The notes under the pieces were generated by a model. The model ran no database searches. It saw nothing but the letters and a program-made list of their open reading frames with translations, and was not told the DNA's origin. Shown one piece after another: positions 1 through 64,000 of a DNA stretch of 64,000 nt. The DNA comes from a virus (taxonomy: Duplodnaviria > Caudoviricetes). Positions within the stretch are counted from its first letter, which is position 1. Each line of letters begins with the position of its first letter. Made by a program: the position numbers and the translations under genes. The stretch is from positions 160,001 through 224,000 of the IMG/VR virus record IMGVR_UViG_3300021255_002539; one strand, 5' to 3'.

Positions 1-204
1 GATTCGAAAACAGGCAAGACCTCTCTGACCGACTTGGCTTTGGAGATGTCCCTTGACCCTTCCATGCTTGATTGGGTCGGGCATCTTCTCCACAACAAGC
101 GCAGTCGGCAGGCGAGAATCGAGCTGAAAAGGGCGTTTCAAGCAAGGGCAGTCGAGAGAGCTGTCCGCCTGGTTGACAACAGGTCCAGTTCTATTCTTGT
201 CTGA
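1..204 (+). CDS. 3' end of a hypothetical protein (partial, runs off window start)
   Basis: Frame 1 is open from base 1 (DSKTGKTSLTDLALEM...SSILV) to TGA at 202-204. Confidence 0.55.
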   Translation, partial: DSKTGKTSLTDLALEMSLDPSMLDWVGHLLHNKRSRQARIELKRAFQARAVERAVRLVDNRSSSILV

Positions 205-626
205 ATAGGCAAGAATACCTCAATCTCGCAATATCCACTATGGCCAAACCTGCCATCTTAAATGTAGGTATATGGTCGCACTTTGCACACTTGGTCCCAC
301 TCTATACATAATATGCCTTGGAGATTAATGGACAACTTCAATCAACTTCCCTTTACACAACCCCTTGAACTTCACGAAGCATGAAAAGCAATGTAGATGA
401 TTTTCAAATCAAGGAGACATGAACTACACCCACAATCAAATTAAACGATGATGTTGGAAAAGAAATGTTGAATTCCCATCGAAGATGGGAAGATATTGTA
501 GAGAAAGCGACACGATGATGGGAAATTGTGGGTGTATTGTAGATAGAGCAGTACATGTTGGAGATGTACATGTGGAACAGACAATGTAGAAAGACAACAT
601 GGAAAGTATTGTAGGATAATACACAA

Positions 627-746
627 TACGATGCTTCGCATCGTAAGTCACGAAGCTTGAAGTCACATAACCGCTAAACGCGGTTGGTGTTCCGCTTAAC
701 GCATCGCTTGCCTCGCTGCTTACGCAGCGCGCGATGCTACGGAACA
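627..746. other. Cluster of GC-rich hairpins in a ~740-bp gene-free gap (candidate origin or structured RNA)
   Basis: Stems 627-634/638-645 and 669-674/680-685, plus nested 688-694/740-746, 701-707/731-737, 714-719/724-729. Confidence 0.5.
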
Positions 747-947
747 ACCGAAACAGAACATGTTTACGCCACGAAGATGGGAACTCGGAAAGATTTGGGA
801 ATTTGACGGATGTTCACCGTAATATTCGACGAATGTGCTTTTGGCGAATGTTCAGCCATCATGTGTCAATTCAACAACCAAGGGGAGAGCTTCTTTTTAT
901 TATAGTCTTGATATAATGTACATTGAAAAAGGCAGGGGAGGGGGTTA

Positions 948-2627
948 TTATATTTCGTTTCCGTCGTCATCCGTGACAGTGACAGAGTTTTCGTTCGGCT
1001 TGTTATCCTTGTTGTCGTTGCTGTCGATGTTCACAGCCCCAACCTTGACAACTTCATCTTCTGGAGTCTTCTCTGGTTTTTCCACCTCTTGCTCCTCCTT
1101 GCCCTTCACGACCTCCACCTTCTTTGGCTTGTTGGGGTCTTCCTTCTTTGGAATCTGTTTGGATTGCTCGATGTCCTTTTTCGTCTTCTGCTTCGCCTTG
1201 ATCTCGTGTCCAACATTCTTCGCCTTTTCCTTCTGTGCCTGCTCCTGCTTGGCCTTCTCTTCCTTCTCCCTCTGTTCGTCGTCAATCCTCTTCTGCTCAA
1301 GTCTGTCGATTTCCTGCTTGATTTCCACATTGAACTTGGGGAAGAAGGACGATGGGGACTTCTTGGCGTCCAGGCAGTTGTCCACCAGGAAGCACTTGAT
1401 GGTGTGATCCTCCCCTGGGGTGAAGTCCTGTCCATAGAAGTATGTCGCCTTGCCACGTATCTTGGTTCTCCTGGTCCGATACGAATATGGCGCAACCCTT
1501 CTGGATATCGTCTCGCCATCCACTGTCTCGTACTTCAGCCACACCATCTTGCGGTTCTCTGCGCACCAGGCGATTGTATCCCACATGTCGTCGAGTGATG
1601 ATTCCCTGAGCAATCTCCTGCGACTTTTCCTCCTTCTGGTCGGTCTCTCGTCAGCTTGTCCAGTGACGAACCTCTTTCCGATTGGCATTGGGGCGTTGAC
1701 GCCTGGAACCTCCACATCGTCAACTATCCACTTGCCACCCTTTGAGGCGACACTCACGCCACAGAACTTCATGGTGTAGGTGTTGTTGACGATGAGCCAC
1801 TTGGTGTAGATTGGAAAGGATGTCAACACGTCATCATCACCATTTCTGATGATGCGCTCTATGTGTTGCTCCCCAGAGGACATGTTCTCGAAGTCGCCTA
1901 TGAACACGGCGCCAGTGGAGATGTCAGTGCCAAACCAACACAGGTCTATGAGGTCTTTGTTGGTGATTCGCACGTCCATGTAGTCACCCCTTTGCATCCA
2001 ATGTTCCTTGGCGTATTGCCTCAACTTCTGACCACATTGGAACATTATTTCGTGGAACATCTTCCTGGCCTTGCAGACATAGGTGGCGTTGGTCTTCTTG
2101 TGTGAGATTCCATAGAGGGTGCCATCGGTCAACCTCACTGTCGTGTCAGAACGGTTCTGCTCCCCATTCGTCCCATGGCTTGCAGATGCGTCTATGACCT
2201 CAACTATGTCCAGTTTCACCCTGACTCCATAGTTGTCAGAGATGTCGAGGTGGCAAACGCCATTCCTCTCGATTTCATCCAAGATGAACTTCTGAAAGTC
2301 CTCTTCGTTCTTCCTCCCCGCCCTGTGGCTGCCACCCTTCTTGATTCTGACCACTATTGGCTCTCCCTCGTCCTCTTCCTCATCGTCCAAATATGTCGGA
2401 ATCTCCAGGGTGTAGCCATCCTTCTTCGTTTTCCTCGGTGCGAGAAAGTCAATTCCCAGTTTCGGGCCGATGACCCTCACCAATTCCCTTCGCATTGCCT
2501 TGGGGTCAGGGGTATTGACTTGCAGAACCCTGTAGTCTTTCCTCACCTGGACGATTTGCACATCCAGACCTTCAACTTCTTGAAGAAGGTCGAAGTACTC
2601 GTCTATTGTGTTCGCTTCAGTTTTCAT
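948..2627 (-). CDS. Restriction-endonuclease-like domain plus C-terminal WYL-like domain and Lys/Glu-rich tail (559 aa)
   Basis: ATG 2627 with GAGGAGG RBS; RSD..(x)n..YGISHKK nuclease-like motif; after LLRE|S a WYL-like pattern VWLKY..GETISRRVAPYSY..YFYGQD..IKCFLVDNC. Confidence 0.6.
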   Translation of the reverse strand: MKTEANTIDEYFDLLQEVEGLDVQIVQVRKDYRVLQVNTPDPKAMRRELVRVIGPKLGIDFLAPRKTKKDGYTLEIPTYLDDEEEDEGEPIVVRIKKGGSHRAGRKNEEDFQKFILDEIERNGVCHLDISDNYGVRVKLDIVEVIDASASHGTNGEQNRSDTTVRLTDGTLYGISHKKTNATYVCKARKMFHEIMFQCGQKLRQYAKEHWMQRGDYMDVRITNKDLIDLCWFGTDISTGAVFIGDFENMSSGEQHIERIIRNGDDDVLTSFPIYTKWLIVNNTYTMKFCGVSVASKGGKWIVDDVEVPGVNAPMPIGKRFVTGQADERPTRRRKSRRRLLRESSLDDMWDTIAWCAENRKMVWLKYETVDGETISRRVAPYSYRTRRTKIRGKATYFYGQDFTPGEDHTIKCFLVDNCLDAKKSPSSFFPKFNVEIKQEIDRLEQKRIDDEQREKEEKAKQEQAQKEKAKNVGHEIKAKQKTKKDIEQSKQIPKKEDPNKPKKVEVVKGKEEQEVEKPEKTPEDEVVKVGAVNIDSNDNKDNKPNENSVTVTDDDGNEI

Positions 2628-2637
2628 GTTCGCCTCC

Positions 2638-5600
2638 TCAATCAAACTTCGCCCAGGATGGTATGCTCCAGGACGGGTGGAACTCGTGGAACACCTCAAG
2701 GCATCTTCCAATCTCGTGTCTCGTGTCGGGGTTCTGCCACATGTCAGAATCCACAAGCGCGTCCCAGGCGTCCCTTGGAGTCAGTATGTCGTCGCTCGTG
2801 AGGGTCTTGTCGTTGTAGAGGAACTGCACTATCTCGTCGGGGTCGTTCGTGACAAGTTGCTTGTCCACCACGCTCCACTTCGCATATGTGCCGTTCTTCT
2901 TCTGTTTCCTGGCGCGCCGTATTCTGTACAACCCCACTCGGTAGTCGTAGTCGTACCTCGTCATCTCAACTGGTTGGTTCTTGCCCTCGCCTGGTATGTC
3001 GGCGGTGGCAGTGACCTCAACATGCCCGCCTCTCGCAATAGCTGTGAACAGTCCGTTTCTGAACCCACTCTTCGGATTCACATCTTCGTCAGCCTCGCCG
3101 TTCTATACCTCCTTCAGGTCAGGCGAGAACATGCCCCACTTGGTGAACTTCATGCTGGGGGTGAGGCACAGATCAACCTGGACATACTCCCCTTCCTGCT
3201 CCCCGTCCACATTCTCGATTGGAAACGCATACGATGTAGCAGTCCATCCGTCGTTCTTGTTTATGGAGTGGTCTACGCCCAGCCTGTCTGCCACATCGTA
3301 GCACAGGTCTATGAACTCCTCTGGGGTGTTCAGTCCATTGGCGTCAGCCAGAGCCTTCTGGTCTATGGCTATGTCCAGGTCGCCCGATGTTGGCTTCTTG
3401 CCAGCAGACCCAACCAGTTCTATGGAGCCGTCTGGGAGGCTGAACGCCTGTTTCAGCGCCTCAACAGCCTTCCTAGCGGTCTCTGGTATGTTCGCCTTGT
3501 TAATCCTAGTTGTCTGCACCTTCTTGAAGTGCTTGTCTCCACTTTCGTTCGTCATCTTCGCCTTCCTATTCTACTGTCCTGCGTTGAACTTGTCTGCCCT
3601 CGCTTGGTCTGTCATGGATGGGTAGTCCCCACTCTCTGGGTTCATCAACTTGTACACTTCGTCGAATTGCTGGTCGGACAGTTCAGATGGAAGCACCTTT
3701 TTCAACGCCTCCTTGTCGTCAATGTGGTCTCTCACATAGGTCGCTGATATGTTGGAATCCCCATCTGTGGTCGCGTTGATTGCGTTCTCCTCTATTGGCA
3801 ATATCTCCACATTCTGAAGTGTGTCCTTGAATCTGTCGGTCGTAAATGCACTGAACCTGGACATGTCGTCCTTCTTGGACAACCCAAACATGACCTTGCA
3901 GTTGGAGAAGTGGCGCACAGTTGCAGAAATCCAATTCATCGGGTTCAGTGTCATCGCAATCTGAACATTGTCCAAATGGGCAGCCTCACAATATATCTCC
4001 AGAATCTCGCCAGCCACGAAGTTGGGCATGGAGCGCCCGAACTTGTCGTATCTTTGGGACGCGACATTCGTTTGCCCAGACACAGCGACAATCACTTCGT
4101 CGCATATCTCGGCATAGTGCCTTATCATGTCGAGGTGTCCCTTGTGTGGCGGTCTGAACGAGCCAGGAATCAGCGCTATCGTCTTGCCATTCTGGTCCAC
4201 GACCTTGCCATCCACCATCTCCACGAGGGACATCACATCGTTCGTGAGCAGGTTGGGGTCGAACCTCTTCGGAAGACCTTCCGCCCTCGCCTTTGAAATC
4301 TTGTCTATGAACCTGGGGAGGTCTGTCCTTCCCTTCGCGTGCGCAGCCAGTTCTTGTGCTCTGTCTATGTACTTGGGCAACAACTCCTCGTACTTCGTCT
4401 GGTACTCCTGTGGGTTCTACCGTATTGCGTTCACCATGGCGACCAGGCTCCCCTTCTCGCTCTTGCCAGTTATCGCCGACAGAAACCTCTTGGTGAAGTC
4501 CGACATCTCGTCTATCTCAGAGAAGTAGCCATTTCTGATGTCCTTCCAAGATTGGTAATGTATGCCATACAGGTTGCCCTTCAACTCAAACGCAACTCCC
4601 TCCAAAGAACCATCGTCTGCCTTCATTATGTCGGGGTTCTTGAACTTGCGCTTCATTATGTCAGTGAGGGCGGCGTTTATCTTGTCCCTGAGCTCCTCTG
4701 CCTCCTGCTTCTTCATCTTGTCTATGGTTGCTGTATTGAAAGCCTCAACCACATCATCTCCAAAGTCCTGTGCCTTGAGTTCCACCTCCTGCGCGAACTT
4801 GTTGATGTCGAAGTAGGATGCGTTGGCGTCTGACAGCTATGAGCAGGCGAAGTCCACGACCTTCTTCTTCGTTTCTGGCTCCAGGTCAAACGCCTTTTCC
4901 TTCGTCATCCCCTTCACATCAATTATGACCAGTGAGCCACGTCTGCCCAGTTTCTTTGCGTCGTAGGTGGTTCCGACATAGGTTATGGTGCCATCGTCGT
5001 CTGCGAACTCGTCGCCGTTGGAGAGCAGTTCACCAACCAACTTCACGCCATCCAGACCCAACCCCTTCACGAACTTCGCCATCTTCTCGTTTTGGTTTTC
5101 CTCCACATAGGTGAAGAAGTTCAACTCGTGGTCGTGCACCTGTGGCGTGGCTTCAGCACCTTGTCTGTCGAGCAATCCAGAATACGAAATCTCCATCAGA
5201 ACCTTGCCATCCAGCCAAGCCACCCTGAACGGGTAGCCGTCAATCTTTGGCGTGACCTTCACAATCAGCGTGGAGTCGTTGACGCTCGATATGAAGTCGT
5301 GCAAGAATTGCCTCAATTGCTTCCCTGTGAGTTGGTGTATCTTCGTCATTGCCTGGCGTGGCGTGTCTATCTCTGACATGTCCTTGGTGCTGCCGATGGA
5401 CTCGTCGACCTCCTGTGTTGTGTAGTCAGATGCCTTTAGCCCAAGGAAGTCCTCTAGTTCAGGTGGAATGTAGTCTATGTTGCCTTTCTTCAGAGGCCGT
5501 TCCAGTCCAGTTCTGAGAGACTTCTTGAACTGCTCCATCCTCACCGGGTTCTTCAATATGCCTTGCTTCTTCACTGCGTTCCAAGCATCTTGCCAAGTGA

Positions 5601-7437
5601 GCATGTTGGCAGAATCAACTCCAAACAGAATCTCGCATATCTCGTCTGGGTCGTCGGTCACCAATTCCCTGCCAACTTCCTTTTCGCCCGAGACATGGAT
5701 TCCCTCTTCTCCCTTCTTGCCCTTCATCAAAGGACGCTCAAATGTCTTCTTGAACAAACCACCTTCTTCATGTGTATAGGAATATCTTTCCCATTTGGTT
5801 GGTTGTTCCTCGTCTCCCATTCCATTGACAAGTCCAGTGTCAAGAACCCTGAATCCAGACACCCTTGCTGCTGCAGTGATTATCTGATTTCTCACCAGAC
5901 CCTTGACATACTGCTCACCCTCCACTTCTTGTGGACCGAATTGCCCCCACGCCTGGAACTTGAGGTTGTCCACTGGGATGAGGTCCAGCTGCACCACTTG
6001 ACCTTCCTGCTCTCCATCGTCGTTGCTGATTGGGTAGCCAACGGATGTTCCCTGCCACTCCCATCTCGGAAAGTTCTTCACCTCAAGCCCGTACTTCCTG
6101 CCGAACTCGTCGGCGAGGTCGAACCACTCTGAGACATCTGTTATGCCATGCTTCTGCTCCAGCGCCTGTTTGGATATCGCTATGTCGATGTCTCCGCTTG
6201 AGCCAGAATCCAGCTTCTTCCCCGTTGAGCCAAGAAAGGACACCTCGTCCTCAGACAGACCAAAGAAGTCCAGAACCTTCTGCTTCGCCGAGTCCATGGT
6301 GGACTTCGCGTTGCGCTGGTTCAGCCTTACTGCTCCTGGTATCCTCTTGCCACCCTCCTTCACCAGGGTGCTTTCGGTAACGGGCCTCCCATGACCATCT
6401 GGTCCGTCTGGGTCTGGCTTCTCTATCCCCAGCTCGTCCAACATCTCCTGTGGCATCTCCAATCCGTCGTTGATTCTATCGAGCAGCTTCTTCTTCATCG
6501 AGTCCACGAAGATCTGCCACTGCTCTGGGTTCTTTGCCCATTCGGCATCGTGTGCTGCCCTCCAGCATCCATCCCAGGTGAGCAAGTCCTTTCCCTTCAC
6601 CTTTGGTCCGAACATCAGCTTCGCAATCTTGTCAGGGTCGTCAGAAACCAGAGTGCGCTTTGTCCTGGACTTGTCCAGACCCTGGTTGTACACAGGACCC
6701 TCCACGCCGTCTGGGAGGTTCTTTGGCTGGTTCTTCATCAGAGACCGCTCCTTGTGCCACTTGTTCAGACCCTCAGGGGTGAAGAACACATACTCCTCCC
6801 AGACCACGGGCTCCTCCACGAATCCTCCATCCTTCTTCACAGTGCCAGTCTTCAGCACCTCCATCTTCTGCATGGCGTGGGAGGCAGCCTCAAGAACCAG
6901 GTTCCTTATCACGCCCTTGATGTACTTCTGTCCAGCAATCTCCTTTGGCGCGTACCTGGACCAGGCCTAGAACTTCATGTTGGTCGTTGGCATGAGGTCT
7001 ACCTGAACGAACTGACCCTTCTGCTTTCCATCGAAGTTCACAATAGGAACCCTTATGGAGAACTGCTCAACCTGGAAATTGTGCTTCAGACCCAACTTGT
7101 CCAGTATGGGTGATGCGTACTGGTTGAACTCGTACGGCTTCCTCGCAAATTCGTACTTGTTCGCGTCAATGCCAATGTCGAGGTCGCCAGATGTGGAGCC
7201 TGGCAGCTTCTTCGTGACAGAGCCAACTGGTTGCGTGTCCTTTCTGTCGATTCCCAGAGCAGGAAGTATCTCGTCGTAGATGTACTTCAGCGTTGCGGCC
7301 ACATTCTCCTGGTTTATCCTGACTGTGTCGTCGAACATCTTTCCACTTTCAAGCAACAACTCCTTGGTTTCGCCAACCAGGATTGTCCTCAAGTCGTCAG
7401 CACTCATTTCACCAACTACATCTTCTATGTTGTTCAT
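2638..7437 (-). CDS. 1599-aa polyprotein: NTase1-NTase2-ligase-like adenylation domain-HxGH nucleotidyltransferase-NTase3 (5 TAG read as Gln)
   Basis: Six track ORFs in one frame joined by TAG at 6967, 4837, 4417, 3571, 3103; ends TGA 2638; three GS-x(7-10)-GD[LI]DI motifs each followed by VQ[VL]DL; TPKIDG and EGVAF ligase motifs; PGSFRPPHKGH and ISAT motifs. Confidence 0.85.
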
Positions 7438-7477
7438 GGTCTATTGTGTCTCTCTTTTGGGAAGTTCATGTCTTGTC

Positions 7478-7509
7478 TATTTACCATTTCAACAAAACAA
7501 AGGTAAATA
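7478..7509. promoter_or_regulatory. Back-to-back late promoters TATTTACC-N16-GGTAAATA
   Basis: GTAAATA resembles the T4 late promoter TATAAATA; lies between two divergent genes. Confidence 0.75.
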
Positions 7510-7517
7510 GTGTCATC

Positions 7518-9437
7518 ATGGATACGACAAGCAAGAACACTGTTGTGCTGGAGGGTGGACACATGCCCTTCAAGAACGACAAGGGGGAGATGTTGGAGGT
7601 TTCACCCATTGACCAGGATAATGCCGCAGCCACCCTCGACGACATCCAGGACAGGTTCATATCTGGGTTTCTGCATCTGGACCCAAGCGAGGACACCGCC
7701 ACCCTGGGTTCCACTGGCAAGAGGTTGAGTGGGGAGTAGAGTTCTGACATTGACATAGCCATAGACTATTTCAAGCTGCAAAAGGAATGGGATTTGCCAG
7801 ATTGGACAGGGAAGCGCATTGAGGAATGGGTGGATTTGGCAAGGTCTGGCGCAGAGGAATGTGGAGTGGAGTTTTCCATGGTTTCCACGGTGTGTTCATT
7901 GCGCTGGCCGATAGTGAACGACGATGGAAAGCAAGAGGACCAGTATGTTCAGGTTGACTTGATGCCGACAACCAACATGAAGATGACAAGGTTCGGAAGG
8001 TTCTCCCAGTAGCAGAGGGATGGAGAGACCTTCTTCAAGGGGTCGGTCAGGAACATCATGTTGGCAATCATGGCAAGATGCGCATACCACAAGGATTTGA
8101 CTGACGAGACCCATGTGAAGGTTCTGTCGGACGGCACCGAGAAGGAAGTCCACAACGAGTACGAGGGGTGGACATACGACCAGAACACGGGTCTGCACCT
8201 TTGCCACAAGAAGTATTAGCAATACACCAGAAATGGAAATGGATTCAAGAAGGGCGATTGGAAATCCCATGCAACTGTGGTCGATTCCCCAGTGATATCT
8301 TCTGACCCCGACGAGATTTGCGAGATGATATTTGGCAAGGGCGTTACCCCCGACGATGTTGACACAGTTCAGAAGATGTGGAGGGCGTGGAAGAGTTCAC
8401 CTGCTGTCAAGGAGAATCCAGACTTGGTCGAAGAGGTGAAGATTCAGGTTCAGCGGTCAGCACAAGGCAATCCAGACATGACATTCCCAGACTTCGATGG
8501 TGAGGAATTCGTAAATGAAGCCAGGGTGAAGAAGGATCCAACCGAGCAAGTCGACGAATACATCAAGTCCCTGTCAGAAGACCAGATTCAGACCCTCACA
8601 TTGAGGTGTTCTGAACTCCTGGACAAGTGGGACGAACCACAGGGTTCAGACACAGTCCTCAGAGTGAGGCAAGTGGTTGGCAACGACGAGAGGTTCCTGA
8701 AGTTCCTGCGAAAGACAGTTCCATTGACCGAGCCAAAGGTCAGGGACATGGGGGCAAACACCTTCGTTTCGCATTTCTTCGACCCACCATTTGACAACGA
8801 GGCGTTCATAGGCAAGATGGCGAAGGAGAAGGGTATACCATTTACGCAAGCTGAGGAAGAATGGAATAGATCCAATTTGGACAAGACCCACGTTGGGAGG
8901 TATGCCCATATGCTTGCTGACGATGCCGTGAATGGTAGGCCACCATCAAAGGAGGGGACGAACCCCAAGGAGGTTGCGATATACGAGGCTGTGTACGAGT
9001 ACGCCAAGAATCTGGTGCAGGGTGCGTCTGATGTCGAAAGCGAGGTTTCCCTACATGCTTCAAGCGTTACGGTTGGTGGCAAGTTCGACCTGATGATGAA
9101 GAAGGGCAGCCAATGGGTTTTGGTGGATTGGAAGACCAATGGTGAGGAGCTTGAGGACATACCCAATGGCAAGGTTGGTCTGGACGAATTGACCAAGAAC
9201 ATCAACAACAACGCCTACAACAAGTACGCACTTCAGTTGAATGTATACGAGTGGGCAGCAAAGGACAGTGGCAAGATACCGAAGAATGCTGTCGTGAGCA
9301 AGGAACTCCACCACTTCCAGTACCTTGAGGATGGAAAGCCAATTCAGATTAGGGTTGTCAAGGTTCCAGACCTTCAGCCACTGGTTCAAGCAATGGTGGA
9401 CAGGGCGGTAGAACTTGGCGTAGTCAAGCGCAAATAA
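7518..9437 (+). CDS. PolX-like nucleotidyltransferase fused to a PD-(D/E)xK exonuclease-like domain (639 aa, 3 TAG=Gln)
   Basis: One frame across TAG 7737, 8010, 8217; LGSTGKR..SSDIDIAID and YVQVDL; C-terminal GGKFDL..VLVDWKT..YALQLNVY (Cas4/lambda-exo/AddB-like). Confidence 0.82.
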
Positions 9438-9480
9438 TTGTAAATAGAACAAGAAGAACCTACATAGAGGGAACAAGCAA

Positions 9481-10734
9481 ATGAAATTCAAGAAGATTGT
9501 AAGGGAAACATCCAATTTGGACGACATGGACTATGAAATTGCGCAGAAGATGCGGGATTTCGCAAAGAAGAACATTCCAGAAGTAAGAAATGTTGTTTCC
9601 GGAAGCGCAACTGGGCAGGTATATGTGATGCTCAAGCCCGATGTTTACATAATGGCTGATGAAGCGAAAGAAATCGCACGGGAATTGATACGCGCATCTG
9701 GCGCACGTGGTTATAGATATGTTGGTGTGAACAAGGCAGACCCATATATCGTCATTGCCAGAAGGGGAATTGCAAGCGAGGCGATGAAGAAGAGGAGGAG
9801 CAAGACGCATTCCAAAGATGCCGAGAAATACTGGTTTGGCATCAAGGACGCGGAGTTCATATACCACGGAGACTGGAACGATCCAGAGGTGGAGTACAAG
9901 GGCGTGTCGTTCAACTACTATGACATCGAGAGTGGATTGCTTGGAATATACCGTGACGAGCATCCAGAGGACAGGAACGACAAGGGATTCGACGAGTGGA
10001 TGGCAGCCCACCCAGAGGAAATCAAAAGCGAATTGGATATGCTCTACGACGCCGAGATGGAGTACAGGGCAAACAACCCAAAAGGGCAGTACAACGAGGT
10101 GGAGTACAAGCCTTCGCCTGAATACGACGATAGCTGGACTTGGGGCGGAAAGCGTCACGAATGGGGCGACACCTACGGAACACTGTGCAGTAAATACGGT
10201 CCGATGGTCAGCCTTGAGCAAAAGCACTATATCCAGAAGCTTGTGAAGGAGATAGCGGACGAGTTTGGCGTGAAGACCTACGATGGATTCAACAACCTCG
10301 TCTGCGTGTCCACCAATGGAGTTTCTGACGAGGATGCTGAAGACTTCATCCAGGAGATTCTCGACAACTATCCAGAGCTGGACTATGTTGAGACTGGGAA
10401 GCACTGGTTCAAGTTCGCGCTAAAGGAGGATGACTTCATTGACCATCTCGTTGACGACGACGACAATACGTATAAAGACATTGACTACAGCGGGTTGAGA
10501 AAATACGACGAGTCCTGGGTTGGGGACAAGGCGAAGGCTGGATGGAAGAAGATCAAGTCTGGCGCAAAGAAGATGGCGAAGGCTGTTGGCGATGTGTTCA
10601 AGGGTCCGTTTAGAAAGGGCGATCATATCGTCATGAGGGGCGAAGATGGTGAGGAGTTCAAGGGAACAATCAAGTCCTTCGACCTCGGAAACAAGACATA
10701 CGAGGTTTTGCTTGGAAATCCAGTTGGCGAGTAA
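9481..10734 (+). CDS. Multi-module acidic late protein, putative internal head protein
   Basis: TGTAAATA at 9439-9446; N-terminus MKFKKIVRE|T; C-terminal SH3/KOW-like FRKGDHIV motif. Confidence 0.6.
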   Translation: MKFKKIVRETSNLDDMDYEIAQKMRDFAKKNIPEVRNVVSGSATGQVYVMLKPDVYIMADEAKEIARELIRASGARGYRYVGVNKADPYIVIARRGIASEAMKKRRSKTHSKDAEKYWFGIKDAEFIYHGDWNDPEVEYKGVSFNYYDIESGLLGIYRDEHPEDRNDKGFDEWMAAHPEEIKSELDMLYDAEMEYRANNPKGQYNEVEYKPSPEYDDSWTWGGKRHEWGDTYGTLCSKYGPMVSLEQKHYIQKLVKEIADEFGVKTYDGFNNLVCVSTNGVSDEDAEDFIQEILDNYPELDYVETGKHWFKFALKEDDFIDHLVDDDDNTYKDIDYSGLRKYDESWVGDKAKAGWKKIKSGAKKMAKAVGDVFKGPFRKGDHIVMRGEDGEEFKGTIKSFDLGNKTYEVLLGNPVGE

Positions 10735-10754
10735 TTGGAGTGGCAGAAGATGAA

Positions 10755-10790
10755 ACGAAGATGGGCTGGATTTCTCCAGCCCATTTCGTC
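10755..10790. terminator. Hairpin between convergent genes
   Basis: ATGGGCTGGA-tttc-TCCAGCCCAT 10-bp stem. Confidence 0.6.
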
Positions 10791-10821
10791 TATCATGTAG
10801 TTGACTCAACATGTAGTTGAC

Positions 10822-11223
10822 TTAATGCGTGTATTGCTCGGTGAATTGCCTGAACAGGAGATTGCCATATAGATACGCCTCTCCCTCTATTTCCTTCAAC
10901 TTGGAGTCCTCCTTCAATGGGAGGTTTGAAGCAGATTGGGCGAAACCCTCTGGATCGACCAGATTCTGGTTTCTGTGAACCATCTCGTGGCAAAACGACC
11001 TCAATATGTCCTTGATGTGCCGGTTGTCCACGAACAACACAATCTCGTTGTTGTTGGGGTCGTAGTATCCCGTTTTGATGAACAGTTCGTCCTCTGGGTT
11101 TGGCGTCTCGTCCAATGTGACTTTGGGCAGAGGGTCTATGTCGAACTTCTGGTCTCTGAGGTACTTCACAATCTCCTCAATCCAGTAGTTGATCATGTCT
11201 ATCTTCGTTTCGTTGGTTGTCAT
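10822..11223 (-). CDS. Zincin-like metallopeptidase (HExxH)
   Basis: TGYYDP..DILRSFCHEMVH..IEGEAY; own late promoter at 11233-11240. Confidence 0.75.
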   Translation of the reverse strand: MTTNETKIDMINYWIEEIVKYLRDQKFDIDPLPKVTLDETPNPEDELFIKTGYYDPNNNEIVLFVDNRHIKDILRSFCHEMVHRNQNLVDPEGFAQSASNLPLKEDSKLKEIEGEAYLYGNLLFRQFTEQYTH

Positions 11224-11232
11224 GGCAAGTTC

Positions 11233-11264
11233 TATTTACCAAAGTCGCCTCCAAATGGTAAATA
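11233..11264. promoter_or_regulatory. Back-to-back late promoters, 16-bp spacer
   Basis: TATTTACC-aaagtcgcctccaaat-GGTAAATA. Confidence 0.75.
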
Positions 11265-11271
11265 CCAACAT

Positions 11272-13353
11272 ATGAAAAGGTTTGTCTTGAACATAGAGAG
11301 GTTGTACACAGGAGCCACTGCGAATGCCCTGGTTTTGTCGCAGGTTGACGAGGACTTTCCTGTTCTCTTGCCGTCGCTCACAATTGAGCATGATGGTGAA
11401 ACTACCTTTGGCCAGTGGAAGTCCAAGTGTCTTGAGTTGTATTCGATGTTCGACCCCATTGGACACGAATACGAGGTGAAGTTCGACAACATCAATCCAA
11501 GTCGGTATCCCATTATAGTGAAGGGCAAGTTCCTGTAGGCGGTTCGCATACCCACAACGACCACTATGGTTCAGGCCGCTTAGATGGTCATCGAGCATCC
11601 ATCTGGGGATCACCAATGGCATACCGATACCACTGTGTTCGATTTGTTCAACTCATACATACTGGACTTCAACCTGGAGAGACAAAGGGACTTCAGGAGG
11701 AATGGGCACGACGAGTTGTACTTGATGGACGACACGCAGTGGAGGAAGCCAATCAACGCAGACTCCACATACTCGTCTGACAAGACATACATGCACAGCA
11801 TAAATGGACTGGGTGACATTGGGTATGAAGACGACAAGGTTGAGGTGGTGTCTTCCCAGATGAATGTTCTGTTCCCCTTCAAGAAGGTGTCGAGCAAGTC
11901 CTTGTATGCAGCCCAGTTGGATGTGAAGTCGGCAGGCGCAGTAGACGACGCGATGGAGAGGTCCCGAACGATAACGATGCAGGGTAAGGACACGCAACAG
12001 CAATGCGTGAATGGAACTGCCGTGGTTGGTGGTCATCTCTATGTGATGTCCTCTTTGCTGAACACATTGTTCCCATCCAGGTCAGGTGGTAGACCAAATC
12101 TATCTTCCAATGGGTGGTAGATGTTGAATTCGATGATTGTGGGGAATGTGGATGACGCATACGCATTTCCACACACGATGACACTGTTCCAGCCATCTGG
12201 CGAACATAGTGGGGACGACAACCTGCAGGGGGTTACTGAATTTGCCGAATGGTATGGAATGCACGACAGAAAGACCGTGGTTTCGTTGTCCGAGGAATAT
12301 GGTGGAGACACATCGTATCTTTGGTGCCTGTGCGTTGGTGCGTATGAACTGAAATTGTCCACGCATGGACCAACAAGCATTGTGCTTGGGGAAGATGGCA
12401 AGGTTGAAGTTCCCCTAGGTGCGTCGAGTTTTCTGAAGATGCGGTCCGGTGAAGATGAACTGAACAAGTATTCTGATGGTAAGTACATCGTCAACAATGG
12501 TGGGCAGGGAACATCAGTTGGCTTCAAGTTCAACCTATACGACAACTTCATTTCTGGGCAGTACCGTAGGCTGGTGGTGAAGGTTCCGAAGGACAAGGAC
12601 TTCGACCATCTGTTGTTGCAGTTCAAGTGCCAGACATTGTTTGATGACTTGATTGGAACAGAAGCGGAGTACAAGTTGTTGGTGAATGGAGAGCAGGCGT
12701 CAGCAGACGACGATGGGTGGATAACGCACCACATAGACAATGCTGTGTCGAGGGAACACGAGGTGGAGATTGGGATATTGGTTCACTACGAAGTTGACTT
12801 CAACAGGCGCAACACAGAAAGCATATACCAGGACATGCTCAAGAATGCTGGCGTGGTGTTGTGGGACATCCATTTGGAGAAAAAGAAGAACGATGTTGGT
12901 TCACAGAAGGAGCATTTGACATTCGCAGACTATGTGAACGAGAATGGGATATCACATGAGGAGTGGGAAAGGCGATACGACCAGTTCTGGCAAGTGTCCA
13001 GGTACATCAAGGACATGCCGTACCAAACGGTGCTGGAGACGCCATTGAAGAACATGTCGGGCTCTGGAATAGCATTTGCCAACAACTACTCCACCGGCGA
13101 CATATACGGTGACACATTCGCCACCAAGTCTGTTCTGAATCCACAATATGACATGGAATTGGATGAGGCAAAGGGGATTCTGAAGTCCAAGGGCAGGGAG
13201 TACATAGGGATGGGAAATTGCTCCAGCCAGTTGTTCTTGCTATATCAGCCAACATAGGTTGAAATTGGTGGAAACGGAAGCATCTACGCATACAGGCAGG
13301 GAATTGAACTTGACGACGAAAGGAGTGGAGAAAACCAAGATGGAAAACATTGA
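11272..13353 (+). CDS. Late hypothetical protein, probably structural (693 aa, 4 TAG=Gln)
   Basis: Single frame across TAG 11536, 11581, 12118, 13255 to TGA 13351-13353. Confidence 0.7.
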
Positions 13354-13618
13354 ACCAGATTCCCCATATAAACTGGGATTCCAAATGGTGGAGGTGGTGA
13401 AGAACATCAACCGCTTCGAGTCCTCCATAAAGCACAAGCCAAATGTGTTCTCTGTCGTTGTCGAGAACTCCAACCTGGAACCAGACGAGAATTCCCAGGA
13501 TTCAGAAATGGAGGACTACAAGCAACAACTGCGCAACTCCATATCCCAATACATCAGAAGCGCATGTGAGGGCATAACGCCAGCGCATACGCAATTGGTA
13601 AAGGTTCAGTTTACTTGA
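13340..13618 (+). CDS. Hypothetical protein (92 aa)
   Basis: ATG 13340 after AGGAGTGGAG; overlaps upstream stop. Confidence 0.6.
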   Translation: MENIEPDSPYKLGFQMVEVVKNINRFESSIKHKPNVFSVVVENSNLEPDENSQDSEMEDYKQQLRNSISQYIRSACEGITPAHTQLVKVQFT

Positions 13619-13840
13619 TTACCGCTTCCTGAATGTGACGCGACCCCTGGTGAGATCGTAGACAGACACCTCGAACTCAACCTTGTCCCCCAATGTGAGC
13701 TTGATTGAGTTCATCTTCATCTTGCCATTGAGTGTGCAGAGCACCTTCATGTTGGTGTCGTCGTCCTCAATCTCGTATGTACCACCGTGGATCTTCGTCA
13801 CGGTTCCTGTCCGAGATACAGTGCTTTCGTTCTTCGCCAT
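13619..13840 (-). CDS. infA: Translation initiation factor IF-1 homologue
   Basis: MAK..GTV..VLCTLNGKMKMNSIKLTLGDKVEFEVSVYDLTRGRVTFR, the canonical IF-1 pattern. Confidence 0.9.
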   Translation of the reverse strand: MAKNESTVSRTGTVTKIHGGTYEIEDDDTNMKVLCTLNGKMKMNSIKLTLGDKVEFEVSVYDLTRGRVTFRKR

Positions 13841-13862
13841 ATGAATTTCCCACTTAGGATTG

Positions 13863-14150
13863 CTTGTTCCTGAGTATATTGTCATTTACCTCATATATTG
13901 GTGTTCGGTGTGACCCAACCAAACTTGCGTTTGATCAGCTCGTGTGTTTGACTATTACAAATCCGCCTAGTGCGAACCAGTCTGTCACGAATTATCTGAA
14001 TTGATGACTTTGTGGGAAAACTTATACTGAGCCAGACGAAGAATATCAACGTTGAGATTGCCAGTGCCAATAGTATTGCTGCGATTATGTTTGTCATACA
14101 AATTCCTTGGGCTCAGGAGATTACTTGTTCCTGAGTATATTGTCATTTAC
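13863..14150. repeat. 27-bp direct repeat (13863-13889, 14124-14150) flanking a small membrane-protein gene
   Basis: cttgttcctgagtatattgtcatttac occurs twice. Confidence 0.85.
13891..14097 (-). CDS. Small membrane-anchored hypothetical protein
   Basis: N-terminal hydrophobic helix, basic tail; AAGGA RBS. Confidence 0.6.
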   Translation of the reverse strand: MTNIIAAILLALAISTLIFFVWLSISFPTKSSIQIIRDRLVRTRRICNSQTHELIKRKFGWVTPNTNI

Positions 14151-14441
14151 AATCCTTGTTACGATTCTTGTCATCAGATCGTTGAATTCCATTGAGTTGC
14201 TTATCGCGTCCACTGTAGTCTCGGTTTTGTCATTCACGAGCCTGCTCACATTGAAATTATACAACTTCTCGGAGTTCTCGTAAAGTCCATTGTCCTTCTT
14301 GAGATCCTGGGTGACGCAATACTCCAGGATGTTCACGACATCTGCGATGTTCCTGATGAAGTACCGCTTGTTGGAGTGTAGGGGGTGTTCGTATGTGCGG
14401 TTGTTGTACTGGACCACATATCTGACTTTTGTATTGTCCAT
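14121..14441 (-). CDS. Hypothetical protein
   Basis: ORF with GGGAG RBS in a co-oriented run. Confidence 0.65.
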   Translation of the reverse strand: MDNTKVRYVVQYNNRTYEHPLHSNKRYFIRNIADVVNILEYCVTQDLKKDNGLYENSEKLYNFNVSRLVNDKTETTVDAISNSMEFNDLMTRIVTRIVNDNILRNK

Positions 14442-14456
14442 TTCAAGACTCCCCTT

Positions 14457-14804
14457 TCAGTCAATCTCGTCCTTAATCGCCTTGCAATCCAGCCAACTCA
14501 TAGGGACAATGTTGCCCTTCTTCGTCAGAATCATCAATTCGACGTGAATTGCCACCTTGATGGGCATTGTGTGACGACCTTCCACCGGAGGTTCGACCCA
14601 CTTCAGGTCAACAGAGTTCGTCAAGTAGGAAACCATGTCCAATGTGCCGATTTGGGGGTCGGAATATCTGCTGATGAGACTTCCAATTGCCTTTTTGAGC
14701 TCTTCGGGCGTTTCGTATTCCTCAGTACTCATATACACATTTGGGGTTGGCTTGCCATCCCAATCCTCTGCGCGCGATATGATTGCCAGAAATTTGCTTT
14801 TCAT
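14457..14804 (-). CDS. Hypothetical protein
   Basis: ORF with AGGAG RBS. Confidence 0.65.
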   Translation of the reverse strand: MKSKFLAIISRAEDWDGKPTPNVYMSTEEYETPEELKKAIGSLISRYSDPQIGTLDMVSYLTNSVDLKWVEPPVEGRHTMPIKVAIHVELMILTKKGNIVPMSWLDCKAIKDEID

Positions 14805-14877
14805 TCTTCTGTCTCCTGTTTGAAATTCAAGGTCAGGGTGGCTGCTAGGTCAACCACCCATCCCCATTGAAATCCCC

Positions 14878-15807
14878 TTACGCGACCTTCACTCCGGTCA
14901 CACCCTCCAGCTTCTTGAGGAAGCCAGTGAACCTCCTGTTGGTGAGCGTGGTCTCCATGAACTTGCTCTCGAACTTGTTCTTGGTATTCTTGCCAATGGC
15001 ATGCGTGGTGTAGTCGGCATAGGCGCGGATGAGACCCCAGGCGTTGCCATAGTGCGCCTTGTTGCCAGCGTCGTCGTAGCAAGCGAGGAACGCCTGACGG
15101 TTCTTGATGATGTTTGCCTTTGCGGTCTCGTTCATGTTCTCTTTCACGGGGAAAAGGACATTCACGAACATCTCAATCTGGTTCTTGTCCATCTTGATGT
15201 TGGCGTACTTCTCGGCAACCTTGCGAAGCCCGTCCATGTACTCGCGGATGCCCGTAAGGGTCTCCTGACCCTGCTTCATGCGGGAGGGAAGGGAGGAGGT
15301 GTGGCGAATCGCAATCGTGTTCGCGATGCCATACAGACCAATGTTGAACTGGGCGTAGTTGGCGTTGTTGAGCGCAACGATGTTGGCGCGGACCTTGAAC
15401 CTGCCATTGAAGCTGTTCTGAAGGACGATGCAAGGCGTGTAGTCCTCGCCCAGAATCTTGATGGAGGGCAGCTGACCAATCACCCAACAAAGGCCCGCAT
15501 AGGTCATGCCACCACGGGTGAACTTGAGCTTTTCGTCGATGTAGTCTGCGAACGCGAACGCCACCTCGTTCTGGCAAATCTCGTACCCCTTGCCAACGAT
15601 GCCCAGGTAGCCATCCTTGTCAGTGCGAACCGTGGCGAATTTGTCGGCAATCTTCTTCATGTCAGGGCCGAAGAAGATGGGACGCTTCTCAACCTCAAAG
15701 TCGAGACCAACAGCCTTCAGGGCGTCGGAAATCTTCTTGGCGTTCGTGGACTTGCCAACATTCTCCCATGTGGCAACGCGGTTGGTCTTGACGATGGACT
15801 TCTCCAT
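14878..15807 (-). CDS. DUF932/DUF945-family phage-plasmid protein (309 aa)
   Basis: GLDFEVEKRP..ATVRTD..LGIVG..YEICQN..LQNSFNG..IRHT..GNAWGL..AYADY..H; AAGGAG RBS; sigma70 promoter upstream. Confidence 0.8.
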   Translation of the reverse strand: MEKSIVKTNRVATWENVGKSTNAKKISDALKAVGLDFEVEKRPIFFGPDMKKIADKFATVRTDKDGYLGIVGKGYEICQNEVAFAFADYIDEKLKFTRGGMTYAGLCWVIGQLPSIKILGEDYTPCIVLQNSFNGRFKVRANIVALNNANYAQFNIGLYGIANTIAIRHTSSLPSRMKQGQETLTGIREYMDGLRKVAEKYANIKMDKNQIEMFVNVLFPVKENMNETAKANIIKNRQAFLACYDDAGNKAHYGNAWGLIRAYADYTTHAIGKNTKNKFESKFMETTLTNRRFTGFLKKLEGVTGVKVA

Positions 15808-15908
15808 TTGACTTACTCCTTTGGAAACCTCTCGGGCGTTTCCATCTCCCATTGCTTGGGATGATTGACTTCACCTTGAAATCACCTTTTCTCCCTCACA
15901 ACACCTAT

Positions 15909-15938
15909 ATTATATCATATTCAGATTCAGTTTGTCAA
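15909..15938 (-). promoter_or_regulatory. Sigma70-type early promoter TTGACA-N18-TATAAT with extended -10 TG
   Basis: Consensus -35 and -10 upstream of the DUF932 gene. Confidence 0.8.
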
Positions 15939-15983
15939 TGGGGTTTTCAAAGAAAAAAAAACCATTGTTTTTCAATGGGGTTT

Positions 15984-16024
15984 TGAAAAAAAGATGGGCG
16001 CCGTTCAAGCACCCATCTTTTTCA
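15984..16024. terminator. Bidirectional intrinsic terminator
   Basis: A-tract-GATGGG..CCCATC-T-tract. Confidence 0.7.
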
Positions 16025-16045
16025 TCTTGTGTGATTCGATTTGGA

Positions 16046-16444
16046 TCACCTATTTAGGCTTCCGGGTGGTGCGGCAATCACATCGTCCACATCCAATATG
16101 AAGGACACGCCATATGACTTGTCGCAGTCGTTGCACTTGAACTCAGAAAGCAACTTGGCTCCAGAGAAATACCCCTCCTCTGGATAGTCGTCAGCATCCA
16201 CGAACTCGCAGTTGTGCCCACCGCAATATGGGCAGACATATGCTGGGTCGGTGGAGACATCACCAACACTTTCCTTGACAGACTTCTTACCGAACTTCTT
16301 GGCGGATTCCTTGAACTTCAGAATCTTGCCCTTCTCTGTCTTGAACAACTTGCCACTTTCTGACACATATTCAAGCTTTCCATACTTGCTTGTGAAATAC
16401 TTGGACTTCTCAAAAGCCTCTTTCGTTATGTTGAGTTTTTTCAT
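16046..16444 (-). CDS. 47-aa conserved leader fused to a Zn-ribbon cargo
   Basis: MKKLNITKEAFEKS...ILKFKE|S followed by CPYC..CNDC; late promoter 16489-16496. Confidence 0.75.
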   Translation of the reverse strand: MKKLNITKEAFEKSKYFTSKYGKLEYVSESGKLFKTEKGKILKFKESAKKFGKKSVKESVGDVSTDPAYVCPYCGGHNCEFVDADDYPEEGYFSGAKLLSEFKCNDCDKSYGVSFILDVDDVIAAPPGSLNR

Positions 16445-16503
16445 TGTTTGTATCCTCGTTCATTGTTGGTATCCTCGTTCATTGTTTGTATTTACCAATG
16501 TGT

Positions 16504-17520
16504 TCAAGCGAAGAATACCTCTGGCATCCCTGCTGTCTCAGAACGCAAGTTCTCCAAGGTCTTGTCAAGTTCCTCCTTGCCCTCAGCACCGATGTCCTTT
16601 GACACCGAGCCACCTCCGGGAAGGGTAATACCCTCGTATTTTCCCCTCACCTGACCTAGCATAATCTTGCAGTATGCCAATGTGAGCCTTTTCACATGCT
16701 CGTTGGCGTAGAGTTCGTAAAGTGGTGGCTCGATTTCGCACTCAAGCACCATTGGGACGCCCCATCTTGGGTCTGGTCTCCTCCCCAGTTCTGGGTATGG
16801 CCATAGGTCAGAGTGGTAGGGTGGTGGCGTCGAGCAGCATCCCTTTGGTTCGGGTATTATCACCAACCGCTTTGAGCTTCTGTTGAACTGCCAGTCAGGT
16901 TGGGTCGCCAAAACCCTTTGCGCCATCTTCTTGAACTCGATGAAGTTGTGGTAGGTTACGAACGATCCAGCCAAGTTGCCAGAGCCATAGTGTCCAGTGC
17001 TGGTTCTGTTGATCATCCAAGGCAGAACCACGCCCCAGCCAGAGAAGTCAATGCCATATTGGAGGTCGTTCACCTGGACGACATTCTCTCTGCTCAAGTC
17101 TATTCCAACACCTGGCACATATTGCCTAGAGGACTTCAATATGTACTTCTTCGGAAACGTGGCGTACTTGGTGTAGGTATACAAAGCATTCTGAATTGCT
17201 GCGTCAAAGTGGTTCTCCCTCAGCTCCACAGTCACCAAAGGATACCCAAGCATAGTCAGAACCCAGTCTATCAAGTCCCTCTTGCCCTTGATGGCAGGAT
17301 GTAGGAATGTGGACTTGTGGTCAACCTTCGCTTCCTCGTACTTGGGGTAGTCTTTGATTGGCGTTTCCTGTTCTGGGTGCAGATACGACACATGCTCGTC
17401 CTCCCGATTCTCGTGGATTTCCCTGTGGGTGTCGTCTGAGATGTCGGGCTTGATCTGCAGGATCTTGTTCAATCCAGCAATGTTGAGGTCAGGAAGCTTG
17501 TCTGTCGTCGTTATCTTCAT
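16504..17520 (-). CDS. Neck/head-completion protein, T4 gp13-like
   Basis: LIDWVLTMLGYPLVTVEL..AIQNAL; VKRLTLAYCKIMLGQVRGKYEGITLPGG. Confidence 0.85.
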   Translation of the reverse strand: MKITTTDKLPDLNIAGLNKILQIKPDISDDTHREIHENREDEHVSYLHPEQETPIKDYPKYEEAKVDHKSTFLHPAIKGKRDLIDWVLTMLGYPLVTVELRENHFDAAIQNALYTYTKYATFPKKYILKSSRQYVPGVGIDLSRENVVQVNDLQYGIDFSGWGVVLPWMINRTSTGHYGSGNLAGSFVTYHNFIEFKKMAQRVLATQPDWQFNRSSKRLVIIPEPKGCCSTPPPYHSDLWPYPELGRRPDPRWGVPMVLECEIEPPLYELYANEHVKRLTLAYCKIMLGQVRGKYEGITLPGGGSVSKDIGAEGKEELDKTLENLRSETAGMPEVFFA

Positions 17521-17538
17521 ATGCCAACCATCCTTGCC

Positions 17539-18225
17539 TTACATGTCAACTTCGGTTGAAACAGATATGTCAATCTTGAAGTCAAGTCCATAATATGGAT
17601 CATTAACCAATATGCTCTTGTAGTCCATCATATCAGGTTCCACTGTGTATTCATCACCATCGCACTTCTTCAATGCACTGACAACACAATCCCTGAACTC
17701 CCTAATCTCGTCAGAGTATTCGTCTTCTCCTTCCATGCACTTGAACCTGGGATTGGATTCTGTGCCTTCCTTGGTGAACTTCTTGGTGGATTCGGTTGTA
17801 TCCTGTTTTGGTCTACACCAATCTTGGGGATGCCATTCATCTTTCCTCCAAGAACCATGTGGACGATATGTTCCAGCATTTTCGTCTCCATATCTCCATT
17901 GTCCATCAATCCATTGGACATCTTTCACGACAAATGGATACCATTCATCGCCCTTTGGATATTTCCACTCCAATTCATCCCCAACCTTGAACTTGGGTTT
18001 CCCCTTGAACATCTTCTTCAATCCTTTAATGCCATCGTCCATTCTACTTCCAATATCAGAGAATAATCCCTCATTTACCTGCTTGGATTCCTTGAACATC
18101 AGAATCCTGCCCTTATTCGTCTTGAACACCTTGCCAGATTCACTGACATATTCCAACTCACCATATTTGTTCGTGAAGTATTGGCTTTTCTCAAAAGCCT
18201 CTTTCGTTATTGGTAGTTTCTTCAT
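17539..18225 (-). CDS. 47-aa conserved leader fused to SH3-like and acidic cargo modules
   Basis: MKKLPITKEAFEKS...ILMFKE|S; internal VNE|G, TTE|S, GTE|S; late promoter 18258-18265. Confidence 0.75.
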   Translation of the reverse strand: MKKLPITKEAFEKSQYFTNKYGELEYVSESGKVFKTNKGRILMFKESKQVNEGLFSDIGSRMDDGIKGLKKMFKGKPKFKVGDELEWKYPKGDEWYPFVVKDVQWIDGQWRYGDENAGTYRPHGSWRKDEWHPQDWCRPKQDTTESTKKFTKEGTESNPRFKCMEGEDEYSDEIREFRDCVVSALKKCDGDEYTVEPDMMDYKSILVNDPYYGLDFKIDISVSTEVDM

Positions 18226-18462
18226 TGTTTGATCCCATTATTGGTTGTGCCATTTGTTATTTACCAAAAAACAGTGCACAAAACGCCAGTTTGTCGTATT
18301 GGACATCTACATTGCTATTTACAATAGAACTTCAAAAATAGAAATAGGGGTTGGTGAAAAAAGTGTTTTCTGTGTAAATATATTTGAACTATGAATTTCT
18401 GAATGGGTATTCAGAATGGAATAGTACAAATAACTATAACTAGCAAAAAAGAGGTATAAATA

Positions 18463-21400
18463 ATGGCAACAAGAGATTTGAGAGCACCTGGTGTGTCTAT
18501 CATTGAACATGATCTCTCTGGCTACACCACGACCAACATTGGTACTTCCTGCCTCATCACTGGTTTTGCGCAGAAGGGCGAGGACCTGGAGCCGATTCAC
18601 ATCACGAACCGCTCTGCATGGCTGCTCAACTATGGTGCGCCAACCAACGAGGCCGAGGAGTACTTCTACAACGCAGGCATGGAGGTACTGAACCAAGGTG
18701 GCTTCCTTTACGCCGCGAAGATACCCTATTCAAACGACATGGCGGGAATCTACGCTGCATCCAAGTTCATAGTTGGAAAGAACCAGCCAATCTACAAGCA
18801 GAATGCAGATGGGTTCTTCATTGCTGACGAACTGAATGATGATGGAAGCGAGATTGAGATAATGGATGATACTGGGACAAATCCCCTTAGTCCAACATCT
18901 CCAGAGGGTCGCTTCATCCGCAACTACAGGGGCTTGAAGGACTTGGGCATCAACACGCTTCAGCTTATCGCTCCAGCAGCACAGGACTTCCTCTCGAAGG
19001 ACTTGGTTGACGAGTACGAGTGTGGCGAGACCAGGCCGAACTCGAATGTCATCTACTTGGTTGACAAGACCCGTGCAGTTTACACCCGCGCACCAGAGGT
19101 TGCCGACAAGCAGGACAACCGTGATTCGCGCTACTGCATTGGCATTGTCCCTGTGATAACCACGATGTGCAACACAGCATGGTTCCAGAAGAATGTGACT
19201 GGCTTGAAGGCAGATGTGGATGAACTCTACCAGCCAGTCCGCTCCCTCAAGACGATTGAGTTCCCAGCGGGCGCTGCAAGTGCTGCTGAGTACAAGGCTA
19301 CCAAGTTCGTGGATTCCGACCTCCACACGCCTTTGATGAAGGACGACAGGGCGTTTGCGACATCCCTCTCTGAGATGGCCGCGACGATTGCCCAGTCTTG
19401 CTTGACGAAGGGTAACTTGGTTGATGGCAAGTTCAAGCCCTACATCTGCAACGATGTGGCTGTCGTTGTGTTCAAGGCGTTCGTCTCCACCGAGGACGGA
19501 AAGCTGGAGTTCACCCCAGTCGAGACTTTCGTTGGCTCCCTGGACCCTGATGGCAAGGACGAGAAGGGCCGCACGACATTCATCGACAAGATCGTGAACG
19601 ACAACTCCGAGTACATCTACTGCTTCTCCAACTTGGCGAATCCACAGCAGGTTCTCAATCCTGACCATGGTTTCGTCGCTGGCTCTGATTCTGAGTATGA
19701 CGAGGTGAAGAAGGAGATCAAGAACGACTTGGAGTACGATGCTGCCTCCTTGTTCTCTGCATATGCGGCGAGGATGCTTGGTTTTGACCACAACGAGTCA
19801 TCTGACATGTCTGGTCTTGCTGCTCCAAGGTACTTCCCTGAGGAGGTTCATGACGAGGACGATCCCACAAGCGAGTTGTATGATTTGTCCAGACGGACAA
19901 TGGGTTCACTTCGCCAGTTCTACAACCAGGACGCCAAGCACCGAGTGTGTGTTTTGGACGAACTGGTCTATGGTGGCAAGTTGAAGGAGGATGACTTCAA
20001 GAAGATTGTTGGAGAAGAAATCTACGGATACATCTCTGGACAGTTGACCGACAAGTACCTCAACATCGTGGACAAGTTCATCACAAAGACCCCTTCGTTC
20101 AAGTACGACTTGGACGCCAACAACAACGAGGGTTCTGTGAACTTCACACTTGAACAGGAGAAGGACTACGACTACGACATCGAGAACTACTCCTACAAGT
20201 TCACGATGGGTGCCGACACAGACAACAAGCAAAACGATTGGAAGGATTGGGTCAACGCAATCTCTGGAATGAAACTTGGCGAGTTGAACATCCTCAACTC
20301 CACCGACTACCTCCGCGCCATCTACGACTTCGACGAGTTGGTTGAAGCTGATGTATTGGCGAAGATTGAGGATCCAAGTGGGAATGTCCCTGATCCAGAT
20401 TCAGAGGAATGGGCGATAATCCGCCAAAAGGCAATCCAGGCGTTGGTAATCAACTCCATCGAGAAGTCCGGCAGGTTCAAGCTCAACCTCCGCAACCTCA
20501 AGAAGGCGCAAATCAACATCGACAAGCTCGATGACGCATTCGTCGCCTCCCAGAGCGCAGAGAAGGAAACCGACAAGGCAATTGGCAAGAAGTATGTCGA
20601 AGACCTGTTCAAGTCCTACAACGACCTTGGACTTCTCTCTGGTATCAACTTCGTGGATGTCGACAAGTAGTCGTCCTCCTCTTCTTCAAGCAAGTCTGAT
20701 GGGGACATCCTCTCCAAGAAGGACGCGCTTGAGGCTAAGCTCGACGCAATCGTGAACATCGACACGAGCAAGCCACAGAAGATGAAGCCCCGTCAGGGAC
20801 ACGATACCCCAACTGGTGGAGACGAGGACCTGGACTTCCTGGAGAAGTACCTCCGCGTGAGGATGTACCTTGAGGCGCAGTTCAACGCGAAGAAGGCCGA
20901 CCTCCTCTCTGCGATTGCCAAGATAATGGAGGATTGTTGCTACGCGCAGCAACGCTATGTCGAGGCAATGCGCAACAAGGACGACTCCTCAATCATGTTG
21001 GGCTTCTACCCAGAGATGGCTGAGCCAATCATCACCTACACCACAATCGCGCAGTCCCTCAACAAGATACTCGACACGATGAAGAACATCAACGAGTGCG
21101 ACATAGATGTGATGTGCGACGCGGGTGTTTCCAACATCGCCCAGTTCGTCAAGCAGGTCTACGACCCAAGCGCAGACGATGGCGAGGATGTTGGTGGTCT
21201 CTACAACCCAGTGAAGTACTCCAGCTACTTCAAGTTCAACAAGAACACGGATCTCGCCTACTGGAAGACGATTGTGTACAAGTTCGACACATTCTGCAAG
21301 TACCGTGGCGACTGCATGTTCTGCACAGAGGGGCCTCGTGGAATGGTTCTGATTGGAAACAAGCAGGTCGTGCGCAAGACCAAGAAGGACACGAACATCG

Positions 21401-22083
21401 ACCTCAACATCTTGCCCTACTTGAGCAAGATCACAGGGTTCAACACCTCCTATGGCGCTGGCTACCTCAACTGGTACCGCACGATATCCGACTACACCGG
21501 AGACACCCTCTGGGTTCCACCATCCATCAAGGCAATGGGTACCTACATCCTCACGGACAAGCAGTACAATTGGTGGGATGCCCCAGCAGGAATGCGCCGT
21601 GGCGTAATCAACATGGCAGAGACCTCCTTCAACCCCAACAAGGATCAGGCGGGAGACATCTACGACGCCAACTGGAACTACGCAATACACTATGTCAACG
21701 ATGGCATCATCCAGGAGGGTCAGAAGACCTTCCAGACGAGGCAGAGTGCGCTTGACCGCGTGAATGTCCGCCGTCTCATTGGACGCATCAAGAGGTATGT
21801 GTACCACGCATCCAGGCAGTTCCTCTACGAGCCACACACTCAGGCAATCCGCGAGAAGTATGTCAAGACAATCACTCCATTCTTCCAGGACCTGATGAAC
21901 AGGGGTGGGTTGTATGGGTACAAGATTATTTGCGACAACACGAACAATACGCCGGAAGTTATCGACCGTAATGAACTCAGAGTGAAGATAGGCATCAAGC
22001 CAGTCAAGACCATAGAGTTCATAATAATCGACCTCTGTGTGTTGAACACCGGAGCGAGCTGGACAGAAATGGACGCGGTTTAA
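18463..22083 (+). CDS. Tail sheath protein, gp18-like, with a large insertion (1206 aa, 1 TAG=Gln)
   Basis: N-terminal APGVSIIEHDLS..GFAQKG; C-terminal WVPPS..WDAPAG..RG..GQKT..SALDRVNVRRL..CDNTNNTPEVIDRNEL..IKPVKTIEFI; same frame across TAG 20668. Confidence 0.92.
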
Positions 22084-22109
22084 TCCACACTCCATTGAAG
22101 TTCAACAAC

Positions 22110-22142
22110 AATCTGCCATCCTTTTGGGTGGCAGATTTGTTT
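22110..22142 (+). terminator. Intrinsic terminator after sheath
   Basis: AATCTGCCATCC-tttt-GGGTGGCAGATT followed by T-rich tail. Confidence 0.7.
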
Positions 22143-22167
22143 ATCCACAAGGTATATAATTGACAAT

Positions 22168-23259
22168 ATGACATTCAATATCATGACAGAGCCTGAATTC
22201 CCCTTGACGATAGAGGGTTTGCGTCAGAACAAGGAGTTCCTGAAGGAGCGTCGTGAGTCTGGCGATCCAAACTACCAATATCAGGGGAATTGCACAAAGA
22301 TGTTCGCCGAGAGGGTTTCTGACTTGTACTTGGACAGAGAATGGGATTGGGTCCGCAACCATGCCATGCCGAGCCCGATGGAGAAGCAACCATCTGAAGC
22401 AACCTTCAGAAACGAGATACGCACTTTGGTGCAGGAGCAAAGGAGTTGGAAGTCCAGGTCCAATCTGATCAAGGCGTTCCACCCCAGCGCGTTGGATGCA
22501 TCGAAGGGTGGATCGAAGTCGCCAAACGAGGGTTGGAGGCTGCTGCAGTCCAACAAGGACGAGTTCAGGAAGTTCTACTTGAACAGGTTGAGGTGTTCAG
22601 ATTGGTTCAACGAGCACAGGAGGGGTGAGGATGTCGAGGAAGAGCGGTGGACGAGTTTGCTGGAGGGTCGTGTTCCACCATTCATATACGCCATTGGACT
22701 CACCACATCTGGGAAATACCCAAATGTTGGCATGTTCAAACCCCATGCAGCGAAGTATCTGACGAACAAGTACCTGTCCAGGTTCGACGAGGTGTTTGAT
22801 CCATTCTCTGGGTTTTCTGGGAGATTGTTGGGAGTCGTTTCAACTGGGAGACGGTATGTTGGTAGGGACTTAAGCCCAATTGTCATAGAGGAGTCCAAGC
22901 GGTTGATGGAGCATGTCGGTCCAATGTTCGAGTTGAATGGTGTGTATCCTGACTATGATTTGGGTGTTGCAGACGCAACCCAGCCATCTGATGTCAAGCA
23001 TCAATCTCTGTTGACATGTTCGCCATATGGGAACTTGGAGCATTGGAATGGTGTTCCTGACTCCAACTTGAGTTGCGACGATTGGATTGACATTTGCATG
23101 AAGAACCATGTTTGCGAGAGATATGTGTTCGTCACTGATGGGAATATAGTCAAGTGGAGACCTTGGGTGAAGGAAGTTTGGCAGAACACTTGCCATTGGG
23201 GTTCAAACGAGGAATGCGTGGTCGTTGTTGATGGAGATGGAGGAAAGGTGGAGAAATGA
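22168..23259 (+). CDS. Putative DNA amino-methyltransferase (SAM-dependent)
   Basis: VFDPFSGFSGRLLG..YVGRD SAM motif I; LLTCSPY..LEHW (SPPY-like). Confidence 0.7.
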   Translation: MTFNIMTEPEFPLTIEGLRQNKEFLKERRESGDPNYQYQGNCTKMFAERVSDLYLDREWDWVRNHAMPSPMEKQPSEATFRNEIRTLVQEQRSWKSRSNLIKAFHPSALDASKGGSKSPNEGWRLLQSNKDEFRKFYLNRLRCSDWFNEHRRGEDVEEERWTSLLEGRVPPFIYAIGLTTSGKYPNVGMFKPHAAKYLTNKYLSRFDEVFDPFSGFSGRLLGVVSTGRRYVGRDLSPIVIEESKRLMEHVGPMFELNGVYPDYDLGVADATQPSDVKHQSLLTCSPYGNLEHWNGVPDSNLSCDDWIDICMKNHVCERYVFVTDGNIVKWRPWVKEVWQNTCHWGSNEECVVVVDGDGGKVEK

Positions 23260-24326
23260 TCGCAACCAGTTCAAGATTCAACGCCAGCAGAATTGAGATT
23301 GGGGATGGCATGTTGGGTAAATGGAGCAAATTCCTGGTTCTGCCCCCTGTTCTGGATTTACACGATTGCTTGAACAAAAACCCCTTGCCGGACCACATAA
23401 CATGTTGCCCCAGGGGGTTGGAGGGCATGTGCAACGTCATATACTCGTCGTTTGGAATGATGAATGCCCCAATGTTGGATGTAGTGGACTTGAACGACGA
23501 TGCCGCAGATGTAAATGTGGGTGGCAGAAGTGGATGCAAGGATGTGGCGTTGGGGTTTTCTGGTGGATTGGATTCGGTGTACCAAGCCATACGGTTGCAG
23601 GAACTGGGCTACACTGTCCATTTGGTGTTCGTGCGGGGGATGAACACATACGAGGGTGGTCAGGCGTTCAAATACGCCAAATCCATCTCTGACGAACTGG
23701 GGATGGAATTGATTCCTGTGAACATGAAGAAAGCCTGGGCGAAAAGTGGCAATCCATATAGGCAAGGTTGGCCAGAGAACCCAATCAAGAACGAGGTCAT
23801 AATGGCCTTGCTCGTGGACATTTGCCTGTCAAATGGCTATTCCAGCATCTCGTTGGGGGACGACTTGTCGTTGTCTCTGGCAGATTCGGTTCCTGGGGTC
23901 AACACCACCGATGCACACGAGGTAACAGAACATTTCTTGTCGTTCATCCATTCGCGTTTTCCACATTTGGGGTTCTTGCCCATTCCAAAGGAGGATGGAA
24001 AGGACAAGAGGTTGGTGAAGACGATTCAAAGTGGGTTGGGTGATTTGTACTACAGTTGCGTGATGCAAGGTAGATTCAACAAGTCGTTCAAGTCTCGGGT
24101 TGAGGGCAAATATGGTGTGAAACTCCTGGGGAACAACTGTGGCATGTGCAGAAAGTGTTGTATGCACAACCTAATCCTGCACTACATCGGCAACCGCCCA
24201 TTGCCAGAGGAGTATGTGGAATATTGCTGGGAGAAGATGTATTCAACGGGAAAGAACGCAGACGCCAAATTCTTCGCCAAGGAATTGCCATTGGAGACCA
24301 GGATACACAACTTGTTCAACTATTGA
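23256..24326 (+). CDS. QueC-like PP-loop ATP pyrophosphatase
   Basis: GFSGGLDS PP-loop; ENPIKN; YSC..CGMCRKC Zn motif; ATGA overlap with methyltransferase. Confidence 0.75.
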   Translation: MIATSSRFNASRIEIGDGMLGKWSKFLVLPPVLDLHDCLNKNPLPDHITCCPRGLEGMCNVIYSSFGMMNAPMLDVVDLNDDAADVNVGGRSGCKDVALGFSGGLDSVYQAIRLQELGYTVHLVFVRGMNTYEGGQAFKYAKSISDELGMELIPVNMKKAWAKSGNPYRQGWPENPIKNEVIMALLVDICLSNGYSSISLGDDLSLSLADSVPGVNTTDAHEVTEHFLSFIHSRFPHLGFLPIPKEDGKDKRLVKTIQSGLGDLYYSCVMQGRFNKSFKSRVEGKYGVKLLGNNCGMCRKCCMHNLILHYIGNRPLPEEYVEYCWEKMYSTGKNADAKFFAKELPLETRIHNLFNY

Positions 24327-24350
24327 CTTCTGCAATGTGTTGTTGAACAA

Positions 24351-24869
24351 TCAAGCTTGTAGTTCGTCTACCACGAACCTGGGGTATTTCTTCTGGTATC
24401 CACTTCTTCCAAGCAAGGTCTCGTACACGAAGTAGACATCGGATATGGTTCCAGCGAGGTAGCCACTTTCCATTTCGTTGTTTCTGTCCCATCCAATTGG
24501 ATCATGTTCGTCCTGGATTTCCTCCTTGGCGATTGCCTTGAGTTTCTTCGCCATGAATTGCTTGATGGCGTCTTTCTTTCCCCCAAGCTTGGTCATGAAG
24601 TAGTTTTCGGTGAAGTGGTTGCTTCCAGGTCTGTTGCTCGCTTCCCATTCGCCCTGTGTGCCATCCACGATGAATACAATCTCCCCACCAGTCTTTTCCA
24701 CATTGATGAATCGCCAGTAGTGTTCCATTGCAGGGGAGTTCTCCCACATTCCATCGGACATCTGCCCGATTATGGAATCCAGAATGTCCCTGGCCTTGTC
24801 GCCCTTCAGTCCGGTTGGAACTATCAATTTCTTCTTTTCTGATTCAGATACCAGTTTCTTCCACTTCAT
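24351..24869 (-). CDS. Late protein with short MKWKKLVSE|S leader
   Basis: Late promoter 24899-24906; GAGG RBS. Confidence 0.65.
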   Translation of the reverse strand: MKWKKLVSESEKKKLIVPTGLKGDKARDILDSIIGQMSDGMWENSPAMEHYWRFINVEKTGGEIVFIVDGTQGEWEASNRPGSNHFTENYFMTKLGGKKDAIKQFMAKKLKAIAKEEIQDEHDPIGWDRNNEMESGYLAGTISDVYFVYETLLGRSGYQKKYPRFVVDELQA

Positions 24870-24881
24870 GTTTTTAATACC

Positions 24882-25160
24882 TCAATTGGCTTTTGTAGTA
24901 TTTACAATATCGTGGTTGGATAGGCATGGGCATTTGGGTGAATGCGTCAGTCCGCTTCTATGGCATCCTACCATTACAAGGTATTCGTGTTCATCAATCA
25001 TGATGTACCGGAATGTCCATACCCCTGATCCTGGAAATATAACCGCACCGAATTCGTTTGTTCCATTTCTTTCGGCAATGGGTCTGTCACTCTCGTCGAC
25101 AGGTGATTTCGAGCATCCAATGAGGAAGCACAGTAATCCAATTGCAAGCAGTTTCTTCAT
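24882..25160 (-). CDS. Small putative lipoprotein
   Basis: MKK + hydrophobic stretch + LIG|C lipobox. Confidence 0.65.
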   Translation of the reverse strand: MKKLLAIGLLCFLIGCSKSPVDESDRPIAERNGTNEFGAVIFPGSGVWTFRYIMIDEHEYLVMVGCHRSGLTHSPKCPCLSNHDIVNTTKAN

Positions 25161-25172
25161 AGTTGTTTCCCT

Positions 25173-25973
25173 TTAGTTGAGTTCAATGTCCTGAAAGATT
25201 TCCTCTGGCTTGGTCTTGAATTCCACTGCGTTCATCCTGTCCTGAATCTTCCTCAATGTCTCCACAGGAAGCACATCAATTGGATTGGGGCAACCCTTGA
25301 AATTTCCACGAATCACGGTGTCGAGGTCGTCATAGCTGAACCCAATCTTGTCCTCGTCGGTCTGCTCGGAAAGACCATCTGCCGGGGTCTTTTCGACGAG
25401 ATACCTTGGGATTTCAGGCATTGTAAGTCCAATTGCCACGACCTCGTTCTTGGTGAGTCTTATCAGTGGTTTGAGGTCTCCTGCAGAATCTCCGTTCTTG
25501 GTGAAGTAGCCCGTGAGGAATTCACTGAGGTTGCTGGTGTTGACCACCCTTCCCCCAATCGTCTGACTCACGGCATACAATGTGGTCATGCGAAGCCTTG
25601 GGGCGAGGTTGATTGTGGTCTGGGAGGACAGCCCCTTCGTCCAATCAAGTTTCTCTGCCAAGTTGAGATCCACTTCAGAGCCAATGGCGTTGTAGGCCGC
25701 GTTGATGTTGACGATGATGTACTTGATTCCAAGCGAATTGCACACTGCAATGGAGTCTCCAATGTCCTTCTGTGTTCCGTTTGGCATCAACACACCAAGA
25801 ACCTTGTCCTTGCCCAATGCCCTAGTACAAAGACCAGCTACAATCGTGCTATCCTTGCCTCCACTGATTCCAATGACCGCGTACTTGTCCTTGCCATTTC
25901 GGTCGAACCAATCCCTGAGCCAGCTCACGAGGTTGTCTCTCGTCTTCTCTGCGTTGAAGTAATTCATGTTCAT
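25173..25973 (-). CDS. nadE: NH3-dependent NAD+ synthetase
   Basis: GISGGKDS, NLAPRLRMTTLY, TSNLSE..GYFTKNGD, KTPADGL..QTDE. Confidence 0.92.
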   Translation of the reverse strand: MNMNYFNAEKTRDNLVSWLRDWFDRNGKDKYAVIGISGGKDSTIVAGLCTRALGKDKVLGVLMPNGTQKDIGDSIAVCNSLGIKYIIVNINAAYNAIGSEVDLNLAEKLDWTKGLSSQTTINLAPRLRMTTLYAVSQTIGGRVVNTSNLSEFLTGYFTKNGDSAGDLKPLIRLTKNEVVAIGLTMPEIPRYLVEKTPADGLSEQTDEDKIGFSYDDLDTVIRGNFKGCPNPIDVLPVETLRKIQDRMNAVEFKTKPEEIFQDIELN

Positions 25974-25974
25974 T

Positions 25975-26160
25975 TTATTTTGTCTCCTTTGTCCAAGTTG
26001 TTCTCCATTTTCTGTCCTGGTTTGGAAATGGGCTACTGCCACGTTCAATCCAGGTTTCAATTTTCAATTCGTATCCTCTTTTGACCATTGATACAACGAA
26101 GTCAATTTCATTCATGATTTCGTATGCCAATCCATTTGCCAATTCTTGTTCAACATCCAT
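25975..26160 (-). CDS. Small hypothetical protein (MDVEQEL...)
   Basis: AGGAGG RBS; fills operon gap. Confidence 0.45.
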   Translation of the reverse strand: MDVEQELANGLAYEIMNEIDFVVSMVKRGYELKIETWIERGSSPFPNQDRKWRTTWTKETK

Positions 26161-26161
26161 T

Positions 26162-26467
26162 TCAGACCTCCTTGATGTGAACCACGAAGTCGAACATTTC
26201 TCCGACATGTAGGAAATACTTGTCTCGGTTCGCTTGGGTTTCTCTCCTATAGGTTGTGAATGGGATGTCCTTGTCTCCCAAGAATACGCACTGGATGTAG
26301 TATTCGCCCATCTTGAACTCGTACAGTCCATCGGTGTCGTACTCCAATGCCTCCTTGGAGAAGGTATTGTCAATCTTCACCAGTTCGGCATGAACGAGCT
26401 TCCCGCTTCTCTGCCCATGAAGCTTGGTATAGTCGTGGTTGAACATCACTATGTGTTTGTCGTCCAT
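26162..26467 (-). CDS. Hypothetical protein
   Basis: Tightly packed in the NAD operon. Confidence 0.65.
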   Translation of the reverse strand: MDDKHIVMFNHDYTKLHGQRSGKLVHAELVKIDNTFSKEALEYDTDGLYEFKMGEYYIQCVFLGDKDIPFTTYRRETQANRDKYFLHVGEMFDFVVHIKEV

Positions 26468-26468
26468 T

Positions 26469-26687
26469 TCAGTTTCTCCTTCCTTCTACTGGTGCTTCCA
26501 TCTTCCTTCCACATCCAGGGCAATACCTGTAGGTTTCGTGGAAGGTCTGGATTTTCTTCTGCGCCTCGTTGGTGCAGTCCCAATCCGTGTATTCCATGAA
26601 CCCACAATTGGAGCAGGTGGCATACTCGTATTCAATGGACTTCCAATATGCGGAAGGAATGTCGCTGATGTACAAATCGTTGTCCAT
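26469..26687 (-). CDS. Small Zn-ribbon protein
   Basis: CSNCG..YCPGCG. Confidence 0.65.
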   Translation of the reverse strand: MDNDLYISDIPSAYWKSIEYEYATCSNCGFMEYTDWDCTNEAQKKIQTFHETYRYCPGCGRKMEAPVEGRRN

Positions 26688-26688
26688 T

Positions 26689-28161
26689 TCACACTCCCTT
26701 GTTGATTCTGTCCCGGATTTCGGCGAAGGTGGTCTTGTTGAGCATCACGCCATCCTTGAACACAGTCTTGAGCGCGCTGGCGGTCTCGTTGAGCATCTTG
26801 TCGTGTTCATCGGTCTCGAACAGGTTGCCATTGCTGTCCCTCATGACCCAAACGATTCCCTTGTGGCTCTTCTTGAGCTTGCCGGTGTCGGTCTTCGGGT
26901 CCTTGTAGATGAAGTGGAACTGGCCATTGGTGACGCCAGCACAAGCCTTGGCCGCGATTCCAAAGGTATCTCGGGTGTTGACAATCAACTTCTCGTTGTC
27001 GAAGATCGCGCTGAAGCAAAAGGCACCCACGCCAAAGCAGACATTGTTGGCTGCGAACCCATGCTTCTCCATCCAATCCCAAATCTTGCGCACTGTGAAG
27101 AGTGTGCATCCATCGCCCAGGATGATTCTGATGTGGGGATCCAGGACGCTATAACCCTTGCTGTTCTCCTCTCCACCGAACTCGTCCCAAAGCATTTCGA
27201 GGGTCTTGGTCACTGTCTCAAACTGGTCTCCCGAATCCGGGCGGATTAGGAGCGTCCCATTGTGCTTGAGGATTTCACCCTTGAGCGCAGGGATGATGTT
27301 CTCGACCAGGTTCCAGTAGTCGTAGGTGTCCGAAACCATGCTGAACGAGGTGTTGGGGTAGATCTCGGTTAGCATGCGCTTGATGAAGGTCACTTCGTCC
27401 CCATCAATGGCGTAGTTGCTTGCCATCACACTGTGTTCAGTCGAGACAGCACCCTGACCAATCTTGGTGTTGCTCACATCGGCTTCGTAATACTTGTCGA
27501 TGTAGGGAAGCGCCGGGATTGTACTGGTCTTGTTGAAGCAAGTAAGCCAGGCAGCCGAGCACCTAGCGGCTTCGTTCGTGCAGCTCATTCCCCTCATGCC
27601 AAAGTCCGACATGGCGTTCTTGGGGTCGCAATTTGGGTCGCAGGTCCTGTCGTAGTATTCCTTCGCCAGCTCCAGGTACATCTTGGAAATGGTGGCGTGG
27701 TTGCAGGTCTTCCAGAGTTCGGCCTGCAGGATGCACTCAACCCACTGGACGAGCCAAGCGAAGTGATCGTTGGTGTTCGTGATTTCGATGCAGGGGATGC
27801 CCATGTTCACCGAAGTTCCCTCGGGGATTGCCCGAATCTGAAGTGGGAGGTAACCCAGCCTGTGGAGGTCGATGATATTCGTGGTTGCGTATCCCCCACC
27901 AGGAAGCTGAACCTTCATGTACTTCTCGTATTCGGCTATGACTTCGTTGATTTCGCGGTCAAAGAAGTTCTCCTTGAAGTAGTCCACCAGGAACTCCTGA
28001 ATGAAAGCCTGAAGCCCGAAGAACACCATCTTGTCGCAGGTCTTGAGCATGGATTTCCTGGGAGTCCAATAGGAATAGAGTTTCGTCAACCCAGGGTTGT
28101 ATTGAAGAATGTGGCAGAACTTGTAAGTGTCGGCCAAAAGCATTGCGTTTGTCTTAATCAT
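26689..28161 (-). CDS. nadV: Nicotinamide phosphoribosyltransferase family (NadV/Namat-like), 490 aa
   Basis: LLADTYK..H..QY, FFGLQ, DFGMRG, STEHSVM, VSDTYD, IRPDSGD, GDG, RDTFG.A.K, KDPKTD..KKS.KG. Confidence 0.88.
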   Translation of the reverse strand: MIKTNAMLLADTYKFCHILQYNPGLTKLYSYWTPRKSMLKTCDKMVFFGLQAFIQEFLVDYFKENFFDREINEVIAEYEKYMKVQLPGGGYATTNIIDLHRLGYLPLQIRAIPEGTSVNMGIPCIEITNTNDHFAWLVQWVECILQAELWKTCNHATISKMYLELAKEYYDRTCDPNCDPKNAMSDFGMRGMSCTNEAARCSAAWLTCFNKTSTIPALPYIDKYYEADVSNTKIGQGAVSTEHSVMASNYAIDGDEVTFIKRMLTEIYPNTSFSMVSDTYDYWNLVENIIPALKGEILKHNGTLLIRPDSGDQFETVTKTLEMLWDEFGGEENSKGYSVLDPHIRIILGDGCTLFTVRKIWDWMEKHGFAANNVCFGVGAFCFSAIFDNEKLIVNTRDTFGIAAKACAGVTNGQFHFIYKDPKTDTGKLKKSHKGIVWVMRDSNGNLFETDEHDKMLNETASALKTVFKDGVMLNKTTFAEIRDRINKGV

Positions 28162-28177
28162 TGTCTTGTTCTCCTTT

Positions 28178-29020
28178 TTAGAATTCACGAATAATCTTGA
28201 TCTTGTTGCTGGCAACCTGTACACGGAAGATGGAGTTGGTGGCGTAGATGGTCTTGATGAGGTCTCCCTGAATCAGCTTGCCCTTCTCCTTGTCCATTAC
28301 CGAGTTCTCAAGGTGGGTGACATAGCAGGAGATGTCGTTTGCCCCCTTGTCCTTCAACGCGCAGGCCGAGTAGTAGAATGTTCCACCATAGGCGCAAATG
28401 TCGTCAATCATGAGGATGTTCTTGCCCTTGAGGTCGTCGTAGCCAGCAATGTCGATTCCCAGAATCTTCCCGGTCTTCCAATCGCGCTTCTTGATGCCAA
28501 ACGCGACTGGCAATTCGAGGAACGAGAGCAGGTCACTATACCTCTTGCAAGCACCTTCATCGGGGAAGTAGAGAACCACATCTCTATCGGTTGCGGCGAA
28601 GTGAAGAGCCATCTGGACATCCTCGGCCACGCAGTCGAAGTCAACGGACACCCGGTCGAACAATGCCTCGCTTACAGTGCTGTGGGGGTTGCAGATGGTG
28701 ACGCCCTCGAACCCAAGCCAGTTGATGGTCTCGGCGAACGCCTTGAGGGTGAATACCTCGTCCGAGTTCTTGACCCTGTCCATTCTGGCGTTGGGGACAT
28801 AGGGAAGTTTGAGCCAAATTCTGCACCTTGCCTTGCTCTTGAGGTGCTTGACGAGCGCAATGAGCTGGAACAGCTCGGAGTCGTTGTCGTAAAGCCATGT
28901 GATTCTGTATGCCCCATCCACGAAAGTGGGGTTGTACTTGATGAGCTTCGTCCCATCGGGGAATGTCGTGGGGTTGAGCATCACCGTGTTCTGGTTGTTC
29001 AAATCTTCTACTTTAATCAT
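28178..29020 (-). CDS. prs: Ribose-phosphate pyrophosphokinase family (Prs/Adps-like)
   Basis: FPDGT, LPYVPNARMDR, NPHS, PDEGA.KRY, K.RD..TG, IDDICAYGGTF, YVTH. Confidence 0.85.
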   Translation of the reverse strand: MIKVEDLNNQNTVMLNPTTFPDGTKLIKYNPTFVDGAYRITWLYDNDSELFQLIALVKHLKSKARCRIWLKLPYVPNARMDRVKNSDEVFTLKAFAETINWLGFEGVTICNPHSTVSEALFDRVSVDFDCVAEDVQMALHFAATDRDVVLYFPDEGACKRYSDLLSFLELPVAFGIKKRDWKTGKILGIDIAGYDDLKGKNILMIDDICAYGGTFYYSACALKDKGANDISCYVTHLENSVMDKEKGKLIQGDLIKTIYATNSIFRVQVASNKIKIIREF

Positions 29021-29051
29021 AGTGATTTCCTCGCTTCCTTGATTTGCCTAT

Positions 29052-29081
29052 ATTATATCATATTTTGGTTGATGTTGTCAA
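29052..29081 (-). promoter_or_regulatory. Sigma70-type promoter TTGACA-N18-TATAAT driving the prs-nadV-nadE operon
   Basis: Consensus boxes with extended -10 TG. Confidence 0.8.
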
Positions 29082-29120
29082 TGTGGTTCGTTGGTTTTTA
29101 TCACAATGGTTTTGAACGAA

Positions 29121-29567
29121 CTAGAATATGGTGGTTATTGCATCGTCCGTGATGTTTGTTGTATGATCGTTGTCCTTTTGCACCACAAAATTTAATGTTT
29201 GGTTTAGTGTATTGAGTTTTGTGATGCGACAGCCATTGTCCATCAAATCCTGCAACACTTCAAATACCAATCCCGCATCAGTGGTTCTTTTTTGGTATAT
29301 GACGAATTTGGCGCAGAAGTTTTCTGTTATTCTGTTCACGCACATGTATTCACACCCCTTGAAATGCCTTTTGAATTTTTTAATCATCTTGGGCATGTCA
29401 AAGCCGCCATCCTCGTAGTCTTCAGGATACAACCAAAACTCCTTGCTAGTATCTATGTCAATCTCATTGGGATTTGTGAATTTTGGCAAGAAGTCAGTAT
29501 ACCAGTTCATGGTTTGTGCTACAGAAGTCATGTTGCATTTCCTTTCTGTTAGTTCAAACCACTTCAA
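29121..29567 (-). CDS. AT-rich hypothetical protein (ends at TAG 29121, or TGA 29058 if read through)
   Basis: ORF overlapping the pncA stop. Confidence 0.55.
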   Translation of the reverse strand: MKWFELTERKCNMTSVAQTMNWYTDFLPKFTNPNEIDIDTSKEFWLYPEDYEDGGFDMPKMIKKFKRHFKGCEYMCVNRITENFCAKFVIYQKRTTDAGLVFEVLQDLMDNGCRITKLNTLNQTLNFVVQKDNDHTTNITDDAITTIF

Positions 29568-30099
29568 TCTGGCACATTTCCATCGTCTTGAGGGCAGCTT
29601 CGTGGCTTTCAGGGGTGACGCCAGCAGTGCAATCCCTCAATACCTTGATGGTGCTGTTGGGGAAGCTTGCCCTGATGAGCAAGGCATTGGAAACCACGCA
29701 AATGTCGGTGCAGAATCCAACAATCGTGAATTCATAGTCTTCCTTGGGGTAGTGGGTCGCCGAGAGGTTGTTGACCATCCAAGCCGAGCCAAATGTCTCC
29801 TTCTCGAATCTGTCGGTCAGTTTGCCAACCAGTGCCTCGCCAAGTTCGCTTGGCATCTCCCATCCCCAAGTTCCCTTGATGCAGTGCTCTACAGGGAGTT
29901 TGCTTCCCTCCAGGGTCTTCGTTAGGTAGGTGTCCTTGTCGTGGGTGTCCATCGTCGCGTAAATCTCGTCCCAATCGCTGTTCTTGACGAGGTTGACGAT
30001 GTTGGGCAGTTTCTTGATTGCCTCTTCGTTGCGCAATGCGCCTGTGATGAAGTCGTTCTGGACATCAATCACCAATAGTATCTTTTTCTTCGTTGCCAT
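29554..30099 (-). CDS. pncA: Nicotinamidase / isochorismatase family
   Basis: LVIDVQNDF..G.L, DTH, EHCIKGTWG, K.TFGS, GFCTDICV. Confidence 0.9.
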   Translation of the reverse strand: MATKKKILLVIDVQNDFITGALRNEEAIKKLPNIVNLVKNSDWDEIYATMDTHDKDTYLTKTLEGSKLPVEHCIKGTWGWEMPSELGEALVGKLTDRFEKETFGSAWMVNNLSATHYPKEDYEFTIVGFCTDICVVSNALLIRASFPNSTIKVLRDCTAGVTPESHEAALKTMEMCQIEVV

Positions 30100-30253
30100 A
30101 ATGGAAATTCCTCCATTGTTTTGGTTGTTATAGATGCCACCACAATCCCGTGGTGGAATCACATCATTGTAATTATACAATATTTACTCAGAAAAAGCAA
30201 GGGGGTCTGGAAAAATTTCCAAACCCCTTCGTTATATGCCCAGTGTGTGGTTT

Positions 30254-30697
30254 TCAGTCGATGAAGTAGACAGAAAGGTTTACAGCATATTTGTTCACAC
30301 TGGCATCTCCAGGAAAAGAAAATATCAAACTGTCGTTTGAATCCAGGAATATTGGGAATGTCTCACCAATGTTGTTACTCAACCAAGTGTCCAACAGTAG
30401 GTGCTTGCCGTAGTTTTCGTTGCCGACATCTTTTTCGTTCGCATATACGAATATGTGCCTAGTTGAACCTGTGTCGTTGTGTATTCTGGTGTAGACGATG
30501 CACTTGCGACCAGGAGTCCAAGTGTGATCCCCACCTGTGTTGAAGCCTGGGATTTCAGATGAGCATCCTCCATCACTGGCATATAGGAACTTGTGTTTTG
30601 CCATGTCGTCGTAGTCTGGGAACGACATCTTCTTGTCCATGTCTTCGGACTATGGGATTGGTGCTGTGGTTGATAGTTCGTTGAAGTTTGTTGCCAT
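30254..30697 (-). CDS. Tail-fibre-associated small protein (147 aa, 1 TAG=Gln)
   Basis: ATG 30697 directly after the fibre stop; TAG 30650 in frame. Confidence 0.65.
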
Positions 30698-30699
30698 TG

Positions 30700-33600
30700 T
30701 CAGTTGCCTCCATGGTTTTGCTCAGATGGGTTGTTTATCACGGTTCCACCAAATGCCCTCACGCACGCTGCTATTGCGTCCATGAAGCCTTGGGCTGTGG
30801 CGAAGTTGAATTCCTGACCAACGAGATCCTTGGTGGCGCATTCTTTACCGTCTATGGTTAGCTCTTCCACCTCTATTTCGTCTGTGGTTACGCCATCCTC
30901 CGCCAGTTCCTCCTTCGTGACAATCTCCTTGTCCAGATTGGATGTTGGTATCTTGCCATTGCCATCCACAATAGTCGTGTCCATGAACCTGAGAGAGTTG
31001 GACTGGTCGTTCGCCCTGGTCGAGAAGCCAATTTGCGTGGCTCCCTCCGCTGATGCCCTGGCCCCTTGTCCAATCGCAATCGAATCCTATGCTGTGGCCT
31101 GCGTAGGTGTGTTGTCACTGTACTTTCTGACACCTATGGCAATTGCTCCATCTGCAGTAGTTGTTGAATAGTCTCCAAGTGCAAGTTGGCGGGTCTTTAC
31201 ACTTGAGATTTGGGTGGACATTCCAATCCTCATGCTCTGCTTGCTGTCGTTGAACTCCATGTTCGCGGATGGAATGTTGCTGTCTACTGGATTGCCATTT
31301 GAATCCAGAGATGCGAGGTGGCCTGTGTGTCCCGTGCCAGCATTGATGGCAATGTCGGTATACGGGATGAACCTGATAGGCGTCATGGTACTATTGTCGA
31401 AAATGGAGATTTGAAACTCACCAAATTGAACTGTTTTTAGCCGCGAGATATCATGGAATACAAGGGTACCATCCATCGTCAGCGTTCCTGTCGCAGTCCC
31501 GTCGCTCTTGTCGAGCTTGCCCTCTAGAGCATCACTTATCTTCGTGGTGTCCTCTGCACTGACCGCGATGTCCTCGCCAGTCAGCTCCTCCCACGAGTAG
31601 AACTGAGCAGTGGCGATTGGCACGATGTTCGACCTTATGAAGTAGAAGTCTGGGTTGGAAGCACCCGATGGCAGAGAATACGCCGACATTCCGAAGTTTA
31701 CTGCGTCTCCTTCTGGTGTCTCTGAGAAGTCGAGTGTATAGTAGTTGCCACTTGACGCAAGTTCAACTGACCTTGGGAAGCTGAACACGACATCTGTGTT
31801 GGCAGTGTCGGGCCACACCGTCAGATTCGAAACCCCCAACACTTGCCCATCTGAGTACCTCTTGATTCGCATGTAGACCCCCTGTGGGAATGGGGTGCGT
31901 ATCGTGCTTCTGGTCCTGAGGACGATTCCCTTGAAGAGGTCTCCGTCCCTCATACCGAAGTACCTTGGTCGGAAGTATATAGGGTTGTTCGATGATCCCT
32001 GGTCTGCTGTCCAACCCTACTGTTGAGGTACTGCAAACGACCTCGCAAGCAAGGGCGACTCTGTGTCTATCTGGTCTTGGATGTCCTGGAGGGACTTCCC
32101 ACTGTCCGTCGGGTTGCCATGTTCGTCAAGCGCGGCGAGGTTGCCCTCATAACCAGACCCGGCGGTGAGAGCGAGGGTGCCGGACGTAGAGGGTGCAGCA
32201 AAGTAACGGACTCCGAGACCATCTCTGTGCACAAGGAAATTGCCTGAGGATGAAAGCAACGTTAAGTTGCTCGATTGTGTGTCTGAGACGGCAATTCCCT
32301 CGTCGGTAAGTGATATAGTTGTTTCGCCAAACGTCCCGCCGCTCTTGTCGAGCTTACCATCTATCGAGTTGCTGAGTTCCGAAATGTTCTGTCTGATGGC
32401 GGTGTCTGCGTTCGCCCTCGTTGTTGACTCTGCTGTGATGCGCTAATCAACCAACGAGAGTTTTGCCGAAACTGTGGTTGAGTCATTGTACGCGATGTCA
32501 GCGCCAGTCAATGTCACATCCGACGAGAGTGGTTGTCCGTTCACAGTGCGCGAGTTCGGGACGACATCGTTTTTCTTGGCAACTACGGTCTCGTCTATCG
32601 AAATCACGCCTGGACGCGCTATGTCGTCGGCGGTCGACCTGTCGTAGTAGACGGGCTTCGGCAACGACACCGTGTAGATGCGCCCGATAGTCGTGTTGAT
32701 GGTCTTAACCGTCTCGCCCGTCGGTATTGTGGTACTTCCATTCCACGAATAGACCGCGCTTCCAACATCGGCTGGCCCTATGGTGTATCGCAGTTCACGC
32801 TCTGTTGTAGTTCCCTCTACACCCCTGTAGGCATAGAGCTTGTTGGGGGTTTCGACAAGACCTGTGCCGACAGTGAAGTCGTCCTTCTTGGCGTCAAACT
32901 TGGCATTAACATCTTCAGCAAGCTTCGCCATCGTCACAGTCCCGTCGGTTAACTTGGCGCCGTGAAACGCATTTGTCTTGAAGTGCGTGCTGGTGATGCC
33001 GTTGTTTCCATCGCCTTGTAGCTTCGCATCGCTTATACTGTTGTTCGCGATCTTTTCGTTGGTGATCGCTTGATTGGCGATGTCGGTTGTCGTGATGGAC
33101 CCAGCTGATATTATTTGCGCCTTTGTCACTCCATGGGGGTTGTCTTTGTTGGAGATGTGGTTGGTCAATGTGGAGTCCAATTCCGAGAATCTGTCCTCCA
33201 ACCCAGAGACATCATCAATTTCGTGCGTATGACCCTCAAGGGATGGCTTCTTTCCATCTATCGTGATGTCCTTTGCGGATATCTCGTCCACCTGGAGACC
33301 ATCCACCAAATCCTCCATCTTCACATAGTCCACAAGTTCGGTCTCTATGGAATCGAGCGCCGTCTTGATTGTCCCACTTTCCAGAAGGTTCTTGCTGTTC
33401 GTGGTTGGGGCAGAATCGAACAAATTGTCCTTGAATTTCCCACGAGATATGGACTTGTCAGCCAAGTTCTCGTTCTTCACGCACTCTCTGGTCAAGTGGT
33501 TGGATGTTATGACACCATTCTTGTCGTCCAACTTCTTCGCCAATTCAACCGTCAATTCAGTTTTCTTCACGACAGAATCGACCTTCACAGGTATGATTGG

Positions 33601-35694
33601 CTTGAATGTGAATGTTATTGTTGACGCATTTGGAGGGGTGTATGTGAATGTACCAAGGTCGTCCAATGCTGGGTCAGGATATTCGTCTGTTCCAGGCTTC
33701 TTTGGTATCCTTCCCAGTACAGTGGTTCCCCCATTCGTCACCTCTCCTGTGGACTTGTTGTATACCAATGTGTAGCTGTATGTGGAAAAGAACCATTTGT
33801 ATGGGGTTTCTTCTGTTCCATCATATACATATGTTCCTGGGTTGGATCCATCCCTAATCCACTTCGTGTCCTGTATGCTGCCAGTGTTGTTCTGGTATAT
33901 TGCGCAGTCTCCAGAGATGAATGTGTCATTCCCGCCAGTTACAGGAAACAGCTTTCTTGCTTCAATCCCTATCTTCTGCACCAGACCACTTGTTATCCCC
34001 GAGTTGATGGCTGCCCATTGGTCTGCCGTGAAGGACGAGTTGTTCAATGTCCATTCGTACTCCCATTGGAATGTAGCTGGCTCCACGCCCTCTTCTGATG
34101 TCTTGACGCACTTGTACCTCTCAATCCTCTCGAACACAGTTGGTTCGCTGTCGTCGTGGGGTATCTCCACGAATGCGTAGTCGTTGTCGTCGTAGGTGAG
34201 GTGCTTGGCGTCTATTGCCTCCTGCAGCTTTTCTGCGATTTGCTCGTGTGTTGCTGTATTGGGAAGTCCAAGGTTCTCGTGGTTGTTGTACGTTCCCTTG
34301 AAGCTCGCTGTGTTCGTCTGGATGGACGAATTCACGAAGACCTTGTCGGCCAGTTCGTTCCCATCCTCGTATGCTTGGTCTGGTATCACGCCTTGGATTG
34401 AGGACAATGTGCTGTCAACTTCTACGAACTTGTCGTCTATCTCGCCAAACTTCTCATCGACATGCTCCGACAAGTTGGATATTGTGGAATTCACTTGGTT
34501 GAATCCCTCGCGCATCTCCTCCCTTGTCGCCTCGTCTTCCTCGTCAACATATTCCCTCAGTTGGGATATTGTGGAATCCACCTAATCGAATCTGTCATCT
34601 GTGTATTCGCGCAGCTCTTGTATGTCGCCATCAAGTCGGTCAACCTCGTCGTCGACGTGCTTTGACAGATTGGATATGGTGGAATCAACTCGCTCGAACC
34701 TGTCGTCGGTGTACTCCCTGAGGTCAGATATCGTGCTGTCCAGACGGGCTATCTCATCCTCCACATGTTCACCCAAGGTGGATATTGTGCTGTCAATGCG
34801 CTCGACCTCGTTGTACACGCCACCACTGGATATTGGTCTGTCTGACCCATCAACTGGCGCATCGTCTATAACCAGCCTGTCGTTGGGTATCTTGCAGTTG
34901 CCGGCGCCATCTTCCTCCACCACGATGTGTCCCTTGTACGCCAGGGAGTTGGGGGTGTCGTTCGTCCCTGTGCCGAGTTCCACAGCATTGTCGCCAATTG
35001 CGGTTGCCTCGTATCCAAACGCCAACGCCCCACTTTCGGAGCTTTCAACCATCGCCCTTCTGCCAGCAGCCACATTCTTGCCATTCTTCCAAGACACGAA
35101 CATTGGCTCGTCGTGCGCCCTGCCAGCAGGAGCCACTATCCTGTCCTCGTTCAACCCACCTTCTGGCCCCAGCCTGTAGCCAAGCAGGTTCTCGTCTGTC
35201 CTCTCTGCGGCAATCTCGTCAATCCCGGTGGCAACCTTGTCAATCTCGTCGTCGTACCATTGGAGGTTGATCGAGGTTGAACTGCCCTTTGGTTGGGTCA
35301 CGGCCCTCCAGTCCTATGTTCCATCGTCGAACTTGACTTCCCATCTTCCATCGTTGCGCAGCACCATCTTGAGTTCGTGCCCGTACGCATCGAACTTCGG
35401 AACCACCTCCCACTCTCCAAATGCTGGCTCCCTTTTGTCTATCTCAATTGGGAACAACTCGACATGCTCTGTGAGGTCAACTACCCTTCTGCCACCTTCT
35501 GCTGTCGGCGTTATGTTCTTGCCATCCACCCTTACATCGCCAACGAATATGTCCCGGACATCCTTGGTCTCGTTCGTGTTTGGGTTCCTGGACATGATTG
35601 TGCCGTGGAACTCGTTGTCCTTGTTGGTGAACTTCACCTGCTCGGTCGACTCGTTGCCAATTGGGTTTACGGAAATGTATTTCTTCTCAGCCAT
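30700..35694 (-). CDS. Long tail fibre/adhesin-like protein (1664 aa, 5 TAG=Gln)
   Basis: One frame across TAG 35314, 34582, 32443, 32017, 31087; YadA-head-like A.A.G repeats, DSTIS coiled-coil repeats, GHTH, NPHGVT, RTVNGQPLSSDVTL fibre motifs. Confidence 0.85.
34390..34815 (-). repeat. ~18-aa coiled-coil repeats ([VIL][DN]ST[IS].L.E[HY][VT]D) in the fibre
   Basis: DSTIS/NSTIS/DSTLS occurs six times, mostly at 18-aa spacing. Confidence 0.75.
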
Positions 35695-35738
35695 CTTTGT
35701 GTACCTCAATGGGTTTTGTGCTATTGCGTTTTCCATTG

Positions 35739-35770
35739 TATTTACAATTTCGGACCTCCAAAGGTAAATA
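35739..35770. promoter_or_regulatory. Back-to-back late promoters, 16-bp spacer
   Basis: TATTTACA-atttcggacctccaaa-GGTAAATA. Confidence 0.75.
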
Positions 35771-35780
35771 CAACATAGTT

Positions 35781-37346
35781 ATGGCAGACGAAACCGACAA
35801 CAAAGTGTACTTCAACGAGTTCTTCGAGAGCTATCCCAGTCTTCCGAAGGAGGAATTGAGGAAGTGGCTGGAGGAGAAGCGCAGGCACAAGCCCTCCTTT
35901 GTGGAATACCCATGCGTCAACAACCTCACGAGGAGGGACATATGGGAGGACAGGGCGAAGTTCTACTTCCTGCCATTCCTCATCAACTGCTACAAGTTCA
36001 CCAAGTTCCAGAAGCTGCCATATTTCGCAATCCCAGTATCCCCAACCTGCATGTTCTACAGGGACAGGCTGCACCAACGCAACTTCATGGACACCATATG
36101 GCAGGCGTTCTTCAAGTGTCTGGACATGTGCATCCCACAAGGCGAGAAGATAATGCTTTTGGTGCAAAAGAGGTTCCATGTGTTCAACCCAATTGATGGC
36201 GGGACACAACAGCTCTACAACATGTTGTGGGATGTAGACCTATCCCCTGTGGCGAAGAGCGTTCTGCTCCCTCCACCACAAATGGGTATGATGTCAGGGA
36301 GGATGGGAATTCCAGGACTTGTTGGTACATCCACCACAGAGAACAAACTGGGTTGGGACAGAGACGACTTGAACCCAGATGTGCCAGAAGAAGGTGTTGA
36401 GTTGATGAGGACGACACTCTGGTTGATGGACGACCTCGAATTCCTCTGCAAGAGGTACGACATATGTGATCAGTACCACTCGAAGGAGGTAATAGACTTG
36501 TCCAAGTACCCAGAGGAGAAGTGGCCGATATACGAGAAGACAGCCAGGGACTTCTACTTCAAGGTGTTCGAGCCAAAGGACAACCCAGACGACCCAGACG
36601 AACCATCTGCTTCATCTGATTCAGATTGGGATTCGTCAGACGACGACTTCGATCCAATAAGCACAGAGACAGACTTGCTGGATTCAACGACAGACTTCAA
36701 GGAGGACGAAGAGGAAATGAACCGTATAATATCGTTTTTCGCCAAGATGCCAAAGGTGACGAAGCTCGTTCAGGGCATGCTTGACATGATGGGGGCGTTG
36801 ACGCGCATTCTGCCCCTGGTGATAATGAAGATAGACGACCCGAAGTTGAAGGGGGCGTTGGAGAGAACCATCAACATATTGGGCGTTGGCATAACCAAGA
36901 CGCTCAAGATATGCGGCTATCTGGGCATAAAGGTTCAGAGAAAGCAGGGAGACGCGATAAGCCAGATAGTGAAGAACAGGTTCAACAAGAACAAGAACAA
37001 GCAGGACTTCCTGGAGTACGAGATAGAGGAATTGGACAAGTACATCGAGGAACTGGGGAAGATTGACGATGGCAAGGATGACGAGGACGAAGACGACGAG
37101 GATGGCAAGCACATGAAGGGTCAGATACCAGTCATCGTCAAGCAATCCGACCTCTATCCCCAGAAGATGCCATTGCGCCCACATGGACCACAACCAGACC
37201 ACGCAATCGTAGTCCCAGTCAAGGATGGCAGGATAGTTGACAAGGAAGGAAAGCCGTTGCCACCCCCACCACCAAAGATCAAGTGGATAACGGACGAGGA
37301 TGGCAAGAAAAAGAAAAGGGAGCCGGATGGCGAGTGGAACACCTGA
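35781..37346 (+). CDS. Late hypothetical protein (521 aa) with acidic and Pro-rich segments
   Basis: ATG 35781 after late promoter; phage-typical codon usage. Confidence 0.7.
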   Translation: MADETDNKVYFNEFFESYPSLPKEELRKWLEEKRRHKPSFVEYPCVNNLTRRDIWEDRAKFYFLPFLINCYKFTKFQKLPYFAIPVSPTCMFYRDRLHQRNFMDTIWQAFFKCLDMCIPQGEKIMLLVQKRFHVFNPIDGGTQQLYNMLWDVDLSPVAKSVLLPPPQMGMMSGRMGIPGLVGTSTTENKLGWDRDDLNPDVPEEGVELMRTTLWLMDDLEFLCKRYDICDQYHSKEVIDLSKYPEEKWPIYEKTARDFYFKVFEPKDNPDDPDEPSASSDSDWDSSDDDFDPISTETDLLDSTTDFKEDEEEMNRIISFFAKMPKVTKLVQGMLDMMGALTRILPLVIMKIDDPKLKGALERTINILGVGITKTLKICGYLGIKVQRKQGDAISQIVKNRFNKNKNKQDFLEYEIEELDKYIEELGKIDDGKDDEDEDDEDGKHMKGQIPVIVKQSDLYPQKMPLRPHGPQPDHAIVVPVKDGRIVDKEGKPLPPPPPKIKWITDEDGKKKKREPDGEWNT

Positions 37347-37428
37347 TTATATGACTTTTATTTAAAAGCATAATGAATTATTCAAATTCATCATTTGATT
37401 TTAACAATTTCAATAATATTTTCAACTG

Positions 37429-38394
37429 TCACTTTCCATATCTAATGATGGAATCATCGTCAAAAGCATTATCTGAAATTTCTGGGTTTCCGAGGATTCT
37501 GACCTCTTTTAGTTTTTCGCAATCAGCAAATGCAAGAGTTCCAATGTATGTTACACTCTTTGGTACCGTCACGGATGTTAATTCAGGACAGCACTAAAAC
37601 ATCTAACTATGAATCCTTTCTATATTGTTAGATAGTTTAACATTCATTAAACTAGAACATCCAGCAAATTCGGCACATCCCATTTCCATTACACTATTTG
37701 GAATCTTTATGCTCGTAAGGCTACTGCAATCATGAAAAGTATAACCAATAAACTTAATTACACTATCTGGAATTACTACATTTTTCAAATTTTTGCATTT
37801 CTCAAACGCGCACAATCCTATCTCCTCGACCCCATAGGGAATAATCACTTTTTCAAGACTCTCGCAATATCTGAACGCCTCTTGCCCAATGCTTTTTACG
37901 CTGTCAGGAATAATTACTTTGGTGAGACTTTCACAAAGTGCAAATGTACCTTGTCTAATGTATTGTATTCCTGATGGAATCGTTATTTTTTTAAGGCTTT
38001 TGCAACAACAAAACGCCATCCTGCCAATATTTGATACATTGGGTGGTATTTCTACTTTGATGAGATTATTGCAGTCATAAAACGCATAATCTCCGATACT
38101 TTCCACCGAGTCTGGAATTACAACTTTGCTCAAACGGTAGCACTCGTAGAACGCTTTGTTACCAATGGATTTGACTCCGCTTGGAATTACAGCAATTCTT
38201 CTCTTTCCATTATATTTCACCAAAACACCATTGTCAATATCAAATTCACCATCAGACTCGTTAAACTTCAGTATTTTTCCCTTGTCCGTCTTGAACAGAT
38301 TTCCTGATTCGGAGACATATTCAAGCTTGCCGTACTTCTCCGTGAAGTATTGGCTTTTCTGAAAAGCCTCCTTCGTTATGTTCAATTTCTTCAT
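37429..38394 (-). CDS. 47-aa conserved leader fused to a BspA-type (LRR_5) leucine-rich repeat protein (321 aa, 2 TAG=Gln)
   Basis: Repeats V.IP.SV..IG..AF..C..L continue through TAG 37603 and 37594 to TGA 37429; AT-rich cargo. Confidence 0.85.
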
Positions 38395-38428
38395 TGTTTG
38401 TTTCCTCAATTGGTTATTACTATTTACA

Positions 38429-39379
38429 TTAAACTATCTTCAAGACCTGACCTGGCTTTATCACATCTGACTTGAGGCCGTTGAGCTGCTTTATCTGCTC
38501 GACCTTCTTCATGTTCTTGCCAGCGATGGCATAGAGGGTGTCGCCATCCTTGACAGTGTATTCCTTGGTTTTGGTGGAGGCGACCATTTGTGGCACATGT
38601 GTCTGGTGTGTGGGTTTCTGCAGCTTCTTCCTCAAGTTGCTGGCGTGCCTTGTTTGATCCTTTAGTTCGCCCACGATGTGGTGTCCTACAGTCTCTGGCT
38701 CAATCAACTGGGATGCCCAATACGGACTGCACTTCTTTGGGTTGTAGTATGCGTTCCACTTGTCGTTTTCAGGCGTGTAAGTCCCATCTACTGCCTAAGT
38801 TGCCAGATCAACGCATGTATTCCATAGGTTGTACTCCTTCCCATGTCCTGTTTTCACGCATTTCGGGAACTTTATCTCGTAGGTGGATGGCTGCTTCTCT
38901 GACTTTGGTTTGCCGTTCCAGCACGAGAATTGAGATGGTCTAAGGCATTCCTCAGCCAATTGACTTGCCATTCCACCACCCGCTCTGTTCCAAATCACAG
39001 TCATTGACATATTAAGCCCAGCCTTGCCATCTTCCCTTGCCTCCATGTACAATGTCCTTGCGACTATGTTCAGTATCTGGGATCTCCTCCATCTTCCTAT
39101 CCTGGGATCCTCGACCTTGGACTTCTCCACGGCGTCTGCTATGTCCTGCTTCGTTACAGTCGCCCGTCCTCCTTGCTCAGCCTGCTTGTTAGCCTTTGCC
39201 ACCTTGCCAAGCTCCTGCTTGAATTCTGCCGCATTCACTATTCCAGACGATCCAAGCAGAAACGCCAGTGCCCCAAGTGAAATCAGATTTCCGATTCCCT
39301 CCTGCACAAGCTCTTCGTCGACTATGTTCAAAACGATGTCGTCCAGGTTTTCCTGTGGTTCTATTCTCTTCCAGCCCAT
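38429..39379 (-). CDS. SleB-like cell-wall hydrolase (Hydrolase_2) plus LysM (316 aa, 1 TAG=Gln)
   Basis: ARTLYMEARE, VIWNR, QFSCWN, YYNP..W, VGHH; C-terminal YTVKDGDTLYAIA..IKQLNGL..IKPGQVLKI; joined across TAG 38795. Confidence 0.85.
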
Positions 39380-39403
39380 TCTCGTAGTATCTCCGTTTTG
39401 CCC

Positions 39404-39435
39404 TATTTACCATTTCGCGCCATCCATTGTAAATA
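39404..39435. promoter_or_regulatory. Back-to-back late promoters, 16-bp spacer
   Basis: TATTTACC-atttcgcgccatccat-TGTAAATA. Confidence 0.75.
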
Positions 39436-39468
39436 CAATAGAACCAACAACATTACAGGTGAACTACA

Positions 39469-40539
39469 ATGGCATTTGACACGACAAACAACAAGGCGAC
39501 AAGGCTTGCCCCAGATGGGATAGTCCAGGTTGATGATGGGACTGGCGGGAACAATGGAACAGAACTGACCAACTTGGTTCAGCAAACAGTTGACTCGAAT
39601 GTGATTGCCACGCAGTCATGGGTATCGAGGCTATTGCGCAGGTTTTGTTGGTGGACGAAGGTGTTCCACACGGATGTGCTTCATGTCGCCACCGAGACCC
39701 ACACACCCTACCTCAAGTCTGACACGATTGAGTCCAACGACATCTACGCGAAGGGCTTGACATTGGTTGGGGAGAATGGCGCGATGGTGAGGCTTTCCAT
39801 TGGACCAGATGGCAGGTTGAATATATCCGACACCTTCTGCGATGTGTTCGTCTACCCCACCAACAATGTGTTCGTGAGGGAATACCTCTATCGGGACCAC
39901 GAGAAAGTGGCGAAGAACTTCATCGGGCTTACTGAGTGGCAGGTTCTCTTGAACTTCGTGCCATTCGTCAATTGCAGAAGGGTTCAGCACAATGGGTACA
40001 CATGCCAGTTCCTCTGCCGCTCCGATGGCGAGGACGACTTGGTGAACCACACTTTGCTCTTCACGATGCACACAAACAAGGTCGCAAAGGATGTCGTTGT
40101 CGTGGACGAGGATGGGAACGAGGTGCAGAGGTTTTCGCTTCCAGAGCAGGATGGCATAAGGCAGCTCACGGTGAACCTGCCACACTTCAAGAACCCAAAC
40201 ACAGGTGAGATAGTCAATGTGCCCCTGCCAAAGGTGGATCCAACTTGGACTGGCACCGACACCACAGCTGTGTTCCCATCCCCAATTCCACCTCCAAGTT
40301 GCTCTGGGTTCGTACCTCCACCAGCAAGTGGCACCCTTCCTGAGCCAACATACCCTGGGGACGACATCTTCAACGACGATTCTGATGTGGACTATGGGCA
40401 ATTGGATCCAGATGTGGACTACGAGGTCCTGAACGAGGTGTACTCCACCAACACCTACTACAACATCGTCCTCAAGAGAAGCGACTTCCCACACGCGGCG
40501 AAGACGCTGTTCCTTTTGGTCGAGACAACCCCAGGCTAA
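39469..40539 (+). CDS. Late hypothetical protein, probably structural
   Basis: Long ORF after late promoter; ATQSWV fibre-like motif. Confidence 0.65.
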   Translation: MAFDTTNNKATRLAPDGIVQVDDGTGGNNGTELTNLVQQTVDSNVIATQSWVSRLLRRFCWWTKVFHTDVLHVATETHTPYLKSDTIESNDIYAKGLTLVGENGAMVRLSIGPDGRLNISDTFCDVFVYPTNNVFVREYLYRDHEKVAKNFIGLTEWQVLLNFVPFVNCRRVQHNGYTCQFLCRSDGEDDLVNHTLLFTMHTNKVAKDVVVVDEDGNEVQRFSLPEQDGIRQLTVNLPHFKNPNTGEIVNVPLPKVDPTWTGTDTTAVFPSPIPPPSCSGFVPPPASGTLPEPTYPGDDIFNDDSDVDYGQLDPDVDYEVLNEVYSTNTYYNIVLKRSDFPHAAKTLFLLVETTPG

Positions 40540-41250
40540 TCAATCCACCAACCCAACTTCCTCTGGTCTGGGAAACCCAAGCTTGAACACCTCTTCTGGG
40601 GTGATGTTATCCTTCTTTGGGTCCAGATGCACGACTCCATCTATGTACTGGAACGTCGTGTACCATGTGAACCCATGTTGGTTGCTCATGGATGTGCCAA
40701 CTTGGTTGTACTGGATGAACAGGTTCCTCTTCGACGCCAATATCCTGCCTCTGTCGATGCAGGTGTTGTTGATTGCCCAGAATGGCGCGTCAGACACATG
40801 GTACTTGTCGAAGGTGTCCAGGAACCTGCCATATCCACCCTTGAACACGATGTAGGCGTGGGTGCCATATCCAACGAACCCCTCTATGAACTGGTCTGAC
40901 TCGCCGTCCTTCTTCCAATTACACGAGTTCCCCAGTACCAGGGAGTCGCAATCAGGAACATCAGAGAGCAGGTCCTTCAGATGGTCAACCACGCCATTGA
41001 TCGGCCAGGCGTCGTCCTCGAACACGCACACGAAGTCCCAATTGCGCTTCTTTGCATATTCCACGATGCCCTTGTGCGATTGGCAGCAATTGTACACTGG
41101 GGAATTCCACCACTCTGAATGACCTGTCCATTTCTTGGGCAGTGGACAGAGATTGTGGTGCTTGAACACCTGCTTGAATGTCCTGTACCTGCAATCGTCT
41201 ATGGTCAACACAAACGAGTGCTTCAGTAGTTCCTTTAGTTCGATTCTCAA
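40540..41250 (-). CDS. Glycosyltransferase family 25-like
   Basis: C..SH, VFEDDA, GTHAYIV; TTG start with AAGGAG. Confidence 0.7.
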   Translation of the reverse strand: MRIELKELLKHSFVLTIDDCRYRTFKQVFKHHNLCPLPKKWTGHSEWWNSPVYNCCQSHKGIVEYAKKRNWDFVCVFEDDAWPINGVVDHLKDLLSDVPDCDSLVLGNSCNWKKDGESDQFIEGFVGYGTHAYIVFKGGYGRFLDTFDKYHVSDAPFWAINNTCIDRGRILASKRNLFIQYNQVGTSMSNQHGFTWYTTFQYIDGVVHLDPKKDNITPEEVFKLGFPRPEEVGLVD

Positions 41251-41268
41251 GTTCGCGCTCTCCTTTCG

Positions 41269-43356
41269 TCAGTAGTTGTTCCTGGACATCAAGTTGAGGT
41301 TCTTGTTGACGACCCTTATCCTCTGCTTCAGTTCCTCCTCAGTGTTGGTGTAGAGGACTGGGTACATGAATGGCTCAAGCGATATGTTGCCACTCTTCAC
41401 CTGCAGGTCGTCAGCGAGATCAACCAGGTCGGTGTTGGTGCAGAACACAGCCATGGAGATTCCATGCGTATATATTGGCGATTCGTTCTTTCCCGATTGG
41501 TAGACCGTGTATATGTCAGACACCTGTGGCATCTTCTCCATTATCAAGTTCACGATGTCGTTGGTGTTGAAGGAACCAAATCCAACCTGCCTGTTCCTGA
41601 CATTGAAGAAGTAGGACAAGAGGGAGCATACGCGCTCCATCACCTCGTTGGACGAGATCGAGTAGTCGTCGTTGATTCTGACCTCCAGCCAGGAGGCGTC
41701 GTAGTCCCCATCGTCCCCCCGTATTGTTGGAACTGTCGTGTGTCCATTGGATTCGAGGTACAACTTGGCATCCTCCTCGGGGACACTGGATATCTCGCAC
41801 CTCATTTGGATTGCTGGCATCAAAACTGGCTCGTGGCACATGTCCTTCAAGTCGAACATCATGGACTTGCACCTCTGGATCATCTGGTCGTAGTTGATGT
41901 CTGACACATCTCCGAAGTTCGTGATGTACCAGATGTAGACGTTGTTGGAGTCAACTGCGTCAGATAGCGCCGCACCACCATACTTCGTGAACCTCGCAGG
42001 GTTGAGGTAGTACCTGGGGTTTCCATCGTGGTTCTTCACGCCAAGTTGGTTGAGCCATCTGTAGAAGGTCGCCACATACTCCCAGTTGTTCATCACCTTC
42101 ACTGAGTTGAACATCCCAGATATGGATGGTTCGTTCATGACGAAGAACTCGTAGTCCTCCTTCGTCACGAGCCTGTTGTTCATCTTGAACCAATGTGGTG
42201 CCCGCTCCCTTATCTCGTCTGGACCCTCCTCCCTGACTGCTGATGTCGAGCTTGTCAACACAGAGCAATCAAGCAAATCTACATTCGTCTCGCCAGGGAA
42301 CAACTTGTCGTAGAGTTCCTGGGATATGCCAAGCATCGCGGCGTCGTGTCTGAACTGCAGTTTGTCTGAAGCTGGCGTCACGCCACCTTGCATTCCCTGC
42401 GTCTCCAGGTAGAACACATACAGTTCTGAATTTGGCGTCAACTTCCTGGTGGTCACGCCATCGCCGAACTTCAACACCAGTTGCTTAATCTCGTTCAATT
42501 CCACATTGAACACATTGTCGTCCTCCCCACCAAGTCCATTGTAGAGGAAGTTGTGGAGTTGGTCTGTGTCGTTCACATTTGGCAGACCCTTGAACAGACC
42601 TTGTTGCGTTGGGTGGAACACATTCACGGTGGTTCTGCCCCAGTCAATCTCGTCTGGGTTGTCTTGCTTCGTTTGCTTCACAACCTCCACTGCGAATATG
42701 TGGGATGTGGTGGCGTACTTTTGCTCGTCCATCTCGCTCCGCACCATTGGCATCACGAATGTCTCGTAGTCGGTTCCATTGGGCGTGAACACAGTCGAAT
42801 ACCGCTTCCAAACGCCATTGTGCAGAACGATGTCGTATGGCTTTCCTGACTCCAGATTCCTGGGGATTTGACACTCTTGCCAGTGGTATGGACAATAGGA
42901 GTAGTACTTGCCCTCCTTCGTCGAGACCATGGCGAATGGGGGTATGGACACATTGCGCGTCACTGGGTTCTGCACCAAGTCCCCTGCATTGGAGAGTCTG
43001 AACATCGCCGTGCTTGGCGTAATGCCCTTTGCGTTGTAGCCAATCAACTTCGCAATCCTCACGATGTTCTCGTAGTATTGGGACTGGGAGAACATGGATT
43101 CGGAAGCAGCATGGTTCAATTGATAGGACAGTGTCTGGTACATCGTAGCAACAAGATCCACCAATATCGCCAGGTTGCTGCCTGGGTAGACCTGATCCCT
43201 GGTTGCTGGATCCTCTATGAGTTTCCTGATAATCAAGTCCCTCATCTGGTAGGCATTAAAACAAGCCAGTTTAATGGGAAAGTCCTTGGACAAGGTAACA
43301 TTGTCCTTTGAAAACCTCTTCTGGTCGTCGTAGTTTGAGTTCTTTGAAATAGCCAT
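41269..43356 (-). CDS. Baseplate wedge protein, T4 gp6-like (695 aa)
   Basis: GSNLAILVDL..ESMFSQS..IAKLIGY; LKFGDG; YLETQG..G; E..DEIR..AP..NRLVT.EDY. Confidence 0.85.
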   Translation of the reverse strand: MAISKNSNYDDQKRFSKDNVTLSKDFPIKLACFNAYQMRDLIIRKLIEDPATRDQVYPGSNLAILVDLVATMYQTLSYQLNHAASESMFSQSQYYENIVRIAKLIGYNAKGITPSTAMFRLSNAGDLVQNPVTRNVSIPPFAMVSTKEGKYYSYCPYHWQECQIPRNLESGKPYDIVLHNGVWKRYSTVFTPNGTDYETFVMPMVRSEMDEQKYATTSHIFAVEVVKQTKQDNPDEIDWGRTTVNVFHPTQQGLFKGLPNVNDTDQLHNFLYNGLGGEDDNVFNVELNEIKQLVLKFGDGVTTRKLTPNSELYVFYLETQGMQGGVTPASDKLQFRHDAAMLGISQELYDKLFPGETNVDLLDCSVLTSSTSAVREEGPDEIRERAPHWFKMNNRLVTKEDYEFFVMNEPSISGMFNSVKVMNNWEYVATFYRWLNQLGVKNHDGNPRYYLNPARFTKYGGAALSDAVDSNNVYIWYITNFGDVSDINYDQMIQRCKSMMFDLKDMCHEPVLMPAIQMRCEISSVPEEDAKLYLESNGHTTVPTIRGDDGDYDASWLEVRINDDYSISSNEVMERVCSLLSYFFNVRNRQVGFGSFNTNDIVNLIMEKMPQVSDIYTVYQSGKNESPIYTHGISMAVFCTNTDLVDLADDLQVKSGNISLEPFMYPVLYTNTEEELKQRIRVVNKNLNLMSRNNY

Positions 43357-43487
43357 TGTTCTGTCTCTGTTGGTTTTTCTCGCTTTGCTATTTACCATTA
43401 AAAACTTTTTTCAAAAAACTGCAAAACATCCCTCGGTTTTTGTCCGTTTTTGCGTAAATATATGTAGACTTTGAAAAAGGAACTTCC

Positions 43488-44558
43488 ATGAAAGTGTCAG
43501 AGACAACGAAGAAGATATACGAAGGGATATCCAACATCCTCAAGGAGAATGGACAGCCCCTCACCAAGGCTCAGGTGTATGCCATCGAGAGCATGGTCGA
43601 GACGGTCGAGGATGCCACCGAGAAGAGGTGTTGCGAGGTCACTGAGGGCATCTTGAAGAAGAAGGACGCATTGATTGCCGAGGCCAACCAGAGGGTGGCC
43701 GCGTGCCAGGGCACTGTTTCTGAAGCCACCATGCAGAAGGTGAACGAGATGGTGGAGAGCAGGATAGCGCAGTTGAAGAAGGACATTCCACAAGTGCTGG
43801 ACTACGCGAAGATGAAGAAGCTCGAGTCCTGCATGGCTACAATCAAGGAATGCGTTGGATACAAGACCGACGAGCAGGTTGAGCGCGTGGCAAACGAGTC
43901 CGCCAAGATGCTCAAGTCCACCAAGTCCCTTATCGAGACACAGGCCAAGACGATTTCTGAGAAGGTTGCTTCGCTTGCTGAGAGTGCTTCGAAGATGAAG
44001 GCACTACAGGAACAGGTGAGGCAGATGAAGCAAACAATAGACGCAAAGGAAAAACAGATAGTCGAAAGCACGAAGACGAACACAGAGCTGGTCAATCAGA
44101 ACCAGAATCTGCAGAAGAAGATAGAGGAAAGCAAGAAGATAACCGAGAGCATAGAGGAAAAAAGAAAGGCAGAGGCATTGAGGTATTATTTGGAGGAAAA
44201 GATATCGAAGTACCCGAAGTACGAGGCAACTCTTCTCAGAAAGCATTTCCAGAACGCCAAGTCCAGGGCAGAGATAGACGAGAACTTCTCCAAGGCACTT
44301 TCGATGGTGCAGGAGAAGCGGGACACGATGAGGACGGTTCAGGCTATACCAGTGGCGAAGGTTCCAGCCACGCAGGTGAACGAGAACAATGGGACCGAAA
44401 AGCAGATTTCAGGTGAAACTATTGTCAAAGAAAGTGGTGGGGCAAACAAAGATGCTTCCCTCTCGATGTATGACGATGGCTTCGTTGAGGTTGAAGCAGA
44501 CTTCGACGAAGACCCAATCAGCAACGAGGAGATGCAGGCGTGGATGTCCCAACTTTGA
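43488..44558 (+). CDS. Prohead core/scaffold protein, gp22-like
   Basis: Coiled-coil rich in xxE|S/A/T sites, immediately upstream of the MCP; late promoter 43453-43460. Confidence 0.75.
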   Translation: MKVSETTKKIYEGISNILKENGQPLTKAQVYAIESMVETVEDATEKRCCEVTEGILKKKDALIAEANQRVAACQGTVSEATMQKVNEMVESRIAQLKKDIPQVLDYAKMKKLESCMATIKECVGYKTDEQVERVANESAKMLKSTKSLIETQAKTISEKVASLAESASKMKALQEQVRQMKQTIDAKEKQIVESTKTNTELVNQNQNLQKKIEESKKITESIEEKRKAEALRYYLEEKISKYPKYEATLLRKHFQNAKSRAEIDENFSKALSMVQEKRDTMRTVQAIPVAKVPATQVNENNGTEKQISGETIVKESGGANKDASLSMYDDGFVEVEADFDEDPISNEEMQAWMSQL

Positions 44559-44599
44559 CATACTTCACACCAAACAAAGAACAAAAACAGGTAAAAGAA

Positions 44600-46198
44600 A
44601 TGTTCAAGACAAATTCAGAATACCAGAAGAGGTTGCTCAAGCGTTGGGCACCCGTCCTGGAGAAGGGCGCAGCGATCGACTCCGTCGAGAAGAAGCTCGT
44701 CCTGGCGCAGGTTCTCGAGAACACCCGCAAGGAGTTCACGAAGAAGAACCTGTTCACTGAGGCTGCCCCAACTGCAGTCCAGAACACGATAGACAACCGC
44801 GACCCAGCATATCAGGCTCCAATTCAGGGCAAGGGCGTTCTCACTCAGAACGACTACATCCTCCCCAATGTTGTGATGCCAATGCTCCGCCGTATCTTCC
44901 CAACCCTCATGGCTCACGAACTCGTTGGCGTCCAGGCAATGACTGGTCCTACGGGCTATGTGATGGCTCTCCGCGCGATTGCTGCCAACCCAGAGCGTGT
45001 TGGTTTGCCACAGGGCTATGAATTCGGCTATGGCGATCACGGCCGCACGAACCAGAGCGTCTTCACGGGCGACACCGCAGTGAACACGAATGTTCCTGTG
45101 GACTCCACGCAGTCCCTCCAGAACAAGCTCTATGGCGAGAATCCTGCCCTTGACGACATCGGCATGTTCATCAATGGCACTTCCTACTCCGGCCGTGGCG
45201 TTCCTACGGGCCGTGGCGAGGGCTATGCACATGGAACACCTGCGACATACAAGGGACTTGACGGCAAGGATTATCCTTACATGAATGGTGCAGCAGGATA
45301 TGCTGGTGGCTATGCTGGCGATCCCAACAGGGCACTTGACCCAACATTCGGTCACTGGAGGAACAACACCTATCCTCAGGCCACCATCAAGTTCGAGAAG
45401 CGTTTGGTCGCAGCTGAGACGCGCAAGCTCGGCTCCGAGTGGACGCCAGAGGACGCAGAGGACCTTGAGGCAATGCAGGGAATCGACATCGAGACCGAGA
45501 TGACGAACCTCATCTCCTATCAGCTCGGTGCCGAAATCGACCAGCAGATCAAGGAGTCCATGCTCTACGCTGCATGGGGTACCGCAAAGGTTCTCGATGT
45601 CTCCAAGCTCGATGGTTTGGACCAGATGGGTCGTATCGCAGCAATGCTCACAGTCGTGACGCGCGAGGCGAACGAGATCTCCATCAAGACCCGCCGTGGC
45701 GCAGGCAACTTCGTCCTCGCTTCGACGACGGTTTGCTCCTGCCTCCAGCAGCTCGGTACATCCAAGCTCGTGAGCGACGGCAAGACGATGCCTTCCGTCC
45801 CTGCCTCCAGCATTGGCGCAATGACCAAGGAAGGTCTCATCAACGATGGGCGTCAGCTCCTCGTCCGTGACACCAATACCTTCGGTTCCTACGCTCTCGT
45901 TGGCTACAAGGGAACGCAGGCTGGCGATGCGGGCATTATTTATTGTCCGTACATCCCGGTGACGTTGTATAAAGCAATTAAGCCTGAGAATGGTCTCTCG
46001 GTCATCGGTGCCCGTACGCGCTACGGTCTCGTCGACAACCCATTCGATGCTGACAACTACTACAGCCTTATCAAGTTCACAGGTTTTGACCGCGGGTATA
46101 CGCTTGGCAACTCTGAGCGCACCTTCTTCGGAACCGTCGAGGCTGCTGAGGCTTCCGACAGCACGAACTTCAACTTCCGCAGCGGCCTGGTTGGCTAA
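44600..46198 (+). CDS. Major capsid protein, T4 gp23-like (532 aa)
   Basis: KRWAPVLE..LEN; RR.FP.L.A.ELVGVQAMTGPTG; V.A.TRKL...WT.E..EDL; GYKG..DAG..YCPY.P; TRYG...NPF. Confidence 0.95.
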   Translation: MFKTNSEYQKRLLKRWAPVLEKGAAIDSVEKKLVLAQVLENTRKEFTKKNLFTEAAPTAVQNTIDNRDPAYQAPIQGKGVLTQNDYILPNVVMPMLRRIFPTLMAHELVGVQAMTGPTGYVMALRAIAANPERVGLPQGYEFGYGDHGRTNQSVFTGDTAVNTNVPVDSTQSLQNKLYGENPALDDIGMFINGTSYSGRGVPTGRGEGYAHGTPATYKGLDGKDYPYMNGAAGYAGGYAGDPNRALDPTFGHWRNNTYPQATIKFEKRLVAAETRKLGSEWTPEDAEDLEAMQGIDIETEMTNLISYQLGAEIDQQIKESMLYAAWGTAKVLDVSKLDGLDQMGRIAAMLTVVTREANEISIKTRRGAGNFVLASTTVCSCLQQLGTSKLVSDGKTMPSVPASSIGAMTKEGLINDGRQLLVRDTNTFGSYALVGYKGTQAGDAGIIYCPYIPVTLYKAIKPENGLSVIGARTRYGLVDNPFDADNYYSLIKFTGFDRGYTLGNSERTFFGTVEAAEASDSTNFNFRSGLVG

Positions 46199-46229
46199 TG
46201 CGTCGTTGATTGAAGAGGTATACGCAACG

Positions 46230-46266
46230 AAAGATGGTTCGGAGAAATCCGAACCATCTTTGTTTT
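46230..46266 (+). terminator. Intrinsic terminator after MCP
   Basis: AAGATGGTTCGGA-gaaa-TCCGAACCATCTT followed by T-rich tail. Confidence 0.85.
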
Positions 46267-46359
46267 GTTGTCGGTTTTGTTTGGTTTTTGTCGTATAATT
46301 GTAAATAGTGGTGTCATCATATGACCATCACATCTATGATTGACATACACATACAGCTA

Positions 46360-47449
46360 CAATAAAGACACTATTGACATATGGATACGACATACGACAA
46401 TCTTACTGACAAGGAATTGATAGATGCCGTCAATTCGTTGAATCTACATCCAAAAACCTTTCGCGTGGTATTGTCCAACAGGCACCCAGAACTATATAGG
46501 GAGTTGACGAACCGCACGTCCTTCTTGAATGACTCGTATACCGACACAAAGGAGGTGTCTATATTCTCAAGGATATACTGCCTTGAACATGGATTGACTA
46601 GTGCTCCAATGTGTGCAAGGGAAGGCTGCCCCAACCATGTGCACTGGAACAACGACAACAGGACATTCCATAGGTTCTGCTCCAACAAATGCAAGGCGAA
46701 CGACAGCAATTGGCAGATGGAAGTCAAGCAAACCACTGTTGAACACCATGGGGGAGTTGGATTCGCGTCGCCCGAACTTGCTGACAAGGCACATTCCACA
46801 TTCTTTGCCAAAACGGGATACCATCATCAAATGCACGATCCCAACACAATCATGAAGATAATGGAGACCAATAACCATAGATATGGCAACGACTGGGCTA
46901 TTGCCTCTGAGTCAGTGAAGAACAAGATTGCCTCTACATGCATGGATAGGTTTGGGTACGACAACTATGCAAAGTCCCCAGAATACCAATGTAGAAAGCG
47001 GCACAAGTTCCATTCCAAGAAGTACCCTGGATTGACATTTGACTCCAAGTGGGAGGTCAAGGTCTACGAGTTCTGTCGGGACAACGACATTCCAGTTGAG
47101 TATTCGCCAGAAGTTGCGTTCCCATACGAGTACGATGGTGGAATACACTACTACCACCCTGACTTCAGAATAGAGGGGAGGTTGTATGAGGTGAAAGGCG
47201 ACAACTTCTTCAGGATCAACGAATCAACTGGCCAAGAGGAGATGTTCTGTCCATATAGATACGACTATTGGTCAGACGAGAAGTACGAGTGGATGTGTGG
47301 TCTATACAAAGCCAAGCACCAGTGCATGATTGGAAATGGCATTGTGATTCTTCGGGGTACTGACATAAGGAAGATGGGAAAAACGAAGTCTGGAAGAACC
47401 ATCACATTCCCCCAGACCTCTGACCACAGCCAATAAAGACACTATTGAC
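46360..47449. repeat. 19-bp direct repeat (46360-46378, 47431-47449) bracketing the endonuclease gene
   Basis: caataaagacactattgac occurs twice. Confidence 0.85.
46381..47436 (+). CDS. Free-standing homing-endonuclease-like protein (Zn finger, TxxxxYG repeats, PD-(D/E)xK)
   Basis: C..C..FCSNKC; T...[HRK].G repeats; FDSKWE..YHPDF..YEVKG. Confidence 0.75.
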   Translation: MDTTYDNLTDKELIDAVNSLNLHPKTFRVVLSNRHPELYRELTNRTSFLNDSYTDTKEVSIFSRIYCLEHGLTSAPMCAREGCPNHVHWNNDNRTFHRFCSNKCKANDSNWQMEVKQTTVEHHGGVGFASPELADKAHSTFFAKTGYHHQMHDPNTIMKIMETNNHRYGNDWAIASESVKNKIASTCMDRFGYDNYAKSPEYQCRKRHKFHSKKYPGLTFDSKWEVKVYEFCRDNDIPVEYSPEVAFPYEYDGGIHYYHPDFRIEGRLYEVKGDNFFRINESTGQEEMFCPYRYDYWSDEKYEWMCGLYKAKHQCMIGNGIVILRGTDIRKMGKTKSGRTITFPQTSDHSQ

Positions 47450-47542
47450 CATGGCTAATGTAAATTATACAACAAGAGCAACGACTTCAAAACCTGTCTT
47501 CTGACATGTTCTCCACTAAATCCTTGGCGCACACGAGTTTCT

Positions 47543-47821
47543 TCATTTGATTGGATTAGTCATGCGGTATTCAATCCAGTACTTGTCCATCTTGATTGAC
47601 TTTTCCACGAAGTTCGTCCACACCTGGGTGTCGTTGACCATCTTCAGAACCATATCCCTGTCGTATTCCTGGGTGGGGTTGTGGTACTTGATGATCAGCT
47701 TGTTCTCGTAGCCAGTGTTTTCCACATTCCATTTGATAATCCAAGAAATAAATAGTATTACGCAGGTTATCAGTATCCCAACGAGTGCTCCGGCGCAGAA
47801 GGCTTGGTTTTCTTTGTCCAT
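47543..47821 (-). CDS. Small membrane protein
   Basis: AGGAG RBS; N-terminal transmembrane segment. Confidence 0.6.
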   Translation of the reverse strand: MDKENQAFCAGALVGILITCVILFISWIIKWNVENTGYENKLIIKYHNPTQEYDRDMVLKMVNDTQVWTNFVEKSIKMDKYWIEYRMTNPIK

Positions 47822-47891
47822 GTGAATTCTCCTATGTAGTTGTGTTTCGTATATATTATACGACACTACTGGAGAACCGTAAAGTGGGTGT

Positions 47892-49634
47892 TTAGATTGT
47901 GATGTCAACAGAATTGTCGAACTTGGACTTGCTGTAGAACTCCTTGTAGAGCCGCCGACGTTCTGCTCGGTGCCGCTTGCTGTACTTCATGGAGTAGACG
48001 ACATCCAAAACCTCAGCTTGCTTGCCGTCCTTCAAGCGCAATATGCGGCCAATTGACTGGATGGTTCGCGCCATTGACTTGCCACCCACGAACAGAACCA
48101 ACTTGGACAGGGACTTGATGTTGATGCCAGTTGACAGAATGGAGCTTTGACCCAACAACAGGCAGCCCGTGTTGTTCTCCACATACTTCCTCACCCTCTC
48201 TCGCTCTGCAACGGGTATTGAGCCATCTATGAACAATGGGGTTCTGTCTATGACGCCCCTTTCCTTGAGCAAATCAAGATATGTGAACAACCTCTCGCCC
48301 ATTTCTGTCCTGTCGAACAGAATGATGGCGTTGTCGTCCAGGGTCGTGTTTGACACTAGGTAGTTCAGAACTGGCTGGAAGAGCTTTTCGCAGTTCTCCA
48401 CCATGTACTTTTGCTCTGCCCTGAATGGATCTCCAGACCCAACCAACGACATGCCTGTTTCGTCCACAGAGTTTACCTTGTAGATGGAGTTGGGGTGGAA
48501 CAGATACTCGCGGTTGGACATGACATCCTTCACCTCCACGGAGAGGCTGGTTATGGAGCAATTGGAGAGGAAGCCCTGCTCCTGCAGCTCGGTGACGGAT
48601 GCGTCGAACACCTTTGGTCCAGTCAACCCCACCATTTGCCAGAACTTGAAGCCCTTTGGCAGGGTTCCAGACAAGCCAACCCTCAACTTGGTCTCCATCA
48701 GGAAGTTCTCCAGAACCGAGAACCCAGCAGTACCATGGTTGAAGGTCTTGTGCGCCTCGTCCCCAATCACCATGTCGATTCTCCCAATCTCGCCAATGTG
48801 CTGGAGGCAATATGTGGAGTTGGCAATCACGATGGACGCTGTCCTCACATGCTTCTTGTCCTTCGCCTTCGTTGAGCCTGAGAACCTGCACACCTCGGTG
48901 GGTCTATACCCATATTCAAGCAGGTCAGAGTAGAACTGCTCCACCAGCCCGATGTTTGGGACATATATAAGCGTTCTGAACTCCTCGTTGGGGAAGAACT
49001 GCCTTTTGAGAGTGTATATGAGGTTGGCTATTATCAGGCTCTTTCCTGCGCCAGTTGCTGCCTGAACCAAGCATCTGCCATTCCCCTTGAAGATTATGGA
49101 TCTCACTGCGTCGTCTTGGTAGGGGCGCATTATCCGCACATTGGGATCCTCTGGGTTCTCTGCCCTGTCCAGCGAGATGTTGTCCACCTCGAAGTTGTCC
49201 TTGTCAATCTTGAGTTCGGATATCTTCTTGGCGAGTGGAACCAGGTAGTCGTATACATAGAGCTTCGCCCTGGGACCAATTAGAGCCAGTTTGCTGGACG
49301 ACAAGTGCGTTGGATTCAGCTCAAAGTCGTTGACGATGAAGTTCAACACCTCGAACAGCAGACCTGTTGGGAAGTATCCAAATGGCGACACCGCATACAG
49401 GTAGGTTGGTTCCCTCTGCCCAGTGAAGAAGCTGGATTGGTCAACCTCCCTGAAGTGGCGAACCACCCTGTCCAGATGCATGGCGTTCCTCACGAACATC
49501 CTGAACATCATTTGCTGGTTGTCGAAGCCGATGTAGAACCTGAAGTTGGGATTCGTGTACATCAAGTCGTCCATGTCGTCCACATACTTCAAGTACTGGT
49601 TCTGGATTGTCTGTGATATGTTGTTTGTTGCCAT
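47892..49634 (-). CDS. uvsW: UvsW-like SF2 DNA helicase
   Basis: RPYQ, ATGAGKS, DEAH, GLSGT, STGINI..L, IQSIGR.LR. Confidence 0.88.
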   Translation of the reverse strand: MATNNISQTIQNQYLKYVDDMDDLMYTNPNFRFYIGFDNQQMMFRMFVRNAMHLDRVVRHFREVDQSSFFTGQREPTYLYAVSPFGYFPTGLLFEVLNFIVNDFELNPTHLSSSKLALIGPRAKLYVYDYLVPLAKKISELKIDKDNFEVDNISLDRAENPEDPNVRIMRPYQDDAVRSIIFKGNGRCLVQAATGAGKSLIIANLIYTLKRQFFPNEEFRTLIYVPNIGLVEQFYSDLLEYGYRPTEVCRFSGSTKAKDKKHVRTASIVIANSTYCLQHIGEIGRIDMVIGDEAHKTFNHGTAGFSVLENFLMETKLRVGLSGTLPKGFKFWQMVGLTGPKVFDASVTELQEQGFLSNCSITSLSVEVKDVMSNREYLFHPNSIYKVNSVDETGMSLVGSGDPFRAEQKYMVENCEKLFQPVLNYLVSNTTLDDNAIILFDRTEMGERLFTYLDLLKERGVIDRTPLFIDGSIPVAERERVRKYVENNTGCLLLGQSSILSTGINIKSLSKLVLFVGGKSMARTIQSIGRILRLKDGKQAEVLDVVYSMKYSKRHRAERRRLYKEFYSKSKFDNSVDITI

Positions 49635-49677
49635 CTATCTATATTATACCAAAACTGTATTTGAAGGTAAAGTATCA

Positions 49678-51072
49678 TCAAAATTTTACCTTGAATCCCC
49701 CTTGGTTGCTGTCGTGCGCGGTCCCAAACTGGATTCTTATGTTTTGACTTTGGAGAGACTTCAGAACAGAAATTCCATTCTTGTACCAGTCTCTCCCCTT
49801 TGGCACAGAAATCTTTCCAATTTTCGCACTGAGCATTTTTGAAGCGTCAGCACTGGTTCCAAGGTTATCGTCAGTGTTGAAGATGAGGAACATGTTTATC
49901 CCCTCCAACGAGGTGTATTGGTTAAATAGTGCGCCAAACAGAATTGGAAACAGGGCGTCGTCCAGTTCTTTCTCCTTTAACTTGACTGTCTGAAGATGCG
50001 CTATGATATCTTCATATTTCATTCCCTTGACCTCGTTCAGGAGTTCTTGTGCCTTTGGACCGCTAGCTTCCAGTCCATTCCACACATGGTTCTTCAGAAT
50101 CCTGAAGTTGTTAATCAATTGAACTCGCTCTGTTATGATGCCGGTATTTCCCTTGACTTCCACCTTCATGCCCTTGGAATTTTTATTCTGTCCAATGAGG
50201 ATGTCACCCTTGTCAGTTGGGAGGTTGCAGTCTCCGAAGAACATTGTCAAGGCAATCTCTGCCTTTCCAACGGCCTTGTTGTTCTTGCTGTAGTTGTTTG
50301 CGGTGACCAGCTTTCTGAAAATCTCCATTATGTCATCCATCGTGTATCTTGGGGTCTCGCCTTGGTCTTCGACAAACTGAGCAAATGCGCCGTCAATCAA
50401 CTACCTCAATGTAATTCCTTTCTTGCCCCCAATGTTTCCGAGATATTCTTGCAACGACCTCTGTTTTCTGGAGAAAATCATGTCTATGAACGCCGTGACG
50501 TTGTATGTGTATTCGCTATTGCCATCCGTTTTAGTCATCATCTTGGATATGGTCTTCCCCGTTTCAGCATCCTTTACCTTTCCAATGTAGTCTGGGGACA
50601 ACATCTCAAGAAACTTGCTTGCTCTCACTTTCGGGGACAAGTCAGAAATTCCGCAATTCGAGAAAAGTTTGTCAAGACTTGTTAGCCTTTCCAATCCGGC
50701 TTCTGGACCTTTGCCGCCTCCCAATTTGGAAAAGGTTTCTTTCATGTTGACAAGAACTTCTGATATTTCGTCATCTTCAGCTCCCATGAACTGCGCAATC
50801 ATCCTGCCATGACGCTCGAATTCTGTCCATTCGCCTCTATTGAAGAACCCAGGGTTAGTCGAGTTTGTGGTTTTCCCTTCCTTGACCAAGTTGCTCCTGT
50901 ACTTCATCACTGCGTCGAACAGTGTGGTGGCGAGAATCTGCGACTTTAGGCTGTCCCTTGAGTTTGCTCCCTGCTGGTACTTGAATGCTGGCGTTTCCTC
51001 GTTTTCGTTCATCGGCACGAACTTCTTTGGTTCAGTTTTGCTTTCAATGTCAACCCATTTTCTTTCTTTCAT
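49678..51072 (-). CDS. Late protein with C-terminal PD-(D/E)xK endonuclease-like domain (464 aa, 1 TAG=Gln)
   Basis: Joined across TAG 50401; VGKAEI..KGDILIG..VEVKG; late promoter 51111-51118. Confidence 0.7.
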
Positions 51073-51153
51073 GTCTATACCTCTTTTCTTGTACGGGTGT
51101 GTCGTTGAACTATTTACCATTTGCGCAACAATTGTATAATTGAGTGTTGAGAT

Positions 51154-52161
51154 ATGAAAGACTACTACAAGATATTGGGCGTATCGAAGGACGCATCTGC
51201 AGACGAAATCAGGAAGAGTTTTCGCAAGTTGGCACTTCGCTACCATCCAGATCACCAACAGGGGAAGTCTGACGCCGAGAAGAAGGAGGCCGAGGACAAG
51301 TTCAAGGAAATCAACGAGGCATATGAAACCCTCTCTGATCCAGACAAGCGGCGGCAATACGACAACCCCTCTCCATTTGGTGGTTTTGGTGGCGGGGACT
51401 TTGGCGATGGTGCATCTCGGACATGGACATCCCCAGATGGCAGCGTGCATTTCGAGTTCAGTGGTGATCCACGGGCGATGGGTGGTGGATTTGGCTTTGG
51501 TGGCTTTGATCCCTTCATGGGTGGATTCGGACCATTTGGGCGCAGACGGGTCGATCCAAATGCACCCCGTCCTGGCGAGGATTCCATGTTCACATTGTCA
51601 GTTGGGTTCATGGAGGCCATAGAGGGGTGCAAGAAGAAGGTGAGGTTGGGAATAGAGGACAATTGTGGTTGCCTGAATGGCTGCGACAAGTGCAACCACA
51701 CTGGACGGGTACACAAGACCATAACATTGGAGGTCAAGGTGCCGAAGGGTTGTCCACCAGGTCAGAAGCTTCGGGTCGCAGGTCAGGGAAACCGCGGCTA
51801 CAATGGCGGCCCCAATGGTGACATCTACTTCGTCATAGACTCGCCAACCCAATACGATGGCTTCATCAGGGATGGGTTCGACTTGCTTGAGAAGATAGAC
51901 CTTCCGTTCGAGACCTTCATTCTGGGTGGAGACATCAATGTGAAGACCTTGGATGGTGAAGTCAAGTACAACATCAAGCCATTCACCAAGCTGGGCAAGA
52001 TTGAGGTCTTCAATGGCCAGGGCGTTCCTGTCATGAATTCCCTGAATGCAAAGGGTGACTTGAAGGTGCTTCTGAATCCAGTTCTCCCAGACTCCCTCAC
52101 AGAAGAGCAAAGGGAGAAATTGGAGGCATATCGGGATTCCTGTGCCAAGAATGGTAAATAA
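51154..52161 (+). CDS. dnaJ: DnaJ co-chaperone with a reduced Zn-finger region
   Basis: DYYKILGV..YHPD J domain, G/F-rich region, only CGC..CDKCNHTG, C-terminal GDIY/GDL domain. Confidence 0.92.
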   Translation: MKDYYKILGVSKDASADEIRKSFRKLALRYHPDHQQGKSDAEKKEAEDKFKEINEAYETLSDPDKRRQYDNPSPFGGFGGGDFGDGASRTWTSPDGSVHFEFSGDPRAMGGGFGFGGFDPFMGGFGPFGRRRVDPNAPRPGEDSMFTLSVGFMEAIEGCKKKVRLGIEDNCGCLNGCDKCNHTGRVHKTITLEVKVPKGCPPGQKLRVAGQGNRGYNGGPNGDIYFVIDSPTQYDGFIRDGFDLLEKIDLPFETFILGGDINVKTLDGEVKYNIKPFTKLGKIEVFNGQGVPVMNSLNAKGDLKVLLNPVLPDSLTEEQREKLEAYRDSCAKNGK

Positions 52162-52187
52162 GTCTATAACAACGAGGTATTACTGAC

Positions 52188-53831
52188 ATGGAATGGTATA
52201 GACTTTACAAGGAATCTTCTGATGGATTGACCAAGGATGAGTTCGACAAGTTGTTCTACGACTATGTTGATGCTGTTGACGAGTATTATTGGCAGGAAGG
52301 ATACAAGTCCAAGACCGCCAATATGCTCAAATTGAAGATGAAGGAGTTCATTGACACTGTGAAGTCGAATGTGTCCAGTGACTACAAGCACGACGACCCG
52401 AAGTGGGAAGAGCATGTCAGTATGGTCATAATCGAACTTGACGACATCATAGGCGATGGAAATGACGATTGGATAGAGAGGAAGAAAAGGCAGTTGTGGT
52501 ATGACTTCATTGCTTACAAGTCCTTGCCTGGGGAGAACACCAACGAGTCCTCTGAAGAACCAGTTGACCTCAAGAAACTCCTCAAGTTGAATGGCGTGAC
52601 GAAGCTTCCATCCGGGAGCCAAATCAAGCCAAACAGAATCAGTTGGAGCAAGCGGGGTGGATATGCTGGCCGAAAGACACTTGACCAGATGCGCGAGGTG
52701 CTTGAAGACGCAGGATGGAAGAAGGGGGAGTGGAAGCCAGATGGTTCGCCAGATGGCTCTTGGGTGTCGAATTCAGACAGCTACACATCCCCCGACGGCA
52801 AGATAGTGATGTCCTACTATTCCTGCTATGGGGCGACATCAAGGGACAACAGCTACGGCTTCACATTCAAGTTGGCAGAAAGCCAAATGAACGAGTCGGA
52901 TGAATTGGACGATTGGAACGATGGCGTGCCGAAGGTATACAAGTATCATTCCGACGATACAATTTCCCCAAAGGAGTTTGCTTCCATTGTTCGTTCAACA
53001 GAGCATACAGTAGAGGACATATTCATTCAGAACAGTGACTTCTACGAGAATGCTGACGATCCTTGGGGGGAGTTTGTGAACGACATGTGCCAAGGCAAGT
53101 CCCCAGAGGAGGCGTTGGAACTTGACTACTACATGAATTCGTCGGCCCGGGAGCAGCTTCCAGACGACATTGCCAAGTATGTATATGCGAACGACTTTGA
53201 CGCAATGCAGTGGCTGCGTGGAATATTCGAGCGGCTTATGCCAATATGCAAAGACCCAGTAAATGAGTCTGAAATAAAGGGAACTGGCAGGGTCGATTTC
53301 GACGACGACCTGGTTGCCGTATATACCCCTGATGGAAAACTTGAATACAAGGGGTTGTTCGACGATTGCCCATACAAGGACGACGACATGAGGTACGACA
53401 AGACCACCATGACATATCGCATTGAGGGACCAAATGGCGACTATCGGACGATGGCGAAACTTGCTGAGAGCTGCAGGGAGTCCAGTAGATTTGGCTTCAA
53501 CATTGGAGACAAGGTTGAACTCAAGTCTGATGTCGAGCCAAACAGATTCAGCGGCAGGGGTGTTGTCCCCGCCGGGACAGTTGGAGAGGTTGTCGCAATT
53601 GACAAGCCCATGCGTGGTGTCATCAAGGTGAAGATTGAGGATGGAACAGTGGTTTCGGTGCCTGAGCGCAAGTTGAAGTTCGCAGGAACCGACAACGAGC
53701 CCTGGGAGAAGTACAAAGTCCCAGCGAAGCCAAAACCGTCATTGAAGGAAATCCTGGACAAGCATGGTCCAGAGGAAATCTACAACGAGCCTCCACCAGC
53801 AGACGGTTCTCCAAAGTGGACAGGTGACTGA
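52188..53831 (+). CDS. Multi-module late protein (putative internal head polyprotein)
   Basis: MEWYRLYKE|S; internal TNE|S, LAE|S, MNE|S, VNE|S, CRE|S sites; late promoter 52153-52160. Confidence 0.7.
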   Translation: MEWYRLYKESSDGLTKDEFDKLFYDYVDAVDEYYWQEGYKSKTANMLKLKMKEFIDTVKSNVSSDYKHDDPKWEEHVSMVIIELDDIIGDGNDDWIERKKRQLWYDFIAYKSLPGENTNESSEEPVDLKKLLKLNGVTKLPSGSQIKPNRISWSKRGGYAGRKTLDQMREVLEDAGWKKGEWKPDGSPDGSWVSNSDSYTSPDGKIVMSYYSCYGATSRDNSYGFTFKLAESQMNESDELDDWNDGVPKVYKYHSDDTISPKEFASIVRSTEHTVEDIFIQNSDFYENADDPWGEFVNDMCQGKSPEEALELDYYMNSSAREQLPDDIAKYVYANDFDAMQWLRGIFERLMPICKDPVNESEIKGTGRVDFDDDLVAVYTPDGKLEYKGLFDDCPYKDDDMRYDKTTMTYRIEGPNGDYRTMAKLAESCRESSRFGFNIGDKVELKSDVEPNRFSGRGVVPAGTVGEVVAIDKPMRGVIKVKIEDGTVVSVPERKLKFAGTDNEPWEKYKVPAKPKPSLKEILDKHGPEEIYNEPPPADGSPKWTGD

Positions 53832-53863
53832 TAAATACAATTATAGACAAAGAGGATAAACAC

Positions 53864-54394
53864 ATGAAATGGATTAAAATGAACGAATCAACTAGATATG
53901 ACCCTTGGCGAGGGGACGACATCAATGACTATGTTATGGAAATTCTCGCAAAGTTCACCAACGACATTCCAACAGACGAGGAATTCTTCAGAGGAAATTG
54001 CCTTAAATTCCTTGATGTCGACATCGTTGATGGTCACATGGAATACAACACAGTTGAAGGAAAATGGTCAAGCGAGAACACCTATCCACATCTACATAAA
54101 TATGATGGGTTTACCCAAGCAAGTCTTTCCTGTTTCCACAAGAATGAATTGCATGTGATAAATGGTCCTGACACATGGGTGTTTTATTTCAATGAATCTG
54201 CAACTTGGGAAGATGTCGTGGAAGCAGCAGTCCATTTTACTCACGATGTTGTCCCAGAATTGAGCGAGGAAGTCAAGGAAGAGATTTTGCATGCGTTAAG
54301 AGGAAAAGCAGTGACACAACACGCCATTGAATCGCTTATTCCAGTGATGAAAAAGTATGGTGGAAAGGACATATTTGTTCGCTCCGCTGGCTGA
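53864..54394 (+). CDS. Late protein with MKWIKMNE|S leader
   Basis: GATAAATA at 53830-53837; GAGG RBS. Confidence 0.65.
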   Translation: MKWIKMNESTRYDPWRGDDINDYVMEILAKFTNDIPTDEEFFRGNCLKFLDVDIVDGHMEYNTVEGKWSSENTYPHLHKYDGFTQASLSCFHKNELHVINGPDTWVFYFNESATWEDVVEAAVHFTHDVVPELSEEVKEEILHALRGKAVTQHAIESLIPVMKKYGGKDIFVRSAG

Positions 54395-54407
54395 AAGGAA
54401 GATCTGA

Positions 54408-55130
54408 ATGCTGGATATAGACAACTTGATAGCCGCAGGGGTTCAGACGACCCAGGAGATGGAAGTCAAGAAGGGGAGTGCCAGCTATGGCACAGGGAAG
54501 AACAAGAACGCCAAGGAAATTCCCTTTGAGATTGACGGTCACACCTACATGCTCGACTCCCAGGAGGAATGGTGCATGTTCAACTGGATCAAGGAGATGA
54601 AGGAACATGGTCTGCTCTTGGATTATGTCTACCAACCGGAGCACTGGGAATTGACCCCCAGGTTCGAATACACGCCATATCCAACGGTTGTGGACAAGAA
54701 GAAACGCCCTGTTGACGAGAAGTACGCGAATGTTCCGACGCCATTCAAGACCAAGTTCCTGATGCATCCCCACATCTACACAGCAGACTTCACCTTGAAG
54801 TTTGACGCGAACAACCTGAAGTTGATGGAGTATCTGTCACAGGCGTTCAAGTTGAGGTTGGACGATGTTCAGGATGGCGTTTTGACTTTGGTTGTGGACG
54901 TGAAGGGAACTTTCATGAGCAACGATGGCGGACGCAGTTTCTCCATCAACCAGAAAATGATGATGGCAGTCCACAACATCTACGTCCAAAAGTTCGTGCC
55001 AAAGGTGGCGTTCAAGAAGCTGGGCGTTCCAAAAAGATGCACCACCACGATGAAGTCCGGCAAGGCAAGCAAGGTGTTCAAGGGAATGAACTTCATGGAG
55101 ACTGTGCTTAAAAGGTTTTCCATATTGTAA
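54408..55130 (+). CDS. PD-(D/E)xK endonuclease (DUF1064/TnsA-like)
   Basis: DSQEE..F..YQP..YTADF..VVDVKG. Confidence 0.65.
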   Translation: MLDIDNLIAAGVQTTQEMEVKKGSASYGTGKNKNAKEIPFEIDGHTYMLDSQEEWCMFNWIKEMKEHGLLLDYVYQPEHWELTPRFEYTPYPTVVDKKKRPVDEKYANVPTPFKTKFLMHPHIYTADFTLKFDANNLKLMEYLSQAFKLRLDDVQDGVLTLVVDVKGTFMSNDGGRSFSINQKMMMAVHNIYVQKFVPKVAFKKLGVPKRCTTTMKSGKASKVFKGMNFMETVLKRFSIL

Positions 55131-55160
55131 ATATTACAAGAGTACAAAGAGGACAAATCT

Positions 55161-55496
55161 ATGAAATGGAGAAAACTGTACAAAGAATCCGAAAATGATT
55201 TCTATGCCACGCATTCAAACAGAGAGATACTGGAAACATTGATGGAAGATATAATGTCTGTCCTTCCATTGAGATACCAGGTTGAGATTATTGGCAATGA
55301 AATCGTGATTCCATTTGACACAACCAGATTTAGATTTAGGGACGTTGATAGTATCAAGATAAGTGACGCGATTCAGGAATTGGTGGATGAGGTTCGGGCA
55401 ATCGTTGACGCTTTCTGCGACATGAATGGAATTGAGAACAGATTCAAGGTGGATAGGTTTTTCGGAGACCCTGGAGTGAGCGTCTCCTTAACATGA
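55161..55496 (+). CDS. Late protein with MKWRKLYKE|S leader
   Basis: TGTAAATA at 55126-55133; GAGG RBS. Confidence 0.65.
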   Translation: MKWRKLYKESENDFYATHSNREILETLMEDIMSVLPLRYQVEIIGNEIVIPFDTTRFRFRDVDSIKISDAIQELVDEVRAIVDAFCDMNGIENRFKVDRFFGDPGVSVSLT

Positions 55497-55570
55497 CAAG
55501 TGTAAATGACTTTCGCTTTACAATTCTCACCAGATGTGGTACAATGGATTGAGAAAGGAAACTTAAATCC

Positions 55571-55867
55571 ATGATAGAAATTGAATATAAATTGACAGAA
55601 GACGAAACCAAGATGGTCAAGCGTTGGGCGCCGATTCTAGAGAAGTGTGGAAACCTTGCAACCCCCAAGGAAAAACTGTATCTTGCCAACACACTTGATG
55701 CATTTAGGCAGAGTTACAATGCAGCCAATCTAAAAGACAGAATATTGGAAGATGGTGGGACAATCTACATATCCAATCCAACCGGAACCAAGCGACTTGC
55801 GATTTCATATGACGACAAGGGAGATTTTTCCATAACTAGTCAGCACAGGGATTGGGTCAACAATTGA
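55571..55867 (+). CDS. Small protein resembling the MCP N-terminal propeptide
   Basis: VKRWAPILEK..KEKLYLANTLD versus MCP LKRWAPVLEK..EKKLVLAQVLE; sigma70-like TTTACA-N17-TACAAT upstream. Confidence 0.65.
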   Translation: MIEIEYKLTEDETKMVKRWAPILEKCGNLATPKEKLYLANTLDAFRQSYNAANLKDRILEDGGTIYISNPTGTKRLAISYDDKGDFSITSQHRDWVNN

Positions 55868-55881
55868 CCACTCCAACCCCC

Positions 55882-55911
55882 TTGACTTTTCGAGGGGGTT
55901 TGTGCTATAAT
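55882..55911 (+). promoter_or_regulatory. Sigma70-type promoter TTGACT-N18-TATAAT
   Basis: Extended -10 TGCTATAAT; overlaps a terminator-like hairpin. Confidence 0.7.
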
Positions 55912-55942
55912 ATAGTCGTCAAGTGAGGAAAAGGAGATTACC

Positions 55943-56158
55943 ATGAACGACATCAACGACACCATCGCCACCTACGAAGCCAACCTTCGGGATGCTGAGA
56001 GGGATATCGAAAAGGCACTTCAATCCATTTGCGACCTCTATGGGGATGGCCAGCTTACTGAGGTGCGCAAGACCCTCAACGAAGCCCTGGCAATGGTTCA
56101 GTACAACCTGGGTGGGACATACCTGCTCTACGACAACCCTGAGATCAAGAGGTCGTGA
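55943..56158 (+). CDS. Early hypothetical protein
   Basis: AAGGAG RBS, own promoter. Confidence 0.65.
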   Translation: MNDINDTIATYEANLRDAERDIEKALQSICDLYGDGQLTEVRKTLNEALAMVQYNLGGTYLLYDNPEIKRS

Positions 56159-56204
56159 AGGGGTATTGAGTATCAACATAGTTGATAATAACACCCAAAG
56201 GGTA

Positions 56205-56234
56205 TTGACAAGACCGATGCATTTGTGATATAAT
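56205..56234 (+). promoter_or_regulatory. Sigma70-type promoter TTGACA-N18-TATAAT
   Basis: Consensus boxes with extended -10 TG. Confidence 0.8.
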
Positions 56235-56272
56235 ATTGGCGTAGTGAGGAGAAGTCTAAAGGAGCAGACGCC

Positions 56273-56695
56273 ATGATTGACTACAACAAGATATTTGACC
56301 GTAATGCCCATACCACTGATGTTGGGGAGCTTCTTCTGGTTCTGTTCGACCGAAACAACACACTGGCTGACAAGCGCAAGGTGTGGAGAAAGTGGCGTGA
56401 CGAATACTTCTCCAACGATGTCCTTATCGAGTTCTTCTCAGACTCGTTGTTTGCCAAAGACAGACCCAACTACTTGGATGCCGTATTTCAGGGGAACTAC
56501 AAGAACTTCTATGAGATGGCGTGTTCGCTTGACATTGCTGGCATAGATCCCAGGGCATACTACATCTATTGGATTCTGTGCTATGGACATTCATTTGCAT
56601 CTGGTCTCCTCAAGGAGGCATTGGAGTACGACCCCGAGACCATCAAGGGTATGTTCCCGGACATTGAGCAGGTAATCATGGACAAGGGAGTTTGA
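56273..56695 (+). CDS. Early hypothetical protein
   Basis: AAGGAG RBS. Confidence 0.65.
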   Translation: MIDYNKIFDRNAHTTDVGELLLVLFDRNNTLADKRKVWRKWRDEYFSNDVLIEFFSDSLFAKDRPNYLDAVFQGNYKNFYEMACSLDIAGIDPRAYYIYWILCYGHSFASGLLKEALEYDPETIKGMFPDIEQVIMDKGV

Positions 56696-56699
56696 CACG

Positions 56700-57065
56700 A
56701 TGAACCCTTTGATGTCAGAAGCCCGAATCTTGGAACTCATAGATGAGGCGCACAACCATCAGATGAGGTGGTCTAGTTGTGATTTCAATTCAATTCAGTT
56801 CAAGATACGAGATGACAAGAAGTTCAGGAATGTGTATTTCTCTGATGTAATTGAATATTGTAGGCAATCCCATAGGCTGGACGAAATTCCCTCGGTGATG
56901 TTTGACTTGTCGCTCCACCAATTCTACATATCGAATGTGAAGGCACTCGCATATGGAATTCTGCGTGTCACTTTCAAGCATTGCGAACACGGTCGGGACA
57001 CCAACTATGGGGCTGACACCATAGATTGTCTTATGTCAGTGGCCAAAAGGATGCTGAAGTTGTGA
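56700..57065 (+). CDS. Hypothetical protein
   Basis: Operonic spacing. Confidence 0.6.
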   Translation: MNPLMSEARILELIDEAHNHQMRWSSCDFNSIQFKIRDDKKFRNVYFSDVIEYCRQSHRLDEIPSVMFDLSLHQFYISNVKALAYGILRVTFKHCEHGRDTNYGADTIDCLMSVAKRMLKL

Positions 57066-57088
57066 ATAACTTGAAAGAGGATACAACC

Positions 57089-57397
57089 ATGTCACGGGAA
57101 TACAAGATGCCCAAGGCAATTGAGAACAAGCTCCACGCAATCTATGACGCTGAGGAATATGGGGATTGCGCAGAACAGGCTGTGATTGACGCCGCGTCCG
57201 AATTTGGCTATGAGGTCGAGGACGAGAAGGTATCTCAGCAGGATAGGGGTGATGGTGGCTTCATGCGCGATGTGAAGCTGGTGAAGCGAGAGCCTGGTCC
57301 ATGGGGCGAGGTAGTTCATGTTGGTTGGGCGCACTTCAACCATCCTGGTTCAGACTATGCCCATCACCGTGACGAGTGGTACATGTACTTCCTGTGA
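57089..57397 (+). CDS. Hypothetical protein (MSREYK...)
   Basis: GAGG RBS before ATG 57089. Confidence 0.6.
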   Translation: MSREYKMPKAIENKLHAIYDAEEYGDCAEQAVIDAASEFGYEVEDEKVSQQDRGDGGFMRDVKLVKREPGPWGEVVHVGWAHFNHPGSDYAHHRDEWYMYFL

Positions 57398-57398
57398 T

Positions 57399-57860
57399 TC
57401 ACAACTTGTGGATGAACACCTTTGTGTTCGCAGACCCAAACTTGACCATTATCTTGTTGAGCATCGTGTTCCAATCGCCACCAGCAAGTCCACATCCAAT
57501 TCCATAGGGCATGTGGATGTCCAGGTTGAAGTAGTTTGCGATGTCCTCCAATTTGTCCAGAATTGTGTTCCATGCGCCATATTCGGTCATGTTGCCTTGT
57601 CGCCCTGGATATACTTGCCCAAAGCAATTTGCCACCACCAGGTTGTTTGACACCAAGGTATCCTGAACATGCCCAAGCAACTTCTTTGGGTTCTCCACGA
57701 ACGAATCGCAATCTTCCTTGTAGTTCTTGTACACCACAGGCCATTTGTTCTTGATTTGAAGCGCGATTCCAGCCCCCATTGCGCCAATGCAGTTTACTTG
57801 GTGGCATATTATCCCTGACTGGACTTCAAGCAAATCTGAATGTTCAAGTGTCCGAACCAT
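57399..57860 (-). CDS. Macro domain protein (ADP-ribose processing; TARG1/DarG-like)
   Basis: DLL..IICHQVNCIGAMGAGIA.QIK..VANCFGQ..MPYGIGCGLAGGDW. Confidence 0.88.
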   Translation of the reverse strand: MVRTLEHSDLLEVQSGIICHQVNCIGAMGAGIALQIKNKWPVVYKNYKEDCDSFVENPKKLLGHVQDTLVSNNLVVANCFGQVYPGRQGNMTEYGAWNTILDKLEDIANYFNLDIHMPYGIGCGLAGGDWNTMLNKIMVKFGSANTKVFIHKL

Positions 57861-57869
57861 GGTGATGTA

Positions 57870-58130
57870 TTAGAATGTGGAGTGGATCATAATTGGGCCA
57901 TACTCTCCAGCATATGGCAGGCTGCGTAGGGTATTGTACCCAATCCAGTCATATGCCTCCTCGTGGGTCATCCCCTCTTTCACCAGACATTCCGCGAACT
58001 TGTCGTAGTCATAGACAACATGGTGGCCATCGCAGGTCAATCCCACTATGGCATCTTGGTATTGATCGGGCGTGTCTCCGAGATAGACCAAATCCTCGTT
58101 CTGGTTCTTCAGTTGCTCAATGTCAATCAT
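57870..58130 (-). CDS. Conserved-looking phage hypothetical protein
   Basis: DAIVG..VVYDY.K..GMT.EEA..WI.YN..P; ATGA overlap. Confidence 0.65.
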   Translation of the reverse strand: MIDIEQLKNQNEDLVYLGDTPDQYQDAIVGLTCDGHHVVYDYDKFAECLVKEGMTHEEAYDWIGYNTLRSLPYAGEYGPIMIHSTF

Positions 58131-58518
58131 TGCTTGTCTCTCTCCTTTCAACTTCCAGACAAATTGTCTTTCCGTCAGATGGAATTCCCTTCCATCCAAG
58201 AATCTCATATGGCTGTCCGATGTCCACTTTCGCCACTATGAAGTCTGTGTCGAATATCTTGTATTGCTTCCCTTCAAGTTCAATGTCCACCCCAACTGCC
58301 TCTGTCATGACGACATCATTTGGTTTCAGGTTGATCTTCTTGAACTGGCCATTACCCTTCACCCACTTGACCTTGTAGAGCTTGAGGTTGTCCTTGGAGA
58401 GCCTGTCGTCAAGCTTCGTGGATGCAAGGAATGTGTTGCCAAAGTCAGCAACGCTGACATCAGCGTTCCAGCATTCCTCGCAGATTATCCTGTTGTCTCT
58501 GGTTATCTCGATGTCCAT
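58123..58518 (-). CDS. GroES-like co-chaperonin (single domain)
   Basis: NRIICE..V..V.G..LKPNDVV..GVDIELEGKQYKIFDTDFIVAKV. Confidence 0.65.
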   Translation of the reverse strand: MDIEITRDNRIICEECWNADVSVADFGNTFLASTKLDDRLSKDNLKLYKVKWVKGNGQFKKINLKPNDVVMTEAVGVDIELEGKQYKIFDTDFIVAKVDIGQPYEILGWKGIPSDGKTICLEVERRETSND

Positions 58519-58530
58519 GTTGTATTGTAA

Positions 58531-59274
58531 TTAGTTCTCAAGAGTTTCGGCATTCGTGTCGTCCGAGAAATGTGCAGAATGCACGAAATATGTGGGACTC
58601 AACTTGAAAATATGCCTATGCGTGTTCAATGTGGTATTGAAGTAGACATCAACATAGATGTAGTCTGTCTTGTCCAATGTCTTGTTGGTTATTTTCCATT
58701 TGCTTATTATGCCGGAGTAGGATTTTTTCAACTCTTTCAATCCCTTGTCGATGAACTTCTTGGTCTTGCTCATGCTGAATGGCTCTTTTGCCGATTCACG
58801 GATTCCATTTATTGACGAGATGCATTGTTCCTGAATGTCGCAGTCTGCCATCATGGTCTTGTCCAACGCATTTTCCTTGTATGGAACATGGAGATTGTGC
58901 TGCCTTTTCGCAGATTCGCTCAATGACTTCGCCTTTTTCCTGTCAACATCCAAAAGACGCATAATCCTATTGACATGCTTGGTCGAGTATTCATTGAACG
59001 GAAAGTCAGTTATTGCCATTTCCCTTTCCGTGTTTTTGAGGGTCTTGATTCTCTCGGACTTGCTTGGCATCTTGGCGTCCGAAGCAGTGTTCTTGGTGTG
59101 AAGACCCTCTCTCAGCAAAATGGATTCCAATTCCTTCGTGATGTCCTTTGCAAGCACATCCCTGTTCTTGCGCAGAAGTTCCATGAACTCGTCCAGAGCT
59201 TTCCTGGACTTGCTTTTGTCTTGTTTCAATGACTTCTTGGCTTTCTTGCTCGTTTTGGTGGGTTTCTTGTTCAT
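58531..59274 (-). CDS. Basic hypothetical protein
   Basis: Lys-rich ORF in a co-oriented run. Confidence 0.6.
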   Translation of the reverse strand: MNKKPTKTSKKAKKSLKQDKSKSRKALDEFMELLRKNRDVLAKDITKELESILLREGLHTKNTASDAKMPSKSERIKTLKNTEREMAITDFPFNEYSTKHVNRIMRLLDVDRKKAKSLSESAKRQHNLHVPYKENALDKTMMADCDIQEQCISSINGIRESAKEPFSMSKTKKFIDKGLKELKKSYSGIISKWKITNKTLDKTDYIYVDVYFNTTLNTHRHIFKLSPTYFVHSAHFSDDTNAETLEN

Positions 59275-59293
59275 GTTTGCGTGATCCTTTCTG

Positions 59294-59896
59294 TCAATCG
59301 TTGACCTTCGCTATGATGGCGTCTGTCTTGTAGATGAGAATTGGCTTGTCTGGATCCAGGCTGGAATCCCCCTTGAAGCCATGCAGGGTGTCGTGTTCGT
59401 CCTTCGTGAGCAGAACCTTGTCGCCAACCTTGAACTTGGATGCGTTGTCCTCTGCCCCATCGTATGGAGGGGTGATGGACTTGATTACGCCGATGTGCAT
59501 CTCGTCTGATGTTGGGATTATGAAGCCACCACTCTTGTTTTCGTTGGACTCATTGACCTCCTGCACTATGCATCTGCCACCCATTGCCCTGTACTTGGTC
59601 TTCTCTGGGTTGGATTCCATTATCAGTCCTGTGTACCTTAGAACCGCTATTGGTTGGGTGTGGTAGAATGTGGACAGGGTGTCGTAGAACGCCCAGTCCC
59701 CCTCCTGCAAATTGGTCTCGGACTTCGCCTTGTCTCCAATCTTGAGTATCTGGGCAAATCCAACCCGAAGGTTTCTAAGCGCGTCGTCCCCAATCACGAA
59801 GCCGGATGACTTCGTTGACAATGTGTCGTTGTCCTTGATCCTAATCACCACGCAGTCTGAAGCTGGCTCGATGTTCTCGTTGTCGAAATGTATCAT
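59294..59896 (-). CDS. Tandem two-domain GroES-like co-chaperonin (200 aa)
   Basis: IEPASDCVVIR..SSGFVIG..ILKIG..EGD and MGGRCIVQ..SGGFIIP..GVI..FKVGDKVLL..DAIIAKV. Confidence 0.75.
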   Translation of the reverse strand: MIHFDNENIEPASDCVVIRIKDNDTLSTKSSGFVIGDDALRNLRVGFAQILKIGDKAKSETNLQEGDWAFYDTLSTFYHTQPIAVLRYTGLIMESNPEKTKYRAMGGRCIVQEVNESNENKSGGFIIPTSDEMHIGVIKSITPPYDGAEDNASKFKVGDKVLLTKDEHDTLHGFKGDSSLDPDKPILIYKTDAIIAKVND

Positions 59897-59984
59897 ATGA
59901 TGTAGCCTTTCACCTTTCAATTATACGAAAACGCGCCCCCTATTGAAAGGAAGCGCGTTTCGCCTTGTGATGTGTCGGTTTGTC

Positions 59985-60689
59985 TCACATTTCGTCTTCT
60001 GGCAAGTCCTCGTAGTAATCCATGCCGTTTTCCAATGCGGCATTCTCCATATACTGCCAAAACTCGTCCTTGATTTGCTCTCCCTTCCAATCGTCGTCAA
60101 GAACCTCGTCCAAATTGGGGCCAAGGTACTTCGCTATTTCATCATCCCCCCAACCTGCGCTTGACAAGTAGTCGTAGATGTCATATGCAATTCTCTGCAT
60201 TGTCTTGTCGTCGAGTTGGCTTGCAGCCATTGGTTCGGGCAGTGATTCGTAGTCGTACCTCGTGATTGTCACGCCCTTGTAGGTGAATTCCTTTTCCATG
60301 TCATCAAAGGACTCCTTGAGCATTTTACCCTATACCATCTTGAAGTCAGCAACTTTATTGCCATTCTGACTTATGACAATGAATTCGTCGTCTTCAACCC
60401 AAATAGCTTTTCCGTTACATTTACGGGCAATGAAATTTCCATTTCGTTCAATCCACTGTTTACATGACTTCATGGAATTAAAAGTACGGATTTGGTCTTC
60501 ATTCCAATTTTCGCATGATGCAAGGCAGGTAATGTGTCCCATATCATTGGATTCCTTGAACATCAGCACTTTGCCTTTGTTGGTCTTGAATACCTTGCCA
60601 CTTTCTGACACGTATTCAAGTTTGCCGTATTTGCGCGTGAAGTAGTTGCTTTTTTCAAAAGCTTCCTTCGTTATTGGTAGTTTCTTCAT
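59985..60689 (-). CDS. 47-aa conserved leader plus two cargo modules (234 aa, 1 TAG=Gln)
   Basis: MKKLPITKEAFEKS...VLMFKE|S; TAG 60330 then GKMLKE|S and a second module. Confidence 0.75.
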
Positions 60690-60717
60690 GTTTTGTTTCC
60701 TCGTTATTTGTCGAAAA

Positions 60718-62472
60718 TCACATCCCCAGTGACCTGAGCTTCTCGTCGATTTCCCTAGATGCGAGTCTGGTGTCGGTGGCAACTCTGGAACTGCTTGAGT
60801 CGTCGCCATCCACTGGCACATACTCCACCACGACCCCAGTTCCCTCGGTTCCCACAGCCTTTCTTATCACGAGTCTGCACTTGATGCCTGTCTTGCTGTC
60901 CACGAACACGAGCTTGTTTACGTCAATTTCGATGTCGCCACTCATCCTCACAGTGGTGTTTACGCCCATGTTGAGGGTTGAGCCATTCTGCATGTCGAGC
61001 ACCGAGCCATCGTGGAAAGTCACCTTCGCCCCATCAGCGACATTGGCATTGGAACCATCCTCCATGAATACATCGCCACCTACATGGACGCTTCCATCGA
61101 ACTCTGCAAGGCCCCTTGACTTCAGCAAGTTGTCGGTGTCCACTACATTGGACGCAACGGATGTCGTCACCACCTTGTCTATGTTGATGTTGTTGATGTT
61201 GAACTCGTATGCCTCCAGTTTGCTGAATCTGCCTTGTTCGCAGACCAAGTTCTTCGAGAGGGTGTTGCCATTGGAGTCCAAGCGGTAGATGCCATCCTTC
61301 ACAGTGAACTTCTTTGGCACATTGGGGTTGGAATGCTCCATTGCGTAGGATATTGGGTTCACGAGCGTCTTCACCTTCAACTCGGCGTTCTCGTAGTTCA
61401 CCCTGTTCCTCTCCATTGCGTCTGCCACGGTCTGATATGGATCGTAGTCTGGGCTGGCGTTCTCCTGGTCGTCGTATTCCTCAACCATGTCGTCAATGTA
61501 CTCGTCCCAGTTCTGTTGGGTTGTCAACTGAACCCCCTTGGTGTTGGTGGACTTGGAGGACGATGTGATGTAGGATATTGGCGTGACGAGAACATTGTCT
61601 GTGGCGAGTGTCGAACCATCCAGAATCAACTTGCTGTCCTCTCCCTAAATCGTGACATTGCCCTGGAAGAGGGAGTTCACGCCAGGGTCGACAACGAAGC
61701 AATATGCCGGGCTGGCCGTGCCACCACCCATTATCTTCATCGTCTGGAACCTGTTGTTCACCGTGTGCGAGACGATGCCCCTGTTCGCCACTATCTCGCC
61801 ACCATTTACTGTGAGGGCTGCACCATTCACGCCAGTTCCATCTATGACAACGCTTTGCTTGACCTGGATGTACTTTGCGATAATGTCCTTCACGGTCAAG
61901 GTCTTCTCCACGCGCATGTTGAGCGAAGCCATCGTGTCCATGAACAGGTTGTTGGTCTTCACTGTGTCTGCGAACACTGTTTGACCTATGATCTCGCTGG
62001 TGGCCTTCATTGTGTCAGCAGTCACCACATTGGCCGCAACCTTCTTCGCCGCGATGTCGTCCACCACCAGTTTCTTCAAGGACATCGTGAAGGTGTCTGC
62101 TATGATCTTCCTGGAATCCACATCCCACTTTGCGGCAGAATCGCCCAATATCAACCTGTCCCCAGCATGGAGGGTCTATGTCCCAACATACGCAGAATCG
62201 TAGGTCTTCTCAATACCTATTATGGTGTTGCCTCCACTGAACTCAACTGGTTCTGCGAACGAGCATGCCTTTCTGAAGGATATCGTGGAGTTGCTGACCC
62301 CCAGGGAGAGGTTTCCGTCGTCGTCTACCACCTTTAGCCCATTGGTCGTGGTCTGACCCTGGACGCCCAGGTTGCCCTCCACTGTCAGGCTTCCGTGGAT
62401 GGTCGCGTTTTTTCCACTGTCCTCTGTGTCCATGTAGTCGATGTAGTTGCTTTCGTCTGATGATGTTGCCAT
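60718..62472 (-). CDS. Late beta-helix-like structural/tail protein (584 aa, 2 TAG=Gln)
   Basis: One frame across TAG 62176 and 61645; beta-strand-rich repeats. Confidence 0.75.
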
Positions 62473-62521
62473 GGTTGTCTATTGCCTCTCTTGTTGATAT
62501 GTCAAGGTTGTTGTCATATCC

Positions 62522-62553
62522 TATTTACAATTTTGGGCTTGGAATTGTAAATA
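62522..62553. promoter_or_regulatory. Back-to-back late promoters, 16-bp spacer
   Basis: TATTTACA-attttgggcttggaat-TGTAAATA. Confidence 0.75.
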
Positions 62554-62585
62554 GACTACGATGAACAACAAAAGGGTTTACTGAG

Positions 62586-63902
62586 ATGGCACAACAAGTT
62601 CAGTTTGTATATCTGACATAGGCGGAGTACGATGCTCTGGGGACGAAGGATGCAGCCCGCCTATACTTCACATCCGACACAAAGAGGGTCTACAGGGGTT
62701 CGCAAACCTACATACCCCAAAGAATATTCTACGGGACTTGCTCCACTGATGCAAATATGGCGGTTAAGGCGGTGACATGCGGAGACTTCACTGATCAGGA
62801 CTTGACCACTGGAACCGTGTTGATTGTGAAGTTCACATATGCCAATAAGACAATCAATCTCAAATTAAAGGTGAACGACGGCACCGCAAAGAACATGAAG
62901 TGGCAAGATGGTGTCGATGTGTGCAACAATCCCTGGGCAGCAGGTCAGACGGTATAGTTCGTGTACGATGGCGCACAGTGGATTATGATGGAGACAACAC
63001 TGGCCATTCTAACATATGGCAGTTCCACATGGAACGACTTCCTGAATGCCTACAACAGGAACGCATTGGTGTATTGTCGGGTTACAGTAAGTGGTGGTGG
63101 CAGTCGCATGGCGTTCATGGCATACAATATAACTAGTGGTAGTAATGCCAATGTTGAGTTTCAGTATGTCAGAAGCTTATCAACAAAAACCATCACTGAT
63201 CAAGGGGACGAGACCATAATATACAAGCTTGACAGTAGTGGAACATGGACGACGACTACGCGAAAGAACTACACCAGGATAGCTGCAGGAACTGGTTTGG
63301 GTGGGCAGTTTTCAGGTGGCACGACCACTCCCGTATTGACCTTGAGCAACACTGGCGTCCTATCAGTGAATGGAAGCACAGGTGATGTCACCATTTCCGA
63401 TGCAAGCACTTCGACGAAGGGACTTGTTCAGCTCAACGACACCCTGACTTCAACATCCACAACCCAGGCGGCAACCGCGAACGCAGTAAAGCAGTTGAAC
63501 GACAAGTTCGACGACTATGTAAGCATTGCCGACCTGGAAGATGGGTTGCAGGTGGACGACATAGAGGCCAAGTCGATAACCATAGATGGCGTAAAGCCCT
63601 CTTTGGAGGGGCATACGCACTCAGAATACAAGGTTCTGCAGACAGCCAAGTCCAGTCCAACCGCGAGTGGGACAGACATATCGTTTATAGACACGGTATC
63701 CCAAGATGCCAATGGCGAGATAACAGCAACCAGGAAGTCTGTGCGATCAGCGTCAACCAGCCAAACAGGGGTCGTATAGTTGAGTTCCGCTACAAATAGC
63801 ACATCAGAGGCATTGGCAGCAACCCCAAAGGCAGTGAAGACGGCATACGATCTCGCTAGTTCGAAGTCTTCTGTGACGATAATTGATTGGGAGGAGAATT
63901 GA
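62586..63902 (+). CDS. Tail fibre protein (438 aa, 3 TAG=Gln)
   Basis: LT*AEYDAL; two phage tail-fibre repeats ASTSTKGLVQLND..AATANAVK and ASTSQTGVV*LSSATNSTSEALAATPKAVKTAYDLA; TAG at 62619, 62955, 63777. Confidence 0.88.
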
Positions 63903-63905
63903 CAT

Positions 63906-64000
63906 ATGATATACATGGGAAACACGCGAGTTGGGTTCAACGCATTGACCAGTCTTCCAGCAAACCCACCACCATCAGAGAACCTGGTGAAGTTCAGGGA
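63906..64000 (+). CDS. 5' end of next gene (partial)
   Basis: GGAGGAG RBS; MIYMGNTRVG... open to the window end. Confidence 0.55.
   Translation, partial: MIYMGNTRVGFNALTSLPANPPPSENLVKFR

Follow-up and report, generated by a model that had tools for sequence, protein, structure and literature searches.

A TAG-recoded phage gene joining three predicted PolX-like nucleotidyltransferases, an RNA ligase-like domain and a HIGH-superfamily domain, with candidate prohead protease sites

The minus-strand frame at 2638-7437 of the window (the whole 64,000-nucleotide stretch analysed, positions 160,001 to 224,000 of IMG/VR record IMGVR_UViG_3300021255_002539) is, as judged from its translation and its orthologs, a single gene (P0001) that opens in full only if TAG stands for an amino acid (Gln). 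This gene of a 414-kb gut phage joins three nucleotidyltransferase (NTase) copies, an RNA ligase-like domain, and a HIGH-superfamily nucleotidyltransferase domain. We put at about even the chance that its product is a five-module precursor that is cleaved in the prohead, packaged, and injected, and that mends nucleic-acid ends. The features are listed below (a slash marks a junction).

2638..7437, minus strand: whole 1599-codon gene P0001, TAG read as Gln; stop (TAA/TGA) at 2638-2640
7348..7437, minus strand: 30-residue N-terminal leader ending L-L-E, a candidate targeting and propeptide segment
6355..7347, minus strand: NTase copy 1 (residues 31-361), PolX-like palm and thumb; catalytic D85, D87, and the Asp of VQVDL
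6967-6969, minus strand: TAG codon 157, within NTase copy 1
5401..6354, minus strand: NTase copy 2 (residues 362-679), the modelled copy; D416, D418
4201..5400, minus strand: ligase-like domain (residues 680-1079), Rnl2/REL1-like adenylyltransferase with motif I K731-I-D-G, then a helical C-terminal part
4837-4839, minus strand: TAG codon 867, within the ligase-like domain
4417-4419, minus strand: TAG codon 1007, within the ligase-like domain
3544..4200, minus strand: HIGH-superfamily nucleotidyltransferase domain (residues 1080-1298), HKGH at 1098, I-S-x-T-x-x-R signature near 1229
3571-3573, minus strand: TAG codon 1289, in the C-terminal linker of the HIGH domain
2641..3543, minus strand: NTase copy 3 (residues 1299-1599); D1353, D1355
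3103-3105, minus strand: TAG codon 1445, within NTase copy 3
7518..9437, plus strand: divergent neighbour gene, 80 bp from P0001; its short leader ends V-L-E/GG
about 7548-8582, plus strand: fourth NTase paralog, in the neighbour gene; holds three TAGs
about 8760-9374, plus strand: PD-(D/E)XK nuclease, C-terminal in the neighbour gene and fused to the fourth NTase

Reading Frame and TAG Recoding

Translated with table 15, the frame is open for 1599 codons; TAG occurs in it exactly five times (codons 157, 867, 1007, 1289, and 1445). Under table 11 it splits into six pieces delimited by those TAGs. All of the TAGs but codon 1289 lie inside conserved domains. The five TAGs are best read as sense codons because at three sites orthologs and a related strain have a codon for Gln or Glu instead. 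In the ortholog alignment, codons 157 and 1007 are Gln and codon 867 is Glu or Gln; in the related strain (run X6), codon 867 is GAG (position 4839 A>C). One ortholog, P0003, is 53% identical to P0001 over 1539 residues. The table 15 translation and the ortholog codons thus bear out the original prediction of a 1599-aa frame hidden by five TAGs.

Many other long genes of the window likewise need TAG read-through. The genome encodes a candidate tRNA(CUA), a CUA-anticodon cloverleaf at G000:297902-297980 (coordinates of the 414-kb genome) that is closest to the phage's own tRNA-Gln; ARAGORN and Rfam did not find a tRNA(CUA). No TAG occurs in the window's major capsid and baseplate genes, and TAG content alone is therefore no marker of late genes. 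Efficient suppression is needed at five TAGs, a point against our preferred explanation. The 1599-codon gene shows how standard-code annotation misses the largest and oddest genes of recoded phages.

The NTase Family

The three NTase copies had been predicted to be paralogous domains with shared motifs, and they align at 30-36% pairwise identity; 60 columns are invariant, among them GS, D-x-D, and the third Asp. The catalytic Asp triad is retained in all three. A profile built from the three copies recovered 788 proteins at E<=0.001 (1.84 billion representatives searched), including the full-length ortholog, so the three-domain pattern is not due to chance. Gly42, D55, Q122, and D124 are invariant over 94 family members, including all four copies of this phage. 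No Pfam family beyond noise (E<=10) and no NCBIfam model matched any NTase copy. PF10127 (RlaP) in particular had no match at E<=10 in any copy, and none in the 414-kb genome. The family has no Pfam or PHROG model and is here defined and given a fold.

The AF2 model of copy 2 (pLDDT 91.9) supports a Pol-beta fold with a PolX-like thumb, in agreement with the earlier assignment to the pol-beta superfamily. Family-X polymerases take the first eight places among 48,161 chains (Z 9.0-10.0, 164-184 residues, palm and thumb), and the top 50 Foldseek matches are all pol beta or lambda. The PolX-type alignments (pol beta, lambda, TdT, Tth PolX, ASFV PolX) cover model residues 5-259, whereas NTases outside family X align over only ~100 palm residues. 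The 8-kDa lyase and helix-hairpin-helix fingers domains are absent from the model, which has a single 19-residue helix before the palm; the structural alignments begin at pol beta residue 142. The thumb assignment comes from this predicted model, at moderate Z-scores (near 10). Fold scores of that order count against our preferred explanation. The family is large (788 representative clusters), and its ties to HIGH NTases and Rnl2-like ligases are consistent. Both the minimal PolX-like enzymes and the compact ligases of Rnl2 type may be of practical interest as reagents.

Ligase-Like and HIGH Domains

The domain with KIDG at 731 had been proposed to be a ligase, and its AF2 model (pLDDT 88.4) indeed folds like the nick-sealing Rnl2/REL1 RNA ligases. 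The model matches TbREL1 (Z 11.1), NgrRnl (10.7), and T4 Rnl2 (10.2 and 10.0) over ~200 residues, and Foldseek likewise returned Rnl2/REL1-type ligases. Motifs I (K-x-D-G), III (G-E-L), and IV (E-G-V) are conserved, in order, in the family alignment, with no clear conservation of motif V; a long insert separates motifs III and IV in P0001. The P0001 domain does not match PF09414 (cut-off 27 bits). Four of 16 ligase family members hit it (best E 4.2e-7); P0024 scores 26.7 bits and L008 24.6 bits, just below the cut-off.

The HIGH domain scores above the cut-offs of PF01467 (31.4 bits against 21) and the NCBIfam model TIGR00125 (40.5 against 27.7), as expected for the predicted HxGH nucleotidyltransferase, and it is the sole CTP_transf_like match in the 414-kb genome. 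Against the NMNAT and PPAT equivalog models it reaches 20-40 bits, below all cut-offs (103-341 bits); its best scores are 39 bits against 103 (PPAT) and 25-27 bits against 112-127 (NMNAT). In relatives, the ligase domain always has a HIGH NTase domain before or after it. At the level of fold and sequence, the frame thus holds three distinct nucleotidyl-transfer chemistries (NTase, ligase, HIGH), as first suggested.

Junctions, Leaders, and the Prohead Protease

The translated P0001 has the predicted junctions LLLE/SG (27-32), LVKE/GG (358-363), EVDE/S (676-680), and MTNE/SG (1295-1300) at the positions claimed, as well as KIDG (731) and HKGH (1098). T4-type prohead proteases cleave after Glu (PMC5694885), and the 414-kb genome has a gp21-type prohead protease gene at G000:349663-350115 (PF03420, 45.1 bits; cut-off 27).

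The proposed hydrophobic-x-Glu (h-x-E) pattern holds across the family. Among stand-alone NTase homologs, 76/90 have a leader (modal length 10), with Glu at P1 in 72/76 and L, I, or V at P3 in 67/76. Ten of the leaderless homologs begin M-GG, so that removal of Met would give the same N-terminus as leader cleavage before GG. In proteins of >=500 residues, an h-x-E site precedes 35/36 NTase domains, and two further domains start M-GG. All 23 ligase domains checked likewise follow an h-x-E, and a second such site often lies six residues from the first. These patterns support the view that the junctions behave like protease sites family-wide. The family alignment has no conserved Glu site before the HxGH domain, and the ligase and HxGH parts may therefore stay joined.

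The commonest homolog leader differs from the T4 capsid-targeting sequence (PMC8442874) at four positions, all conservatively. In IMG/VR it stands at the start of at least 120 unrelated ORFs, whose products include a major capsid protein, SAM lyases, ADP-ribosyltransferases, and wall hydrolases. The T4-type capsid-targeting leader is apparently used far beyond cultured T-even phages, on many unrelated cargoes. The 30-residue leader of P0001 does not resemble this MKTFKQF-type leader; its core, E/SGK-F, is common to a 47-residue leader cassette heading eight other genes of the genome.

Virion Evidence and Gene Neighbourhoods

The cultured phage Atu_ph07 encodes a member of the NTase family, gp65 (E 4.6e-28), which was found in virions by mass spectrometry (10 unique peptides, 36.8% coverage; PMC6102473). 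Those virions were PEG-purified only. Their proteome also included, at low coverage, a small number of clearly non-structural proteins, but not gp66, the ligase-like neighbour (PMC6102473).

NTase and ligase are fused in P0001 and in P0003-5, 12, 17, 22, 24, 28, 33, 36, and 81, and their genes adjoin in a T4-like contig (L008) and Atu_ph07. In these last two, the genes lie beside replication genes (gp32, UvsX, gp41), not head genes. Further partners, linked or fused to the NTase, are HAD-phosphatase-like, NUDIX, and PD-(D/E)XK modules; a HAD-phosphatase-like gene accompanies NTase and ligase in the T4-like contig. A Nampt gene (E 1e-159) is located at 26689-28224 of the window, 20 kb from the 1599-codon gene.

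Proposed Mechanism and Alternatives

In the mechanism to which we give an even chance, the 1599-residue precursor, consisting of three NTases, one Rnl2/REL1-type ATP-dependent ligase, and one HxGH adenylyl-/cytidylyl-transferase, would enter the prohead. The gp21-type protease would cut behind the Glu of the h-x-E sites, releasing NTase modules with Gly-Gly or Ser-Gly N-termini and the ligase and HxGH domains perhaps as one piece. The pieces would be retained in the capsid and delivered to the cell alongside the DNA, as a kit to trim, fill, and seal broken nucleic-acid ends. The NTases would add one or a few (ribo)nucleotides to 3'-OH ends, the ligase would seal nicks, and the nuclease-NTase fusion of the neighbour gene would do the trimming. 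For this phage, packaging and cleavage have indirect support from the leaders, the junctions, the protease gene, and gp65 of Atu_ph07; injection, the enzymatic activities, and the substrates are inferred. Weighing against the mechanism, besides the fold scores and the five TAGs, are the PEG-only purification of the Atu_ph07 virions, the undetected gp66, the replication-gene neighbourhoods, the dissimilar P0001 leader, the missing Glu site ahead of HxGH, the unclear ligase motif V, the failure of PolX, RlaP, and RNA_ligase sequence models to match P0001, and the TAG-free capsid and baseplate genes.

The original prediction offered three roles: repair or capping of cut ends, modification of host proteins, and the making or consuming of nucleotide signals. 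The comparative sequence data favour the repair of ends: again and again, the NTases occur beside or fused to RNA-ligase-like, HAD-phosphatase-like, PD-(D/E)XK, and NUDIX modules. The other two roles are less favoured. RNA repair in the manner of RlaP with a ligase comes close to an even chance, mending of nicked or cut phage DNA with ribonucleotides is a lesser but real possibility, and some role other than these two is slightly less probable again.

The most serious alternative, which we nevertheless consider unlikely, is an unpackaged multi-enzyme that repairs RNA (e.g., tRNA) in the cytoplasm, like T4 Pnkp/Rnl1 or RlaP with Rnl. The h-x-E segments and leaders would then be linkers, or serve repair-complex assembly or translation initiation. 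The replication and recombination neighbourhoods of the stand-alone homologs fit this reading, as does the missing gp66 of Atu_ph07, and known RNA-ligase-associated Pol-beta NTases work in the cytoplasm (PMC7824862). Against it, the same leader heads unrelated cargoes of kinds typical for ejected or capsid proteins, Glu at P1 and an aliphatic P3 recur at essentially all domain boundaries, leaderless homologs begin exactly M-GG, and gp65 was detected in virions with 10 peptides.

A kit acting at the level of nucleotides is improbable. Here the HxGH domain would be an NMN adenylyltransferase working with Nampt toward NAD+, and the NTases would produce small nucleotide signals or cap them. The nearby Nampt gene, the uniqueness of the HxGH domain in the genome, its weak NMNAT matches, and the NUDIX domain added in relatives (compare bifunctional NMNAT-Nudix enzymes) all point this way. 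But the equivalog scores are far below their cut-offs, relatives tie HxGH to the ligase domain and not to NUDIX, the NTase thumb is of PolX type rather than a CD-NTase or OAS-type C-domain, and the partner modules are ligase and nuclease.

The modules could instead be bulk internal head proteins (DNA-condensing or pressure-modulating) with vestigial enzyme folds. In its favour, the internal proteins of T4 are plentiful and in part not enzymes, and the NTase copies are multiplied (three plus one). This is very improbable, since the Asp triad, the motif I Lys of the ligase, and HxGH are kept in every copy and are (nearly) invariant across families. That translation really ends at each TAG, the frame being several genes or a decayed pseudogene, as the six table 11 ORFs and the ARAGORN and Rfam results might suggest, is scarcely credible, given that four TAGs would split catalytic motifs inside conserved domains, that orthologs have sense codons at TAG sites, that many other long genes of the window need read-through, and that a CUA cloverleaf is present.

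Returning to the packaged precursor, we tentatively extend it, with rather more doubt, to several large-phage lineages that would preload their capsids, via a T4-like cleavable leader, with an injected trim-fill-seal kit as pre-emptive counter-defence. Broken or nicked incoming DNA, or cleaved tRNAs, would then be mended before phage gene expression, countering restriction, nicking, or anticodon nucleases. The kit would be built on a previously unrecognised minimal PolX-like polymerase family, and TAG-recoded megaphages would have fused it into one stoichiometric precursor. Nucleic-acid repair enzymes, if injected, would be a new class of cargo delivered with phage DNA and a way to withstand nucleolytic defences when an infection is at its most vulnerable.

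Comparison with Known Systems

Family-X polymerases are the best structural matches of the NTases and share the G-S, D-x-D, and third-Asp active site. ASFV Pol X likewise has palm and thumb only, without the 8-kDa or fingers domains. Unlike family X, the P0001 NTases have 11-15% identity to it, no Pfam PolX match, and an extra helical tail of ~60 residues. The ligase shares with T4 Rnl2, REL1, and NgrRnl the adenylyltransferase fold, motifs I, III, and IV, and a helical C-terminal region, but differs in falling below PF09414, in its III-IV insert and unclear motif V, and in the HIGH NTase domain adjoining it in relatives.

Bacterial LigD contains a polymerase, an end-processing activity, and a ligase in one protein, and its ligase prefers the ribonucleotides that its polymerase adds. 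P0001 would combine polymerase, end processing, and ligase in a similar way. In LigD, however, the polymerase has an AEP fold, not Pol-beta, and the ligase is of the DNA-ligase type with an OB domain; P0001, unlike LigD, has no Ku partner.

Like the internal proteins and Alt of T4, the NTase homologs have a leader of ~10 residues that ends in aliphatic-x-Glu and is portable across cargoes (PMC8442874, PMC5694885), and T4 and the 414-kb phage both encode a gp21-family protease. Unlike in T4, a single precursor strings several cargoes together, with sites between them; these cargoes are nucleic-acid enzymes, not restriction inhibitors or ADP-ribosyltransferases, and the leaders of the 414-kb phage itself differ in sequence. 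Polyvalent proteins also carry several disparate enzymatic domains per polypeptide and have been proposed to enter the host with DNA (PMC5512222). Their hub domains MuF, zincin-like peptidase, ArdC-N, and SNF2 had no Pfam match in P0001; gp67 of Atu_ph07 has a weak LPD3 match (E 0.0038). Processing of P0001, unlike theirs, would be by prohead protease at Glu sites. In the survey of these proteins, versions with 2H domains were never associated with RNA ligases (PMC5512222).

The closest known analogue of the NTase family is the RlaP and RNA-ligase repair system, in which RlaP NTases extend damaged RNA 3' ends by 1-2 NMP ahead of ligation (PMC7824862; bioRxiv 10.64898/2025.12.29.696909). As with the P0001 family, those systems couple a Pol-beta NTase in the genome to a ligase of Rnl type and to end-healing partners. 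The P0001 NTases differ in having no PF10127 match and a PolX-thumb-like C-terminal half. Unlike in RlaP systems, the modules are fused, multiplied, and leader-bearing, and are virion-associated in one cultured phage.

Reading Frame and TAG Recoding

The source record, of which the window covers bases 160001-224000, is a complete virus of 414,060 bp with direct terminal repeats. The original prediction placed a hidden 1599-aa frame across five TAGs, and minus-strand positions 2638-7437 indeed hold 1599 open codons once TAG is read as a residue. Under the standard code the five in-frame TAGs (codons 157, 867, 1007, 1289, and 1445) break this polyprotein into six pieces. Four of the five fall within conserved domains. 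In close orthologs, codons 157 and 1007 are Gln and codon 867 is Glu or Gln, and a comparison of contigs from four DNA runs found GAG at codon 867 in a related strain (run X6). The polyprotein TAGs are sense codons. We infer the residue that they encode from close orthologs; the NTase alignment columns are too variable at the TAG sites to tell.

TAG read-through is also needed by many other long genes in the window, including those for a 1206-residue tail sheath and a 1678-residue fibre-like protein and the genes adjoining the polyprotein. TAG is absent from the major head protein (44540-46198, +) and the baseplate wedge protein (41269-43398, -), so it is unevenly spread among structural genes.

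A 79-nt cloverleaf with a CUA anticodon, folded by hand, lies outside the window at genome positions 297902-297980 (G000:C1, -). The acceptor stem has 7 bp, the anticodon loop reads CUCUAAC, the CCA is encoded, and the D and T loops are non-canonical; of the 27 tRNAs of the phage, tRNA-Gln(UUG) is the nearest to it. The cloverleaf is a candidate amber-suppressor tRNA. Neither ARAGORN (window and genome) nor Rfam (a 2-kb stretch) reported a tRNA(CUA); both miss this cloverleaf. ARAGORN also gave a tRNA-like gene (G000:C1:367853-367926, -) whose anticodon loop has 6 nt and to which no anticodon can be assigned; it sits in the tRNA cluster and adjoins a tmRNA-like gene.

Domains of the Polyprotein

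The polyprotein is made up of the following modules:

Residues 31-361, NTase copy 1
Residues 362-679, NTase copy 2
Residues 680-1079, ligase-like domain with K-I-D-G
Residues 1080-1298, HIGH (HxGH) domain
Residues 1299-1599, NTase copy 3

The NTase copies are paralogs with 30-36% identity, and G-S, D-x-D, and a third Asp are invariant in every copy. A divergent gene 80 bp upstream (7518-9437, +) encodes a fourth paralog that is fused to a PD-(D/E)XK nuclease. The three-copy profile retrieved 788 proteins at E ≤ 0.001 from 1.84 billion representatives, most of them stand-alone, about 290 residues long, and metagenomic. We did not find a matching model in Pfam, NCBIfam, or PHROG, and a PDB sequence search with the profile gave noise only. 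In a tblastn against 50,697 phage records (E ≤ 1e-5), Lak megaphages were the sole matches; their copy stands alone, and neither a ligase nor a HIGH gene lies within 7 kb of it. A related-locus search with one protein relative (P0027) gave a single locus.

An AlphaFold model of NTase copy 2 was built from 94 sequences (pLDDT 91.9). In a comparison with representative chains, family-X polymerases (pol beta, Thermus PolX, TdT, pol lambda, ASFV Pol X, and Leishmania pol beta) take all eight top places, at Z 9.0-10.0 with 164-184 residues aligned over palm and thumb. For terminal uridylyltransferases, CD-NTases, and MenT, about 100 palm residues alone align. Foldseek concurs with the family-X match. 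These results support the prediction of three PolX-like paralogs, which belong to an undescribed PolX-like family.

The ligase-like domain was modeled from 16 relatives (pLDDT 88.4). Across about 200 residues the model matches T. brucei REL1 (Z 11.1), Naegleria NgrRnl (10.7), and T4 Rnl2 (10.2 and 10.0); a helical region comes after. This fold match supports the predicted assignment. Pfam RNA_ligase is matched by four of the 16 relatives, around or below cut-off (best E 4.2e-7; 26.7 bits against a cut-off of 27 for relative P0024). The polyprotein's own domain had no match to this Pfam model, and a PDB sequence search with the ligase profile returned noise only. The HIGH domain, also as predicted, exceeds the curated PF01467 and TIGR00125 cut-offs and retains both signature motifs, and it is far under the NMNAT and PPAT equivalog cut-offs. 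It is the only one of its kind in the genome. An atlas search with a TAG-free DNA reference returned generic viral cytidylyltransferase-like clusters only. In relatives, the HIGH domain always adjoins the ligase, not NUDIX.

Neighboring genes were also inspected. A 559-residue protein with a long Lys/Glu-rich tail and no family match (948-2627, -) starts 11 nt past the polyprotein stop, possibly within the same transcription unit. The NTase-nuclease gene is followed downstream by two unannotated genes, one with a 9-residue leader ending I-V-R-E (9481-10734, +) and one with four TAGs (11272-13353, +). The window has one copy of the T4 late-promoter octamer TATAAATA, which precedes the sheath gene; none precedes the polyprotein gene.

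Domain Junctions and Leaders

The module junctions had been proposed as head-protease sites, and the comparative data favor this. Among stand-alone NTase homologs, 76/90 carry an N-terminal leader with a modal length of 10 residues. In 72 of these 76, Glu stands directly before the conserved G-G, and in 67 the P3 residue, two positions earlier, is L, I, or V. Ten of the leaderless homologs start M-G-G, so that Met removal would give the same N-terminus. In proteins of at least 500 residues an aliphatic-x-Glu site precedes 35/36 NTase domains, N-terminal or internal alike, and is often doubled six residues upstream; two further such proteins begin M-G-G. The lone exception is copy 3 of the polyprotein, where the aligner boundary lies one residue on (E-S|G-D); read as the family's E|S-G, its P3 is Thr. 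Aliphatic-x-Glu also precedes all 23 ligase domains examined. The phage has its own gene for a gp21-family prohead protease (PF03420) at G000:349663-350115, and proteases of this family cleave C-terminal to Glu (PMC5694885). The family-wide motif and this gene together suggest processing at the junctions.

The commonest NTase leader differs from the T4 capsid-targeting sequence at four positions, all conservatively. The T4 sequence is cut once, and any protein fused to it is kept in the capsid (PMC8442874). A DNA pattern covering leader residues 1-7 (M-K-T-F-K-Q-F) occurs at no fewer than 120 loci in IMG/VR, against a rough chance expectation of <10. Among the matches listed, residue 9 or 10 is Glu in 114/125 leader ORFs. 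Larger cargoes include a major capsid protein (Phage_capsid), two ADP-ribosyltransferases, SAM lyases, wall hydrolases, and two HIGH NTases. The M-K-T-F-K-Q-F leader ORFs (loci L015-L134, uncultured phages) also include lytic transglycosylases and a recurrent 51-residue Cys-containing protein; four leader genes are consecutive at L063, and two each at L062 and L091. On a T4-like contig, four genes in a row have such leaders and encode a HAD-phosphatase-like protein, an RNA-ligase-like protein, the NTase, and a protein of 135 residues.

Eight otherwise unrelated genes of the present genome start with another kind of leader, 47 residues long and nearly identical among them:

Window 16046-16444, -, 47-residue-leader gene
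Window 17539-18225, -, 47-residue-leader gene
Window 37429-38394, -, 47-residue-leader gene
Window 59985-60689, -, 47-residue-leader gene
Genome (G000) 96800-97510, +, 47-residue-leader gene
Genome (G000) 100326-100640, +, 47-residue-leader gene
Genome (G000) 235359-236387, +, 47-residue-leader gene
Genome (G000) 248159-248644, +, 47-residue-leader gene

This leader has two aliphatic-x-Glu|Ser sites and the E|S-G-K core common to the polyprotein and its neighbor, and the N-terminus of the neighboring NTase-nuclease is similar to the second half of the leader.

A Homolog Detected in the Virion Proteome of Atu_ph07

Among viral proteins, the best structural match of the NTase comes from Atu_ph07, a cultured jumbo phage, and the family profile finds this protein at E 4.6e-28. 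Gene order from gp70 (gp41-like helicase) and an exact match in mass (32.16 kDa) identify it as gp65, for which the published virion proteome gives 10 unique peptides and 36.8% coverage (PMC6102473). Those virions were purified by PEG only, so the detection is support, not proof. The upstream gp66 has K-L-D-G and a weak RNA_ligase match, and was not detected in that proteome. The comparisons and this one proteome of a homolog lend good support to proteolytic maturation and packaging, which for the polyprotein of the present phage are putative.

Beside the Atu_ph07 NTase gene are eight tandem genes (MF403008.1 44090-50592; L137 91-6593) that begin M-[RK]-[WL]-x-Q-L-x-E, seven being paralogs of about 255 residues and the other gp63 (362 residues). 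All eight products, gp56-gp63, are listed in the virion proteome (PMC6102473), and this looks like an internal-protein locus.

Possible Function and Comparison With Known Systems

The NTase repeatedly has an Rnl2-like ligase, a HAD-phosphatase-like protein, a PD-(D/E)XK nuclease, or NUDIX as its partner. These partners point to work on polynucleotide ends, on which the NTase family would act. Among described systems the nearest is RlaP, a Pol-beta NTase that is linked to RNA ligases and adds one or two NMPs onto damaged RNA ends (PMC7824862; bioRxiv 10.64898/2025.12.29.696909). The present family is not RlaP by sequence and, unlike RlaP, has a PolX-type thumb. An equally coherent alternative would be repair of nicked or cut phage DNA, by ribonucleotide addition and a ligase favoring a 3' ribonucleotide. 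The comparison here is with LigD and Rnl2.

In addition to action on polynucleotide ends, an NAD-linked role for the HxGH domain is still alive, based on the NUDIX domains in relatives and a Nampt/NadV-like nicotinamide phosphoribosyltransferase gene 20 kb away (26689-28224, -; PHROG E 1e-159; no TAG). Searches of the whole genome gave no RlaP, PF09414, or NUDIX match and no separate NMNAT or NUDIX gene. The combination in the polyprotein draws on known themes, i.e., capsid-targeted ejected proteins, polyvalent proteins, and RNA-ligase-associated NTases, with the undescribed PolX-like family as its base.

Follow-up and report, generated by a model that had tools for sequence, protein, structure and literature searches.

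Recoding of TAG as glutamine in a 414-kb phage and a possible temporal gate on its T4-type late transcription

Genes and promoter classes of the window

The window, a 64,000-nt stretch of DNA analysed over its full length, belongs to a complete phage genome of 414 kb with a GC content of 48.3%, close to the 50% given by the initial annotation. With TAG treated as a sense codon, 12 called genes in the window contain 28 in-frame TAGs, and two more lie in an LRR gene that was not called (Table 1). The initial annotation had reported 29 TAGs in 12 genes. Our gene calls are home-made and individual starts, as well as TAGs near N-termini, are therefore uncertain. The protein with four TAGs probably starts at the ATG at 11272, 8 nt past the GTAAATA at 11258-11264.

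Table 1. Features of the window and two genes elsewhere in the phage genome (window positions unless marked genome)
Feature	Position	Strand	In-frame TAGs	Profile match, promoter or context
1599-aa multi-domain nucleotidyltransferase-like protein	2638..7437	-	5 (codons 157, 867, 1007, 1289, 1445)	GTAAATA 47 nt upstream
Back-to-back late-promoter pairs, same 25-nt offset	7478/7503, 11233/11258, 35739/35764, 39404/39429			motif scan
624-aa exonuclease-like protein	7563..9437	+	3	GTAAATA 60 nt upstream
Protein with four TAGs	11272..13353	+	4	4/4 TAGs spanned by orthologue alignments
Tail sheath, 1206 aa	18463..22083	+	1 (codon 736)	phrog_23 2.8e-45, PF17482; GTAAATA 89 nt upstream
NAMPT + PRPP synthetase	26689..29020	-	none	phrog_448 1.3e-158, phrog_619 4.9e-65; TATAAT-driven, early-type
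157-aa protein	29058..29531	-	1 (codon 137)	
147-aa protein	30254..30697	-	1 (codon 16)	downstream of 30700..35694 fibre gene, common unit
Tail-fibre-like protein, about 1664 aa	30700..35694	-	5	GTAAATA 51 nt upstream
LRR (BspA-like) repeat protein	37429..38409	-	2, within repeat unit	missed by codon-score caller
Endolysin	38429..39379	-	1 (codon 195)	phrog_938, phrog_380; GTAAATA 31 nt upstream
Major head protein	44540..46198	+	none	phrog_138 1.3e-70; late unit
464-aa protein	49678..51072	-	1	GTAAATA 45 nt upstream
234-aa protein	59985..60689	-	1	downstream of 60718..62472, common unit
584-aa protein	60718..62472	-	2	both TAGs spanned by orthologues; GTAAATA 56 nt upstream
Back-to-back late-promoter pair, TATTTAC-N18-GTAAATA	62522..62553	.		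motif scan
Tail fibre, 438 aa	62586..63902	+	3 (codons 12, 124, 398)	phrog_988, phrog_381; GTAAATA 39 nt upstream
gp55-like late sigma gene, putatively TAG-gated	genome 79305-79961	+		about 80 kb before window start
Non-canonical 79-nt tRNA(CUA), predicted	genome 297902-297980	-		73,902 nt beyond window end

The window contains 25 copies of GTAAATA where 2.5 are expected, and 0 of 100 shuffles reach 25; both GTAAATA and GTATAAT are enriched 13-14-fold upstream of genes (14-fold for GTAAATA). The former lies about 30-60 nt upstream of structural genes and heads the units of the major head, baseplate, sheath, fibre and endolysin genes; its genome-wide logo is AAAT(T/G)GTAAATA, without a -35 element. 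We infer an early and a late promoter class, and their timing, from these motifs and from gene functions, which agree with the classes. Late transcription in T4 uses the gp55 sigma and a -10-only late promoter, TATAAATA. The phage likewise has a gp55 homologue (phrog_234) and an A/T-rich, -10-like motif that ends in TAAATA and lacks a -35 element, but the motif reads (T/G)GTAAATA where that of T4 reads TATAAATA.

As the initial annotation had it, each TAG-bearing gene in the window sits in a GTAAATA-headed unit, and the sigma70-driven genes of the window (NAMPT, PRPP synthetase, helicase and other TATAAT-driven genes) are free of TAG. Many late genes are TAG-free as well, the major head protein included.

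TAG as a glutamine codon

The motifs from which glutamine had originally been proposed are all present in the window: KF[TAG]AW at 6969-6967, FD[TAG]VDSTIS at 34584-34582, LT[TAG]AEYDAL at 62619 and GVV[TAG]LS at 63777, together with the internal paralogous motifs KFQAW, FNQVNSTIS and GLVQLN. The last of these is the counterpart of GVV[TAG]LS in the 438-aa fibre, and the internal repeats of the tail-fibre-like protein set FD[TAG]VDSTIS against FNQVNSTIS and also against FERVDSTIS. For comparison between phages we used two related genomes of 418-434 kb, G1 and G2 (the phage under study being G0). In the INPHARED phage collection we found only distant tail-sheath relatives, at about 30% identity, so that an annotated close relative is absent from that collection.

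Orthologue alignments with G1 and G2 span 18 of the 28 window TAGs. All five in the 1599-aa protein are covered, with KF[TAG]AW opposite KFQ in both relatives, and the three of the exonuclease-like protein face Q/Q, T/Q and E/M in G1/G2. The endolysin TAG is spanned too and stands opposite S in G1 and G2; the LRR gene, 19 nt downstream in the same late unit, keeps its repeat pattern in frame over both of its TAGs. Eight relatives are collinear over the TAG of the sheath gene, which stands in a variable column. At codon 137 of the 157-aa protein G2 also has TAG, and the alignment runs on to a shared C-terminus. The weakest case is the 147-aa protein, for which we found no orthologue and whose start could fall past the TAG.

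Across the genome there are 265 in-frame TAGs in 90 of 432 genes (about 21%), and orthologues span 158 of the 265 with at least 15 aligned residues on each side. The open frame past a TAG 'stop' has a median length of 79 codons, compared with 12-14 past TAA or TGA, and TAGs are not in excess near C-termini. When translation tables were compared, coding density rose from 82.6% under code 11 to 87.8% once TAG was read as sense, and the number of genes fell from 546 to 432; the control reassignments lowered density (TGA-sense 76.3%, TAA-sense 81.5%), and the same pattern was seen in G1 and G2. The gain is modest, about 5 points, since TAG occurs in only about 21% of the genes. The genome uses code 15 for about a fifth of its genes.

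There is next to no chance that the TAGs are real stops and the large genes pseudogenes, split genes or products of assembly or base-calling errors. Such a reading would suit the fragmentation of ORFs under table 11 and the failure of standard tRNA finders to report a suppressor in the phage genome. However, the fragments always share a frame, with TAG alone between them; independently assembled orthologues are collinear over the TAGs and have their own at other sites; the TAGs have no sequence context in common; and essential genes, for example sheath and portal, would be broken. The comparative data already refute it. We also rejected a methylation-motif base-calling artefact in which CAG is read as TAG, since the surroundings of TAG lack a common motif and relatives carry TAGs of their own, which makes a motif-specific artefact unlikely.

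Which residue is inserted was assessed at 442 aligned TAG sites from the three related genomes. Glutamine is the partner at 167 of these (38%), 11.9 times background, and TAG itself at 51; no residue other than Gln is enriched over background, and Gln is the best-fitting residue, ahead of the next by 465 log-likelihood units. The base that follows TAG is distributed as it is after CAG. Together with a candidate tRNA(CUA) that has tRNA-Gln-like features (below), the alignment statistics bear out the original assignment, and they make it very likely that the phage reads TAG as Gln (genetic code 15).

A candidate suppressor tRNA

The predicted tRNA(CUA) lies at the syntenic site where G1 and G2 have ARAGORN-detectable tRNA(CUA) genes, and it was found only through this synteny. 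ARAGORN missed it in the whole genome, with introns allowed and relaxed thresholds, and so did a whole-genome search with Rfam RF00005, which gives the candidate no match even at E <= 10. Its MFE fold is a cloverleaf with a 7-bp acceptor stem and the anticodon CUA in a 7-nt loop; it has U1-A72, G73 and an encoded CCA, and shares U1-A72, G2-C71 and a GUGU/GCAC D stem with the phage's own tRNA-Gln. The supE-type amber suppressor of E. coli is a tRNA-Gln(CUA), and bacterial GlnRS or GatCAB makes use of U1-A72, G2-C71 and G73. The candidate resembles the supE type in these three features and in its anticodon loop, and departs from it in a non-canonical elbow: the D loop, AAUGCCUAAUA, has no GG, and the T loop, GUGGCAAA, is 8 nt long, so neither the conserved D-loop GG nor the T-loop UUCRANY is present in the candidate.

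Protein-anchored and pattern scans for more homologues of the non-canonical tRNA gave one, in L064, and a metagenome scan was empty. The L064 homologue keeps all pairs, with compensatory changes. In both homologues each of the 25 pairs is a standard one, and four double compensatory changes occur; four complementary bases of the D loop and T loop also change together in the single homologue obtained. This covariation comes from two homologues only, and 32 of 500 shuffles give as much. A PTH2-like gene that adjoins the tRNA was tried as a synteny anchor and returned nine loci, in which the tRNA neighbourhood was not kept. The tRNA at 367853-367926 was rejected as a decoder of TAG, as its anticodon loop has 6 nt and reads CA(U) or UCA. 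The fold, the syntenic position and the shared identity features suggest that the phage encodes a suppressor tRNA(CUA), predicted to be charged with Gln. A gene missed by both ARAGORN and the Rfam model would illustrate how recoded phages come to look as if they had no suppressor, a gap remarked on by Borges et al. (10.1101/2021.08.26.457843) and in PMC13037316.

At the syntenic site the bodies of the three suppressor tRNAs differ greatly, and the G1 tRNA, labelled by ARAGORN from its anticodon only, has a long variable arm, as in Ser, Leu or Tyr tRNAs. These differences would fit an amino acid other than Gln at TAG in at least some relatives. We regard this as very improbable, given that Gln is as frequent a partner of TAG sites in G1 as in G0 and G2 (29/70, 29/79) and that Gln alone is enriched at the aligned sites.

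The decoding components named by the initial annotation were tRNA-CUA, GlnRS and RF2, and only the first was found, in non-canonical form. Six-frame searches of the complete genome with release factor (PF00472) and GlnRS (PF00749) profiles gave no match, and the control genomes matched.

Promoter class, the late sigma factor and the timing of recoding

Confinement of TAG to late-promoter genes, claimed from the window, holds there; genome-wide it becomes a bias of about 6-fold and is not exclusive. TAG is found in 46% of the genes of late units, at 3.63 per 1000 codons, compared with 8% and 0.63 in early units, of which 284 genes were tallied (late vs early, Fisher 2.5e-18), so that TAG is not equally common in the early genes. 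The same late bias was found in G1 and G2. Units with sigma70-type TTGAC/TGTATAAT promoters hardly contain TAG, whether as a sense codon or as a stop; TAG accounts for 2.2% of Gln codons in early genes, and 119 of 138 early-unit orthologue triplets are TAG-free in all three genomes. A few genes with TATAAT as their sole motif do carry TAG. With the early/late split readable from two sharply different promoter motifs, the 'code switch' hypothesis becomes countable, and the count is replicated in three genomes. TAA and TGA were also said to be the real stops with one possible exception; a small number of early genes apparently use a conserved TAG as their stop, with back-up stops behind it, and in two early genes a conserved C-terminal TAG is followed by an unconserved tail.

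Only one purely early-promoter gene among the 138 early-unit triplets has an internal TAG in all three genomes, and it encodes the late sigma factor. (Portal has one in all three as well, but with both promoter motifs present.) The sigma gene matches phrog_234, 'late sigma transcription factor', at E = 3e-17 over profile positions 4-178 of 181, and has an early-type promoter. Unlike T4 gp55, the phage sigma has an N-terminal extension of about 30 residues that bears the TAG codons, at codons 24 and 26. Each of the 10 orthologues examined has 1-3 TAGs within codons 18-33, at seven different, shifting positions of this 16-codon stretch; by our own count from the translations, 19 of 43 Gln sites in the stretch are TAG. 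No in-frame start codon was found between the sigma TAGs and the conserved core. Database entries that appeared to be 'full-length', ungated orthologues were discarded as such, as their DNA shows those Q to be TAG codons.

This exception to confinement makes the idea of a switch stronger, not weaker. Host RNA polymerase would transcribe the sigma mRNA and the suppressor tRNA along with the early genes, which lack TAG; full-length sigma would be made only after charged tRNA(CUA) outcompetes host RF1, and would then activate the GTAAATA promoters, whose TAG-bearing late mRNAs would by then be translatable. The code change would in this way license late transcription as a feed-forward gate, and TAG within late genes may also prevent their premature or leaky expression. 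We place the chances of a temporal gate at about even, judging from motifs, gene content and alignments. Somewhat more tentatively, we propose that sigma synthesis depends on the phage's own amber suppressor with its rebuilt D-loop/T-loop elbow, a 'code gate' on the whole regulon. If this is true, the code change is wired into the developmental programme and late transcription is licensed only after the code switch, a simple circuit that makes a transcriptional transition depend on translation capacity. The absence of RF2 and GlnRS counts against this explanation, because the competition with host RF1 is then left without an account. The broader statement, code-15 recoding plus a temporal gate on T4-type late transcription, we consider likely. 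Of the stage-dependent code switch first suggested for the window, the late bias in three genomes and the TAG-bearing sigma gene behind an early promoter give support; genome-wide exclusivity is what has been lost.

The late bias might instead be a by-product of passive tolerance, with CAG and CAA drifting to TAG in genes translated after the tRNA builds up. We think this rather unlikely, though several observations agree with it: TAG sites are less conserved than ordinary Gln (49% align to Q/TAG vs 62%), their positions turn over among relatives, the next base is distributed as after CAG, and the major head protein, the most highly expressed late gene, is TAG-free. But drift gives no account of a sigma gene whose 16-codon stretch has kept one TAG or more in all 10 orthologues while the positions shift among seven, nor does it suit the contrast between 19 of 43 Gln sites there and 2.2% in early genes, or the large share of early-unit triplets without TAG.

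Code 15 might also be constitutive, with the suppressor abundant within minutes and early genes avoiding TAG only as the first round of translation precedes the tRNA. An early-type promoter, TATAATTGAA at the syntenic site, is present at all four tRNA(CUA) loci and is of the same type as in early genes, so that TAG may be suppressed nearly from the outset of infection and the 'switch' may be a short delay; the phage also encodes no RF or aaRS of a 'code-change module'. Against this, avoidance of TAG spans all 284 early-unit genes, beyond the immediate-early ones, and the conserved C-terminal TAGs with unconserved tails in two early genes suggest early termination at TAG. We consider a constitutive code improbable, and clearly less probable than passive tolerance.

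The preferred reading, a temporal gate on late transcription, would extend what is known of recoded phages. Gut phages with code 15 (TAG to Gln) include Lak, crAss-like, Garnet, Amethyst, Topaz and related clades, and a late-gene TAG bias with a switch from the standard to an alternative code during infection has already been proposed (Borges et al., bioRxiv 10.1101/2021.08.26.457843); in crAss-like phages TAG to Gln has been proven at the peptide level (PMC9523058). The core finding here is accordingly a confirmation in a new lineage, TAG-to-Gln recoding and late bias being already published. What is new is the resolution to promoter classes, the tRNA hidden from standard finders and the candidate TAG-gated sigma factor. 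Like those gut phages, the present phage has TAG in part of its genes, with the structural and lysis genes enriched for it; its early genes can be read with the standard code, and it has a predicted phage-encoded suppressor tRNA(CUA). Unlike them, it belongs to a 414-kb, 48% GC lineage with a T4-type tail sheath and a gp55-like sigma, and has no RF2 or GlnRS. The bias is here resolved to two promoter classes; the words 'sigma' and 'promoter' are absent from the preprint of Borges et al. (10.1101/2021.08.26.457843). Jade phages have a 'code-change module' of suppressor tRNA, aaRS and RF, which lies upstream of the lysis cassette and is itself written in standard code (Borges et al., 10.1101/2021.08.26.457843). 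Here too the decoder is in standard code and would be expressed ahead of the recoded genes that depend on it, but the module is a single tRNA gene and the proposed target is the late sigma factor, so that the gate would act on transcription of the whole late regulon, beyond the lysis genes. A survey of jumbo phages used a 10% increase in coding density as its cut-off (PMC13037316); with a gain of only about 5 points the phage falls below it, surveys that require such a gain would miss it, and annotation would break its largest genes into fragments.

Reassignment of TAG to glutamine

Reading TAG as sense raised the coding density of the phage genome, G0 (414,060 bp with direct terminal repeats, rated 100% complete; 48.3% GC, as against the ~50% first estimated), from 82.6% under table 11 to 87.8%, and lowered the gene count from 546 to 432. 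Density dropped when TGA or TAA was taken as sense, and the same response to TAG, TGA and TAA reassignment was seen in two related complete genomes from IMG/VR, G1 (433,895 bp) and G2 (418,068 bp), which we compared as whole genomes. Genome-wide, the median number of open codons in frame after a table-11 end is 79 for TAG vs 12-14 for TAA and TGA. A total of 265 in-frame TAGs are found in 90 of the 432 genes, and 158 of these TAGs are spanned in G1 or G2 orthologues, by alignments that extend 15 residues or more to either side. Gene calls were made with a simple codon-score and interval-scheduling script, so the start of any one gene, and any TAG closer to it than about 25 codons, should be taken as uncertain. 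The surroundings of TAG share no common sequence motif and the base that follows it is distributed as after CAG, making a motif-specific sequencing artefact unlikely.

Within the window, table 11 splits the large genes into same-frame fragments that are joined once TAG is sense. The initial annotation had counted 29 TAGs in 12 genes; the TAG-sense calls give 12 genes with 28 TAGs, in addition to two in an LRR-repeat gene. All four TAG sites that it quoted, and the internal paralogous motifs, are present, 18 of the 28 TAGs are spanned by G1/G2 orthologue alignments, and KF[TAG]AW is matched by KFQ in both relatives. IMG/VR has relatives at 65-74% protein identity. For the tail sheath, deposited phages offer only distant matches (about 30% identity); eight relatives are collinear across its TAG, and two have TAGs elsewhere in the gene.

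The residue was identified by reciprocal tblastn among the three genomes, keeping TAG sites at which at least 8 of 16 neighbours are identical (n = 442). Gln is the partner at 167 sites (37.8%, 11.9-fold over background) and TAG itself at 51; Lys and Glu come next, at roughly background frequency. Scored against each amino acid's substitution profile with the same neighbour filter, the partner distribution is best fitted by Gln, by 465 log-likelihood units, bearing out the assignment first made from internal alignments. The Gln signal is as strong for the TAGs of G1 as for the others, despite the long variable arm of its suppressor tRNA.

Two of the window's genes have further features. The 1599-aa late protein, seen only when TAG is read through, has three paralogous domains with a KFQAW-type motif and a cytidylyltransferase-like HxGH domain (PF01467). 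The LRR gene lies directly 3' of the endolysin, has codon usage atypical for the genome and was rejected by the codon-score gene caller; LRR_5 genes also occur near the sigma locus of a relative (L078).

TAG usage by promoter class

Two heptamer families, GTAAATA and GTATAAT, are each enriched 13-14-fold within 100 nt upstream of genes. The GTAAATA logo, AAAT(T/G)GTAAATA, is without a -35 element, and that of GTATAAT has a TTGAC-like -35 plus an extended -10, TGTATAAT. In the window GTAAATA is observed 25 times vs 2.5 expected. It lies upstream of the genes for the major head protein, baseplate wedge, head-tail adaptor, tail sheath, endolysin and both fibres; TATAAT lies upstream of NAMPT, PRPP synthetase, a DNA helicase and a QueC-like gene. 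These gene functions, together with a gp55-family late sigma factor encoded in G0, make it reasonable to label the two classes late and early, a timing that we infer from sequence.

Genes were classed by the nearest upstream motif along the operon, using exact heptamers only. In late units 46% of 138 genes have a TAG (3.63 per 1000 codons), vs 8% of 284 genes in early units (0.63 per 1000 codons; Fisher 2.5e-18), and TAG makes up 8.9% vs 2.2% of Gln codons. Similarly, G1 and G2 have 2.8-3.0 TAG per 1000 in late units vs 1.1 in early units. Thus the confinement of TAG to late-promoter genes described initially holds for the window, where 100% of TAG genes are in GTAAATA-headed units, but genome-wide it becomes a strong bias, TAG being far commoner in late units. 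Structural genes with both motifs, among them those of the portal and a baseplate hub, account for some of the apparent early exceptions, and 119 of 138 early-unit orthologue triplets are without TAG in any of the three genomes. TAG is tied to late units, yet not every late gene has one, and many, including the major head protein, are TAG-free. Late-biased recoding of TAG to Gln in phages is already known: Borges et al. (10.1101/2021.08.26.457843) described code-15 phages with partial recoding enriched in structural and lysis genes and proposed an early-to-late code-switch model. For crAss-like phages there is peptide evidence of recoding (PMC9523058), and the rumen is reported to be rich in jumbo phages with a recoded genome (PMC13037316).

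Within 25 codons of the gene end there are 16 TAGs vs 12-24 expected, and this lack of excess indicates that TAG is almost never a terminator. This agrees with the initial view that real stops are TAA or TGA with one possible exception. Genome-wide, two early-unit genes depart from the rule, each with a C-terminal TAG whose position is shared by G0, G1 and G2. Past these TAGs the frame runs on only briefly, without conservation, to a TAA or TGA, and the simplest reading is a probable TAG stop plus back-up stops. Such an arrangement fits TAG terminating early in infection and being read through later.

Late motifs also occur back to back in the window as TATTTAC-N18-GTAAATA, five times with an identical 25-nt offset, an arrangement suggestive of a fixed module that would drive late transcription in both directions, into divergent late genes. 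One late gene has its apparent start just 8 nt past GTAAATA; if this start is true, its late mRNA would be leaderless or nearly so.

Coordinates of features in the window, the phage genome and related loci
Feature	Coordinates	Strand	Remark
Nucleotidyltransferase-like protein, 1599 aa	window 2638-7437	-	5 TAGs
Tail sheath, 1206 aa	window 18463-22083	+	1 TAG
Tail-fibre-like protein, about 1664 aa	window 30700-35694	-	5 TAGs
LRR-repeat gene (BspA-like, AT-rich)	window 37429-38409	-	2 TAGs within a repeat unit
Back-to-back late-motif pair	window 7478-7509		
Back-to-back late-motif pair	window 11233-11264		
Back-to-back late-motif pair	window 35739-35770		
Back-to-back late-motif pair	window 39404-39435		
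Back-to-back late-motif pair	window 62522-62553		
Gene with start close to GTAAATA	window 11272-13353		motif and start at 11258-11274
Early-unit gene, conserved C-terminal TAG	genome 93918-95846	-	same position in G0, G1, G2
Early-unit gene, conserved C-terminal TAG	genome 134524-135363	-	same position in G0, G1, G2
Suppressor tRNA(CUA), candidate	G0 297902-297980	-	
Suppressor tRNA(CUA)	G1 410487-410576	-	
Suppressor tRNA(CUA)	G2 268611-268687	-	
Suppressor tRNA(CUA), candidate	L064 2736-2814		
PTH2-family gene	genome 297258-297848	-	
PTH2-family gene	L052 261-848		
tmRNA	genome 368037-368369		tag GNDYRMAA
tRNA-like gene	genome 367853-367926	-	6-nt anticodon loop GUCAUA
gp55-like sigma gene	genome 79305-79961	+	
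Sigma early promoter to start codon	genome 79195-79304		contains TATTTAC

A candidate suppressor tRNA

ARAGORN detected 28 tRNAs and one tmRNA in G0, none with a CUA anticodon, in agreement with the Rfam tRNA model. G1 and G2 each have one ARAGORN tRNA(CUA), outside the main tRNA array and immediately 3' of a late gene of very large size. At the syntenic site in G0, a minimum-free-energy fold gives a 79-nt cloverleaf with a 7-bp acceptor stem starting U1-A72, G2-C71, an anticodon loop CUCUAAC, discriminator G73 and an encoded CCA. Its D loop is without GG and its T loop has 8 nt, GUGGCAAA, accounting for the misses by ARAGORN and by Rfam, which gave no match even at E <= 10. Borges et al. (10.1101/2021.08.26.457843) had raised the possibility of non-canonical suppressor tRNAs that go undetected. 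Of the decoding components sought following the initial annotation, this candidate was thus found, but a release factor and GlnRS were not (no RF-1-domain or class-Ic synthetase match in six frames of G0).

Consistent with a conserved structure, a homologue on another IMG/VR contig (L064) differs at 13 positions, 10 of them paired, and pairing is kept at all 10, with four double compensatory changes, one inside a four-base D-loop/T-loop complementarity. As 32 of 500 shuffles do equally well, covariation between these two sequences is suggestive rather than conclusive. The acceptor end and GUGU/GCAC D stem resemble those of the phage's own tRNA-Gln genes, a likeness that fits Gln identity. An early-type promoter, TATAATTGAA, lies 30-55 nt upstream in all four suppressor loci, and in G1 and G2 a terminator separates it from the preceding late gene.

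While promoter and synteny are common to the four loci, and a 5' leader GAGAAACGAGACA...GTTTCAA to G0, L064 and G2, their tRNA(CUA) bodies fall into three strongly divergent types (non-canonical elbow, canonical type I and long variable arm), as if one suppressor had been exchanged for another in situ. Directly after the suppressor's terminator begins a gene for a peptidyl-tRNA hydrolase of the PTH2 family (PF01981, 5e-9), with a promoter of the same type; its product and the tmRNA could act on ribosomes stalled or terminated at TAG. A separate tRNA-like gene (Rfam 43 bits) left ARAGORN undecided between a Met (CAU) and a UCA (opal-reading) anticodon.

In-frame TAGs in the late sigma gene

The gp55-like gene is preceded by a good Shine-Dalgarno and, at a distance of about 100 nt, by an early-type promoter; its codons 24 and 26 are TAG. 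The sigma-family profile begins at the FVNNAELL core, and no in-frame ATG, GTG or TTG lies between the TAGs and this core. Relatives differ by synonymous changes in the N-terminal extension, whose protein sequence is conserved. Ten orthologues were examined as DNA, six of them from IMG/VR and the other four from different assemblies. All ten have 1-3 TAGs in codons 18-33, at positions 18, 24, 25, 26, 28, 30 and 33, and by a count from translations TAG occupies about 19 of the 43 Gln sites of this stretch. The four database 'full-length' sigma proteins had seemed ungated; they turned out to be code-15 calls whose DNA has TAGs. Barring the portal gene with its two motifs, no early-unit gene other than sigma has an internal TAG in each of G0, G1 and G2.

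The positions of these TAGs turn over, yet at least one is always kept, which argues for selection on having a TAG in the sigma N-terminus. The main alternative is passive tolerance, by which TAG drifts into late-translated genes; it accounts for TAG sites being less well conserved but leaves the sigma gene unexplained. In the gating scheme that we favor, and whose timing we infer, host polymerase would transcribe the early mRNAs, the suppressor tRNA and the sigma mRNA, and sigma would be completed only once charged suppressor competes with RF1. Sigma would then turn on GTAAATA promoters, whose TAG-bearing messages would now be translatable. The words 'sigma' and 'promoter' are absent from the Borges preprint (10.1101/2021.08.26.457843), and we found no paper combining 'genetic code 15' with 'late sigma factor'; new here are the promoter-level TAG statistics, the hidden tRNA and the putatively gated sigma factor.

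TATTTAC, the reverse complement of the late motif, follows the early promoter of the sigma gene and precedes its start codon. It is kept in the 5' UTR of all seven orthologues with upstream sequence (L067-L072 and L078), and the upstream neighbour of sigma is on the same strand as sigma. A late antisense promoter at this site would fire across the early promoter and could provide negative feedback on sigma.

What the first reader, a model, noticed from the sequence alone, without database searches (positions are those of the whole stretch)
16046..60689. A 47-aa leader cassette fused to four unrelated cargoes at dispersed loci
Seen: MKKL[NP]ITKEAF[EQ]KSxYFTxKYG[KE]LEYVSESGx[LV]FKTxKG[KR][IV]L[KM]F[KN]E|S at 16304-16444, 18085-18225, 38254-38394 and 60549-60689. 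Each follows a late-promoter-like box and an A-rich initiation region (..AAACA-ATG or ..AAAAC-ATG). Similarity stops at E|S, many DNA differences are synonymous, and the cargoes (Zn ribbon, SH3-like+acidic, BspA LRR, two unknown modules) are unrelated and often more AT-rich. Inference: a portable promoter+RBS+packaging domain that captures foreign ORFs and routes them into the head, where the prohead protease frees them. It is much longer than the T4 CTS and may be a folded scaffold-binding domain. It would amount to a modular effector-delivery system.
Basis: partly seen in the sequence, partly recalled or inferred. Interest (0 to 1): 0.86.

Follow-up and report, generated by a model that had tools for sequence, protein, structure and literature searches.

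The report
Shared 47-residue cargo leader in megaphage
A 414-kb uncultured phage with a T4-type head puts the same strongly conserved 47-residue N-terminal mini-domain, ending in the cut motif of its head-maturation protease, on nine otherwise unrelated late proteins, most likely to load them into the capsid and cut them free, though packaging has not been shown.

Summary
The leader (MKKLxITKE…FKE|S) heads 4 genes in the window and 9 in the 414-kb genome. Two complete relatives carry 9 and 6 copies. A profile search of 1.84 billion proteins found 377 clusters. The leader starts at residue 1 in 125 of the top 150, and similarity stops after E46–S47. Synonymous sites between paralogues are near saturation (median dN/dS 0.12), so selection acts on the protein.

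AlphaFold predicts a small β-α-β-β-β fold (pLDDT 86) with no known match. The phage has a T4 gp21-type protease and a gp23-type capsid protein with LFTE|A, where T4 has FLTE65|A. Residue 47 is S, G or A in 138 of 150 members.

Cargo modules that follow the leader directly in one protein sit in others behind a recurrent spacer, E|STKKFGKKFxKE|S. These look like polyproteins.

Best reading (0.6): a long, folded version of the T4 capsid-targeting sequence, removed by the prohead protease. Packaging, cleavage and the docking partner are inferred. A mobile "promoter cassette" and capture of foreign genes are not supported.

The scan found short CTS-like leaders on other phages before. It found this 47-residue leader only in this genome.

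The parts
16046..16444 (-). Leader gene A, 132 aa. Leader is residues 1-46 (16307-16444) and ends KFKE|S. A spacer AKKFGKKSVKE|S follows (sites at 16307-16315 and 16271-16279), then a Cys-rich Zn-ribbon-like module.
16489..16495 (-). GTAAATA late-promoter-like box, 51 nt upstream of the ATG of gene A.
17539..18225 (-). Leader gene B, 228 aa. Order: leader (MFKE|S), a β-rich module, the spacer TTE|STKKFTKE|G (17767-17799), then a second module GTESNPRFKCME.... In other family members that second module follows the leader directly.
18258..18264 (-). GTAAATA box 39 nt upstream of gene B. A second box lies at 18316-18322.
37429..38394 (-). Leader gene C, 321 aa when TAG is read as Q (TAGs at 37603-37605 and 37594-37596). 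Leader (KFNE|S) followed by BspA-type LRR repeats.
38421..38427 (-). GTAAATA box 33 nt upstream of gene C.
59985..60689 (-). Leader gene D, 234 aa when TAG is read as Q (TAG at 60330-60332). Leader (MFKE|S), module 1, then KMLKE|S (60312-60320) and an acidic module 2. Only a one-mismatch box (ACAAATA, 60705-60711) lies upstream.
44600..46198 (+). Major capsid protein of T4 gp23 type (PF07068, E 4e-72). Its N-terminal propeptide is homologous to T4's and ends in LFTE54|A, which is conserved in two related genomes.
43488..44558 (+). Candidate scaffold: a 356-aa coiled-coil protein directly upstream of the capsid gene, behind a GTAAATA box. It has conserved QIVE|S and TIVKE|SGG and an acidic tail. 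It has no family match, so the assignment rests on position and composition only.

Best explanation
The 47-residue leader is an enlarged, folded counterpart of the phage T4 capsid-targeting sequence (CTS).

Proposed mechanism: late in infection, nine genes (four in the window) are made as precursors. Each consists of a basic β-α-β-β-β mini-domain, a cut site Φ-K/N-E|S/G/A, and one or more mostly acidic cargo modules. Extra modules are joined by a short basic spacer that is itself flanked by E|S sites. The leader docks the precursor into the assembling prohead core. The gp21-type prohead protease then cuts after the glutamates, which frees the modules inside the head and breaks up the leader and spacers. 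The freed modules would travel with the DNA into the next host cell, as T4 IPI*, IPII, IPIII and Alt do.

Shown here: the family, its N-terminal position, the sharp boundary, purifying selection on the protein, the predicted fold, the T4-type protease and capsid protein with a T4-like site, the spacer code, and the late-type promoter motif.

Inferred: docking in the prohead, the identity of the partner, the actual cleavage, and ejection into the host.
For: (1) Size of the family. There are 9 copies in the genome and 9 and 6 in two complete relatives of 418 and 434 kb. 377 clusters reach E<1e-3 among 1.84e9 representatives, and the leader sits at residue 1 in 125 of the top 150.

(2) Selection on the protein. 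Median dN/dS is 0.12 with near-saturated synonymous sites.

(3) A sharp boundary with a protease-like motif. F44 and E46 are nearly invariant. Residue 47 is S in 112, G in 20 and A in 6 of 150. Variants with one extra residue keep F-V-K-E|S.

(4) The enzyme and a reference site are present. PF03420 (T4 gp21 family) scores 45 bits, and the ELxHP and S(S/T)RGLG blocks align with T4 gp21. The gp23-type capsid protein has a homologous propeptide ending LFTE|A, against T4 FLTE65|A, and this is conserved in both relatives. T4 gp24 reads LLRE10|S in the T4 record, and its 10-residue N-terminal peptide is known to be removed (PMC9958956).

(5) Polyprotein grammar. 38 cargo modules lie directly behind the leader in one protein and internally in another. 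In 23 of them the internal copy is preceded by Glu at exactly the projected position. Several of the other 15 have an E|S/A site 1-3 residues away. The spacer E|S-T-K-K-F-G-K/R-K-F-x-K-E|S/G occurs 37 times in 25,209 family residues. In 128,275 residues of this genome's proteome it occurs once, and that one is gene A. Some members use partial leader copies as internal joints.

(6) Late expression is plausible. GTAAATA occurs 118 times against about 50 expected. 53% of copies lie 15-120 nt upstream of a same-strand start, against 5% for random positions. It precedes the scaffold, protease and sheath genes and 6 of the 9 leader genes (exact GTAAATA upstream of A, B, C, E, H and I; D has a one-mismatch box; F and G have none). 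The leader genes sit among neck, sheath, endolysin and GroES-like genes.

(7) A second, T4-like short leader class (MKWxKLYKE|S and similar) also ends in E|S on late genes. It is found in 14 of 108 late genes, against 2.7 expected by shuffling. One such late gene encodes an ArdA anti-restriction domain.

(8) The cut sites fall in low-confidence, probably flexible stretches of the model of gene B (residues 47-73 and 142-170). The model itself is poor, with mean pLDDT 56.

(9) Precedent. In T4 the CTS is the only conserved part of a diverse set of internal proteins, and it suffices to package foreign proteins (PMC3012670, PMC9026906). Giant phages use longer propeptides with several cut sites (PMC5694885).
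Against: - There is no direct evidence that any member is in a virion or is cut. No cultured phage carries the leader, and no proteomic data were available.
- T4 needs only about 10 residues for targeting, and this same genome has short CTS-like leaders. Why a 47-residue, highly conserved, predicted-folded domain is needed is therefore unexplained. Strong conservation of the whole domain would also fit a function kept in the mature protein.
- Cargo C (BspA LRR) is a type more often found on surfaces.
- Φ-x-E|S is a short motif that is common by chance.
- The divergent H-type leader ends LALE|G, not F-K-E|S.
- The fold is a prediction from a shallow alignment of 74-91% identical sequences.
- The reading of cargoes C, D, F and G depends on TAG=Gln. 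This is supported by protein continuity, but no CUA tRNA was detected.
Confidence: 0.6

Rival explanations
1. The leader is a retained functional domain: a common N-terminal docking, oligomerisation or nucleic-acid-binding module that stays on the mature proteins. These could be inside or outside the virion. The conserved KES would then be only the end of the domain.
For: The whole 47 residues are strongly conserved, not only the end. A compact fold is predicted. The net charge is +3 to +9, which would suit binding to DNA or RNA or to acidic partners. T4-type targeting needs far fewer residues (PMC9026906).
Against: The last three conserved residues (K-E-S/G/A) lie outside the predicted last strand. 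They are kept even when a residue is inserted. The same E|S/G sites bracket internal spacers between modules, which a simple domain end does not explain. No match to any known binding domain was found.
Confidence: 0.18
2. The conserved unit is itself the product. The precursor would be a polyprotein whose first product is a small basic head-internal protein or set of peptides, for example DNA-condensing, with the variable modules riding behind it. Targeting might come from only the first ~9 residues, MKKLxITKE, which resemble the short leaders.
For: Residues 1-9 match the short-leader pattern M-K-x-x-x-Φ-x-K-E. The invariant loop V-S-E29|S-G and the end F-K-E46|S would release basic peptides of 17-20 residues. 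Gene H ends in 5-8 Arg-rich 13-residue repeats, each closing with V-x-E|S and conserved in four orthologues. This suggests the phage does make basic peptides by cutting.
Against: Residue 10 is Q or R in 115 of 179 members, which is a poor fit to the S/G/A seen after other sites. Residues 2-4 are part of the predicted sheet. There is no evidence that the peptides are retained.
Confidence: 0.12
3. The leader is an external virion anchor. It would fasten variable display or adhesin modules to the capsid, neck or fibres, as the conserved N-terminal anchors of multi-spike phages or the capsid-binding domain of decoration proteins do.
For: Genes A and B flank the neck/adaptor gene and adjoin the sheath gene. 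Cargo C is a BspA-type LRR. A conserved N-terminus with a variable C-terminus is the usual layout of receptor-binding proteins.
Against: Cargoes are small (median 105 aa), mostly acidic, and have essentially no Pfam families. The I-type cargo has hydrophobic membrane-like segments and the H-type has Arg-rich repeats. The multi-module spacer grammar with E|S sites is not a feature of fibre anchors.
Confidence: 0.07
4. It is a DNA-level recombination cassette: a conserved 5' segment kept only because it lets genes be shuffled, with no protein function.
For: Cargo turns over quickly between related genomes, and modules are recombined in many orders.
Against: Paralogous leaders are only 55-87% identical in DNA and their synonymous sites are near saturation, while the protein is conserved. 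That is the opposite of what a DNA homology cassette predicts. Flanking DNA is at background identity beyond about 20 nt.
Confidence: 0.03

Closest known systems
Phage T4 capsid-targeting sequence (CTS) of internal proteins IPI, IPII, IPIII and Alt, removed by prohead protease gp21 (Mullaney & Black 1996, as cited in PMC9026906, PMC3012670 and PMC5694885)
   Same: Both are N-terminal tags shared by otherwise unrelated late proteins and end in Φ-x-Glu. The phage has a gp21-family protease and a gp23-family capsid protein with the same type of site. Cargo is diverse and turns over fast. This genome also carries T4-length short leaders.
   Different: This leader is 47 residues rather than about 10, and is predicted to fold as β-α-β-β-β. 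It is strongly basic and far more conserved than its length would need. There are 6-9 genes per genome and hundreds of cargo clusters. Cargo is often multi-module with a dedicated cleavable spacer, and is mostly acidic, whereas related T-even phages carry basic IP-like proteins (PMC9026906). Function is not shown.
Long N-terminal propeptides of head and ejection proteins of giant phages SPN3US, phiKZ and 201phi2-1 (PMC5694885)
   Same: Both are long propeptides on several paralogous inner-head proteins, with several cut sites after Glu. A targeting role is proposed, and paralogues share conserved N-termini.
   Different: Those phages use the S80 protease family and an A/S/G-x-E motif. Their propeptides are 80-130 residues long and belong to paralogous protein families. 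Here the protease is of T4 S77 type and one compact leader is fused to unrelated cargoes.
Viral polyproteins with spacer peptides cut at both ends (general principle)
   Same: Modules are separated by a short conserved spacer flanked by two sites of the same protease motif (E|STKKFGKKFxKE|S).
   Different: Nothing like this has been described for tailed-phage head cargo in the papers I could search. Cleavage here is inferred from sequence only.
Polymorphic toxins and effectors with a conserved N-terminal trafficking domain and variable C-terminal modules
   Same: The architecture is the same: a conserved delivery domain, a sharp junction and a rapidly exchanged C-terminus.
   Different: The delivery route would be a phage capsid, not a bacterial secretion system. 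No toxin domains were recognised in the cargo.

Membership tests
T4-type capsid-targeting sequence (CTS) system | The tag sits at the extreme N-terminus of the precursor. | tested here: met
   All 9 genes of this genome start with the leader. The leader is at residue 1 in 125 of the top 150 representatives.
T4-type capsid-targeting sequence (CTS) system | The tag ends in the prohead-protease motif: a hydrophobic residue, any residue, then Glu, followed by a small residue. | tested here: met
   The end is F-K/N/R-E or F-V-K-E. The next residue is S, G or A in 138 of 150.
T4-type capsid-targeting sequence (CTS) system | The phage encodes a gp21-family (MEROPS S77) prohead protease and a capsid protein processed at the same kind of motif. 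| tested here: met
   PF03420 scores 45 bits and aligns with T4 gp21. The gp23-type capsid protein has LFTE|A against T4 FLTE65|A. Presence of the motif was tested; cleavage was not.
T4-type capsid-targeting sequence (CTS) system | The tag is shared by otherwise unrelated proteins. | tested here: met
   The nine cargoes show no mutual similarity. The 148 representative cargoes fall into 49 similarity groups.
T4-type capsid-targeting sequence (CTS) system | The tag is a short peptide of about 10-20 residues. | tested here: not met
   The leader has 47 residues and is predicted to fold (pLDDT 86). It is therefore filed as a variant that works like a CTS, not as a homologue of the T4 CTS.
T4-type capsid-targeting sequence (CTS) system | The tag is necessary and sufficient for incorporation into the prohead core and is absent from mature virions. 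| not testable with these tools
   This needs virion mass spectrometry or reporter-packaging experiments.
T4-type capsid-targeting sequence (CTS) system | The genes are expressed late, together with head genes. | tested here: inconclusive
   The GTAAATA motif is enriched upstream of starts and is shared with the scaffold, protease and sheath genes.
Giant-phage (phiKZ/SPN3US) long propeptides | S80-family protease with an A/S/G-x-E motif, and propeptides that belong to paralogous inner-body protein families. | tested here: not met
   The protease matches the T4 S77 family. The residue three before the cut is hydrophobic (F or V), not A, S or G. The cargoes are not paralogues.
Known folded domains (DNA-binding, enzymatic) | A significant sequence or structure match of the leader to a described family. 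| tested here: inconclusive
   The leader has no Pfam or PHROG family. The best Foldseek match in the PDB has E 0.86, the best VIA-align Z is 2.7 (half of a glyoxalase-type βαβββ unit), and BFVD gives E 0.15. A 47-residue model gives these searches little power.

The most novel reading that the evidence does not exclude
These rumen-type megaphages run a two-channel, programmable protein-loading system. One channel is a short T4-like tag. The other is a separate, folded 47-residue docking domain with its own cleavable spacer grammar. The second channel lets strings of small, mostly acidic effector modules be swapped freely, loaded into the head as polyproteins, cut into units by the prohead protease, and injected to disarm host defences. 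The leader would bind a specific, still unidentified core component, so it would be a new, transplantable packaging handle.
Probability: 0.3. Interest if true: 0.8.

Novelty: new variant of a known kind. Interest (0 to 1): 0.62.

Why it matters
If the reading holds, it extends T4's thirty-year-old "pack me into the head" principle in three ways. The signal becomes a folded domain. Single proteins become spacer-jointed polyproteins. Three internal proteins become hundreds of interchangeable cargo modules in uncultured megaphages.

That would mark out a large, unexplored pool of proteins that act in the first seconds of infection, probably against host defences. It would also define the protease's cutting rule for annotating such genomes. 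And it would offer a candidate tag for loading foreign proteins into large phage heads.

It is also directly testable. One virion or virome proteomics experiment, or a protease-plus-fusion assay in E. coli, would settle cleavage at E46|S47.

Tried and rejected
- Complex prediction of leader plus candidate scaffold. It was re-sent with window sequences and search-result sequences only. The verdict was "no answer", score 0.00. This is neither support nor evidence against binding.
- Fold searches of the leader model in PDB (Foldseek and VIA-align wide), BFVD and the ESM Atlas gave nothing significant. The Atlas feature search had no usable hit.
- Pfam and PHROGs on the four window proteins found only the LRR of cargo C. 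The remaining hits were weak, mostly Zn-ribbon hits for cargo A. Pfam on 150 representatives gave five families, each matched by one or two members.
- No DNA match of window 16000-24000 and no leader match by protein search were found in 50,697 cultured or deposited phage records.
- The "leader-only" 48-aa gene (genome 248159) and the "pseudogene" with an in-frame stop (97142) were rejected. Both stops are TAG, and both genes read on into cargo under TAG=Gln.
- A suppressor tRNA was looked for. ARAGORN on the whole genome finds 28 tRNAs and a tmRNA but no CUA anticodon.
One look-up of an encoding contig gave no usable context.
- Cleavage after E9 as a conserved site was considered and judged unlikely, because residue 10 is mostly Q or R.

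Full report
**1. The observation**

The window is bases 160001-224000 of a 414,060-bp virus record with direct terminal repeats and 48% GC. tblastn E-values are 1e-20 to 1e-25, and nothing else in the window scores better than E 0.3. A profile built from the copies finds nine in the genome. The other five are at genome 518, 97142, 100326, 235359 and 248159.

Two of these looked defective under the standard code: a 48-aa "leader-only" ORF and a copy with an in-frame stop. Both stops are TAG. Read as Gln, both continue into cargo. In the second copy the TAG falls at leader position 12, where other copies have E or Q. The same reading extends two window genes:
- Cargo C becomes 321 aa, with its BspA-type LRR repeats continuing through two TAGs.
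- Cargo D becomes 234 aa, with a second module that follows ...KMLKE|S.

Earlier notes of this scan had proposed TAG=Gln for this genome. I find protein continuity in its favour. I could not find a CUA tRNA.

**2. It is a protein family, not a DNA repeat**

Between the nine paralogous leaders the proportion of synonymous differences is 0.4-0.9 and that of non-synonymous ones about 0.1-0.15, giving a median dN/dS of 0.12. Ungapped DNA identity by region:

| Region | Identity |
|---|---|
| Leader | 71% |
| 20 nt before the ATG (GAGGA plus an A-rich spacer) | 58% |
| Further upstream | 28% |
| Downstream of the leader | 30% |

The copies are therefore old and are held together by selection on the protein. 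That argues against a recently mobile promoter-plus-leader DNA cassette.

**3. Spread**

A profile search of 1.84 billion representative proteins gave 377 clusters at E<1e-3, of which 354 were below 1e-10. Of the 150 listed, 125 have the leader at residue 1. The other 25 have extra residues before the Met of the leader. These may be miscalled starts or real internal leaders.

IMG/VR holds two complete relatives, of 418 and 434 kb, with 9 and 6 copies, plus fragments. No cultured phage record has the leader.

Over 179 members, about 30 of the 47 positions are nearly invariant. Residue 47 is S in 117, and from residue 48 on no residue exceeds about 20%.

The cargoes have a median length of 105 aa. 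73% are clearly acidic (net charge below -0.05 per residue), against 18% in a crude proteome of this genome, and none is basic. The leader itself carries a median charge of +8. Pfam recognises almost nothing in them. The nine cargoes of this genome are mutually unrelated.

Two divergent leader subtypes have cargoes conserved across the related phages, while cargoes behind the canonical leader turn over:
- H-type: an acidic, then Cys-rich, then Arg-rich cargo.
- I-type: a 415-residue cargo with hydrophobic Ala/Gly-rich segments.

**4. Structure**

AlphaFold2 on a 45-sequence alignment predicts strand 2-4, helices 8-13 and 15-21, and strands 24-26, 33-36 and 41-44, with mean pLDDT 86. The conserved K-E-S tail lies after the last strand.

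No significant structural neighbour was found. The best hits are a half glyoxalase-type βαβββ unit at Z 2.7 and Foldseek E 0.86. The alignment is shallow in diversity, so the fold is a reasonable prediction, not a fact.

A model of the whole of gene B is poor (pLDDT 56). It repeats the leader's secondary structure and puts both junction regions (residues 47-73 and 142-170) in its least confident stretches.

**5. The head-maturation context**

The genome encodes a T4 gp21-family protease (PF03420, 45 bits; ELEHP and STRGLG align with T4's ELNHP and SSRGLG). It also encodes a gp23-family major capsid protein in the window (PF07068, E 4e-72).

The capsid protein's N-terminal propeptide is homologous to T4's and carries LFTE54|A. 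T4 gp23 carries FLTE65|A at a comparable position, and T4 is known to lose those 65 residues (PMC9958956). The site is conserved as GLFTE|AAP in both related genomes. T4 gp24 reads LLRE10|S, so E|S is a genuine T4-type junction.

The protease's own N-terminus contains LITE|S and LVKE|S. The coiled-coil protein directly upstream of the capsid gene, the probable scaffold, has conserved QIVE|S and TIVKE|SGG.

**6. A cutting grammar inside the family**

This is the strongest new evidence. I took every case where a cargo module lies directly behind the leader in one protein and internally in another, 38 cases in all. In 23 of them the internal copy is preceded by Glu at exactly the projected position. 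Several of the remaining 15 have an E|S/A site 1-3 residues away.

The internal joint is usually a stereotyped basic spacer, E|S-T-K-K-F-G-K/R-K-F-x-K-E|S/G, flanked by a site on each side. It occurs 37 times in 25,209 residues of the family. In the 128,275 residues of this genome's crude proteome it occurs once, and that one is gene A.

Gene B shows the layout in the window: leader, a β-rich module, TTE|STKKFTKE|G, then the module GTESNPRFKCME.... In three other members that last module follows ...FKE|G of the leader directly. Some members use a partial second leader (...VSENGKLLKFKE|S) as the joint.

This is how polyproteins with a dedicated protease look. It is hard to explain if the leader's end were only a domain boundary.

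**7. Timing and neighbourhood**

GTAAATA occurs 118 times in the genome, against about 50 expected. 53% of copies lie 15-120 nt upstream of a same-strand start, against 5% of random positions. The motif precedes the scaffold, protease and sheath genes and 6 of the 9 leader genes (exact GTAAATA upstream of A, B, C, E, H and I; D has a one-mismatch box; F and G have none). It resembles the T4 late box TATAAATA; that comparison is from my own knowledge.

Genes A and B flank a neck/adaptor gene next to the sheath gene. C adjoins an endolysin-like gene. D adjoins a GroES-like co-chaperonin.

**8. A second, short leader class**

Among 108 ORFs behind GTAAATA, 14 start with M-x(2-9)-Φ-x-E-S/G/A. Shuffling predicts 2.7, with a maximum of 7 in 200 shuffles. 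Other genes show no excess (11 of 354 against 8.4 expected). Many of the 14 read MKWxKLYKE|S or similar, which is close in form to the T4 CTS.

One late gene of this class carries an ArdA anti-restriction domain about 110 residues behind MKFKKIVKE|A. That recalls T4's packaged anti-restriction protein IPI* (PMC3012670). First readers had listed these short leaders; I confirm the enrichment.

The first nine residues of the long leader (MKKLxITKE) fit the same pattern. Residue 10 is mostly Q or R, so a conserved cut there is doubtful.

**9. Interpretation**

The best-supported mechanism is a CTS-like system. The leader docks late precursors in the prohead core, and the gp21-type protease cuts after Glu at the end of the leader and at the spacers. 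It may also cut at the invariant loop V-S-E29|S-G. Extra cuts of that kind would chop the propeptide into small pieces for clearance, as proposed for T4 and SPN3US (PMC5694885). The released modules would then stay in the head and enter the next host with the DNA.

What is shown is the anatomy and its statistics. Docking, cutting and delivery are inferred.

The main open point is why a 47-residue, highly conserved fold is needed when short tags exist in the same genome. Possible answers:
- a different docking partner or location in the head;
- a stoichiometric basic counter-ion for the acidic cargo;
- a product with a function of its own.

I put 0.6 on the CTS-like model and 0.18 on a retained functional domain. 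The remaining rivals get 0.12 (the leader as a product in its own right), 0.07 (an external anchor) and 0.03 (a pure DNA cassette).

**10. Comparison and novelty**

It works like the T4 CTS. It is not a member in the narrow sense, because it is not a short peptide and there is no detectable homology. It also differs from the phiKZ/SPN3US propeptides, which involve the S80 protease, an A/S/G-x-E motif and paralogous cargo. I found no description of this leader or of the spacer grammar in the searchable literature.

This scan has already reported short CTS-like leader families in other uncultured T4-like phages, so the general theme recurs. This 47-residue leader was noted only in this genome. 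I rate it a new variant of a known kind.

Noticed in passing
L008:1501-2529 (genome 235359-236387, outside the window); orthologues L032, L033, L035, L036: Leader gene H ends in 5-8 tandem 13-residue Arg-rich repeats (such as SIRRRRLAKKVME). Each closes with V-x-E|S, and they are conserved in four related phages with varying repeat number. If cut, they would give protamine-like basic peptides inside the head.
   Followed up: partly
window 52188 (+), 53864 (+), 55161 (+), 24869 (-), 39379 (-); also genome 16006, 95935, 150312, 233898, 390060: A second, short leader class (MKWxKLYKE|S, MKWIKMNE|S, MKWKKLVSE|S and similar) sits on late genes. It is about five-fold enriched over shuffled controls among ORFs behind GTAAATA.
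   Followed up: partly
L045 (genome 120720-121781, minus strand): An ArdA anti-restriction domain (PF07275, 94 bits) lies in a 358-367-aa ORF behind a GTAAATA box. A short leader MKFKKIVKE|A sits near the N-terminus. This is a candidate packaged anti-restriction protein.
   Followed up: partly
window 37594-37605, 60330-60332; sheath gene 18463-22083; genome-wide: In-frame TAG codons in late genes read as sense. LRR repeats, the sheath domain and the leader itself continue across them. ARAGORN finds 28 tRNAs and a tmRNA (genome 362-371 kb) but no CUA anticodon.
   Followed up: partly
genome-wide; in the window e.g. 16489-16495, 18258-18264, 38421-38427, and upstream of 43488 and 18463: GTAAATA is a strongly start-proximal motif: 118 copies, 53% of them within 15-120 nt upstream of a same-strand start. 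It is probably the late promoter element.
   Followed up: yes
L010:1426-2163 (genome 349588-350325): The prohead protease gene lies about 145 kb from the capsid gene. It has one in-frame TAG, and its N-terminus carries LITE|S and LVKE|S, which are possible self-processing sites.
   Followed up: partly
window 46381-47436 (+): A homing-endonuclease-like ORF (phrog_3339) lies directly downstream of the major capsid gene.
   Followed up: no
window 59294-59920 (-): A 208-aa protein with a GroES-like C-terminal half (phrog_3188) lies next to leader gene D. It may be the counterpart of T4 gp31.
   Followed up: no
P0001, P0016, P0075 (metagenomic family members): These members carry a second, partial leader copy (...VSENGKLLKFKE|S) inside the protein, used as a joint between modules.
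   Followed up: partly
genome 244478-248137 (1220-aa ORF upstream of leader gene G): A weak internal match to the middle of the leader (E 1.8, residues 349-367). Its significance is unclear.
   Followed up: no
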